Below are positions 1 through 64,000 of a stretch of 64,000 bases of DNA, in pieces. The translations under genes were made by a program, and so were the position numbers. A model generated the notes under the pieces. It did no database searches. It was not told the DNA's origin and saw nothing but the letters and a program-made list of their open reading frames with translations. This DNA comes from Tubulanus polymorphus. Lineage: Eukaryota; Animalia; Nemertea. The DNA lies in NCBI RefSeq assembly GCF_964204645.1, contig NC_134030.1:11243947-11307946 (forward strand), in the 5' to 3' direction. Positions within the stretch are counted from its first letter, which is position 1. Every line of letters starts with the position of its first letter.

Positions 1-3000
1 ATGTAAACTGGACCTTCCGGAAATCCAGGCTTTATTAGACGTGAATGATATAATCGCATTCGAGGAAACCTGGAACGCTAAAGACACCGTATTTTCAGTA
101 CCCAGTGGATATACGTTTTTTTCAAAGTACGAGAATGAAAAATCCTCGCGCGCGTCGAAATTCTGGCGGATTGTTGCTACTTTTTAAATCCGAATTACGG
201 CAGGGTATTGAATTATTAGAAAATAACCATCCTGATATTTTATGGGTGAAATTATCAAAGAATTCTTTAATTTTGAAAGAGATATGTTTATTTGTTTAGT
301 GTATGTAGCTTGTGATAATCGTAGCACGGATGACTTCTTTCATGATCTGAGTTGTCAGATACTTGCTCATCAACTTGATGGCAATGTATTGGTGGCTGGT
401 GACATAAATGCACGGACCAATGTATACTCGGGTCTCCCTCCCGATCCGGATGCTATTAATATGCAATTCCTTGAGTTCGAACATGGGGTACGAAAATTAC
501 TTGAAGACCATGATATTGACACAACTAGATCATCTCAAGATAATACTGTTAGACCAGATATTAGAGGCATGAATATGATAAACATGTGCATAGGTTGTAA
601 TTTGTTAATACTAAACGGTAGGGCATTTCAGGATAAATCGGTTGGAAAGTTTACGTGTCATCAACCAGGTGGCAAAAGTGTGGTCGATTATGTATTAGCC
701 GATTTTAACATGATTGATATACTGTCTGACTTCCACGTGTCTGACGAATTACCTTTCTCTGACCACGCGATAATTTCTTTTAGTTTGCAGGCTAGGATTG
801 ATAAACACGATAATACCGCAAATACAAATTTTACGTCCCATAACAAAACTACTTGTCACAAATTCAAATGGCGTAAAGAAAGGGAAGTTGAATTTGCTCA
901 GTATATGCATTCAGACGATACCCAATCTTACCTCAACGATATTATAAACAATGCAATTAATAGAGAACATAATGAGTTTTCAATTAACGAATTGGTTAAC
1001 GATTTTTCAAAATTCTTCCAGACTGCGGTCGAAAAAGTTCATGGTTCATTTCAAAATTCGAGGAACATGAATAACAATAGGCCTATATCATGGTATGACG
1101 GCCCGTGCAGAAAAGCACGAAACGTGTTCAGCCGGGCAGTGCACCGACACAGATTATACCCGAATGATTTAAACCGATTTCTGGTCAAAGAAGCACGGGA
1201 TAAATACAAGTCCACTTTAAATAGTGCTGAAGCATTGTATGATGAACGTATGCTGGATGACCTGCTGAAAGCGCTAGATTCAAATAACCACAGAGATCTA
1301 TGGTCCAAATTTAAAGAGCACAATGAATACGTTGATACTCAACTAAGCACTGATAACTTATATGAGCATTTTAAAAGTATCTCGTATGAAGATCGCCCTC
1401 CACTGGATGTTGATATCGACGTATCTGATCACATACTTGATCAGCAAATCACATTGGAGGAGGTTAATAGAGCATTTAAAATGCCAAAAAGAAATAAATC
1501 TGCAGGAATAGATGGTATAAAAGGCGAGGTATTTATCGCTGGTGGCAACCCAATTGTTACTCAACTTACTATTCTTTTTAATATTATATTAGATAGTGGA
1601 CGCTATCCCGAATCATGGAGCACTGGCTATATTGTTCCACTACACAAGGGTGGTTCAAACAATTCAGCAAATAATTACAGGGGCATAACCATCTTGTCGG
1701 TATTTGGCAAACTCTTCTAAATAATTTTGAATACTAGATTAACTTCATGGTGTGAGGCATACTCTGTTCTATCGGAGGCGCAAGCTGGCTTTAGGCCAAC
1801 TTATAGTACAACGGACCAAATATTTGTATTGAATTCGGTTATAAATCACCTGTTAAACAAGAATTGCAAACTATACGCGGCCTTCATTGATTTTTCGAAG
1901 GCGTTTGATTTGGTTGACCGCTCGTTATTACTACAACAACTCTCTATGAGTGGGATCTCGGGTAAAATATTATGTATTATCAAATCTATGTATATGTCCA
2001 CAAAATCATGTGTAAGATATCAAAACCATTACTCTGATTATTTCATTTGTGACACAGGGGTCAAACAGGGTGAATGTCTATCACCTTTACTTTTTAGTCT
2101 CTTTATCAATGATATGGAAAGCTGTGTGAAATCCGGAAATTATGAGGGAATTGATATGGGAACTCTGAAACTATTATTACTCTTATATGCTGATGACACG
2201 GTAGTGCTGGCAGATTCTCCTGACTCTCTTCAAGTGGCGCTCGATAATGTTTATATCTATTGTGAAACCAAACATATTAAGATAAATTATGATAAAACAA
2301 AAATAGTTATATTTAGGAAATCTGCTAACACTCGGTTATATAAATGAACAATTAACGGTCGAGTACTTGAATGTGTGAGTCATTTCAAATACCTAGGCTT
2401 GGTATTTAATTTTAATGGAAAATTTACTCAAACTATAAACTCGCTAGCAAATAATGGAAAAGCAGCGTATTTCACATTTCGCAAATATCTTTTACGCTAC
2501 CCAAACATAACAACACGCTTAGCACTCAAGTTCTTTAACGCCATGGTTGTACCTGTCTTAAACTATGCAAAAATTGGTTTAATGCAATATCTACGTCTAA
2601 TAAAGCGTTATACTATCGGGACTATAAAATGACTATCATGTATGAGCCATATCTGGACATATCAAAATTTATTAGAACTACTATAGCAAGATTTAGGTGT
2701 TCAAGTCATGATTTAAAAGTGGAGACTAGTAGATGAACGAGACCCCCATTACCGTATGCTCACCGCACATGCTCCCGGTGTAATATTAATGCAGTTGAAG
2801 ACGAATATCATATCGTTTTGATATGTCCCTTTTATGATAACCTTAGGTTAGAATATATCAACTCGAGATACTGGAACAACCCAAATACAGCGAAATTTTC
2901 TATTCTAATGCGTAATAACAATGATTTTTCAAACCTTTCGAAATTCCTTAAGAAAGTTTATATACTCAGGCAACCTTAACTTATTATGTAATCCACATAC

Positions 3001-3115
3001 ATGTATCAATGTTTGTTCTATGTTATATTGTTTCCTGCCATTTATGCTTGTATATCGATTTTTGTCATAAAAGTTTATAACTTTGGCAATAAATACATTC
3101 ATGTTCCATTTCAAT
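1..3115 (+). mobile_element. Non-LTR retrotransposon (APE endonuclease + RT, RTEX/Proto2-like), 5' part outside window, disrupted
   Basis: APE motifs (DIIAFEETW, AGDINAR, SVVDY, SDH); RT motifs (NNYRGI, QAGFR, FIDFSKAFD, GVKQGECLSP, YADD). Stops at 1718-1720 and 2345-2347, apparent deletion near 2570. C-terminal ETSR..CxxC..EDEYH..C motif at ~2720-2830. AATAAA at 3088. Clade assignment is tentative. Confidence 0.93.
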
Positions 3116-5239
3116 CAAGTCGTCATATCCATGATTTCTATAACAGATCAGCAGCCATTGAGATATTTGATTATAGTCCTATCAAAAGTGGCGTAAATTT
3201 ATACAAGCGAATAATTTGATATTTCCAAAGGTTTTGTTACTCGTTTACATGGTAATGGTCGAAATTCCCCGGTAAAAATTCCTTAAGAAATCCCATTAAT
3301 TAAATAGGTTATGATTTGCTGCTGTTGGCCTGCTTTTTCGTTTGTATTGCAAAATTAACTGGAATCGTTTGAAATAGATTTCTGAAGATTTTCGATTTTT
3401 CCCCAAACGTTTGATACGTCAAGATTTCAGTAAAAAGGGCAATATTATCGTTTATATTAGCGACGCTTGCTGACAATAACAAGGCAATGAATTTTATCGG
3501 GTTAAACTTTGCATAGCTCATTATCTATAGAAAGTCAGTGATTAAATCCTAAGTAAATATTGCTCAATTAAAGAGGATTCATTAGTCGATGAACAATGTA
3601 CAAGCGTTGACAGGCCTACTAGGCACCCGTAAATCATAAATATATTTCACGGATTTCGCTGTGCAATGCGATAGATTATTGAAAATAGTAGAACTTTTAA
3701 TTTGAAATATCTTAAATAAAAGCTTGTGTAATATATTTCAACTTCCTTACTTCTTAGCGATATATTTGACCCGTGCGATAACTTTTAGCATTAATTTAAT
3801 ATTAATGAAGTATTTTAATCTTTGGGTGAACGGAAATAATGGCCAGGGGAAAAATTGCCGCTAAATTAATATTAGAATTTTCTCGTTTTCTAATAACTTT
3901 GAATTGACAAATTTAACTAGACATTGGTTTATGCTGAATATCACGAATAACGAAACATATATCTCATACAAACGTTGATTTTCTTTTTCATCTTTCTTTA
4001 CTTCAATAATAATCAATCGATAAGTGTGCTTCTAAGTCAACTAGTTCTCGAACCCATGGTATGTCAATCAAGACAGAATTTTTAAGTCGAGAAAAAGTAA
4101 GATGCATTCTATCAACTAATTTCAATGTAAAGACTATATAAGAATTCGTATATGAATCACTATAATTACTTAAGCATGCATGCCGCAGGCCACTCAATCT
4201 TAAGCTTGATTGGTGAGAGGTGTTTAAACATAACGGCAACATGAATTGAATTAAATGGTTGTGTCACAATGGGAGAAATCTTCCTTAGACAGAAGAATAG
4301 AATAGAAATTTCGAACTTTTATTAAGTTTTACAATAAAAAACATTCGAGTGTGAAGTCAATGTCTTTAGACATCTCCTCCCGATATACGGAGTTCTGGGC
4401 TTAGTAACGCATGTTTAACGCATGATATTTTTTAACATAATGTTTTTCTCTATGCAAATTCCAGACGTTTCTGGGTGCTTACATACAGCGACCAGTATGC
4501 TGGATTGTATTTTTTCTTATTTCAAAAATCTCCGTGCTAAAACTGAACTGAATTGAAACTGAGTTCGGTTTGGAGTAAAAACCTCATGAAAGAAATACGA
4601 CTTGAATTTCTTATATCACGCGTGACTTACACGCGAGTCTCCTAATTACACTAGTAATGAGGGAAAAAATCACACGAATTGAATGTATAATTGAATGATG
4701 ATCCATAATTATTTACACTTAACTTAAATGATTTGTATCGATCACTAAATAAAATTTCCATTTAGAGTATGCATTTATCAGATTAAGTCCATAGACTCTG
4801 TAACCTGTAAATTAGCTAAACTCATGCCGAATATAGCTATTTAGATATATCGCACCTGTCTTGTGGAAATGTATAACCAATCATTATATAGTCCCCTGTA
4901 AAATCACATAAAATAAACTTAATCTCTATATTATAAACGTGATTTAATTACGATTTGTTTATTCTATATTGAGAAGCGCAATCATTACTATCTGATTTCA
5001 ATTGATTGTCGACAAAGTTACAGCAATTTACTGTTAGAGAAAGAAAATACTAAATCTATTTAGTTTTCTGAAGTCATATGTATGCCTCATACCGTCTCAT
5101 GCCCCAACACACTGTGTATCGTATCACTCGAAATTTCCAAATCTACCTGGCTTTATTGGGTACTGTTTTCTAAAAAAAGCCCTAAATGAATGGGGTCTGA
5201 TCTTTCATTTTAAAAGTTCAGGTTATAGCATTTAGTGGT

Positions 5240-5697
5240 GGGAGGAATAGTCCTCCCTAAGACAATACTTTAAATATCAGGCCGAAAGGTAAAATTCTCT
5301 TCGTTTGACTTTTGGAGGAATTGTTTGAATGTCGGAACCCTTGGTCGAGTTTCCATCGATTGACTTTGGGAGGAATATTCCTCCCGAAGTCAATACTTTG
5401 AATATCAGACCTGAAGGTCAAATTCTCTTCGTTTGACCTTGGGAGGAATATCTGGTGAAACGCGCGACACGCTTACGTAATCTTTTCTGTAAATGTGAAG
5501 ACCTCGGGGGCATTATGTTCTCTAAAGTCTGACATTATCCCTCAATCGGGTCTGTTAATAGGTTAATTTTACGGCCGAGTCGACATGTTTCAACAACTTT
5601 TAACTGTTCATTTATGAACATTTGAGGACTTATGAACTAAGAATTACTTCAATTTTTGATACATTTTGAGAAAGTCACAAAACATTTGAGACTGCTC
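5240..5697. repeat. Dispersed repeat with internal ~120-bp tandem units; inverted copy at 18685-19207
   Basis: 5330-5440 and 5465-5695 are reverse complements of 19085-19207 and 18685-18915 (e.g. gactttgggaggaatattcctcccgaagtcaatac). Confidence 0.85.
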
Positions 5698-6267
5698 CCT
5701 GGAATGACATATAAAACAACTAAAACTATGAGTGACCAAGTTTATGCAAATTTGAGGCCAGTGCCGATTACTGACGAGATAAAGTTTATCGACTGCCATA
5801 GTTTTTAATAATTTCACGATATGATTGCCTTAAGGAGGCAGGCAAGCTTACATCTTCACTCAAGACAAATCGTTGTTAAGTGCGATATACACCGTAGCGC
5901 GCGTTAACTGTACACGCAGTGAACACGAGAGTAAGGCGATATTGTACACGCGACTGTAGGCCTACACGACTGTTTTCAACGCGAACACTCATCTCCGTGC
6001 CGTGATTTACAAACTAATACAAATAATCAGGCTCCAAAACGTTAATGCGAACGTCAATGAAATGACTTCGTGATGATAAAAATTATTTCAGTTGTGTAAA
6101 TATCAGACTCATCTTAAATAATTCGATGCTATCAGCTGATCAGTTTCATCAGTGAATCAGCCGGATGGCGAACACGGATGTAAATTTCCGCAATTTGAAA
6201 CCAGAATTTCGTCAGATATCATGATGCACGGGATTTCAAAACTAGCTGAATCATTGAACACATCGTA

Positions 6268-6385
6268 CACAATAAATTGTTAGATCATACGCCTTGAGTC
6301 TCAGTATTCGCGCTAGAAATGATATCGCACACAATAAATTGTCATATCATACGCCTTGAGTATTAGTATTCGCGCTAGAAATGAT
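6268..6385. repeat. ~59-bp tandem duplication
   Basis: cacaataaattgt..atcatacgccttgagt..agtattcgcgctagaaatgat occurs twice in tandem. Confidence 0.8.
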
Positions 6386-7528
6386 GAATATGAACCTCTT
6401 CAATTTTGCCGCCATTTTGTTTAGCGAAATAACGCGCACCTGCTGATCCACCTTATTAACATATTCAACGAATACTATGACGTCATGATGGAGTTCAAGC
6501 CGGGTCAACACAAATTATATATAACCGAGATTTTGGGGGTTTCGTCTTTGAAAGCCCATAACTACCGAACAAAGCGTCGGATCTTTACGGTTAAGTTCTT
6601 CCGACGCAAATAGCATTGAAATTTCACATGTGTTATTTTGGACAGTTAAAGATGCTGCATAAATAAACGTGCAAAAAATAAATCGAATTTTGACACTTTT
6701 TGGTTAATTTCTCAGAAAATATGAAACCCACGGCTTTTAACTGTTCGCACCATAAAGAAAAACAAATTACGAAATATATTTTTGCTTAATCCGTTCAGTT
6801 CGCCCATAAGTAGTAAAATTACAGGCTATTGAAACTGTTATGAGTGTGCTAAAATAGCTTTGAGCGTAGTGTATTAAGCAGACGAATGATTATAGATCGG
6901 CCAGACCGTTGACATAGGCTACATGCAGTAATGATTTCTGAATGCCCGGAAACCACTTTATAATACATTTTACTTGTAAAAGCTGGATATCTTAGCTTTA
7001 TAAGATAAATGATAGTGATAAGATATGATTAGATAAAAACCCACTTTATGGCCAAGAAATGATAACTTGTTTCTCATTTTCAAATTCCTGAAAATGACCT
7101 GGCAGGCAGGTGTTTTTTTATCTTCTTTTTTAAAGCATAAACTTTTAAAACATAAACTATTGACCAGGCATGCAACATTTTTATCTATATATATATTTGT
7201 TGAAAGAAAATTGAAAACATACCCTCTTTTTTTCCTTCATAATCTCCGTCGAAAATCTCATTCATGTATTTCACTAGAAAATAAGGATGTACCTTACGCT
7301 AGAAACTATTGGCATTACATCAAAATGCGTTTAACGAGTTTCGGTTGTTGTATAGGCCTAGTAAATGCATTTTGCACGAAATATCTTTTGATGGCAAATC
7401 GTTATTGAGCGGTATACGACACAGCGATAACACAATTACAGAGGGCAATTTGGGAATTCATGAAATAGACAACCTATCCCAGCCATGAGACGTACCTATT
7501 TCTGTCCAATCAATATCAACAAAAATAC

Positions 7529-7543
7529 CTTTCGACAGCATAT
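7529..7543 (-). CDS. Microexon, 15 nt, phase 1-1 (DMLSK)
   Basis: ctcttcattccag|atatgctgtcgaaag|gtattt. Confidence 0.5.
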
Positions 7544-10500
7544 CTGGAATGAAGAGAAAACTTCTAACTGGTAGAAACTTGTATTTTCAAGAAACCCTTC
7601 GTATTTTCTACTTTTTAATCACGTACTGTCATTGTTTCATTTATTCGTTTTATGTGTACCACTAAGATGTTACTCGTTCTTATTCTGCTAGCAGTTCGGC
7701 GACTTTAGTCGAAAGCGACTAAACTATCCGATTATAAATGTGTCTAAAATCGATCAATTAAATTATTTCTTTGGATCGACTTGAAAAACTTGTTGACGTA
7801 GTTTCCAACCATGTTGTGTAATGGAACGTCGATCGAAAGCTTCGGCACGTACGTTGACAGGTAGAAAACGATTTTTAATTGTTAAATGGTTTAACGATTT
7901 CAGGCACGTCTGCAGCTCTATCTATAACCGAGTCTCAAATCATCCAACCATTTCAAGACATAAAGCCCAACGCACGCGGCAAAACATTTGTTTCCCCGAA
8001 ACAGAAAACACGTTTTTAGTAAAACGTTTTGTCCGCAAACGATAAAACGTTCAACGCACAAGGAACGAAAAACGTTTTCGACTATACAAAATGTTTTTCG
8101 CAAATCAAGCAGTGCTTGTTTTGCGAAAAACGTTTTTTCCTCGCGAAAAACGATTTTCAGTTCGGCGTTTTGTGTTTTTCCTCCCCCGCACACGGCATAA
8201 CAAAAAACATCAAAAACGTTTTTTTTCACGAGGAAAAAACGTTTTTTTCGGTGCCGTGTGCGTTGGGCTTTAAATGCCTCGCAGGGCCTGATACGGCAGC
8301 TTTATACATAGGCTATACTAAATACGGACTGGATGGTTGTCATTAGACCACTTCCTGGTATAGATCATACCGATATTGATGTTCATAAATAGAAATAGGC
8401 GGCTAAATGATATGTACATGAAGGTCAGTTTTTTGACGTAGGCTGCCTGATTCACTTAGATAATGATTCGCCAATGATTCACCCGCTAGCCCTCTTTCAT
8501 TGGACCGCAACTTTTCGAATGAGATTCAATCAAATTTTGAGTTCAATTCAATATTTCACTACCCCGTGTGCTTTCTGTAATCCCTCCGGTCACAATATGT
8601 CAACTTAATGTACACATGGATTCACTTTCATGGAAATGATATGTTGTCCACACCATTTTCCAGTGGCACATTTGAAAAACTAATCATTACACCAGGAATT
8701 AAAGTACCTTTTTTTTCCTGGTCTGTTTTCCGTTTTTCAGTGTCGTTGAGATAAGGGAAATACGATGTAGGATTTGTTTCTAAAATGATAGATAGAATTT
8801 AGATTAAAGTTAACACGTGCAGTGATGAGTAGAATTGATGAAACACATAACGCAGTGAGAAGCACTATTAGCATTAGCATGAACCCCATTGTTTAGATAA
8901 ACGTTTAATCAAATAACAAGTCATCCAGCTAACACCCACTGATATCTTCATACAGATCGTTCTTCTTTGTCTCAACTGCATCATCTATATGAGAAAAAAC
9001 AAAACGTCCATTGATTATATGCAAACTAGCAGTACTTATAGCAATTCTTGAAATCTTATTAATGCGTGCACACCTACCTCCCATTTTGTGGGTCGCTACA
9101 AATAGATACAATAGAGATAGACGAGAACTCGAAATTTTAACATTTCATCAACGGAAAAATGCAATGGAACAATGTATGTAAGTTAGTGGAAATTTCATCT
9201 CCATGATATTTTACAAACAACTATTGCATCAAAACCCCAATATCAATATCATCAAAACATTGACTAAAATGTGTTCAAAATTGAAAAATGAATGTATTCA
9301 GTAGTAACTGCCCAAAATATTCACTAATTTTAGTCACTCAAATGAGTGTGATCTTTGATTTAAAACTGTTCTTATCTAGCAGTTATCAGAGAATGATACG
9401 TTTATTACCTTTGTATTGTGTGACTTTGTTTTCCCATAGATACTCTAAAGAAAGAAAAAGTTAGGTTAATTCCGATATACATGAACTACATTTCGCAACA
9501 TCGGGCTTGCTGATATATACTAGCGCATGCTCTTCTGCGTGGGACTTTAATACTAGCCTTAAGAAGTTGGTTGGCTAAATACAACGAACCTCTCACATAA
9601 TTAGTTCCAATTTTAACCACTAGGGGGCGTAAATTTTGAAAACTCATTCTAACATCCGTTTTTCGCATGTAATGCGGTCTGTTTATTATACAAATCACAA
9701 AACTTGGTATAAGTACATAGACATGTGTGTAATATGCCAAACTGCATGATTAGTTCATACAACTGCCACCAGGGGACCGTGAAAACAACGATTTTTGCAC
9801 CTAGGTCCTTAACCGTTGCCGATAGAATCGCGGTTGAAAAGTGTGGTTAGTAGCCCTGTACAAGACACAATGTATTGAGGTATAGTTTTAAGTAGGAAAC
9901 TCATATGGTTCTCCAGTAGCGCCACCTACAAGTTGCTGGAAATGCATTTTCATTGATATCTACTAAGCGGATAACAAGAGATGGGCGAGTAACGATTGCT
10001 CATCAACATTTTTGCGACCGAAACGAACCGAGCGCTTTGCCAGGCGCCTCCAGCTGGTGGCGCCGCCAATATCTCTTTGTTCTCAGCCAATGACTGTTGA
10101 GTACAAGTTCCTTTCTCTTCTGCATCCCGAGCATGAAAGGTTACGTTTTACCACCCACCATCCCCTTCCTTAGCACCTTTCGAATTGGTGGCATTTTCTG
10201 AGCCCACTTTGGCGTATTAACTCATTAATTAATTAGCTAGGGCGTTTGACTTCGTCTTAATATTACGTAACTCTGTATTATTCATCTCCATAACTAGGTC
10301 AAAACAGCCAGGGCGTTTTGGCCATAATTTTATGATTTTATGTTTATAATATCATTGTCTAAATATTAGTTAATAAGTTTGTAATGGTTTTTTTTTGTAT
10401 ACGTCAAAAACAGCTAGGGCGTTTTTGACATTTCTAATTTTTGTGTTTTGTATATAATAAACGCCAAGCAGCTAGGGCGCTTGGCCTTTTCATCCAAATA

Positions 10501-13500
10501 TGTCTTCGCGTCGTTTCTGTTGAAAAAAAAGGGATTTCTATGAAAATCAAAACTCGTGTACCTGGATATAAGATATAACGAACCCCTCACATAATTAGTT
10601 CCTATTCTAACCACGAGGGGGCGTAAATTTTGAAAACACATTTTAGCATCCGTTGTTCGCGTGTAATTCTGCCATTTTATTATATATATCACAAAACCTA
10701 GTGTGAGTACATATATACATAGGTATAGTATGCTAACCGGCTAAATTAGTTCATACAACGGCCACGAGGGAATAGTAAAACACCGTATCACCTATACTCT
10801 TGAAGTTATTTTCCCTAAACTTGGTACTTTGCATTTAGTAGCCATGGGTCAACATATCTATGATATGGGTTGACCCATGATACGGGCTGACCCCTTGGTA
10901 GCGCTTCACCACAAATAGCGGTACCTAATGAACTGATTTCAGTGACATCTTTTGCAATCTCCCTAGTACGACATTTAACCCAGCAAGGCAGAAACCCGTT
11001 ATCGCTGCTTTGCAGCTATACCTCTTTTTATATTCGTAGATTAAATGTTAAATGCTAGTCGAGTATTAGAAAGGCTATTTCCGATTGTAAAGAATTTGAG
11101 ATAGGCCAAACATACAGCTCCCAACTTTTGATCGAATAATTATGGATTAAACAAGTAACCTCGGGATAACCTGCAAGTTTTACTATGGTCATACGTTCTA
11201 CCTGTAATGCACTTACTTTCGGACAGGCCTCCTAATTCTTTCCGTACATGTCCACTCTGTTCTTTTGCTGTGAAATGATATTTTATAATTCTTTAAACCA
11301 ATCATACACAAATAACGCTTATCTTCGGCACAGTGGTTGAAAAATCCCTACCTTTTTCTGACAGTCTTTTTAAGTCTCGGCCATCTCGGGCATCTGTAAA
11401 CACACGGAATCGTCATCTTAGCAGCTATTGCTTATAATTGAAAGCTTGTAGAATTTCTACTGAATATAGGGCAATTGAACTAGCGGACACTTTTCAGGGT
11501 CTGATACATGTATATATTATAGGAAAAACATTTTATGTTTATTCATTCAAATAAGAATAAATCCCATCAGTTACTTTTGATTAATCCCATCTACTAATGG
11601 CAACCATCTCATCTCACTCTCAATTATCTCAACGGTTCAATCTTTGATTTTCGACGCTACCAAATAAGAGTTTAGTGTAAAGGATTTGCACTTACCTAGA
11701 TATTCGATTACATGCATTACGCCTTTATCACCTAAAAGGAATTTTAAAATTGATGATTACGCTTGCTACATTCGCAAACCCACTAAATACTAGCGGTCAA
11801 TTCGCCGTACTTATCACGGATATGTTCAAAGAGTGACTCATGAGTCTCCATCCTCCTCGTAAGGGATTCGAACCTGATGGTATCGAGACTCACCACGGTA
11901 TGAAACCCTGCCACACAAGACCGAGTGCGCAGCTACATTCGCAGCTTGGATGATGTCATTAGTAGCAAAATAGAAATCCCATTTTATTTTAGCCCGAGTT
12001 TTCCCATTCATACTTCTTCCGTTAAATTTGACTCGGCGAGGGATTATAGAACGAGAATCTGATTGGTGCCGCAAGTTTTCGCACGGTAAACCTGCGCATG
12101 TGCCTGCACACCCGGTCTAGTGTGCAGGGCTTCATGCCGTGAGTCCCGCGATACCATCATGTTCGAATCCCTTCAGGGGAATGACGTTTTCAACCATTTT
12201 GATAAGACTTGAAAATCCGCATTTTAGTTATGTTTAAGCATATACATATCGGGTAAGATATGCTAGTTTGACAACAAATACAATGCTTTCACCTACAATA
12301 TGACTTTTAATCAGGTCACGGAATAACGCGAAGTTTTAGTTATCTACGCTAGCAATTTTTGGAATTTTGATAAACATATATTTAGGTTTGACTGTATATC
12401 CAAGATCTGGTTTGATGCGTCAAATATTGTATTTCAAGGAGCACAATATAATTCCTGTAGTTTTGATTGATGGATGGATTTGACGGTTAAAACATGAAAT
12501 TCTGACGGGTAGATATGATTTTTCATTTTGACAGTTTATATTCTATGACATTCAAGATCAAGCCACTAATTAATACAAGGCGAGGTTTTCCAAAATTGAT
12601 ATAGGACAAAAGAAAAAGATCGACACTTAAAAGTCTATTCAAATTTATGTATGCCTATGTAAATCTAACAATGATTACCTGTAAGACGATCCTTAATCAG
12701 TTCACTGAGCAGCTTTCCTGTGGAAAATTAATTTATTTCTATGTCACTATAAGTCAGTATATCGATACATATATAATACAAAAATAAACAGAATAGGGGA
12801 AGAATTCGTGCAAAAATCTCATAGAAATTGCATTCTGACTCTTAAATTCATTCCAGGTCCCAGTTATAAACATGAATGCCTAACGAACCAACATCATGAA
12901 ATTAATCGTGTTGTAGTAACTAAACATTACGCCCAGTAAGTGCAGATTGTAAAATTATAGTTTTTTTCGCACTTACTCAAACAAGCATCGTCGCCAATCA
13001 GTCGAGTTCGTCCACCGATAGCTGGAATGACAATCTTAGCAATGAAATATTATAATAAGCAAGTGGTTAAGTATTCAGCTTGCAGATACGATGTTACTGC
13101 AATTACACTCACTCGTCCTAATCTATATTTTAGCCTAAAACATGCATTATTCCTAAAGAGTGGCCACATCAGAATCAATAAAAGCAAAGATATTGTCAAT
13201 TTAAATGTGATGCAAAGGATCGGATAGTCTTTTATCATTGAAATACTTAAATATAGTTCTATAAAAAGTCTGACTAGATTCGAAAAAGTTGTTTACGTGA
13301 CATTAATATCGTCATCGACCGGGCCCCTGTCAAATGGATCTCTGAGAAAAAAATTTGTTACCGAAATAAAATCAGATTAAGTCACATTTTTAGGATACAA
13401 GACATCCTTTTGGATGCGTATGTATGTTTTACCTAATAACGAGGAAGAACTCCTTAATACATCACGAATAAAAAAGTAGGGGTCCAGGGACACCATGCCC

Positions 13501-16500
13501 ACTTGGGAAGTGGTTCTAAATGCTCAACAATGTAACAATTTCAATATTCAACGCCCCCTGGTGACCATACACAAAAACCAATGACCATGAAACTCACCAC
13601 AATCATAGAACATGTCAGCAGCTACGATTTTTTAATTGATTGTGATAACAAAATATGCCTCGTTACCATTTAATATGGAAATACTAAGTTATTCTACTAT
13701 TCAACGCCCCTGGTGATCATATAGAAAAACTAATGTCCTTAAAACTCGCAACAATCATAGATGATGTCATGAGCTACAACTTTCCAGTTGATTATGGTTA
13801 CAAAATATGCATAGGTACGAATATAATAAAGAAATGCTAAGATATTGTATTATTCAACGCCCCTGGTGGCCATACACGAAATCCAATTACCTTGAAACTC
13901 ACCACAATCATAGAACACGTTATGAGCTACAACTTTTTAATTGATTGTTGAAGCAAAATACGCTTAGGTATCAACATAATGTGGAAAAACTTTTTCCCAC
14001 TTACGAATGAGTACTGGTGACACCAAGATGGCCGCCAATTGCGTCATAATTGGCTGATGAAAAATACCTGTCTCAGGTATAAAACATCCCTTTCCAAAGA
14101 ATACCCATCACAAATTGCAATGAGAAATGGCAAACCAGTAGTAAGCTACAGGACTCAGAATTCGGGCCAAAATTAACATTTTGGGCACCAAAAAGGTCAT
14201 AGGACGGCCATCTTGAGTCCGATCGACCCAATTTTTGTTATGCTGATGGGCCATGGGGGGATTCACATATACCCGAAAGATCAAGGTAATTGATCAAAGC
14301 GTCTTCAAAATTTTCCTCAAAAGGTTCAAAAATATGTAAAAAGTGCTGATTCAGCGAACAACAATGGCTGCCAGTCGAACATCTTGATTCTGACAGGGCC
14401 AGTTTTTGGGCTGAAGATGTGTCTAGGGTAGACACAAATATCAAGACGTTACCTAGAAGCGTCTTCAAAACTTCCCAAAATAACTTGATTCCGTCTACGG
14501 ACGGACGGACGACGGACGAAAAGTGAACGCAATAGCCCGCTGGGACTAAAGTCCCAAGTGGGCTAATAAAGTCTAAGTCACGCAATATAAAAAGAAACCG
14601 AACAAACATGGACGGGTTAAAATCTATTTTAAATCCGTTTTCTGTTTTCTTCTAAAAACCCATTCAGGTCGATATTTTAACTGCTCGCTATTTATTTGAT
14701 TGCGGCGCTAACACATTTTACCTAATTTTTCTTCATCAGTCAGAGATTTGCGTTCAAGAATCTTGCGGCATTGCTGGAGATAACTTGCATCGATACTTCC
14801 ACTGATTTCATCATAATTCTTGTCAACGAAATAACCTGTGGTGAACACAAAACATATGAAATCCGACAATGATGATTATCTGATTAGATTACAAGCAAGC
14901 ATGATACTTACCAACGATCAATTAATATGCTTATGAAGACGTGATTACTCCCCAGATTCATCGTTATTTATACTGGATCACAGTACAGTCAAATTACCAA
15001 ATTTAAAAACTATATAAGTTTTTTCTGGCCTTCTCAGGTTTTTACGTAATTTTATTCAGTTTAGCTAAAATCTGTATTCAATTACTCGATTTTTCCGTGG
15101 CAAATGTAACCACTTACAGAAAATAAATTTCAAAATTCTAACAATACTTAGACGGTAAATGAAATGGATAAATCAAGTCTCAGAAATGTTTTGAGATTTT
15201 CATATATAACTGGAAAATGACCCAAGGAAATTGAGAGTTACATACTGTAATCAACTTTTGCATAATGGCGAAGATGTGACTGGTTTCAGCATAGAAGACA
15301 ATGATGAAACTTACCCGCTGTTTCTGATGTTGCTAAAAAAATAGATTAGATATTGTTAACGTTCCGATACTACATCGGTTTTATGGTATAAACAGCAATG
15401 CTTCGAATGTTTATCTGTGTTAGAAATATGAATCTCAGCAATATAAATTCAGGCTCCATGGAATGGATGAAACGTGTCTTTTCAAATATTCAAGTTCGGC
15501 GGAAAGTCTTACAATTAAGTAGTAAAAGGAAAATACGGCAATTTCGATTTTTACCTTTAAGAAACAACAGACTTATATCAACCAACGTATCTACAATATA
15601 AGAATCGTATAATTAGAATCGATACAAAAGGACCTCCAGGAACTGACGCTAAATTCAATACGTATTTACCATCGTCCGATGAGTAGAGTTCTTCTTTCAC
15701 TTGCCTTAGAATGGCAATAACTGAATAAGAAGAATATTCTCACTAAAAAGCTTTTAAAAGAAAAGGATTGATTTGGAAAAAAAGAAAAGTAGTTGTACAC
15801 ATTTTCTGTGTTCCTTTTGGTTGGCTACCCTTGAGCGCAACTCAGCACACCAGAAAAACGATGGCGGAGGCGATCTGCATATTCAATTTATGTCATGTTG
15901 TGTTCTTTGTCTGTCAGGGGTGGATTTAGAGGATGGTCACGGGGTCCGGACCCCTACTTTCCCATTGAGGTTGCCCTATTCATCGAGGCAAAGATAGTGA
16001 AAACATGCCAATTTGACACTTATCTTTTTGGAAATTGTATATTTTTTTATTTATTTCGTCAAAAATATCTAACACCAATGGCGGGACCCCGTTAAAGTCT
16101 ATCCCAGTGGTTATGATCGCGGCATTTCCACTCTCGAAGAGCCAGTATCAACAACAATTTAATTGATACTGACAGCTGTAAGTGGTCAAACTCACCATGA
16201 GCATCGCTGACTCGCTGGACCCCAGCTGCTTGTTATATAGTAACGGGCAAGAGTGAATAAAGAGCAAAACTTTTCGAAGCTTACACTAAGAAAATGAAGA
16301 AATTAGCAAGGAAAAATTAGTTTGAAGTCTTGTTGCATTCAAGAGTGAATATTTTCCGAGGATACCAAAGTCAATGTTTACATTAGAAAGTGTCAGAACT
16401 AATTTTCAAGTTGAAACATTATATTAGGACTGTGTGTAAGCAAAATAGCAACACAGAACGTACGACTCATGAGATGATAATCAAATCCACAAATAGTCAT

Positions 16501-19500
16501 TTGTTAACATATTTGCGCATGTCTAGCTTTGTTAAGTGCACAAAATAAGAAATTAATCCTCGAAATTCCATGCTTAAATACATTTTAAGTAATCGGTGTT
16601 CTTTGAGAATATACAAGAAAAAACCAAATCTAGAGGAATAAAGAGAAGTGAATGACCAGGATGTGAAAACTTTAGTATTATTCACTCTTGAATGTAGTAG
16701 TTGCCTGACCTCAGTTACTTGCAGGGTTGAGCACATAGAAACCACAGGGTTCCAGATCCGCTATGATATGAACTGTTTGATGCACCGCGATCATAACCAC
16801 TGGGATAGACTTTAGTAGCCTATTACATGGCTAAATTTTCCTAGATCCGTCAGTGACACATTCGTATATACGTATCAGCAAATTATTATCATACCCATAC
16901 CGTTACCCGAGTTCAACGACTCAATCGGGCCTAGATCAATGTGGAGAACAATCCTCCGCCGATCAAAATATTCAATAAAATTAGCATTTGACGGAAAGGG
17001 TGAAGGCTGCGCTCGAGAAACTGTACCCCATATAACAGGAACAAGCCTTCATTCGAGCAAAAAGGGATAACAGTCATTTTGAATACTAGTATGGCCAACA
17101 TCGATACGACTTATCTTCATGCCATACGCATCGCATGTAAGGTACATGGCAAGAACAGTGTATTTCCAATATCCAATCACGCCAGTGAGTCAACTATCTT
17201 GAATGCAACTATGACTAAGATATATCATTTGCTGCAGCGCATACTCCTTTCAAATGAGGAGGCTGCACTTCCAAAACTGCATCATGTATGGCATAAGCAG
17301 GTTATAGAATCCAATATGGTACCCAGTCACCAAAATCAATAGGCTTATTTAGGTACTATACATTTTACGCGAATGGGTGAGAACGAATAATCACTTGCCC
17401 CATATACATGTAGAATGGATCGGGAACAGTGTATATTTAGGATTCAATATGGCCACCAGTCATATACTGAGTCTATAGGCCTCTTGAGTTTTGTGCTTAT
17501 GCCATATACTGTTTATGTGAAAATATGATTCCAACACCTCTTGAGGGTAAAACAATAATTTGTGGAAACGAATACTATACATCAAAGAATGGGAACAAGG
17601 CAATATATCAATGATAAGCCACGCAGTGAGTAACCCTATTTCTCACACCGACACAAAAATATCGAAAAAGAGCTTCACGGGGCACTCCTGACAGGTTTTG
17701 ATATTCGCTTTCCCTAAATTATGCAATCTATGGGTTATATTTGTCAAAATTCACTCCCCGCTGAATGTAATTTACACAGTACAATCGTGTTTTATAAGTA
17801 GCACAGGCAACAGGAACGAATACCGCAGATATTTTCCCTTCATATTATTGATTAGAATGTGCATGTATCGTGGTTTACGAAAATAAATTGTTATCATTAT
17901 TAAAGCGGAACAAATCATATTGGATTTGATGTTATTTTGTTCAATAGAATTCAATTGAATTTGAAATGTTTTGCAGAATTAAATTTTTTAAAGTCGTTCT
18001 ATAAAGAGCCCAGAGCGTAAGGGTATTTAGAGGAGTCCAGAGGGTCAGAGTTAGGTTAGGGTTAGAGTAGGCTTAGGTTTAGGATTAGGGTTTTCAGGGA
18101 AAAAACAATAGGTAAATGTAATAAATGTAGATATAGTAAAACGTTGCTTAGCCGGCACGCCGCACTCGAGAGGCATGTTCAAATCATTTCTGAAATATCA
18201 ACACCGAATTTTTCTAAGACGACTACTGATAAACTGATGAAGATAGTTATTTAAGAACTATGTTGAAACTTCCTGTAAATATATTATTGATGACAACTGC
18301 TGAAAAGTGCTGCAATTCTGTTCTGTTCTGTTAACTCCTCCAGCAGTATAGCTATTTACTGCTGTAAGTTTTTGATGGATATCCATATTTGTATTCTGAA
18401 TTTTAATTTGAAGTATTACTTATTGCTGTCACAGAATTAATCGTTTTTTGAAATTGTAATTTTGGTTGACTAGGCATTGATAGGCCTTCCTTACTTGGAT
18501 TTTACTTTCTTAAGGTAACGATGGGCAATTTTAGATCGATTTTCAGTTCAGTCAACTCATGCAGTGAATCTAAATTTAACGCTGAATCTAAACCTAAGAT
18601 AGTTGACATTTGTTATAAAATTTGACTAATAAAACGTTTTATTTTTGATGCAGTAATTGTTTATTTCTTTAAGTACGGCAATAGCGCAGTCTCAAATGTT
18701 TTGTGACTTTCTCAAAATGTTTCAAAAATTGAAGTAATTTTTAGTTCATAAGTCTCAAATATTCATAAATGATCAGTTCAAAATTGTTGAAACATGTCGA
18801 CTCGGCCGTAAATCAACCTATTAACAGACCCGATTGAGGGATAATGCCGGGCTTTAGAGAACATAATGCCCCCGAGGTCTTCACATTTACAGAAAAGATT
18901 ACGTAAGCGTGCCGCGCATTACACCGGATAGGCACACAATAGAAATCTGAGCCGCGCGTTCTTTGATCATCACCAATTAAGGGGACCGCTATTGTGAATA
19001 TTGACTGCGGGAGGAATATTCCCAAAGTCAATCGATGGAAACTTGACCAAGGGGTCCGATATTCAAAAATTTACCTTGGGATGAATATTCTTCCCAATGT
19101 CAAACGAAGAGAATTTGACCTTCAGGTCTGATATTCAAAGTATTGACTTCGGGAGGAATATTCCTCCCAAAGTCAATCAATGGAAACTCGGCCAAAGGGT
19201 TCCGATATGAATATGTTTTTTTTTCTCTCAGGTAGAGGTTATTTTCATTTCATGTTAGGCCACGTGAGTTTATTTTGTTATTATTTACGTCTAGCGAAAG
19301 ATATGGTCTGCACATGCGCCGGTCTCTTGTGAAAAATAAATTCGCATCCATCCGATATGGGAAATAGCTACTTCTCGACCCTTGCACAATTGTCAATGAT
19401 GAATTTTCTGTATTGCAAATAAAAATCCCTTCCAAAAACCAAAATCAACCAAAGGTTTTAAATCTTGAAATAAAACCCGGATGTAAAACAGTATGGTCAT

Positions 19501-22500
19501 AGGCTCAGCCTATGGCTGGCCCAATAACTAGTCAAACAGTCAAACGTAGTTTAGAATGTATTACTTACACTTTTCACACTGCTGATTCGTTTCATCTTCC
19601 TCTAAAATATGAGAAATCAAATTCAGAAATTTACGCATTGGCATAAATTGATATGTTATGAAAGGGCAGCTCACCTATGTCAATTTTGACACTTGTACAC
19701 CGGATAGCCTTATAATCTGAAAAAAATAAAATTTGTTCTCAGCGCGTTCATGCAAACTTCAGCATCGACCATCACATCGAATTATTGTCGGATATATAAA
19801 GACATCATGCCAAAAAAGCCACATCTTTTAACAATTTTCTGACATTTGCCATTTAGTTGGCGGGGAAACATGTTAAAAACCAGCAATGTCAACGAGATGG
19901 TCACCTAGAAGAAAGGTGACCGATGGTCACCTAGAAGAAGGGTGACCATCGTTATGTTCATGCAATGCACGAATCCGTCGTCCACGAAAATTCGGAATTC
20001 CGCGACGACTATTTGCTCGGTTCGATTCATGCGTGTATGTGCTAGCAATCATTTCATAAACTTTCATAAATCAAGTGTTATTTGTATGCCGTGACATGCC
20101 AAATTCAGAATTCTCCTCGTAGATGCATCGCCCTTAATCGTGATATCATTGATCTATATCATTATTAATAACGGGTACAACAGCCCCGTGTAACTTAGTG
20201 TGTTACAGTGGTTGCAGGTAGTGGTTACAGTTTTCGTGACATTTTGCACGCTGATAAGGCAGCTGCATGACCATTTCGTTAACAATTAAGTGACCCCCAT
20301 TAAACTACTAAACTATATTCCAAGCATCAGCTGCAACGGCTGTGTGGTTATCACAGCAATAGCACATGCATCCAGTTACTGCGGCTAAGCGGGTCTCGAT
20401 TGACATAAAAGAGATCAGATGTTTGCCTCCCGGTTGGGGAATATTTTTCATTACTAGAATGTCACCGAAGACGACTGATGCCCCCAAATCAGGTGAGTTT
20501 ACAATACACCGTGAGCGTATGTCGATAGATTTATGAAAGCAGGAAATAAAAAATACAAACAGCTTGACCTTGACCATACGTCGATACAAACCCTCATTAC
20601 CAGATACTGTTGATGTTGTCTTTAACCCTTCAGATTTCTTTTTTGTTTTCCGTTTCTTCCTTGCAGGATTATCATCTACAATGTATATTTATACATTACG
20701 TATACAAGAGCAAAATGTCATTGGTACAGTTTTCGGGGATGAGATGATTTTAGGCCAAATGTATAATATCCGTATAAATAGACGCGTCTATGAATCTTTT
20801 GGTGAAATATTGAGAATATTAAAAGCTACACATTGGCGGATCTAGGGTGTTACTCGAGGGGCCAGAGCCCCTCCCCTCGAAGTTCGGAACGTTTTTCTTT
20901 TACTCGACATTTTCCCAAATACTACCGTGTCCAGGCTTGAGAGTGGTGTATACTTGTAATGATCTACTATTTCTTCTTACCAAAATTACATGTAGTTCTA
21001 AAATGCAGGAAATTGTTCCAATTTGCACATGGAAGCAAGGCTTAACTTTCCGCCTACGGCACTCACAAAATCTGCGCACATTGTGAGTGTTATATAAATA
21101 TCTAACAGGGCCCCCTAGACAAGATAGCCCTAAATCAGCCCTAAACGAACAAATGAATATAGCAGGTTTTTAGAATCAAAATTATTGATAACCCTGGCTG
21201 TCAATTTGATGCATTCGCCTGAACTTACTTTCTACTTTCTCGGTTGAAGTACTAAAGCCTGCAAGAAGCAAAACATCCATATCAAAGATTACGTATATCA
21301 TCATTTCATGATGAGATAATGTTCATTCTTTGTTTATTTACACATAAATTCTCAACTGTGCTTTAGAAATAACTGGGCATTCAGATAAAATTTCTCAAAT
21401 ATTAGGCTTTTATATTGTCATAAAGGTGCCTCAAAATAAAGGCTGGTTAAGACCTGGGCGTTTTCCGGTTAAAGGAGAGCAAATCCGACTTACAAACTCT
21501 CTACAAGCCTTTTATCAGATTTATACATTATGCTATTTCGCAGTTGGAGTATGATCCAATGCATTAGAAGGCATTGGAAATTTTTCCACAATCTGCATAG
21601 CAGTAATAACGGATTTTCTGCATTGATTAACTTGAAGTTCTTGGAAGCAATAGAATCCATATTGAAATGATTTGTCTAAATTGTAGTCAGTGGAATTCAA
21701 TCAGTGCCGCCTAAAATGCACTGCCACTCACGCAACGCTGGCAAATATGATTTTTAACAAAACAAAGGGAATTTATAGCTATGAACTGTTAAAATCTGAA
21801 TGGTTTCGATACGGGGGTGATTTTTCTGTAACACGAGAGCAAAACTTCTTTCATGAATTGAATCTGTCCGAATCGTTGTCAGGCCATCAAGCCACACCCT
21901 TAAATCAGATCCTGTCATCTACCCATAACGGCAAAACCATGCAGCGTACCGTTTAGTCCGGGGTAATGTATACGTTTACGGCTCGAATTTGCTGTTTTAA
22001 CGTTGGTTCATGAAAATTAAAAATGATGGAGTATTTGTAGATTTAAGTAATCTTAAGGTAAATCTAATGATTTTAATCGGAATATTCCGTAAGGAACATT
22101 TCAGGTAAGTCTAATGGCCGGGTCGAAAGCCCGCATAGTTTAATTGGAATCAATTAACCTTTATTGGATTGCATTGTCATCCATACGAACGCAAATACGA
22201 ATTCATTTTCACTGCACACATTACCATGATACATAGAGTGAAAACACGTATTACAATAAGTTAATATTTACAAAACAACAATTGCGATAAGAAATTAAGG
22301 AATAAAAACACATCAAATCATTAACAAAACATACATTGACTATATTTACAATGTGTTAAACCATTGGAGGAATTTATACACATTTAAGCCTGCTTTAATT
22401 ATTCGAGCCAATCAGACCGTTGGCATTTTGAAAATATCAAGGGTATTAAAGGTATTCTATTATGATAGTTTGTAATATTCAAATAGTTTATCAAGTAAAG

Positions 22501-25500
22501 TACAGTCAAAGAGAAAATGGGATCCATCACCTTGAATATTTCAATATATCCTGTCATCTCTATCTAAATGAAGGTCTGAAAATGTATCCACAGGTAAACT
22601 ATAAGAACCGATCCTAAATTCATATAAACTAGTAAGGAAGTCCATCATCGAGTTCAATAATATCTGGCCTAATATCATTTTCATATTGCCTAAAATTAGT
22701 GTTTATCGGATTAGTATTAACGGTCATGGAAACGCAGTTTTATTCCTTTTGAAGAAGAATTACTGTTTTTCAAACAATTTCGAAATATATAACAACCAAG
22801 GACTCTAAAAATTTAATCCTTAAAAAACAAATCTTAAGATATTTTATGAAGAATTGAGTTAAATTTAGATTGCTATCCAGATACTGATTTTACCAAAGAA
22901 ATTAATTATCATTTCAACAACACACAGCCATTCTATGGCGACAATTCGTTAAGATTTGCTTGCAGTAATGTGGAATAAAAATAATTCTTGTAAATAGTCA
23001 AAGGAATTCTTTCGAAGGTCGGAAAACCCTATTTCAACTTCTGCGGCGCTCTGTTCACTGTGATACGGATGTTCAACGGCACTGATATGCTTTCATTAGT
23101 TTGTATTATTGGCCCGGCCTATACTCCTTACTATATTAACCGTGTATCAGTAATCTCTAAATAGGGGAATCAATTACTAAGGGCTCAGAGTCGTCTATGA
23201 GACGAGGTACCCATTCTTTCCTGGGTGAAGAGAGACAATCGCAGTCGCTTGTCCCGTATCGTAAGGGGATGGTACCCCCCTAGCTTCTCGGAGTTGAACG
23301 TTCTAACTACTCACCCTCGCCACTCAACAACTTACTTGCCGAGTGATGAAACTGTGGTTTAAAATCTTCGGGTTTGTTGTATATAGCCTTAGCTTTCCGC
23401 AGAAGTATGTCGTCCAAAGCTATAACGAAGTGACAAAGCCAATAATGAAGTTACTTCCAAGATTAACATCATCGCTGATTAAAATGGCCCCAGGGATATT
23501 TGACAAAATCAAATATCAAACGGGTCGTGCTTGTCAAATACGTTTCTTTGTGTTCGGCCTTTATATTCTACTTACCTCTACCTGAATCATTCAACTTGCG
23601 ATCCCAATACTTATACGGTATTTTCCAGTATTTGTCTGAAATTCAGATGATCTATTGTTCATCAAGGTTAGGCCGAAATTACTACTTTTGATACAAACTA
23701 GGGATCCATGGACACCATGTCCACTTGGGAAGTGGTTTGAAACGCTCGACAATCTAACAGATGCAATATGGAACGTCACCTGGTGAACATACACTGAAAC
23801 CAATGGCCTAGAAACTCACATTAATCAAACCTGTCATGAGCCACAATTTTGCACTATATTGTGGTTACAATATATGCCAAAGTTTCAATATAATATGGAA
23901 ATAAGTTATTCTGCTTTTCTTAATTTAAAAAACAACTTTATTTACTTAACTTTATTTAAACAAGGAAAATGGTACGTGTATGGTTACAGCTAGCCGAGAA
24001 TTTAAGCGAATGTTTTAAGCAAACATACACAAATCTTTTAATACATATTCATTTTTCTGTTGCATCAAAGCAAGAATTTGAAAGGACTTGGATCAGTAAA
24101 AAAATATTAGGGGATAAGGCGCATTCTTACATCGCTAAAATAATTACAGTAAAAAAGATAATGATATTCATCACCGACACCATTGTTACATAGGGTACAA
24201 AAATACGTTCCTCTCTATCCGTCTTTTCCCATCTCCCAGTTTCCACCGGAAACTTGTGGTTGCTACTTCTGAATTTAGTCAGGTTTATAATAAGGTTATC
24301 TGATATAATTTTAGATATTAGGTATGGTTCTAGCACTAGATCCTGCATGAATAAACCGTAATATGAGCCTTTAGAAGAGATGAACCAATAAAACAACTTC
24401 TCTATTCTTGCGAAAATTATTCCTTTAATCTCTGGCGAAGGGATAATTTTAGCCAGTTTTGATTTGGAAATAGTTGGCTATCCCAAATTTTGTTAAAACC
24501 AACAGTATATAACATGTTTTTGATGTTTTGCAACCATTTACAATTGTGTAAGCCATAAAGAGCTTGATAGATTGCCCCTGATATATTACCTTGACGGGTT
24601 GTAATAAGAGTTGACCAATAATTAATAATTCTGGATTTGACTAGTCTTCCTGATTCACCGTTGAGTATGTATAAAGGAGTACTTTTTCTAAGGCGTAAAA
24701 CCCGACGTAAACATTCAGTATGGACACGCTCAATGATGTCTAGGTAGGAGAATCCCCAGATTTCGCAACCGTTCAGCAAGATTGGAACTATGGTTTCATC
24801 GAACATTCTAAACTGGCAATCGAATGGTAAATCTAGTGAATATATTCTCATATACAAGACATTCAACGCTTTTTTGCTTGGTCAATTAACAGTTTCTTGC
24901 CTTCTAGGCAGCTTCGATTTTGTTTGAATTTGTTACCTAAAAATTTATAGTCAACTACTCTATCTACATTTTGATTACCCATATGAAAGTGAAAGTTTCC
25001 TATACCTCTTGTTCCAAAAATGCCACCTGGTGACTATATACAAAAACCAATGATCTTGAAACTCACCACAATAATAGAATATAACATGAGCTACAATTTT
25101 GCAATTGATCGTGGTAACGAAGTAGGTAACAATATAATACATGTCGCGTGCCCTCAGAACCGATCGATATACCAGCCCAGCCGCTAGGACACGACATTCA
25201 ATAAAAAGACGGAAAGGCGAGGTCCAAAAGGTCACCTTGCACACCTCGTTCAAATCGCCCAGGCAAAGGCCCTGGAGGGAAAATTTTGACGGGCTTGTTA
25301 AAATCCTATTCAAGAACGTGCAGGACAAAATTAGTTTTGAAAAGTAAACAAGATTTAAAAAAGAATCGAAAATACAAAGATTACTATATGCGTAGCTCCA
25401 AGTTGCGCACGGATAGGCTCCTTGAGTTGAATATGAAGACAATATTGATAGAAATACCCACTGGTCATAAATTCAGAGTTACACCAACGGTCGTGTAGTT

Positions 25501-28500
25501 AGACGCGATGATGATACTAACCAGCAGTTTGATTATGAAATGCCCGATCGCGGGCGCCGTCGTGGTCGCGGAGGTTACCGTGGTAGAGGTCTCCGAGGCA
25601 TGTATTGATGTGCCACCCAGCCAGATGATAACTCATTGAAAATAGCCACTTGGAACATAAGTGGATGGACCAAGCTTAACTCTGCGTTAAGAGAGTCCAT
25701 CTTAATCAACGAAAACTGTGATGTGTACTGTCTTACAGAAACTCATATGGATCACATTTTAATTGAAAATTTACTAAATGTGTCTGATTACTCGTGGTTT
25801 CCTTTTTCCAGGAGCCTGCGAAATAAACATGCGAAAGTAAAGGATGGAGGTGTCGGTTTATTAATACGAAACTCTTTGCTTGAATATTACGATTTAATTT
25901 TTGTAGATAAAACTTTTGTCACATTTTATTGCACAAATATATAAGTTAAGTGATAGTGATATTATACTTCTCTGTGGAGACTTCAATGCCAGAACAGGGA
26001 CGATACCAGATGATAGTGACGATTCCGAAATCCCACAAAGAGTGTACCTTGACAAAACTAGTTGAATTTCTAAAGGACACTAACTTTTGAGTATTAAATG
26101 GAAGATTAACTCCGGGTAATGATATTTACACATGTATTAATGCACGGGGCAAATCTGTAGTTGACCATTGCTGTACCCACTGATAACTCTTATTGTAAGC
26201 ATTTTAATGTATATCCTAGCAGAAAGAGCTAATTGTGCTCATTTAATCAGCAGTAAAAGTAGATTACCAGATCATTCTCTGATTTGCGTCGAAGTGGAAG
26301 TATCTGAGTTTCAAAAAATATTTCACTCAGCTGAATGGAGATGCCACGTTGAAAGATCGCCTAAAACTAAAAGGTACTATTTTAATGAAATCCCAGCTGA
26401 ATTCATGACCAACGACTTATTCCGAAATGCTATTAATATTATTATTCAACGGTTGGAAGATTTACGGAAAAACCAAGCTGAATTTGATAATTTATACACA
26501 TAATTTACGTAAACTATTACAAATGAGATGGATTCGTATCTAGACATCAAAAAGGTATCACAGAAATCCACGCGGAAAAAATTTAAGTCTTATAAACCTT
26601 ACTGGTGTGAGGAATTAAGTGTTGCATGGAAATCTGTTTTTAACTAAAAGCCATGAAAAAAGCTGGTTTAAAGGATAAGAAAACCCAGCACTCTGAATAT
26701 ATCCTCTTCAGACATCGACAGACCTTATAGTTTGCTGCTTAGTATTTTCAGGTCACAAGAAATTACAATTTATTACAAATTCTATCGAATAGAAAACACA
26801 GCGCTCATCTTCTGCTACGATGATTCAACCTATTTTCATGTCAAACGTTCACGCGTTACAGCATCACGGTACGAGCTTGTGTGTGTGTGGTGTAGCACTC
26901 CGCGTGCATGTGGAGGCCTCGTGTAAGTGAATATTCGCTTACACGTCAATGTCAATCAAAACAATCACCGGGTATTAAAATTAAACAATACCTATGGCAG
27001 ATGAGTGAAATAATTACATCCTCACCAGCATTGAGCATTTGAAATCGGCACGTATACGGCACCTAGTCCAATGAAACGTACGCCATTGTATGGCTTTCCA
27101 ATAATTATTTTAGTAGCGCTGGAATTCCCCGTATATCCCAAAAACAGCCAATCACATTCGCTCGTAGAGACGACGCCCCCAATCGAGGTCATTGCAATTT
27201 TATACGCGAGAGCTAAGAATTTTCCCGCCAAAAACAGTTTTTCGTAGAATTTTAACTCAGTTGACCATGTCATCGACGGAGGTTCGCCATGTCTTATATC
27301 GCATCGATTATACGTCGTTTAAGCCGAGAACCAATGAAACAAATGCTCACATAAAAAAAACGTACCACGATTTTAAATGAATTGGCTCAATGCCAACATC
27401 ATAACGCTGACAAAGGTAAACCAAAAACGTAAAACACCGGGTATCGATAATATCCCGAATGAAGTACTTCAAAACGAAACGGTCATTCAATGTTTGGTTT
27501 CACTCTTTAATTTTTGTTTCAATAACCATACCGTTCCCCATACCAAAAGGCTCAACCAAAGATCCTTATATTCCTTTTAACTATAGGGGCATAGCTTTAT
27601 TATCGTGTGATGGGAAATGGTATTCATGTGTACTAAATCGCCGCATTGTGAATTATTGCGAAACTAAAATGGACTTCTCTCTGACTGTCAGAATGGCTTT
27701 CGTAAAGGGAGACCTCTTCCCCTTCTCATTTCAGGTCACACCACCAGGAGGCACCCACGGAGCCGAAGACTCGTCCGCCGCCGAGACCGAGCCGGAAGAT
27801 TCGACAGCCCGCGACGCCGAGGACGCCTGCACTAACCGCAGCTGCGCCCGCCGCGCCCACAGCGCCTCCTTTTTCTAATTCCAGGTCACCGAGAAGCTAC
27901 GCGGATGTCACCAGGACGCCACCAACCAGAATGGCGCCAACACCAAGAAGTCCGACGCCACCGAGAAGTCCGACGCCGCCGCCTTGAAACCCGACGCCGC
28001 CGCCGCAGAGAACGCCGACCGCACCAACCAGCAGTCCGATGCCGTCTCTCTGTGCTCTTTCAAGCTCTCCGTCTCATTACAGGTCACCAGGGCGCCTACT
28101 GCCAGCGCGAAGTCCGACGCCAACACCGAGACCGACGGCGCCCCAGGAAATTTTGCCGTCATCCGAATACGGGTCGGAAGAAACAGGATTGGAGTCTGCC
28201 ACCAACCCGGCGACCCATTCTGGTGATTGGTGACTCAAATCTGAGTAACATCACATCAAGCCGCCGTCCGGATGACGTCCAGATTGAGAGCTTCCCCGGC
28301 TGCAAGATGGCTCATCTCGCCGACCTGATCGATGCTGTACCGGAGCGCCGAGATCGCCCGGATACGGTGATCATCAGCGTCGGAATCAACAACCGCGACA
28401 ACAACTTCGAAGCGACCACCAGGAAGACTACACAGCGCCTGATCAACGCCGCAGTCAAAAAGTATCAGCACTCGTTCGTCCACTTCGTTCAACTCAACAC

Positions 28501-31500
28501 GACCCGCGAACACCAGCAGTTCGCCCGGAAGTTCAACGAACTCCTCGAGAATCACGACGACGTCACCGCGGGTCCACTATTGGTGAGTTAAATCAACCGG
28601 AATTAACCAATGCTTCTCTGATTTCTTCCATTTCCAGGTCCGACGAACACGAAGAACCGGCACCAAACCAAGCGCGACTCGATCCGGTCACCGCTCTCGG
28701 GAGCCCGGTGGTCAACCTCACACGTTCACTCCGCCTAAGTCCGGCGCAACATCAGCTACTCCGAAAGGGCCTAACTTATTGCCCGACTCCAAAAATCGGT
28801 TCTGATGCCGCCGCGACCGAGCGCACCAAAGGAGTGTGCCGATTCAACCGGCTAGTGAAACTCGATCATCACTTCCGAGACAAACCGGACCGCGAGGCTC
28901 CGCGTTTCCGTCTGCCCAGCAGTTGGGCTCCGGATGAAATAGAACCAGTAATCGCCGAGTTCTGCAACGACGCGCACGAATTGGCTCAACAAACCAGGGA
29001 TACGCGTCGCGTAAATGATAACCTCACTTAACAGGAACGCGAAGCCCTCCAGCAGCTGCGTGACAACACTAATATTGTCATCAAAGCCGCCGATAAGGGT
29101 TCCGCCACGGTTATCATGGACCGCGACGACTACGTCCACGAAGCCATGCGCCAACTAGCCGATCTCGAGTATTATCAGCCGCTGCAGCAACCGATCTTCG
29201 AACAGACCGGGGAAGAAATTTGCGAAATCATCGAAAATATGGCTCGACGAAAAATCATCTCGCTAAAAACCGCCGAATATCTATTACCGCCCGATAATCC
29301 GAAACAGAGGCAGTTCTATCTGCTTCCCAAAATCCATAAAGAACGCGAGAAGTGGACGGTACCCGATCGCGTACCGCCGGGGAGACCGATCGTCTCCGAC
29401 TGCGGCTCCGAAACCTACGAAATTTCGGAATGGATCGACTACTATTTGCAGCCGATCGCCCGCGGTCACCCGTCGTACGTCAAAGATACCAACCACTTTC
29501 TAGATATTTTGGCCGGTAAACAGTTTAGCGCCGATGCGTTACTCGTCACCATGGACATCGATTCGCTCTACACCAACATCCCCCACGAAGAGGGTATCGC
29601 CAGCATCCGACAAGCTCTCCGAGATAACCCAAACCCGGGACGCCCGGATGCCGAGCTGCTGAAACTACTCGAAATCAGCCTGAAGAAAAACGACTTTAAC
29701 TTTAACGAAAACACATATTTACAGGTAAAAGGTACCGCAATGGGTAAGCGTTTTGCTCCTTCTTATGCCAATATCTTTGTAGCCGAATGGGAAAAAGAAG
29801 GTCTGTCCAGAAGCGAACTCCAACCATCGCTATACGCTCGGTTCATCGACGACATCTACATAGTTTGGGAACACGGCCGCGAAACGTTGATGCAATTCAT
29901 CGACGTCTTACAAACAGTGAGCCGATCCATCAAACTCAAGTTCGAAATCAGCGACACCAGCGTCAACTTCCTGGACGTAACCACTTTCAAAGGCCCGCGA
30001 TTCGAGACAAGTGGTACAGTAGACACCAGAAAGTCTACTTCATACCAACCGATTCGCACCAATTACTACATCGATCTTCGTTTCACCCTAAACACACATT
30101 TTCCGGTATAGTTAAAAGTCAAATTCTCCTGTTCCGGCGCATCTGCAATAACGATTCGGACCTACACGCAGCGCGAAGCTCTACGGCACCACGCCGAACG
30201 AGATCTACGAGAACAACAACGGACCAACGAACCACCGAAAAAGCGTTTACCGCTTATCTTACCTCACTCCGAAGCCAACCGAACCCTAGCCCGTAACATC
30301 CGAACCAGATTTACGGAACTGGCTACGGCCACCGGCCGGTCGGACGAGGTAACCACGGTCACCGCCTACACCAAGCACAAGAGTCTCAAAGATCTCCTAA
30401 CTTCGTCGCAGCTCAAACCCACGGAGCCACCCCCTCCCCGAGTCCCCTCTTCACCGCATCGTAACAGAAATACTTCCGTTGTTTCCAATTCTTCTATTTC
30501 CAGGTCTACTCAAAGAACTCCGTCAACCCGACGTCGAGGCACCAAGAAATGCAGAACACCGAGATGTCGTACGTGTCCACTCGTCCGAGAAACAACCGTT
30601 TGCCGCAGCCACAACAAAATGCACGCGATCCGCAGCACAATTAATTAAGCGACCCGTGAAATTGTATACTGCATCGAATGCACCAAGTGCAACATGCTGT
30701 ACGTCGGCCAAACCGGAATGTCTCTACGAGAACGCGTCACGCATCACGTCTCACGCATCAGAACGAAGAATTCGACCCCAGTCTCGGACCACTTCAACCA
30801 AGTCGACAACACCCGCGAACACTTTCGGGTGTACGGTCTCCAACACCTACCAGGCTCCACGAGACCGATCCGCGAAGCAGCCGAAGAAGACTGGATACGA
30901 CGACTCGACACGAACACGCCCCAAGGCATGAACGTCCCGTAGACCACCTCACTACAACAATTAACTCTTACTACTTTTTTACAGGGATAACCCGCTGCCC
31001 GTGCACTAGTGGGGTCTCCAAACCTTCGGTTTGGTCCCCTAACCTCTATCTCTAAACCTAACCACTAGTCCCCTATTCTTGAATCTTACCAAAGTGTTTC
31101 GATTTCATCGATCGCGACTTATTAATGCTCAAACTCGCACGACTACTGTCTGTCACACATGCTCTTCGTGCGACGTTTTGGTTCGTAATTTCGTTAATAA
31201 TCGGTTGATCTGTAAATATTATGCATCAATTTGTTCAGTAAGGAATTTGCATTCAGAAATAAATCATGAACTGGCATAAATTTGTTTGTGTTTTCTTCTA
31301 TCAGCGATAGTTTACCTAGCATACGCTCGCGTAATGCTGAAAAACGGCTTTTGTGGCCCGTCACGTGGCGCCACCTACTGTATTTTGATATGCTAATGAG
31401 CAGGTGATGACGTCACTGTAACGTTTCCGAGCGTCCGCGGAGCGGATTTTTCAGCATTACGCGAGCGTATGCCGAGTAAACTATCGCTCATAAATGAAAA

Positions 31501-34500
31501 CAAAAACAACTTAAGTGAAAATTGTTGTTTATTTCTGAATGCAAATTCCTCACTGAACAAATTGATGCTTAATAAAGGTAGATAAACCGATTATTAACGA
31601 AATTACGGACCAAAACGTCGCACGGAGAGTAGGTGTGACAGACAGTAGGTATTAGCGGTGAATGTACTGGGCAATAAGTAGTTTATATCAAAACACGAAG
31701 TGTATCAAGCGAAGACCAGACTTCATTACTGGGTGTGTTCGACTGTGTCAACGGTGTTAGACAGGGAGATTCACTTTCTCCAAGTCTGGCTGCATTATTA
31801 GGGTTTTCTGTTTCTTCACAGAAAACCCTATTGAGATTCGAGTGATTATTATTAGGGTTTTCTGTTTCTTCACAGAAAACCCTATTGAAATTCGCGTGAT
31901 TAGGGTTTTCTGTTGCTTCACAGAAAACCCTATTGAAATTCGGGTGATTATTATTTTTTTTCCCCTTTTCCACATAGTTTTTGTTAAAAGTGTAAAGGCT
32001 TCCTTACCTTACCGCTGTGGCCAATCCGTATGATATCCTTCAGCTCACTTCAATCTCCAGATACTGCATGGGAATTTTGATAAATCCACGTTATAAAGGC
32101 ACTGTCGAGCCGTAAACATCGGAAATTTGGCTCTGTTCAATTAGAAGCCATGTTGTGTTTTCTTACCGATATTTCTCTCTTCTTTTCGAGGAAGAGCTAT
32201 CGAATAATTCCCTCTCTTCTCCACAATCAATTTCAAAGTCAATTTTATGAATTTATTGCTCAGCGGGTCCGAGTCCAAGAGTTTACGAGTCCGGCGTTCG
32301 CGTGTCTGACAGGTTTACGGGCATTTGTTTGTTACCTCTTTAATATTTTTGATTTCTTGTTATTCCGGTTATATTATTTAAGTATATTGCTGATCAGTTC
32401 ATGTAACCAAAAGCGTCAATAAACCGACTTTGAATTGATCAAGTTTAAATCAAGGTCGTTGAGTCGCGGAAGGCTACTAGAATTACGTTCGGCATCAGAC
32501 CACAATTAGGTTAGAAGCTCGAAGATGCGTAGGGCCGGACCCCAAAAATAGTACCTAGAGTGAAGAAGAGGTCCCCCATAAATGTAGCCATAATTTCTGC
32601 AAATGGGATAGGTAACGAATTTCGGTTATATGTATGAAATCCATTGATCCTGAGAGACAGCTTGATGATGAAATAAGGGATTCCTTGGACTTTTTTTGCT
32701 TGGAGTAAGGGTACCAAACACGGTGGGGGATTCCCTTAGATATTTGGCTCGGATGTACTGGCATACCTTAGTCAGTAACCTGTCTGTGGTTTAGTTTCAC
32801 AATCGGATATTTTCACAAACCACAGTCAGGAATGGGAAGGTCATTTTTGTATGAAATCTTCGTCAGCCAATCTGACTGACGAGTAATTTGCCTGGCATTT
32901 CATTGCCTCTTAAGATATCCGTCTAATTTTTGTTGTAATCGACGCACAACAGATTCGTTGTTTGTCTGATACCTATAACACCTCACCTGACGATCTTAAT
33001 CCATGTGCAAATCGGCCGTAAAGTGAGAGTAAATTTCCGTCGGGTCAACAGCTGCCATTTTGAAAATTACTGGAGGTGCTGGCACCTGTGGACTGAGGCC
33101 AGGACAACAGCACAAACTAACGAAGCGAAACGACGAAATTGAAAAAAATTAAGAAATCAACACTTATTCACATTTTTCTTTTACCAGAATTTATTATTTC
33201 ATAATTTAATATGGAAAACCTGAAGATTTGAAATATAAGTTGGAAAACCATCAAAAATAAAAATTGTCGTTTCGTCTTGGAAGTTTTATATAAATCCTTG
33301 TAGGTCCCCTTGTCTTATCATGCCACATGTGCAATACAGAGAAATGGCGGCCAATGGCGAAATTGGTGGAGAAATTAATTAATTTCTCAAAATAATGTTG
33401 ATTAACCACTCGAAACATACATAAAATTGGATTATTTCGAAAGGTACCTGTGTTAGTTTGTGAATTAAGCCATTAATTGTGGACTGAATTGAATATAAAG
33501 TATATTTTTGAAGTGTTACTTTTTTCAACCGTGTTTTGGTCCTTGTCATCCCTAACGTTGGTATAAGCCCATCCGATTATAAAAAGCTTACCACCAACGA
33601 TTAGGTAACTAACTAGGCATACCTGTACTGGGATACCCCTCCTTTCTAAAGGTTTGATTATTTCAAAAGTTAGGTTGGGTATGTGGGGCGAAAACCACTT
33701 CAATGCGTAGCTAAGATGCTGGCCTATGAGCCATAAGCAGGATTTCCCCTGAATTTACGCGCTTATATATGAACTAAACTTCTCTCAAAATTTCTTGTTT
33801 TTACTATAGGATATAGAAGATTTTGGAATAGTGGTCTAAGCTCGTTCGTCTTCGTCTCAGAGAGAAAACAAACGACAGAAAAGTATCAGGTGATTATCCA
33901 TAGCCTACAACGGTACACACAGTTGACAAACAGTGTTAGGCCTGTGCCGGTTTGTGCGTACTGGGACTAAATATACTGGTTGGTCAGTTGGTTCGGTTGT
34001 GAAGTGTGGAAGCTAAGATTATAAGAAAGCCTACCGGTATTTATTTGTCTATAGGCCTATTATATAGAAGCCTATACCATTTTAAGTACGTAGTTGTTAA
34101 CCGCACGAGACTGTACGGTGATCTCCACAGGTTAACCGCGTACGTGAGGTCCCTACTAAGACTATAATGCCATACGTGAGTTCCTAGTAGCCAATACCAT
34201 TTTAAGTACGAAATTGTAACGCGTACGTGACTGTACGGTGATATCCACAGGTTAACCGTACGTGAGTTCCCTACTAACGCCGTACGTGAGTTCCTAGTAG
34301 CCAATACCATTTTAAGTACGAAATTGTAACGCGTACGTGACTGTACGGTGATATCCACAGGTTAACCGTACGTGAGTTCCCTAAAAACGCTGTACGTGAG
34401 TTCCTATAATCTGCAAACGCGCATGCGTAAAAGAATAGAGTTTGGGTTAGGTGAGGCTAGGCTATTTGTAAATCAAATTTCATCGACCACCAGTTACGTT

Positions 34501-37500
34501 CTGTGGCACAGTGGGTAAATCACTGGACTACTACTGGATTTTTATTTCGTTTGGTTTCGAATCCCAATATTGCAAGTCTGAGCGTCAACGTACTCACATA
34601 CGGCTAACCTGTAGAAATCACCGACCAGTCACGTACAGGTAACAACAGCATTTTAAGTATTAAGTGAGTATGACAAGCCTACCATGCCTATGTACTACAA
34701 ACACAACTTTTTCCCTCTCGTCGGCCTTACAGTGATGTTACTATAACTGGTGCAATTATAACATGGATAGGATTTGGTCAGGACTAGCCTAAATTCTAAT
34801 TCAGTCTTTGTACTAATTCACTCGATAGGCCTATTTTTAAAACAATACAGTGAAGTATTCACACGCAGAAAGGCTAATTGATTTGAGCCATGTGATTAAA
34901 TTTGGTCAGGCCTTCTATGACCTGCTGACATTAATAGTCAAACCAAAACGTTCATGTGGTCACGGCTTGTATACCAGAAATCATTGTAGGCCTGTACATT
35001 TTGCTGTTCGTAGTGATCCGCAGCAAGATTTCGTAGTAGCTAAAAATGTTGTAATGTTGATTTCCTGAATGCGTTGGTGGTTATTAATGGTTTCAGACAA
35101 CAAACGTAGTAAGATGTAGTAAGCAGGTTGTTGTTTGATGCTTTGATCTATCAGCGCTGACCATAAATCAGCCTGGTGTAAAAATAATTCTTTCTCGATT
35201 CTTCTGCTGCGTTATCTGGCAAACATTCAGAAATCTTTTTATAAACTTAAGAATAGACGGAACCGTATTTGGTCGGAACAATGGGTTGCATTAGTTATGC
35301 GGCTGGTGAAAGAATCACGCTGTTACTTCATGATACTCCCGACTACTTTCTATAAAAAGAAAAACGGAAGTATGGGGAGATATTGTTGTTTTGCTTTATG
35401 CCGTATTGTAATCAAATTTATTTAGTATAACAGTTATAGAATGATTTTAAGAAAGATAATGGATCATAATGAAGTTCCGAATCAAAAGTATTTATAATAA
35501 TTCAAAAAGAAATAATCAGTGGTACCGTAATCTGAGACAAATACTATAGGTTCAAAAATATATTTAATTTGAATATCCTAGATGTTAATTGAGAACAGTC
35601 TCTATAATCGCTAAAGTTTTAAGAAAATTAATTTGTGTTAAATGATCATACTAGCTCTCTAAAGTTTCTTTTGTTGTATACGTCTGTTGGTAACTCGCTG
35701 AGAGTAGCTGTTTTCTCAACGATGATAAGCAAGGAGTGAGTAAATCATTCCGCGTCATGACAGGAGGGTTGGAAGGAAAAAGTTAGTTTAGCAAATCAGT
35801 TTCTCAAATAATTTTAGATCAGCGAATCATTAAGGCTAAATTCTATATGACCAAAACAGTCATGACAGTAAGGTTGCTGCTCCTTGCCATAAGTCGAGTG
35901 GGAGAGTCGGTATTTTAAGAATGCCGATTCTTTCTATAAAAGGGATCCGCATCTTGAGAGAGCAGACACTCGGGAGTCACTCGGCAGACACTCAAAAGAT
36001 ACTCGTAGTTACTTGTTAAAAGCTGGTCTGGGACTTGATTCAGGACGGGTTACCAACAGGAGAGTGCAATAGGAATTTAGAGCTAGGATTTGGATTGTGT
36101 TGAACTGGAGAACTGTGTTTGAATATTAAGGTAAATAAATTCATCTTGTATTGTTATATCCATTCAAAATTTCCGGTATTCTAGTTTTACTTGGGTTTGT
36201 GCGCGGACACGTTCTCTCGCCAGGGACCGATTATTGCTTTTATTAATTAACGACTAAGGAAAGGATTGTGGCCGGCGTATCAGTAGGTTTGGTATACCGA
36301 TTTCTCCATACTTGACTGATAAGTGCTGCTGTACGCATTATACAATTGTTCCAATGGGAATAGGGCCTATTTATTGGGCTTATTATTTCCTGCTTCAGAA
36401 TACTGAAATAAGCCCAACGTTCATTCAAATATCCAACATCGGTGTAAGTTTGATTACTGTATACATGTACTGTAGGTTTTCATGTTGTATGAATATTTTG
36501 CAGTTAAAATGGGTATGATGCTGATTCCAATGTCAAACGCATGAAGTTAGATGGTCAAGGACAGTCAACACCAAGATATCTCTCTTCGACCGATGTTGCA
36601 CCATAGATCTGATTCTTTCAACTCAAGGAAAGTGATTCAACACGATCGACATAACACTGGAATAGGAACTGTTAACAAAAGACAAGTTGAAAAAACAGAA
36701 GTTATGCTTGATTCTCATGTTCAAATTTAATTCAAATTTATTTTATTACATCATATTTACAAAGCATATCATTGGTTCATACAGTAATAAAAATTAGGAC
36801 AGAACAAATATTATTACAGAATTTCCAAAAGGCAATGAATTTCTATAACTGAATGAACTTATTTTTCTAATAACTCGGATCAAGAGTGACTCTCCTGTTT
36901 ATTAGGAAACACACGCAACTAGTGGAATAGGTTTGATTTACACACATGTTGCAGGTATCAATTGTTTATCACTGTAGAATTTGTAAACCATAAAAGCCAA
37001 AATCAACATCAGCCGGAAACCCAGACCAAATCAATTCATAATTTATTGATTGAATCTACACTACAATATATTATTTATTCAAATATTTCAATAAAAACAT
37101 TAACTTCTTAAATCTATTCTAAATCATAGTACGTTCTTATCTGTAAATTCACTAAATCTATCGACTCAGCAGGTGCTTAAGATGAGTTCTTAATAGGACA
37201 GATCCATTTTTAAGGATGGTGATAATACAGTATCATGATGTTTGAATGCCAAAATAAATGCCTGGTCAAATAAATTAATATTTGTGATTGTACGTCCGCG
37301 TATGTTCGGTTTCAAAGCTGAATCATATTTGACGTTTACACAGCATATTAGGTTCGAATCTGTCAATGCATTTTATTCTATGTATCGATATTTCAATTTA
37401 CTACAATTCCCATCATTCTGAATGGCTTTGCAGAAAACCCGTTATCGCTGCTTGGCAGCTATATTTATTTTTTCCCTTTTCCACACAGTTTTCGTTAAAA

Positions 37501-40500
37501 GTGTAAAGGTTTCCTCACCTTACCGCTGTCGCCGATACAATCCGTATGATATCCTTCAGCTCACTTCAATCTCCAGATACTGCATGGGAATTTTGATAAA
37601 TCCACGTTATAAAGGCACTGTCGAGCTGTAAACATCGGAAATTTGGCCCCGTTTAATAAGTAGCCATAATGTTGTGTTTTCTTTCCGATATTTCTCTCTT
37701 CTTTTTGAGGAAGAGCTATTGAATATTCCCTCTCTCTCCACAATCAATTTCAAAGTCAATTTCATGAATTTATTGCTCACCGGGTCCGAGTCCCAGAGTT
37801 TACGAGTCCGGCGTTTGCGTGTCCGACAGGTTTAAGGGCATTTGTTTGTTAGCTCTTTAATATTTTTTGATTTCTTGTTATAACGGTTATTTTATTTAAG
37901 CATATTTCTGATCTGGTCATGTAACCAGAAGTGTCAATAAATAGATTTTGAATTGATCATGTTTAAATCAAGGTCGTTGAGTCGCGGGTGGCTACTAGAA
38001 TTAGGTTCGACTCAGAGAGAAAACAAACGACAGAAAAGTATCAGGTCATTACGATAACCTACTACGGAACACACAGTTGACAAACAGTGTTAGGCCTGTG
38101 CCGGTTGGTGCGTATTGGTACTAAAATATACTGGTAGGTCAGTTAGTTCGGTTGTGAAGTGTGGAAGCTAAGAAAGCCTACCAGTATTTATTTGTCTATA
38201 GGCCTAATATGTAATAGATGAAATCTCAGTGACGGACGCCTAGTTACACAGCCATTGATTTAAATTCAACCCGCATGATTAGAATTTGAATAAATATTCC
38301 CGTAGCCGTCGTCGACTTCGTGGTGAAAGAAAATTTACCCCAAATATTGTCTTCGATAAAAAGTATGGACACCAGAAAATTTGCTCTTTTGTGAATAAAT
38401 ATTTCATAAATCTCTCAGAGGAAAATCACTTTTAGAAATTAATCCGATACGTAGAAAAATTGTACGGTACATCATTGAACACCCGGCAGTTCACAGGAGA
38501 GGATAAATTGATATACCGTACTAAATCATAGAACTCAAATGAAGAAATTGAATAGATAGGGAAACCTCTGTGAAACGAAACTGGTCCTGGGCTCATTCCA
38601 AGACGATGCAAAGCGGTGAACTGCAAGCTAGCCTGGAAATTATTTAGTATAAGCCTATTGCAAATCGCTAATTCACATTTCAAAGAAGACGAATTCTGTG
38701 AGAAAATAATTTAGGACGCAACAAAATATGCATCACGAATGTGCACAAAAAGTATTTATTTCTCTGTGAGAAAAATATCCAAAAATTCGGCAGAAGAAAA
38801 ATAGAATTTTCTTTTTTCAAAGTTGTTTTCTTATTTTTCATTATACCCATGGGATTGTGCTTTCCTTAAAGAACCAAAGATCCTGTCTAAATTGTTTTTT
38901 CTGGATATCGCACCGATAATAAGCGGCGCACGTGGCTCAAGTCTATTTATTTTTGATTGTCCACGATCTTTTTGGGATATTTCGCTTAATTTTGGGTGTG
39001 CATACCTCAAATAGGTCTTAATCGAATTAGTAGAGTTGTGCAGTTAAGTACTGGTTCAAGTCCAGTATAGCGTGCAATAGTTCCCCGCTCATAGATACAT
39101 TTTTAGAAAAGGAGTAAATCGGCTGCGTACTTTTCAAGACAAACGGACAAACCGACATACCGACAAACCGACATAGTCCCTCGATCCAGCCACGGGTAAT
39201 CCACGGAAAAACCCTGTCCCTCGATCCTAGCCACATTATATAAGGGTAATCCACGCAACCACACAGCCCCTCGATCCTAGCCACTTTATATGAGGGTAAT
39301 CGGCGGGTAATCCACGCATATACCCAGCCCCTCGGTCCCAGTCACTTCATATAAGGGTAATCCATGTACCACACAGCCCCTCGATCCCAGCCAATTTATA
39401 CAAGGGTAATCCAGGTACATACCCAGCCCCTCGATCCCAGCCACTTTATATAAGGGTAAGTTATTATAGTCATATATAAGTCCATTATAGCATTAAATAG
39501 TTCCAGCAGAGACTTATCACATTGGACTGGTATTTGGAATTAATCCGCCAATATTGGACTGATTGAATCTTACGACATTACGCCATAGGGACGTGCGAAA
39601 ATACCGACATACCGACGAACCGACAAACCGACAAACCGACGAACCGAGATACCGACGAACCGACAAATCCGTGCGTGGATTACCCTTATATAAAGTGGCT
39701 GGGATCGAGGGGCTGGGTATGTACCTGGATTACCCTTGTATAAATTGGCTGGGATCGAGGGGCTGTGTGGTCTCTGAAATTTTGGATTATTTATAGGTTC
39801 ATCTTCGACTATAACCTAGTCAACCTACTGCAAGATGGATTTAAAGCGACCGTTAACTATTATGTGCATCGGAGGTAAATTTTCTGAAGATGATGTGGTT
39901 GTTTCGCTCGGAAACAACATTTCTAATGTTCGAGCTAATATACAAATACTGAAAATGGGTGAACGTAGAATAACATTCACCTATGTAGAATCCTTGAATA
40001 CATGTGTTAGGAGTGATCCAAAGGTAAAAAATCGGCAAATTAAAACTTTTATGGTTGATGAATTGCCCAACACTACGAATGTAACCAAAAAAGACGCTGC
40101 GGTCGAATCATCTGATGCGTCCATCGCCACACAACTGTCCAGATTCGGCTAAGTTGTATACGGCAGCATTCGCAGTGGAGAGATAAAAAATACTGAGATT
40201 CTGAATGGGACAATATACGCAAAGATGATCGAAGTACAAGATATAGTTCAAGTTGAGACAAAATTTGGCAAATTCGATGTTAGAATTTATTGTGACAATA
40301 ACAAGACGCAGTGCCGGTGTTGCTGGGATACCGATCACTCATATTTCCGTTGTCTTTTGCGCTCGCGGAAATTGTGCTTCAAGTGCAAACTTGCAGATCA
40401 TCTGGCGGCGGATTGCTCATTAGGCATTGTTTGTTTTTATTGCCAGACTGAAGGAAACAAAAAAAACTGATTGCGCTAGACTACGGGAAGTTCAGACAAA

Positions 40501-43500
40501 ATTATTCAATGAACCGGACTCGAACGCAACTAGTGAACACAGTTCTGATATAGTTGAATCAACACCAGTTATCGTCCAACAAACGTCAGATCAAACCCAA
40601 CCGCCCGTAACTGAGGCGTGTTCAGCTGCCAAATCACCTAAATCGCCCGAGTATCTAATAATCGGCGATTCGAATTGCCACCGCCTTATGTTCTAATTTG
40701 TCATTTTGGGGACAAATGACAAATCTCTTCAGAAAGAGGATCACGATCAAGTAATCCTTGATATGACGAAAGCTGCGAATATCCTTCTCAGCCAATTCCC
40801 TTCCGCAAATATAAACATATCCAGTATCTTGCCTCGGAAGGGAAAATTAAAACCGTTATGCATTTGAATGAAGTTAAATCCCTCGTAAACAGATACTTAA
40901 AAAAACTTTGTGATAACGAGAGCAGGCTTCATTACATATATAATGATAAGAAATTCTGCCCAGATGGATCAGCGGTACGATCGATGTTCGACTCTACTGA
41001 TACCAAGGGTGTACATATCGGTATTGATGGATGTTTTCGGCATAAATGCTGAAGCGAGCAAAAGAGGCTACGAAGTCAGTCATCATCTTCGGGTAGTCCG
41101 AATAGCGTTCAGGCTTCTAAAATCCTTATTACCGGTGATTCACCGGTAACAGTTGCATAATTTCTATGTTAACCTACATCTCTGAATATATTATATTACA
41201 ATATATTATTATATTATATTATAATTTACTATAATGGACTTTTCTACAAACGTTAACAATATCTCACAGAACTGTTTAGATTGTAAATATTATAGTGATA
41301 ATAATTTTCCTTTTCGTAAGGATACGTTTTCAATTTTATCCAATAATGTACGAAGCATGAGCAAATATTTTGACGCTTTAACTCATTATCTGGATATTTA
41401 AAAACTCAAATTCTCAGTTATTGGTCTTTCTGAGACTTGGGCTAGCCAAAATAACAACAACAGCAACATGTACCATCTGAATGAATACAAAAAGTATTTT
41501 CAAATGAAGGGGAAATGGCAAAAGAGGAGGTGGGGTATCATTATATTTGAAAAATAATTTAGTTTTTAACCTGCGTTCGGATTTAAGTAGTGAAGATGAG
41601 TTAACGTTTGAGTCTTTATTTGTAGAAATTAATTATAAAAAGCATAAAAACACTATTGTTGGAATTATATATAGACCACCTGGATCAGGAATGCAAAGTT
41701 TTCAAGATGAATTTAATAAACTCTTAGACTACCACTTAACACTTCGATTAAAATTAACGGAATTAATATCGATCACGTCCATAGCACAAACTTTTTGGGT
41801 ATAAATATTGACGATAAATTATCATGGATTAATCACATCAATGATGTTCAACGTAAAGTATCTAGGAGTATCAGCATGTTAAATAGATTAAAACGATTTT
41901 TACCGCAGAAAACTCTTATTCAATTATATTTCAGTTTAGTGGAACCGGATCTCAGTTATTGCAACATAGTTTGGGCTCAAAATTTCAATGTTTACTTAAA
42001 TTCCCTATTGCTACTTCAAAAGCGAATAATATCAAATTCAAATTATTTAAAACACACTGAGCCACTTTTTAAAAGATTGAAAATACTAAGAATCAGAGAA
42101 ATGAACAAATTACAGTTAGGATGCATTATGTTTAATTATAACAAATCCATGCTACCTGATTTTTTTAATAATTATTTTCAATTTCGATATGAAATTCACA
42201 ATTATCGAACTCGTAGCTTAAACAGTATGGAAATCCCTCGAATTCAAACTCGAAGAAGTAAGTTTTCAGTAAAGACTTCTGTAACTTTGAAATTCACTCG
42301 ATCCAATTTTATAGGATTGAACAGTATCTACGTTTTTAAAAATAATTTCAAACATCATCTGTTAAGAGGTCAATAGTTATGTTTAATCTCTGTTTAAATG
42401 TATATTGATCTGGATTTATTGCGTCATTTTTTCTCTGCCTTGTCATGATTTTCATGCGTGTGCCTGTCCAAGTGTGATAGTTTGGTGAAAGGTTGCTTGC
42501 ATGTGCGTGTGTGATTTCCATGGGTGTCAGGGCCATGCTTTATGGTTACAAGTTTTTAACTTCTCCTGGTATCCATCGACTTATATAACATTACCCTGTA
42601 ATTTTCTAATGTAATTTAATTCGTAAATAAAGAATAATAATAATTCTATGTATTGGTATTTCAATTTACTACAATTCCCATCATCCTTGAATGGCTTTGC
42701 AGAAAACCCGTCATCGCTGCTTTGATCTACGGAAAATAGCTATATTTTCTTAATGATTTACTCCTGGAATTAAAAGGCGATCCAAACTGTATTAACGTAC
42801 TGGCCTACCAGATGACCTATGTCTAATTGCAAACTCTGAGGCTGCGCTACAATATCTAATTGACAAAATAAGGTCTTGGTGTGGCAAATGGCTGTTATCC
42901 ATAAATGTCGATAAAACGCAAATTGTGCACTTTAGAAAAATTAGAAAAGCATGTACGAAATTCCACTTTACATGGCATGATAATGAGATATGTAAAGTAG
43001 ACTGTTACAAATATCTTGGCGTTTATTTGGACTTTCATCTAAAATGTAACACTCATTTTGAACATTTGTCCACCTCGGCGGTAATTATAGGACGGTCTTC
43101 TACTCTCCGGAATGTAGGCTACGAGCCGTTTAAAATTTTATATGAAAGTGGTGTCGATACAATTCTCAGTTACGGTGCAGAGATTTGGAGTGCAAAAAAC
43201 CCGCATAATATTGAAAAAGTGCAGTACAGAGCTGGCAGATATTTTCTGGGCCTTAACCCTTTGACTCCTTTACCAGCACTTCTTGGTTGGCTCCCATGTA
43301 AATTCAAAAGAATCAGAAACCTAGTTCGATTCTGGAATATATTAATTGATATGGATGATAACCGACTAACCAAAAATGTTCGTTGTTCTTATAAGATGTT
43401 GCTTAAAATCTAAATAACTGGTCTAGTGATTTTCATAAAATCTGTGTAGCAATGCAAATCGTTGACAAATTTGATAATCGTCAAATTATTGCATTGAATG

Positions 43501-46500
43501 ACGCCGTTCTAAAAGACCTGGCAACACAAGAGTGACACAGGAATGGGGAGACTAAACCTAAATTGAGAACCTACAAAACATGCAAATATAACTTAGAGAC
43601 TGAAACCTTAAACTTAAACTAAATTGGCCCAAGTCGGATATAGCATAGTATAGTGCCTTGGCGTAGAGTTAATAAGTTGTGCGGTTAACGATCAGCGCAT
43701 TAACACATTGGCGCATGAATACATTGATAATTGGGTATTAATGCGCAGCAAAGGAACAGTTCATGTACAGGTTGACCGACGACTAGTGACAGTTGACTAC
43801 TGTTGGTTGTTTGTTGGTTGGCCCATTGAAGAGATGATATAGTGCATATCTCACCCGCTGGTTGACGGTCGACGGATGACACGATGCAATGTTGTCGCCA
43901 ATTTATGTACAAGGATCGTGGTGACAAAAATGAGAGACGATAGAGTGCATAGACCTATATCATCCGCTGGTTGACGGTCGACGGACGACACGTCGAAATG
44001 TCGTCGCCAATGTATGTACAAGCATCGTGGGTTGACTGGTTGACGGGTGACCACAAAACACAAACAAACAAGAGAAGTAAGTCTAAACCGAAACAGTAAA
44101 CTATAAGCATCAGCTGCGAAAATTTCATTTTTGATTTTGAAAAAAAAGAGCCGGCACGTATCGACGTCGTTCTGTAGCAATGTGAACAATGCAATATTTC
44201 ACCGTCCCCACGTTTGTTTTTTGGGAGGCGCATCTCACGATGACAGTGGTGAAAGTAAATAATGAATCTCCTGTGAATTTGAATGCTTAACCGTTGAAAC
44301 TAATATCAGAGAATTGGAATTGACTAATTGTGTTTGGTGTATGAGGTTAATAGATCGTTAATAGTTAATTTGTCGGTTGGTAGATACGTCGACACGTTGA
44401 CACATGGAATTTTAATGGCTGGCGATGTGAATGTGTCGACATGACAACTTTCTTTGGGATACACATAAACCGAACAACGCAGTAAGCATACGCGAAGGAA
44501 CTATACTATGCAATACCCTACTTGAGCCACTAAATTTTACTCGGTCTAAGAGGTCGTTAATCGCACAACTAAGGAGTGGAATACTCCCTCTTTCTATTGA
44601 AGTTGGCATGTATAGAAATACTCCATTGAAGAACCGAATTTGTCAGCTATGTTACCGAAACCTGGTTGAAAGTGAAATGCACTTGGTAATAATAGAATGT
44701 CCATGCTACGACGAATTTCGCTTAGACCTATACTCTCAAATTAGTCATGACAACTTTCGGCAATTCTCAAGTGAGGAGAAATTTACTTAAATCAATACTG
44801 AGTATCAAAAACACCTTGGAAACTTCATGATTCGAGCATGGTTTAAGAGAATATATCAGTTTAGAATCACTTATTTGTATCCTATACACTGTTTGTATAT
44901 ATTAATGATCACATTTGTAAGACTTGTTAATTTAAATGTTATGTTAAAGTGACTTGTAAGCCATACATGGCTGGATACGCTGAATCCTCTTACACGTAAA
45001 TCTATATGTATGTATTATGTCGTACATGTCACTATAATAAAAATAAAAATACAAAAAATACAAATACAATGTGAAAGTTTAAGAGTCTTCACCTTGTATG
45101 GGTTTGCTTGATAATGAACTTGGTGACCACCGCGAGTTACACTGCACGTGGAATTCAGAAAGAGTTAACCTCTGAGCCTAGGAAGAATATTGCTTGTCAA
45201 CACGGAGATCCTGAGGGGCGGGTGCCTCCCGAGTTGACCGAACGTGGGGGCTTTAAACCCTCCGATTGAGGTTTTAACTTGGCTATCCCGTGGAGATCAC
45301 ACTGCCGAGGTGCATGAAACAAACCAAATTCAAAGACCTTCTCGATGATAAAAAAACTACATGGCTCAATTGGGGAATACATACGAACAAGAACGGTATA
45401 AACTTTTTGTAGATATGTCACAGGAGGTGCATGACTTCCAAGAACTAACAAAACAACAACAGTTTCACATATTAATGGCTAACTACCAAATAACTCAAGC
45501 AACCTTTATTGAACAATGTTGGAGTAAAAGGAGTTCACTTTCAGTGCCACTTGAATATATTTATAAATAAATCTAACTAATGGTGACTTATAAGCCCGTT
45601 AAGGGGTTGGGTAGTGTCGAAATGTATATATTATGTGTTGGTAAAGAAGACTTAAACTACATGCCACAATAATAAAATAAATATACATACAATAAATATA
45701 CATACACATCTCTAGACTCAGGTACGTAGCTATCAAGAAACTGCTGTTGGTCTTCTTATTGTTATACTTTAATGTAAAATATTGTGGTATGCAAATACAA
45801 TTTTGTAAATATCACTCTGTACATCTCAAGGATGTATTAAGTACGATAAAGAGATTATTAAATTGAATTGAACCCCCAGCGATAGTGTCCGAAAAGGTTA
45901 CTTAGGCGTGAAGGGCGCTAAAATACGATCCACTGGTCAAATTCCGTGGCTTCATCCACTATTCCAGGCTAAGAAGATCCCATGGGGCAAGGGAAGAAAG
46001 CCATGATCCCGGAACTGCCAGAGTGAGACGGCACAGTCAATTTTCCAAAAGCGCTGGATGGCCGAACGGTACAAAATCGAACTTATCTGACCACGGACTT
46101 CGAACCAATATCTGACGGAAAGGTGCAAGCTGTTCGGTACCGTCTGGCGGAACTTTTCCACCCTGGGATTGACAGCCGATGTTGTTCCATTTGCTAGGTT
46201 GAAAGACATGTCTATTTGAAGTAACTTAGTCGGAGATAACGAAGACTCCTGGTAAACCCACATTCGGTTATGAATCGACTGCTCTCCCGTTTGGAGTTGC
46301 CAACGATCAGCCAATCATCTAAATCAGATAATCCAATACTTTCTCCTGTAACTGATTTCCAGACGAACGGACGAAAAGTGAACGCAATAGCCCGCTGGGA
46401 TTAGTCCCAAGTGGGCTTAAAATCAAGGACTTCCAAGGACATTTTCTGCCAAATGTTCCCATTGACTTTCCCGAACAAAAACTTTCAAGGAATCTACTAC

Positions 46501-49500
46501 AGCTACGAGCCCTCGATGCAAGGTTCCCGTTCACAGTATTCATCCGCATAGCATGGTAAAATGAATTCAATTGAACGAATTATTGATAAAATATTATCCA
46601 ACATCTTCTACATATTATTGCGATCAACTTTTATCAACAATCAGCCTAATTCAATGTTAATACAAAGATACCGGAACTATTTTTGTAGCGTATTTAACCT
46701 CACTCGGCGGATCGTTCGTTAAATCAATGACTGTAAAAACGGTGTGCATTTGTTCGCGGTAAACATACATGACACCACGCCGACATGCTAATAATAGCTT
46801 TCTGTTTCATCAAGAGCTAATGTTATGTTGTTGGTTTGGGCTCTCCACTAGTGTTGTGGTTCTCCAACACTGTATCTGTCTTTTAGGCCGGATCTTCAGT
46901 CCACGGTCTTGACTTCTACAATCGCCAGTATATAACCCTAACGACTTCTTAGATTATATATTCGTTTATTATCTCTTTGTCTAGATGTATACAATCTCTT
47001 CCTGGAGCTCTGTTCTCTCAAAAGCCTCCCTCTATTCTCTCTAGCCTCTCAAAACCTCTAAGCTTTCTTAAACCTTTAATATTATTTTCTCTTTAGTAAC
47101 GTGTGCAGGCCCTCCTCCACATATGGCTTGGAATTCATGGATTGTGACGTATTCATACGTCACAACATTCCTCCAATCCATGTATGGGTGGTGACGTATC
47201 TGCACACGTCACAATTATCTAAAAATACCTTTTTGCACTTATCAGCATATTAGGTTTCCTACGTAGACACATACGTCACTTCCAGACTTGTTTATTTATA
47301 TTACTTCTATTTATGTTTATGTATGACGTACTTATCCACTATCCACGCAGGTTGTCTGGCAACTGCAACACTGGCCATGAACTCCAGCTTCTGTACATTA
47401 CTTGTTGGTATAGTTTAACCGCTGATAACTAAAACCTACTAATGTTCCCTGAAAGCTTTTTGATATAATTCATGAAAGCCCAATAATATATTTCCTGAAA
47501 GTCTCCATATTAATAAAATGGGAAATTTATGTACATATTAATGAACAAAATATATCTTTAATTGCACGTATATGCCTACCTTCCTTCTCAAGATCTGCCT
47601 TGTCACGGTTTTTTATGGCTTCCCGTAGTCTTATGAACACACGTTCAGTTGTGTTAGCTATTTTCAAGATAAAATGCAATTTTCATTGACATTAAGCCGT
47701 AGTCAAAATTCTGTAATTGGCATCAAAGCTGGTTATAGCGTTACCTTCAGATTCTTCGTTCTTAAACATTTGTAAGCAATGATTGTAAAAACGGTCCATC
47801 AACTTTTCGTCACTTTCCTGCTCGCCTAGAATAAATATGATCAATATACAGCTGCAAAGTAGCCTTTTTATTATTTTCATTATCATTCTTTATTTGCGAA
47901 TTAAATTACATAAGAAAATTACGGGTGATAATATGGTCCAGTAAGTAAGAAAAGTAAAAAATTTACTTTCCGTGATAACATAACCAGACGAAACTAAATA
48001 CATCACGATCTGAGATCTGACTGATCAAAAAAAGTATCTCTAATTAACCGTAAATCATGTATTTGTCATAAACTTTGTTTATATATTTCACATATAAACC
48101 GCATATGGTGCCATTCATGATGTTATCCCTGACAATCAACACGAGCACTTGCGCGCGTTTTACAACGCGTTTTAGAACTACCACGCGAAAAACTGATGTC
48201 ACGTTTACGCGTGCATTATGTCTACGTGCATTTGTCGAATTGAACCTATCACTGCTTTAATATGTATCATAATCAGTCATCTGATCCCCATCCCTCTTTT
48301 GGCACAAACATTAAAGTCATGTATCGTTAGAAACATTTCTATTTTCCGATGGTGTTTATTTTATTTTTCTCGGCTGCAACAATCGGATACAGTTGCAGTT
48401 TGAAAGATAAACGTCACTTTTAGGAAGACGCCTCAAAAAATTGGTAATTTTGTGTTATTGATTGTAACTTTTTCATGTTTTCAGATACAATGTGGAATTT
48501 TTCATTGAAGATAGAGTTTTATCTGAAGATTTTGTTGATACAGCATTCGTAAATATATCTTCATAGAAACGCGTGTGGCCACCGGTTGAGTCAAGCGCAA
48601 AGCGTGCGCGAGTAGTTGACCGTCGATTTTCTGCATACGCTGGTTAAGCCAATTCCATGGCAATTTTTAAAATTTTAAAAAGAAAGAATTTTCTTTATTT
48701 TGGCGCGCCAAAACGAAATTTCAGAGAAAATTGGACGTTTTTTTCGTTTTGGCGTTCTGGCGTTCTGGCGCCCTCGTTTACATACCAGGAATTTTACGCT
48801 ATGGCCCTTATCAGCAGCCACCATAGTTCATAGTGTTATCGAATCATCCATTGCGCAGTAGGCCTATACAGAATTCATATTTCTCTAAAACTAAACATAG
48901 TGCATGAAATTGCGCTCGTTTGTTGCTACTGACTTTAATTCCTGATTTTATAAGTTCATTTTCCCTAATTTGCGGACCTTCTTAAAAAATGTCGCGGCGG
49001 AAAATATGCTCACTGTTCGAGGTCCTTTAAGTTCAAGTTCCTTTAGAACCCGGTCAATCGTCCTCGGCCAATCAGATGGCCGTATTCGCCGTTTCTATTT
49101 CTGCCAATTAGTAAGAACCCGGTTCTATTTCATGTAGAAATTGATCACGTGACCAGCCGCTTCTCTGGAAACGACCGGAGCGCGTGGGATTCGAGGCCAC
49201 TGACACCGTAATCAAAGCCTTCGGCTTTACCACCTGAGCCACGAAGGATTGATATTTCATGAGCTATAGTTTTGGTTGGGTATACACCAAATCATTGTGT
49301 CTATTATCTGCCACATGAATGTCATTTTATAATGTTCTTAATAAACATGAAACATATATTATTGATTCATTAACTACATTCAAATCTTTTATTGATAACT
49401 ATCCTGTAGATTAATCAATTTAATCACCTAACCATAACTACATTGAATAACAATGACTAAATTTGATTATTTTTTAATTATTTAATGATAACTATATTTA

Positions 49501-50798
49501 TTCTTATTTTTTCATACTTATGCTAATATTTTTATGATAAGTATAATTGTTCGGTTATTCTATCATGATTATGTTTAGTTTGATCACCTAGTCATAACTA
49601 TCTTAAAACAATATCAAAATTATAAATATATCAGGGATTAATTCAATCAAGTTTAATCAGCTGCTAATTCTTTCAGTAGGTCTACAGTTGATATTGAATA
49701 CAGCTTTAAAGAGTACGAAATGGGGATATACATTTCAACTAAATTATTAGGCTATAATAATATGATTTATTTTATGACATTCAAGTTTGATTTCCTAATC
49801 AAAACCATATTATGGACTCATTTAATCAATTCTAATCACAGTATCATTTGTCCATAAATCATCATGGAAAATTCTTCGAGCAATGATATTTTTTCAGTAG
49901 GCGTTAATCTTAAACTGGGTTAAGTCAAGGTATATTAAATGGGGACTTACATTTCAACGGTAAGGCTGGTGCGATTGGCCGGGTTCTAAGCCGGCTAGAA
50001 ACCTCGGTCACATTTCTACGCGAACAGAACGCGTCGCGCTAGCGCGCTCGACGGTTCTATTTCCCGTCGAAATGTGACTTCGGTTTCTAACCTACACATG
50101 GAGTCCAAATAATAAAGCCATAAGTAGCTGGTGGCCGGTTGGACCGGGGTACCGGTGTACGACACGGATTTTAAAGCTTTGTACCAGCACCGATTTTTGC
50201 GGTCGATTTCACGATCAGCGTTTTTAAGCACTCGATTTTCCGATCGATATTTGCGATGGACCCCGCTATCGATTTGGCGATTCGATTTACAAGATGGTGG
50301 AGCTTGCTGGTAGTTGATAAAGATACAATCTTTTTTCTCTAACTTGCATGTTATGTCATGTGATGAAACCATCGTCGTGATACAGACAGAACAACTCGCA
50401 CCCAAATCAGATAGGGCCTACTTGGATGGTTGACTAACTAACTAATGTTGACTAACTTGGATGTTTGACAAAACAATCTTTTGACGTGATTATGTATATT
50501 CGATCCTTCGTAATTCGTACTTCGCGTCGGACTAATTTTGTCGGGCCCGGTTAGTTCCATTAGTCATTGTGAAATAATGCAATGTGAAGTGCTTCTGTGA
50601 AACGAGCCCTACGAGATAATAAACTACTGGTGGGTACAGTAATCACGGGAGTGCTGTTAAAAATCATATCTTACCTTCGTTAGGTTGCTTCCCACAAAAT
50701 TTCTGTTTCCAGTAATCCCTTGCTGCTTTCCAGCAGCAGCAACAGCAACAAAACAAACAACTTAGCCAGTAAAAACATATTTCTTTGAATGTTGCCAT
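7529..50798 (-). CDS. Predicted multi-exon host gene: N-terminal cysteine string followed by an array of symmetric phase-1 small exons (unknown protein, ~340 aa assembled, 3' end not located)
   Basis: Kozak gccATGG at 50798. Nineteen AG/GT-bounded exons splice into one open frame: MATFKEICFYWLSCLFCCCCCCWKAARDYWKQKFCGKQPNE/GEQESDEKLMDRFYNHCLQMFKNEESE/ANTTERVFIRLREAIKNRDKADLEKE/DKYWKIPYKYWDRKLNDSGR/GFSTSTEKVE/NDNPARKKRKTKKKSEGLKTTSTVS/EEDETNQQCEK/FIAILRQVKEELYSSDD/ATSETA/GYFVDKNYDEISGSIDASYLQQCRKILERKSLTDEEKL/AIGGRTRLIGDDACL/RKLLSELIKDRLT/DARDGRDLKRLSEK/AKEQSGHVRKELGGLSE/KYLWENKVTQYK/ATHKMG/DDAVETKKNDLYEDI/KTNPTSYFPYLNDTEKRKTDQEKK/DMLSK. Manual prediction; additional exons may have been missed. 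Confidence 0.7.
7961..8272. mobile_element. MITE (TA- or TWA-flanked; Tc1/mariner- or PIF/Harbinger-type)
   Basis: Terminal inverted repeats taaagcccaacgcacgcggca ... gtgccgtgtgcgttgggcttta; interior rich in aaaacgtttt palindromes. Confidence 0.8.
8708..8779 (-). CDS. Exon, 72 nt, phase 1-1 (KTNPTSYFPYLNDTEKRKTDQEKK)
   Basis: cattttag|aaacaaatcc...gaaaaaaaag|gtactt; open in phase 1. Confidence 0.6.
8940..8984 (-). CDS. Exon, 45 nt, phase 1-1 (DDAVETKKNDLYEDI)
   Basis: ttttctcatatag|atgatgcag...gatatca|gtgggt. Confidence 0.65.
9078..9095 (-). CDS. Microexon, 18 nt, phase 1-1 (ATHKMG)
   Basis: tatttgtag|cgacccacaaaatgggag|gtaggt. Confidence 0.65.
9409..9444 (-). CDS. Microexon, 36 nt, phase 1-1 (KYLWENKVTQYK)
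   Basis: tttttctttctttag|agtatct...tacaaag|gtaata. Confidence 0.7.
9575..11020 (+). mobile_element. Helentron/DINE-like non-autonomous element remnant with a ~210-bp internal direct repeat
   Basis: 9580-9790 is repeated at 10575-10780. Ends with gcagaaacccgttatcgctgctttgcagctat, the same subTIR+hairpin end seen at 37430 and 42700. Confidence 0.6.
11217..11267 (-). CDS. Exon, 51 nt, phase 1-1 (AKEQSGHVRKELGGLSE)
   Basis: catttcacag|caaaag...tccgaaa|gtaagt. Confidence 0.75.
11352..11393 (-). CDS. Exon, 42 nt, phase 1-1 (DARDGRDLKRLSEK)
   Basis: gtgtttacag|atgccc...gaaaaag|gtaggg; 84-nt intron to the next exon. Confidence 0.7.
11850..12185. repeat. Foldback repeat whose two arms each carry a tRNA-like B-box segment
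   Basis: 11855-11930 (gggattcgaacctgatggtatcg..ccctgccacacaagaccgagtg) is an imperfect reverse complement of 12110-12180 (cccggtctagtgtgcagggc..gataccatcatgttcgaatccc). Confidence 0.7.
12679..12717 (-). CDS. Exon, 39 nt, phase 1-1 (RKLLSELIKDRLT)
   Basis: ttttccacag|gaaagc...cttacag|gtaatc. Confidence 0.7.
12977..13021 (-). CDS. Exon, 45 nt, phase 1-1 (AIGGRTRLIGDDACL)
   Basis: gtcattccag|ctatcg...tgtttga|gtaagt. Confidence 0.7.
13476..14566 (-). mobile_element. Non-autonomous Helentron (HINE/DINE-1-like), family A, copy 1
   Basis: Terminal palindrome tagcccgctgggact..agtcccaagtgggcta next to a (GGAC)n microsatellite; three ~153-bp internal tandem units (tattcaacgcccc at ~13545, 13698, 13851); ggggtccagggacacc hairpin at the other end; A/T-rich insertion site. 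Further copies at 55906, 58565, 23699, 25015 and 46360. Confidence 0.8.
14722..14835 (-). CDS. Exon, 114 nt, phase 1-1 (GYFVDKNYDEISGSIDASYLQQCRKILERKSLTDEEKL)
   Basis: gttcaccacag|gttattt...aaattag|gtaaaa; open across 38 codons. Confidence 0.75.
15315..15332 (-). CDS. Microexon, 18 nt, phase 1-1 (ATSETA)
   Basis: ctatttttttag|caacatcagaaacagcgg|gtaagt. Confidence 0.75.
15670..15720 (-). CDS. Exon, 51 nt, phase 1-1 (FIAILRQVKEELYSSDD)
   Basis: ttcttcttattcag|ttattg...gacgatg|gtaaat. Confidence 0.75.
16093..16814. mobile_element. Non-autonomous DNA transposon with 30-bp perfect TIRs, nested in an older MITE (~15915-16855)
   Basis: taaagtctatcccagtggttatgatcgcgg ... ccgcgatcataaccactgggatagacttta. 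Host MITE ends: caggggtggatttag / ctagatccgtcagtg. Confidence 0.8.
18685..19207. repeat. Inverted copy of the repeat at 5240-5697
   Basis: Reverse-complement match over ~400 bp. Confidence 0.85.
19569..19601 (-). CDS. Microexon, 33 nt, phase 1-1 (EEDETNQQCEK)
   Basis: ctcatattttag|aggaag...gaaaagt|gtaagt. Confidence 0.75.
20601..20675 (-). CDS. Exon, 75 nt, phase 1-1 (NDNPARKKRKTKKKSEGLKTTSTVS), polybasic/NLS-like
   Basis: acattgtag|atgataat...gtatctg|gtaatg. Confidence 0.7.
21229..21258 (-). CDS. Microexon, 30 nt, phase 1-1 (GFSTSTEKVE)
   Basis: tttgcttcttgcag|gctttag...gtagaaa|gtaagt. Confidence 0.75.
23105..23345 (-). mobile_element. Degenerate SINE (tRNA-derived type)
   Basis: Minus strand contains gggacaagcgac..ctcttcacccagg..aatgggtacc, resembling the conserved central box of many invertebrate SINE2 families. 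The head is degraded. Confidence 0.45.
23576..23635 (-). CDS. Exon, 60 nt, phase 1-1 (DKYWKIPYKYWDRKLNDSGR)
   Basis: gaatttcag|acaaatac...ggtagag|gtaagt. Confidence 0.75.
23699..23915 (-). repeat. Helentron family A fragment
   Basis: tagggatccatggacaccatgtccacttgggaagtgg matches 13477 onward. Confidence 0.7.
23940..24980 (-). mobile_element. 5'-truncated LINE 3' fragment (RT C-terminal region, RTEX-like)
   Basis: ORFs 24417-24866 (PILLNGCEIWG, LRKSTP..GESGR) and 24127-24396 (KFRSSNHKFPVETGRW). Confidence 0.85.
25141..27712 (+). mobile_element. LINE 5' half: ORF1 remnant, APE and RT N-terminus; interrupted at ~26715-27430 and cut at 27712 by nested insertions
   Basis: RGG-tailed ORF1 remnant ending ~25608; KIATWNISG, CLTETH, GGVG, CGDFNAR, LPDH (APE); TPGIDNIPNEVL, NYRGIALLS, and by frameshift NGLLSDCQNGFRKGR (RT). 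Confidence 0.85.
27905..28591 (+). CDS. ORF1 of the Penelope-like element: Arg-rich region + SGNH/GDSL esterase-like domain (C-terminus damaged)
   Basis: Block I ILVIGDSN, block II ESFPG, block III ISVGINN. A VHYW remnant, possibly block V, lies in another frame at 28572-28583. Confidence 0.75.
   Translation: MSPGRHQPEWRQHQEVRRHREVRRRRLETRRRRRRERRPHQPAVRCRLSVLFQALRLITGHQGAYCQREVRRQHRDRRRPRKFCRHPNTGRKKQDWSLPPTRRPILVIGDSNLSNITSSRRPDDVQIESFPGCKMAHLADLIDAVPERRDRPDTVIISVGINNRDNNFEATTRKTTQRLINAAVKKYQHSFVHFVQLNTTREHQQFARKFNELLENHDDVTAGPLLVS
28639..30942 (+). pseudogene. Penelope RT-GIY-YIG polyprotein, disrupted
   Basis: VVNL..LS...LLRKGLTYCPTP N-terminus. TAA at 29029-29031, frameshift near 30028, probable deletion near 30175, TAA at 30646-30648. 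Natural stop after PQGMNVP. Confidence 0.9.
31143..31648. mobile_element. Foldback MITE with ~200-bp imperfect arms
   Basis: ctactgtctgtcacac...gcatacgctcgcgtaatgctgaaaaa is mirrored by tttttcagcattacgcgagcgtatgc...gtgtgacagacagtag. Confidence 0.85.
31797..37466 (+). mobile_element. Non-autonomous Helentron family B, unit 1 (5' hairpin triplicated; internal cargo/insertions)
   Basis: 5' tagggttttctg..cagaaaacccta palindrome present three times (31797-31950); 3' subTIR cagaaaaccc plus hairpin gctgcttggcagc at 37431-37460. Confidence 0.7.
34074..34406. repeat. Three ~110-bp tandem units
   Basis: ataccattttaagtacg..gactgtacggtgat.tccacaggttaaccg repeated three times; a partial inverted copy lies at ~34590-34645. 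Confidence 0.85.
39140..39771. repeat. ~45-bp minisatellite with (ACCGAC)-rich tracts and a ~92-bp perfect inverted duplication
   Basis: cccctcgatcccagcca..agggtaatcca units at 39175-39460; 39367-39459 is the reverse complement of 39680-39771. Confidence 0.85.
39835..42643 (+). mobile_element. L2/CR1/Crack-type LINE with zinc-knuckle + SGNH ORF1; RT core deleted
   Basis: CCHC-like knuckles (CRCCWDTDHSYFRC, CFKCKLADHLAADC, CFYCQTEG); IIGDSN / LGTND / GVHI esterase blocks; APE (NNVRS, LSETW, GGGV, IYRPP) joined directly to the RT C-terminus (FLGINIDDKLSW, YCNIVW); AATAAA + (TAA)n tail. Confidence 0.88.
42740..45069 (+). mobile_element. LINE 3' half (RT C-terminus and tail), probably the continuation of 25141-27712; split by a Merlin insertion
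   Basis: FLNDL..VLAY(A)DD remnant, KYLGVYLD, YGAEIW, KPKLRTY; after the insertion AQLRSGILPLSIEVG..RICQLC..ESEMH..C. Tail aataaaaataaaaatacaaaaaatacaaatac. Confidence 0.85.
43626..44528 (-). mobile_element. Merlin (IS1595/ISXO2-like) non-autonomous derivative, copy 1
   Basis: 29-bp imperfect TIRs ggcccaagtcggatatagcatagtatagt / actatactatgcaataccctacttgagcc; perfect 8-bp TSD actaaatt (43618-43625, 44529-44536); transposase N-terminal remnant CSHC..TSIRAGSFFSKSKM. Confidence 0.9.
45325..45706 (+). mobile_element. Short LINE 3'-end fragment
   Basis: Remnant peptide YEQER..LF...FIEQCWSKR; 3' UTR similar to 44950-45040 (gtgactt.taagcc..aataaaa); (ATAC)-like tail. Confidence 0.55.
47347..47421 (-). 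CDS. Possible exon, 75 nt, phase 1-1 (AVKLYQQVMYRSWSSWPVLQLPDNL)
   Basis: Acceptor tttagttatcag; open in phase 1; donor gtggat is weak. Confidence 0.3.
47580..47657 (-). CDS. Exon, 78 nt, phase 1-1 (ANTTERVFIRLREAIKNRDKADLEKE)
   Basis: ttatcttgaaaatag|ctaacac...gaaggaag|gtaggc. Confidence 0.65.
47745..47825 (-). CDS. Exon, 81 nt, phase 1-1 (GEQESDEKLMDRFYNHCLQMFKNEESE)
   Basis: atttattctag|gcgagc...tctgaag|gtaacg; 87-nt intron to the next exon. Confidence 0.7.
49183..49247 (-). repeat. tRNA-like SINE head/pseudogene within a repeat
   Basis: Minus strand: A-box tggctcaggtgg and degenerate B-box ctcgaatccc; no intact cloverleaf. Confidence 0.4.
50675..50798 (-). CDS. First coding exon with cysteine string (MATFKEICFYWLSCLFCCCCCCWKAARDYWKQKFCGKQPNE)
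   Basis: Acceptor ttattttcag 12 nt upstream (exon edge 50810); Kozak gccATGG; 124 nt open, ending in phase 1 at a strong aag|gtaaga donor. Confidence 0.75.
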
Positions 50799-51099
50799 GG
50801 CATTCAATCCCTGAAAATAATTCGTCGATTATTCTATTTCGTCTCAAAAAAGTGGGATCCGGGATATTGCCATACCTACGAAATAAGTATCGTATAGGTT
50901 TTTCAAGGAAGTATCTTATAGATGGTTGCCTTAAACCTTTACTGGTTCAATTTTTTGTTTTGAAAACCTTGCGGCGTGAAGTTAACTTTTCGGCTAAAAG
51001 GGATCTCACAGTTGCATTGCAACCTGTATTACTCGACCTATTACGCTTCAACCGTGAAACAATTTCTCAACAGAAATTGGATATGTATTACATTCTTAT

Positions 51100-53400
51100 C
51101 TAACGGTAGAGATACTATTTTTACTAATGATTTTAATGCCAATCATAACTCCAGGATTATTTGCACTGATTTATCGGATCATTATCCTGTTTTTACTGTG
51201 TGCAGTAAGATTTTGAATTGTTCAAATAATAGACAAAATATGAAGCGTTCTTACTCTGCTAAAAATATATCCGAGTATCGTAGACTTCTATTAAGCATTG
51301 ATTGGAATGATATTTATTCATGCTCAGTAGTTGATCCTACCAAAATTTCTCAAATAAAATTAGTCATGCTTTTAATTAAGCTTTTCCCCTTCTTCCGACC
51401 CAAATGCTAAACAATGCCACGAGAAGCCGTGGATTACTCCAGCGATATTAAACTCCATTAAGCACAAAAACCGACTTTATAAAAAATCCATTTGCTCTAC
51501 ATCCGTGGACGTCAAGAACAGTTACAGTTCTTATAAAAACATTCTTACTAAAACTTTAAGAAAAGCTGAATCTGATTATTATGCTAAAACGTTTACCGAT
51601 ATAGGTGCTGATATGAAACTTAAATGGGAACATATTAAGCAGATACTTCGTAAATCATCTTTTCCTATTCCATCTAGTGTTTTTAAACAAATTAACCAGG
51701 AATTCAAAGGCGACTATATCGCATAGCGTGTGGGTTTAACGATTTCTTTTCAAAAATAGGCTCAGAAATTTCTGAGAATATACCTGATTTCCCTGGTGTC
51801 ACAATTACACATATTACCTGAAAGATCGCACTAACGAAAATTTCTTTATGTGTCCTACTAACGCGTGAAATTAAATCTATAGTTAGAAAATTTTATGCGA
51901 AAAAAGTGCAGGGTTGGACGGTATTAGTACATCTTTACTTAAAGACACAATCGATCTAAATGCTCCTTTATCGCATATACTTAATTGCAGCTTCTATAAT
52001 GGTATTGTTCCGTTTGACATGAAACAAGCCAAAGTTTACCCGTTTTTTAAATCAGGAGATTCGGAAAATTTCAATAATTATCGTCCTACCTCTATTCTTC
52101 CTGTATTTTCCAAGATTTTAGAAATGCTGGTCTTTAACAGATTATCCTCCTTTCTCAATAAACATAATGTTATTTCTTCAAATCAATTCGGTTTTTGATC
52201 GAATCATTCCACAGCACTTGCTCTTGCCAAAGTAACAGACACTCTTACATCATACCTTCATGAATAATATTCAGGCATTTTCTTACACCTTAAGAAAGCA
52301 TTCGACACAGTTAACCCCATAATTCTGCTCGGTAAATTAGATCACTATGGTATTCGGGGTTTACCTCTCAAATGGTTCGAAAGCTACTTGTCTGATCGTG
52401 GTCAAATTGTCTGTTTTAATAGTATTAATTCGTCAAGAAAGTGGTATAACTATCGGAGTTCCCCACGGTTCTATTCTCGGTCCTCTTGTATATTTATTAT
52501 ACATGAATGTCTGTGTCAATGCTTCAAAAATTCTTGACTTCACTCTTTTTGCAGATGACACAACATGCTATGCTTATTCAAAAGATCATAAGAAGATATC
52601 CCAACTGGTAAACAATGAACTCATCAAACTTCGCATATGGTTTCAAGTTGTGAACAAATTGTCTCTACACCTTAAAAATGTCATTTTATGATTTTCGGAA
52701 ATTTCAAGGGTACCCCTTGTGCTATAAAAATTGGAAACGTCCCGATAAAGCAAGTTCATAGCACAAAATTTCTTGGTTTTAATATTGATAGTAAACTGAC
52801 GTGGTGTGACCACATATCATTCGTCTGTAAAAAGATCTCCCGTAGTATTGGTGTTTTAAATAGAGTTAAAAGAAGATTGCCAGTTTCAGTGATGAAAACG
52901 TTATACTATAGTTTTGTTTACCCGTATCTCCAATACTGCAATTTTATCTGAGGCAATAACTACGAATCGAGAATCAGGCCGATAATTCTACTTCAAAAGC
53001 GTGGGATCAGGGTAATATCAAAGGCTGCCTTCTTAGATCACACAACCCCAATCATCAAAAACTTAGGTATCCTTACTTTTCGAGCAATGACGAAATTTCA
53101 ATTGTGTTTTTTCATATTTAAATTTAAGAATTCACTACTGCCTAACTCGTTTTCAGTTTATTTTTCATTAAATTCTGACTTTCACCATCATCAAACTCGA
53201 AACCGTCATGCATTCAAAGTAGACCAATTTACAACCAATCGAAAGAAATTTTCAGTAAAAGTATCAGCCCCTTTAACTTGGAATAACTTGCCTTACTCAA
53301 TGAAGATCATTGGATCAGTACCCCCTCCAATTTCTAAACGTGCTCTCAAACAGTATCTCCTCAATTAATGTTTCGATAATTTTGCCTGCCAGTCTCTGCC
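51100..53400 (+). mobile_element. Degenerate L2/Crack-type LINE ORF2 (APE end + RT)
   Basis: LSDHYPVF, PWIT, NNYRPTSILPVFSKILE, NQFGF, KKAFDTV, GVPHGSILGP, LFADDT, KFLG..ID..LTW; many frameshifts. Confidence 0.9.
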
Positions 53401-53479
53401 ATCTAGCACTTAAATATTTTCTGTGTGAATGTGGTGTGAAAGAGAGTGTGATAGGGTGTACGAGGTTGGCATGAAAATC

Positions 53480-54240
53480 TTATAAACCTATTATAAACTT
53501 ATTCCTTAAAGAAAGATCGATTTATTTAACAGTGGTGGGATGATACCAAAGATATCCTTAGTAATTATAGACTGAATAAAAAGAATTTTGAGTTTGAAAA
53601 ATACCTTTATTGAATTACCGCCAAATACCGTTACTATTTGCTACGATACCGTGCCAATAATAAGGATAATAAAGAAGAAAGAAGGAAGACTATGTACAAT
53701 ATGTAATTTAGGCGTTATTGGTGATGAATACGAATGTAGGTAAAAATCCCCCCGGTAAAAATCCCACTCGGTTAAAATCCCCCTGGTAAAATCCCCCGCC
53801 CAAGTTCAGTTTTCTATCAAACTTAAGTATAAAACCTAAGTGAAATAGAAAATACTTCGCAATAATATTTAGGGTATACACAGATATTTTACTATTACTT
53901 ATAAACTAGGTTTCTTCATAGAATTTTCAAAACTAAATATCATTTGTATTCATGTTGCTTGCTAAAAGTCACCATAATACCATTGTTTGATGATCTGTCA
54001 TTCTCACCCAAGCTGAGAAGAAACACCTAACTAGTTATTATTACGAAAATCCAACCGTGCTTAAATATTACGAGTTACTGAATACGAAGGACCTTAAAAT
54101 ATTATTGAATATATAGATATGTCGAAATGTTCTGTAAATATTTTTTTTTTACATAATTTTAGTGTATTGATATGCATGTTTTCTATATCCTTATACAATT
54201 GACATCGTCAGGTTGAATAAAGCTATCTTATCTTATCTTA
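53480..54240 (+). mobile_element. Old LINE 3' fragment interrupted at ~53735-53940
   Basis: RRLCTICNLGVIGDEY remnant near 53685; AATAAA + (TCTTA)n tail at 54216-54240. Confidence 0.6.
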
Positions 54241-54326
54241 TGACAATCGACAAAAGCAGGTGTGCGTGTTAGTACGTGCAGCCTACGTATCATCGATAAA
54301 ATAAACATCATTTGTTCAGTGCATTC

Positions 54327-55874
54327 TACGGAGGAGCAATGCGGCCAACAACATTTTATTTTCAGTTTACTAAGTTGACTTTTCGAGTTAATAAGTCGAC
54401 TTTTCGAGTTTATAAGCCGACTTTTTGACATTAAAAGGTCGAATTTTCAAGCTAATAAGTCGACTTTCAGACTTTAAAAAGTCGACTTTTCGGACCTTTT
54501 TGGACCCCAAATTCCAGGCCTGTGTTTGATGCTAATGGAACATGTCGGAAGCTTATTCAGGACTCGTACAAAACCGTCGCGACCATATTTAGGGAGCGAG
54601 GCAGTTGGTCGCTCGTCCGTACGTCCGCCGGCAGTGATAGCTGTTCGACCCAATATATCGAGATAGCTAACCTTATTTCGATAAAGGGGCACATTTCCCA
54701 GAGTAAAACAGGGGGGGGGGGTACATGCAGAATTCTCAAGGAGTATACGGCCCCTAAAAGCCCTGTGCTGTGCCAACCATCTGGAAAATTATATTGAATG
54801 AAACAATATGCCTGCTAAACAATTACAATATGTTGAAATGGGATGCATGAAATGATAAGGGAACAGCCTCAAGGCCATTAAACCCCCCTGTGACCTGTTA
54901 TTCGATGAGGTTTCCTCGGTGTTTGAGGCTTACATAAAACTGCCCCCATGTATACAGAGTTTAAGTATTCTACGTACGAATAAGAATTAGGTCAGCGATA
55001 TCAATATATCGATATGACTAAGTAGACTTTATTAACAATTTCTTGATATTTATGTCGACTTTTTGCGATAATGTCGCAATAAATTGACATACGTATCACG
55101 AGATTTTAGGTTAAGTCGTGATGTATGAGTATGTCGATGATACCGTAATTTCGAGAATGTGATGTGTATAGTACGGAAGCGATAAGGGGCCTCGAGATGT
55201 CGCGTTCCAAGTCGACAAGTCGTCACATTTATGTCGACATATCGCGATATATCGCATCAAGTCGATATGAATATGTCGACATATCGTGACGTTTTCACGA
55301 CAAATTTCGCTTTTTTGCCCATTTTCCACGGGACAAGCCGTCATTTGAAGACATGTCTAAATGTAAGATGAGGACACCAGTAATATGACGACTGAGTTTC
55401 AAGTCGTCATGAATATGTCGACTTGTCGCGAGGAAAGTGGTCGAGAAATTTGTCGTCAAAACTTGACGATATATCGACATATTCATGTCGACTTGACGCG
55501 ATATATCGCGATATGTCGACATAAATATGGCGACTTGTCGAGTTTGAACGCGACAACTCGAGGCCCTTTATCGCTTCCGTACTTTATCGCTTCCGTACGT
55601 CCATCAAATCCATTCTTGAAGATTAACCATCAATTGCACCTTTGAACATTGTATCACAATGTTATGGGCATCATTGCCATTAATAACAGGGGTGGAATCC
55701 TGGAATTTTAGGCCCAAAATGTCCTAGACCTAGTTGAATAGACTAAGTTGAATGATTAATTCGACTTATTAAAGTCGAAAAGTCGACTTTTTAAAGTCAA
55801 ATGTCGACTTTTAGCTCGAAAAGAAAACTTTTTAAACTGAAAATAAAATTTGTAGGCCGCATTGCTCTTCCGTA
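54327..55874. mobile_element. IS3EU-like non-autonomous DNA transposon
   Basis: TIRs tacggaggagcaatgcggcc.. / ..ggccgcattgctcttccgta extending into GTCGAC-rich arms; perfect 6-bp TSD gcattc (54321-54326, 55875-55880). TAYGG termini plus a 6-bp TSD match my recollection of IS3EU. Confidence 0.75.
55172..55581. mobile_element. Second TACGG...CCGTA MITE nested in the first
   Basis: ~130-bp imperfect arms: tacggaagcgataaggggcctcgag / ctcgaggccctttatcgcttccgta. The last 16 bp are duplicated at 55582-55597. Confidence 0.75.
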
Positions 55875-55905
55875 GCATTCACAGACCTCCAAATTTAAAA
55901 TAAAA

Positions 55906-56676
55906 CTAGGGGTCCAGGGACACCATGCCCACTTGGAAAGTGGTTTCAAATGCTCAATCTAACAATTTGCATATTCAACGCCCCCTGGTGACCGTATTGA
56001 ATAACAAATGACCTTGAAACTCACCAAAATCATAGACCTTGTCATGAGCTACAACTTTGCAATTGATTGTGGTAACAAAATATGCTAAGGTATCAATATA
56101 ATGTGGAAATACTAAGTTATTCTACTATTCAACGCCCCCTGGTGGCCATATACAAAGCCCAATGACCTTGAAACTCACCACAATCATAGATCATATCATA
56201 AGCTACAACTTTGCGATAGATTGTAATAACAAAATATGTTTAGGTATCAATATAATGTGGAAAAAACTTTTTTCCCCTTGGGTGCAAAAAAGGTCACAGG
56301 ATTTTGAGTCTGATCGACCAAATTTTTGTTTTGCTGATGGGCCCTTGGGGGATACAAATACCTACGAAAGATCAAGATAATTGATCAAAGCGTCTTCAAA
56401 ATTTCCCTCAAAAACTTGAAATATGTGTAAAAAGTGCTGAATTTGGCGAACAAAAATGGCTGCCAATCGGCCATCTTGAATCTGACAGGGCCAATTTTTG
56501 GGCTGAAGGTGTGTCTAGGGTAGATACATGTGTAACCCAAATATGAAGACATTACGTTGAAGCGTCGTCAAAACTTCCCAGAATAACTGGATTCCGTCTA
56601 CGGACGAACGGACAGACGGACGACGGACGAAAAGTGAACGCAATAGCCCGCTGGGACTTAAGTCCCACGTGGGCTA
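55906..56676 (-). mobile_element. Helentron family A, copy 2
   Basis: Collinear with 13476-14566, with fewer internal units; both termini present. Confidence 0.85.
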
Positions 56677-58564
56677 AAATCATTGATAAACTACCCGATG
56701 AAATGTCTAGTGAAATGACTGGAAGCCGTGCGCATTTTTCAGAGATGACGTCAGAAACGCGCCCCTGTGATATTTGGAACATTTGAAATAACCCTTTAAA
56801 CTATTCTATTTTCAAGGCATTTCCCCTTTTAAAATTCGAATATCATTAAATCTGCTTAGCTCTGTTTCACCAAGAACCTTAGTGTCTGATGTACCACACA
56901 ATACACGTAGAGCGACGGGATCATTGTGGAGACAGCCACACTACAGGACTGGCTGAAAGCTGTGTGCGTGCTATTTCTTCTTGGCTATACATGATCGGCC
57001 TTTTGTTTTTGCTATCCCTCCAGCACAAGTCATAATCTGTTATTCACAATTATTTTACCAGTGCAATGCTTAATGTATTAAGGATGAGAAACAAGGGAAG
57101 GGCCTATAAGCAAAACACCTACCGGCGTCCCGTTTTGCTTCGTATTTTCCTAGACCTGCCCCGTTGTGCTGTTTATATGTAGGCCTATTTATCTATCAAT
57201 AGGCCGAGAGTTTCATACAATCGAGAATCTAAATTTGGGTCAATAACATGCCATTTTGTTGTCTGAACGTTTGTGCTATCGCGTTTTTAGGTCTGCAGTG
57301 CAGATACCAAAATAGTCACCGATGTATTGTTGTATACATCTTTCGGTGATGAATTGAAAATGTGATGAATTAAGTTGAAAAAAGACTGTAAATCCTGAAA
57401 ACCCATGAATTTATCATCATTGCCGCTAGACCTCTATATTTGATCATTTTCGCGCATACGTTATCCATATTCCAACACGTAGAGAACCGCCCTGAACTGG
57501 TACAAGAAGGCCTACGTATTGTACCCGATAGTCGCTTTCTCGGTGCAGTCGTGCACTTGTAGGTATACTCCCTATTGTATTTTGGATCCCTGTTGTTTTT
57601 TGGATTTTAGTTTCATTTTCGTTGTGTACGCGCGTCCTGCAGTCGTATCGTTAAGTATAAGCATAGCAAATATATTTCAGTTCATCGTTCTTCTCTCATC
57701 GTTAAGCTTACAGGAAAAGATCAGTTAAATTCATGCTGTATACGTACACTAAATCTATAGGCTATGTAATACACGTACACGCTGAATAGTTGTTGTTAGA
57801 TCATTAGGCGCCAGTTTGTTTTAAGACAAATACGATTACCTTAGATTCAGTCCGGTCTCAACGTTACGAGAATACATTTCGCTGTATACATTATACGGGG
57901 AAAACCTGTGTCGATCAATAAACGTGTCTACATCGCTGTTGTGGTGTATTGCTTTCACGAGTGTGCTCGCTCATTATGCTGAAAACCAAAATGTAGTCTA
58001 CTGAGGGCCCCAGCCCGTAGCCAGGATTTATTATATCATAGGGGCGTTCTTAAATCATGAAAAAGGGCATATTTACATGTTAAGCTCCGGAAAGCGAGCA
58101 CCGTATGGGACGGCCCAGTTCCCAAACCTAGAAAATTTGTACCGTATAAAACTTCCGGCCCAAGATGCATTCTTCTAGCATCTGTGGCCGCGGTTTACAG
58201 GTGCATTGCGCCGGGCTACAACCTAGTGGATGCTTCATTAAACGATGGAACTATTGACCCTAGTCTAGAGTTGAACCAAAAAGAAAGGGCTACGTCTATT
58301 GGCCTCGTTTCCATCTGTAGAGGATCTGTATTCCATCTGTATTCATTTTCATAAATTCTTCGATTTTACCCGGCCTGATAGAGTGCCGGTGCATGTAGCC
58401 CGTACTCACAGCTTTATTTGGCTTGAACGGCGTATGATTTATGCAGGGGGATCGAGGATAAACTGAAATTAATTTTTCTTCTGAGTAAAAAATCGCCGTT
58501 ACACTCGGTGTACGTACCTTCGTATTATAATTATTAATGAAAAAAAATTGTCATAGTTGTCATC

Positions 58565-59433
58565 TTTTTGTCCCATAATGGGCTACTGCGATAACTTTTC
58601 GTCTGTCGTTCGTCCGTCCGTAGATGGAATCCAGTTATTTCAGGAACTTTTAAAGACGCTTCAATGTACGTGATGTCTTAATATTCAATTTACATTTTTA
58701 TCTACCCTAGACACATCTTCAGCCAAAAAATGGCCCGGTTAGAATCAAGATGGCCGACGACGCCATTGTTGTTCACCGAAATCAGCTCTTTTCACACATT
58801 TTTGAAGTTTTCGAGGGCAATTTTGAAGACGTTTTCATCAATTACCTTGATCTTTCGTATACATTCAAATACACCAAGGGCACATCAGCTTAAAAAATTG
58901 GGTCAATCGGACTTAAGATTGCCGTTCTGTGACCTTTTGTGTGCCCAAAAATGTCAATTTTAGCCCGAATTCTGAGTCCTGTAGGTTCCTACTGGTTTGC
59001 CATTTTTCATCGAAATTTGAGATGAGTATTGTATGGAAAGGTTTCTTTAATACATGAGGCAGGTACTTTTTGACCAACCAATTATTTTGGTAAGCATATT
59101 TTGTTAACACAATCACTTACAAGTTGTAGCTCATGATATGTTCTATGATTGGTGAGTTTTAAGGTCATTGGCTATTCTATATGGTCAGCAGGGGCGTTGA
59201 ATAGTAGACTAACTTAGTATTTCCCTATTTAGTAGGGCCTAATACTCGGCATGTTTTGTTATCACAATCAATTGCAAAACAGCAGCTACGTAGTGACTTT
59301 TTCTATGATCGGGGTGAGTATCAATGTCATTGGTTTCAGCATAACACCATAATAGCGTTGAATATTAAAATTGTTAGATTGTAAAGCATTTCAACCCACA
59401 ATCCCAAGTCGGTGTGGTGTCCCTGGACCCCTA
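58565..59433 (+). mobile_element. Helentron family A, copy 3 (opposite orientation)
   Basis: cgtccgtccgtagatggaatcc...ggtgtccctggacccct; reverse complement of copy 1. Confidence 0.85.
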
Positions 59434-60168
59434 TAGTTTGTTTTCTCACACACGATGTACGCGCATGGCGATACGCTGGATTGTCGTTAACTGACCGTCG
59501 CACTCACACGCACAGGCGTGCAAATACTGTACGCTGGAGCTTAGCTTACCTCTAAGATTTATTATTCATTAACTATAATTAAAATGCTGTTTCGGGGTTA
59601 TGGTTGGTACAACTTGGGTTAAGCGTGGTAGATTGATACATGGAATAGAGTTATTGGCTGGGATGATAATATAAAATTTGGAGCGCATTTGAACTGACTG
59701 AGGTTAGGATACCTGCGCTATATTAATGACACTATTGTTATCATTAGTATTACGTATTAGACCTGGATTTTTTTGCTCGAGGGTGGAATGTTGAAATACA
59801 AAAGTAATGCGTGGTTGAGCACCGCGTTTTTGAATGACCCCCTTAAAATGAAGTCGAACCAATGATATAAGGATTATTGCATCGTGTACGTTTACTAACA
59901 AATTTGAGACATGACAATTATTTCAACTAAGACAGATATCTCCTTATTAAGGTTGTTCGTCCGCTTTACTAACTAAGCTTCTCTGGAACTTGTTCAATGT
60001 CATAACCATTTCAACCAATGCACAGGTGAGCTCGACGTCGAATTTTGATATACGTCGTATGTCAAAATTCGATTTAGTGTTTCTCAAAATCTGTTACTTC
60101 CTCAACGTTAAAGCCTTCGATTCCTTCTGGCGGTGTTTTGAATACGTATCTTGGCTTTTACAATTCCC

Positions 60169-61749
60169 GGCCCAAGTCGGATAAAGCACAGTATAGTACC
60201 TTGGCGCAGAGTGAATTAGTTGTGCGGTAAATGTATCAGCGCATTAATACATTGGCGCATGAATACATTGAAAATTGAGTATTACTGCGCGGCAAAGGAT
60301 CAGTTCATGTACATGTTGACCGACGACATGACAGCTGACGGGTAAACTTAGTGTACTGTTTGTTCGTTGGCCCATTGCAGAGATGATAGAGTGTATATCT
60401 CATCCGCTGGTTGACGGTCGACGGATGACACGTCGCAATGTTGTCGAGAATGTATGTACAAGGATCGATGGTTGACTGGTTGACGGGTGACCACAAAACA
60501 CAAACAAACAAGAGAAGGAAATCATCAACGTATTAATGGTTATGGTTTTATTAACGAAATGATCGAACACAATGAAAGTTAGTTAGTTAGTTAGTTATCA
60601 TCGGTCTCGCTGTTATCAGTTTCCGTTGCCTGAGTATAAAGTATGCCTTTCAGAAGCTCGATGTCCGGATGTTCGGCTATGCACAAGTCCATTAGTTGGT
60701 CAGACACCCCAGTAGTATCCCAGAATTTCGCGGTATATGTGTCCAAAAGCCTCTGTATTTTGCCTTCTTCTATCTCTATGATATTTCACTTTTTGCAGAA
60801 TTTACTCTCGTTGATTTCAACCACACCCATATCAGTGGCATGTTCGAATAATTTCAAGGCGCTTGCACTGATGCCGTAGACATCACGTAAGAATCTGTAA
60901 TATTGCATCTGTTTTGGCAGTAACCCCTGTGAAGCTGGCTCCCGGTTCCCGGTTCCTTATTCGGCTCCCGATTCAAAAGCATTTTGAATCGGGAGCCGAA
61001 TAAGGAACCGGGAACCGGGAGCCAGCTTCACAGGGGTTTGGCAGTACCCGATTGCAATTTCATGACTTCAAACTGTTGCGAATTTAAGCCGAAATAGTAA
61101 ACTATAAGCATCAGCATCGAAAGTTTCATTCTTGATTTTGAAAAAAAAGAGCCGCCACGTATCGACGTCGTACCGTAGCAATGTGGACAATGCCATATTT
61201 CACCGTCCCGACGTTGGTTTTTTGGAGGCGCATCTCATGTTGACGCTGAAAATAAGTTTTGAAGGTTAAACCGTGTTGAAACTAATATCAGAGAATTGGA
61301 ATTGACTAAAGAAAAATAGAAATGCAATTTGTAGTTTAATATATTTACCTGACAATTTTTGGAACTTGCTAAAAGTCAATTTTCCCGCATGTAGGCAATC
61401 GTATTTTTCTTCAGTTTCAAGTGATTCTATAGCGAACTGTACAATTCCAGGTGCTTGGTCTCTCGGGGTGGCCATGGCTATGGTATGGTATGAACGATTG
61501 GGTGTACTGTATGATTGTCATGGGGTTTATCATGTGTTTGGTCACGTGGTGTATTGGAAATATGGGGTTAATAGATTGTTTATAGTTAATTTGTGGGTGG
61601 GAAGACACGTCCACACGTTGACACATGGAATGTTAATGGCTGGCGATGTGAATGTGTCGACATGTCAACTTTCTTTGAGATACACATAAACCGAACAACG
61701 TAGTAAGCATACGTGAAGGAACTATACTGTACAATACCCTACTTGAGCA
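60169..61749 (-). mobile_element. Merlin derivative, copy 2, with a longer transposase remnant
   Basis: Same TIRs as 43626-44528; TSD caattccc/caatcccc (one mismatch). Minus strand: DGEIWHCPHCYGTTSIRGGSFFSKS...YRFLRDV...VVEINESKFCKK*, matching the Merlin VEIDESKF motif. Confidence 0.88.
60923..61037. mobile_element. 115-bp perfect-hairpin MITE with 9-bp TSD (Mutator-like)
   Basis: 56-bp perfect arms around a 3-nt loop (gca); TSD ttggcagta at 60914-60922 and 61038-61046. Confidence 0.9.
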
Positions 61750-64000
61750 CAATCCCCTACAGAAAAATATCACGAGTGAAATCCGGTGATTCTATATAAT
61801 TTTTTCCATTTTGTCATTTAACAAGAATTAATATACACAATGGAATAATCCGTAATTTCGAGTCGACACCATTTTCATGGCCATTCATAAACACGGTAGT
61901 GCTCAGCTATGCATGGCTTTAATAAAATTGCATTTCAACATTTCATCCTCGAGCAAAATCCAAGTCTACCGACCCTACCTGCAAAAATGTATTTCAATTA
62001 TAGTTAATGAATAATTAATCTCTTTTTCTCTTTTCCTTACGTTTTTATCCTAGTTGGTCAAGAGTCCAAGTTGGCCATGTCCGAGTGAGGCGATGTTTAC
62101 CGTAAGGGTTTGTGTCTGGTCACCATATCTGTGACGGGTCGGGAATAGTGGTGACTAAATTTGGAATAGTGATTCACGACGAGGTATCAAGTTAGATACA
62201 ATGTTAATGACTAGTCGTTTTAGTCGATAATTCTTTAATCTTTATTTATCGTGACAATTCCTAAATTCACCAATTTTCACTCTTTTTATGGCAAAATGAA
62301 TGAATATTAATTCAAAGACTCTGGTATACTTTTTGTTTTCTCAAAATGAGTGGTGATTCCTGATTACCTGGTCAGGATACAATGTTAACGACAATAGTCG
62401 TCCATGTGGATTAGTTCGAAATCCCTGATGCCCTTGTAAGTCTAAAATTTCCTCTTTTTATAGGAAATGAATAAGGTCAAATAATCTGCAATAATTTGCA
62501 GTCTTGCGGAAATTTGAGTGTACTATTTGCCAAAAAATATCAACAATGATTTTGTATTCTAATAAGAGGCCAGGTTGAGGATGTTTTTTTATTTCGAGAG
62601 AAAATGATAATGTTATCATGATACGTATCAATTGGATTAATTCCGAATTGTTTGTATCAAGGATATACCGTAATAACAATGATAATGATAATGCTGATGA
62701 TGATGACAATGACGTAATGACAAAAAGACAATAATAAAACTTTCTTTTTATATTGCGCAATATCTACGCAATATCTGCACTTTACATAAGATGAGAAAAG
62801 TAGATTAATTAAGTAATCAGCGGTGAAATACTCGACAATGAATAACTGCGACGACGACGAAATTATTTTATTATTAAAGCACAAACCTATTCTATTAAAT
62901 AGTAGCAGCCTTGTTACACCTTTCTACAAATCATCCTTCCATCAACACTTTTCATACGGAGAAGGAAATTTGCCTGATATTCGAAAAGCTGTAAGTCTTC
63001 ACAGATTCCTCCTTCAGACACATGAAGCTCATGGACATTCATATGTTTCAGGATGGGGGAATATATTAATGGGAGCATCTCGTCTCTGTAGCTATTTCCT
63101 GAAAATGGGGCCACCTTTGATAGATCACGTGAGATATATTACATTTTACAAGTATATATGTATGTCTATATAGATTTGGAAACTAGCTGCGATTATAACT
63201 GTTTCTTCATTTTTTAGTTGATTTTTTCAAAATATTTGAACGATTGATTGGTGCCGAGTCAATACAGTTTGCCAACGGATGCTGATGATCGTCAAAGGAG
63301 AAAACTTTACGATGGCTCGTCAAGGCTCATACAGTAATCGGGAAGTGAGCGCTTTGAACCCGTATTTTAACGAGTTAATTTCTTTTAGACATTTGAATAT
63401 GAAGATTATGTTATAGCCATATCGAAATATATACGTATATATGCACATGTATAATGTACGTATTATCTAGGTACTTTAGAAACCTCTATCTTCAGAAGAA
63501 CTGATTAACAAATGGGCCACAGTGACTGATGATCAACATGTTTCTGTCGGAAAATGACATGACAGCACTTGCTTTGAAATCTAATGCTAAGGGAAGTTGA
63601 CGACGTGCTAGAAGTTTAAATTGCGTTTCATTCTCTCTTAGGCCTGGGCCGAAATGGATCATGCCATTTCTGCACTATCTTTAACTCCCACGAGTACTGA
63701 CTAGAAACACTACAAATCAGGTGCCTTAATTCAGTCAACATAAATTAGTTCCATAAATTGTTATAAGAAAAATCATTGCGTAAACGAATTATATCTATCG
63801 ACTATATTTTACTACAGCTCTGAAAGGGTAGAAATCAAAGGTTGCCGAATTAGTAGATACCGCCATAACATCTGTCTGCTTATGGAAGACGCATTGTTCT
63901 TGATATTAGGCCAAAAATGATACCTCGTTTCTCATTTCTGGCCGGATGCAAAAATCTTAGGCTTAGAGACCCGGTAAAATAATAACTTGCCAGCCTGGTG

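Follow-up and report, generated by a model that had tools for sequence, protein, structure and literature searches.

A real, transcribed gene with small exons that are all symmetric lies on the minus strand of a 64-kb stretch of the Tubulanus polymorphus genome (C6:11243947-11307946, hereafter the window; coordinates without a prefix are window positions). The gene, which a first-pass annotation made by eye had reported as hidden and unannotated, is already catalogued as RefSeq LOC141907606, an uncharacterized protein (XP_074653398.1-XP_074653403.1) whose name gives no function. No paper on LOC141907606 or on such an architecture was found in the literature. LOC141907606 is best explained as a lineage-restricted orphan of T. 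polymorphus for which no paralogue was detected.

Gene structure and annotation

The six RefSeq accessions represent four protein isoforms of LOC141907606. The 114-nt exon, used as the sole query, recovered a 607-aa protein of this gene with 100% identity, and genome mapping showed that the RefSeq proteins align exactly to the exons. The gene spans 70.5 kb, of which ~20 kb lies beyond the window start, and its full-length products measure 602-610 aa. In the 602-aa form, 37 coding exons run from the ATG at 50798 to the coding end at C6:11224243. The internal exons measure 18-114 nt (median 42 nt), and every one of the 35 is a multiple of three in phase 1-1 according to the RefSeq mapping, as had been claimed for the smaller set recognised by eye. 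There are 36 phase-1 introns in a row, a run with a probability of ~1e-17 if the frequency of phase 1 is taken as 0.35. The median intron measures 265 nt, and two giant introns measure 23.9 kb and 19.8 kb.

The exon with the ATG (50798, context GCCATGG) and the cysteine string occupies 50675-50810 and ends in phase 1; a 12-nt coding exon upstream of the window (C6:11309903-11309914, minus strand) is added in three isoforms. All the following exons lie on the minus strand and were placed by RefSeq mapping. Two phase 1-1 exons of 81 nt (47745-47825) and 78 nt (47580-47657) precede the 23.9-kb intron, after which come exons of 60 nt (23576-23635), 84 nt (23336-23419, also found in the splice scan described below), 30 nt (21229-21258), 84 or 75 nt (20592-20675, with alternative donors at 20592 and 20601), 42 nt (19675-19716, also found in the splice scan), 33 nt (19569-19601), 51 nt (15670-15720), 36 nt (15555-15590) and 18 nt (15315-15332), again in phase 1-1. 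The largest internal exon (114 nt, 14722-14835) is additionally marked by a loose end in the RNA. Spliced RNA agrees with RefSeq for the exons of 45 nt (12977-13021), 39 nt (12679-12717), 36 nt (11696-11731), 42 nt (11352-11393), 51 nt (11217-11267), 36 nt (9409-9444), 45 nt (8940-8984), 72 nt (8708-8779) and 48 nt (7496-7543), and the 18-nt exon at 9078-9095 was placed by RefSeq, its inclusion in RNA being deduced from contig depth. The 51-nt exon at 7223-7273, placed by RefSeq and a 29-nt loose end in the RNA, precedes the 19.8-kb intron that reaches to C6:11231413, and 12 further symmetric exons and the terminal exon follow outside the window, to C6:11224243.

Among the 18 internal exons listed in the first-pass annotation, 17 were placed correctly, and the last was mis-sized (7543-7496 is 48 nt, not 15 nt). 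The exon given as 75 nt has that length in one isoform and is 84 nt in three of the four. The set was incomplete within its own span, where four exons were missed (23419-23336, 19716-19675, 15590-15555 and 11731-11696), and 14 more were missed past it; the gene goes on with 7273-7223 and 13 further exons, and RefSeq gives a product of 602 aa in place of the ~340 aa proposed. Because the 36-nt exon 15590-15555 intervenes, the annotation does not contain the junction 15670>15332. The linkage of exon 1 (50675) to the 23-kb cluster holds, both belonging to one gene in the RefSeq models.

The location of the exons on the minus strand was also beyond chance in an unbiased splice-site scan of both strands over 7.4-26 kb (splice score of at least 7). 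On the minus strand, 15 of 17 candidate exons were multiples of three and 14 were open in phase 1-1, whereas on the plus strand one of six candidates was a multiple of three and none was open. Selection by eye does not account for a pattern with this contrast between strands.

Transcript evidence and splicing

Four sequencing runs cover the stretch, and one of them (run X4), whose kind is not on record, was treated as RNA from its splicing behaviour. The RNA data consist of this run, as assembled contigs in which rare variants are dropped, amounting to 5.95 kb over 7150-13100. Contigs with depths of 1,726 and 1,894 over this interval jump GT-AG introns, with listed joints at 12977>12717, 12679>11731, 11696>11393, 11352>11267, 11217>9444, 8940>8779, 8708>7543 and 7496>7273. 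At 13023, a loose end continues with the final bases of the 114-nt exon; another, at 7223, matches an exon that lies 19.8 kb away, outside the window. The contigs of run X4 (depth about 1,400-1,900) traverse exons 14835-7223 in order and then reach the next exon beyond the window. A bridging contig with a depth of about 1,440 contributes exactly 46.0 letters to its bin, which equals 28 plus 18 and indicates that the 18-nt exon 9095-9078, whose own joints are absent from the listing, is probably in the main RNA path. Over the tested stretch, the main transcript path takes in every exon, the 18-nt one by this deduction from depth.

No exon-skipping joint occurs among the joints listed for run X4 over 7150-13100 (49 more joints lie outside this listing), and no cassette-exon skip occurs among the four RefSeq proteins, a source of isoforms that under-reports skipping. 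The RefSeq isoforms differ by the 12-nt upstream coding exon, by a 9-nt donor shift (75/84 nt) and by a 65-nt frameshifting exon. The last (C6:11231528-11231592, minus strand, 12.4 kb left of the window) truncates RefSeq isoform X4 at 509 aa and is a possible poison exon. Low-depth unspliced contigs cross short introns at 8957-9438 and 12870-13100 in runs X2-X4, and those of run X4 (depth 27 and 18) suggest pre-mRNA or minor intron retention.

Protein features and the N-terminal anchor

The cysteine-string N-terminus and the charged character reported for the shorter product are both present in the 602-aa form, which contains 37% charged residues (D/E/K/R). Strong hydrophobicity is confined to aa 7-23 (mean hydropathy 1.99, compared with 0.94 for the best segment elsewhere), a segment that holds six consecutive cysteines and is followed by basic residues. 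Nine of the 17 cysteines fall within the first 40 aa, and the 84/75-nt exon encodes a cluster of basic residues at aa 158-166. By inspection and hydropathy, the translated frame has no signal peptide, the N-terminus being free of a small-residue cleavage motif. Lipid anchoring of the protein by its cysteine string is plausible. A single-sequence AlphaFold model was mostly helical at low confidence (pLDDT 40); in this low-confidence model, 13 of 36 exon junctions fall in predicted loops compared with a background of 32%, i.e. they are not enriched there. Fold assignment from the single-sequence models was abandoned, their quality being too poor.

The alternative frame of exon 1 (50716-50778, minus strand) looks like a textbook leucine-rich signal peptide. 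In simulation, the leucine run arose in the alternative frame with P = 1.0 given the cysteine peptide (39% when a methionine was required as well), whereas random codings of the alternative-frame peptide yielded the six-cysteine run in only 0.3% of cases (P = 0.003). This asymmetry makes the cysteine frame likely to be the selected one; the genetic code itself explains the signal-peptide look-alike, which was rejected for that reason. The context of the cysteine-frame ATG (50798) is also better than that of the alternative ATG (50778).

The helix pattern of aa 241-332, a stretch that begins in the 114-nt exon, resembles by eye that of a CARD. With these residues, Foldseek returned four CARD chains among 50 weak rows (E 4-9). 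The Pfam CARD profile gave no score on the LOC141907606 protein, and CARD chains were absent from the rows at Z of at least 2 on structural realignment (VIA) to the single-sequence model of aa 241-332, which is poor (pLDDT 51, N-terminal third unfolded). The CARD-like stretch is an unconfirmed lead.

Searches for related sequences

The absence of a recognisable domain, reported earlier for the shorter product, extends to the complete protein, for which Pfam returned no domain either at full length or exon by exon. A full-length homologue search, in which proteins of 331-1053 aa were covered, recovered LOC141907606 alone; a search with aa 236-335 returned nothing, ESM Atlas gave no usable match, and Rfam gave none. 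Neither an orthologue nor a second allele was found. At the exon level, no paralogue was detected across the genome by a search that is insensitive and misses even identical short exons, and neither exon duplication nor a nearby paralogue was detected in 244 kb. The exons are also unlike one another, with one of 666 exon pairs similar at p<=0.005 compared with 3.3 expected. Two sets of candidates were set aside: two bacterial MucBP repeat proteins, the other matches of an exhaustive search with one 37-aa exon as query, had repeat-summed scores, and the weak own-genome matches L036 and L037 sit in unrelated long ORFs.

Genomic surroundings

Both giant introns appear to be inflated by retroelements. 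A Penelope-like retroelement (27713-31070, plus strand; reverse transcriptase ORF 29116-30111) lies within the 23.9-kb intron, and LINE-type endonuclease/reverse transcriptase ORFs (242-2347, plus strand) lie within the 19.8-kb intron. Reverse transcriptase remnants were observed at 24417-24866 (minus strand), 41795-42376, 42925-43413 and 50976-51410. A 153-bp tandem unit common to 13545-13980 and 55972-56263 is part of a dispersed repeat. Further out, two clusters of intronless ORFs lie 69-81 kb left (L010-L012) and 20-30 kb right (L019-L020) of the window; by eye, these ORFs look like those of Polinton/Maverick elements, with integrase-, ATPase-, capsid- and polymerase-like members. On the plus strand, 25.5-27.1 kb left of the window, lies a long exon that looks like part of an LDLa/LRR-type GPCR gene, and this GPCR-like gene is convergent with the 3' end of LOC141907606.

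Comparison with known small-exon and anchored proteins

Schistosoma micro-exon genes (MEGs) consist mainly of symmetric exons of at most 36 nt, which make up as much as 75% of the coding sequence, and encode families of small secreted or surface proteins with signal peptides and exon-skipping variants (PMC4015677, PMC8293314). LOC141907606 resembles them in its long run of small symmetric exons, its restriction to one lineage and its lack of homologues. It differs in that 14 of its 35 internal exons are 36 nt or shorter, accounting for 23% of the coding sequence, and in that its product is a probably cytosolic protein of 602 aa with no signal peptide and no detected paralogue. Skipping variants are known in the MEGs, whereas none is present among the four RefSeq proteins or the listed joints of LOC141907606. 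Elevated dN/dS is a further trait of the MEGs. LOC141907606 is not a MEG, symmetry being the one defining MEG character seen in it.

In chicken BG proteins, cytoplasmic tails of heptad repeats are encoded by 21-nt exons behind exons for Ig-V and transmembrane segments (PMC5938342). BG/butyrophilin tails and LOC141907606 are alike in having a helical cytoplasmic region encoded by many small in-frame exons after a membrane anchor, both region and anchor being putative in LOC141907606, but LOC141907606 has no 21-nt exon, no detectable exon repeat and no Ig domain, and its protein begins at the cysteine-string exon or four codons upstream. The T. polymorphus genome itself appears to contain Ig/NLR receptors with micro-exons, in which, as in LOC141907606, an array of small phase-1 exons would follow a membrane anchor (a putative one in LOC141907606); this gene differs from them in having no ectodomain and no NACHT, and the exon-level search of low sensitivity detected no similarity to them. 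Proteins anchored by a cysteine string include DNAJC5/CSP and the RZ-family RGS proteins, in which consecutive cysteines stand among hydrophobic residues close to one end of the protein. LOC141907606 shares such a terminal hydrophobic cysteine run and has neither a J nor an RGS domain by Pfam; it is at most similar in anchor to DNAJC5 and the RGS proteins and is no member of their families.

Discussion

We consider it probable, with moderate confidence, that LOC141907606 encodes a membrane-tethered helical cytosolic scaffold or adaptor with a palmitoylated cysteine string, that its splicing is mostly constitutive and that its exon symmetry serves exon turnover. S-palmitoylation is an established route for attaching soluble proteins to membranes (PMC3010063). 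The 602-aa product would be a highly charged, mostly helical cytosolic protein, which the N-terminal hydrophobic cysteine string would tether to a membrane through S-palmitoylation, aided by the basic residues behind it; held there, the protein may act as a scaffold or adaptor. Exon symmetry would be a trace of how the gene grew. Only phase-1 exons that are multiples of three can be gained or lost in frame behind a phase-1 anchor exon, which would give evolutionary modularity and not a combinatorial mRNA repertoire.

The combinatorial alternative was that of the first-pass annotation, in which many combinations of skipped exons would yield a varied repertoire as in MEGs. All 35 internal exons could indeed be skipped in frame, and the alternative donor and the frameshifting exon represent some alternative splicing; however, no skip isoform is present in RefSeq or among the RNA joints listed, the exons are larger than those of MEGs, and a product that is probably intracellular would have no exposure for recognition or evasion. 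We regard this system as improbable. For a secreted product, translation would have to start at the alternative-frame ATG (50778), and a GC donor following 50724 or 50727 would have to provide a phase-1 join to exon 2. The alternative-frame peptide does look like a signal peptide, and GC sites of the right phase are present, but the leucine run follows automatically from the cysteine peptide, the RefSeq donor leads that frame into a stop, the alternative ATG stands in a weak context, the GC donors are weak too, and the cysteine string is present in all RefSeq isoforms, so that secretion is very unlikely. The notion that the exons were picked from intronic noise draws on the fact that they were chosen for symmetry and that one boundary was wrong; against the strand control, the independent RefSeq models and above all the spliced RNA contigs, which refute it, its probability is negligible.

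A special case of the favoured scaffold or adaptor deserves separate mention, although we hold it to be rather unlikely. LOC141907606 could be an ectodomain-less member or partner of the Ig/NLR receptors of this genome, that is, a free-standing lipid-anchored counterpart of their phase-1 micro-exon tails, in which aa 241-332 possibly form a diverged CARD/death fold and which would serve in immune signalling as an adaptor or decoy. The CARD-like helix pattern seen by eye and the four weak Foldseek chains point in this direction. The Pfam CARD profile fails to score the protein and the CARD chains are lost at Z of at least 2 after realignment to the poor model; moreover, exon-level searches of low sensitivity gave no match at the receptor cluster or genome-wide, the protein has no Ig or NACHT domain by Pfam, and no NACHT-like long reading frame was recognised in the 150 kb downstream. 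Still more speculative, and in our estimate quite improbable, is a lipid-anchored ectodomain-less immune adaptor that would be built of phase-1 cassettes, with a death fold spread over five small exons and with tissue-specific or challenge-specific skipping.

The architecture of this already annotated gene is unusual. LOC141907606 represents a stand-alone, probably intracellular case of a long array of small symmetric exons. The exons are not repeats of one another and are apparently included together, which separates the architecture from the idea of MEG-like combinatorial splicing and indicates that exon symmetry can last without obvious skipping. The gene therefore offers a useful control in deciding between splicing variation and evolutionary exon turnover as the role of such arrays.
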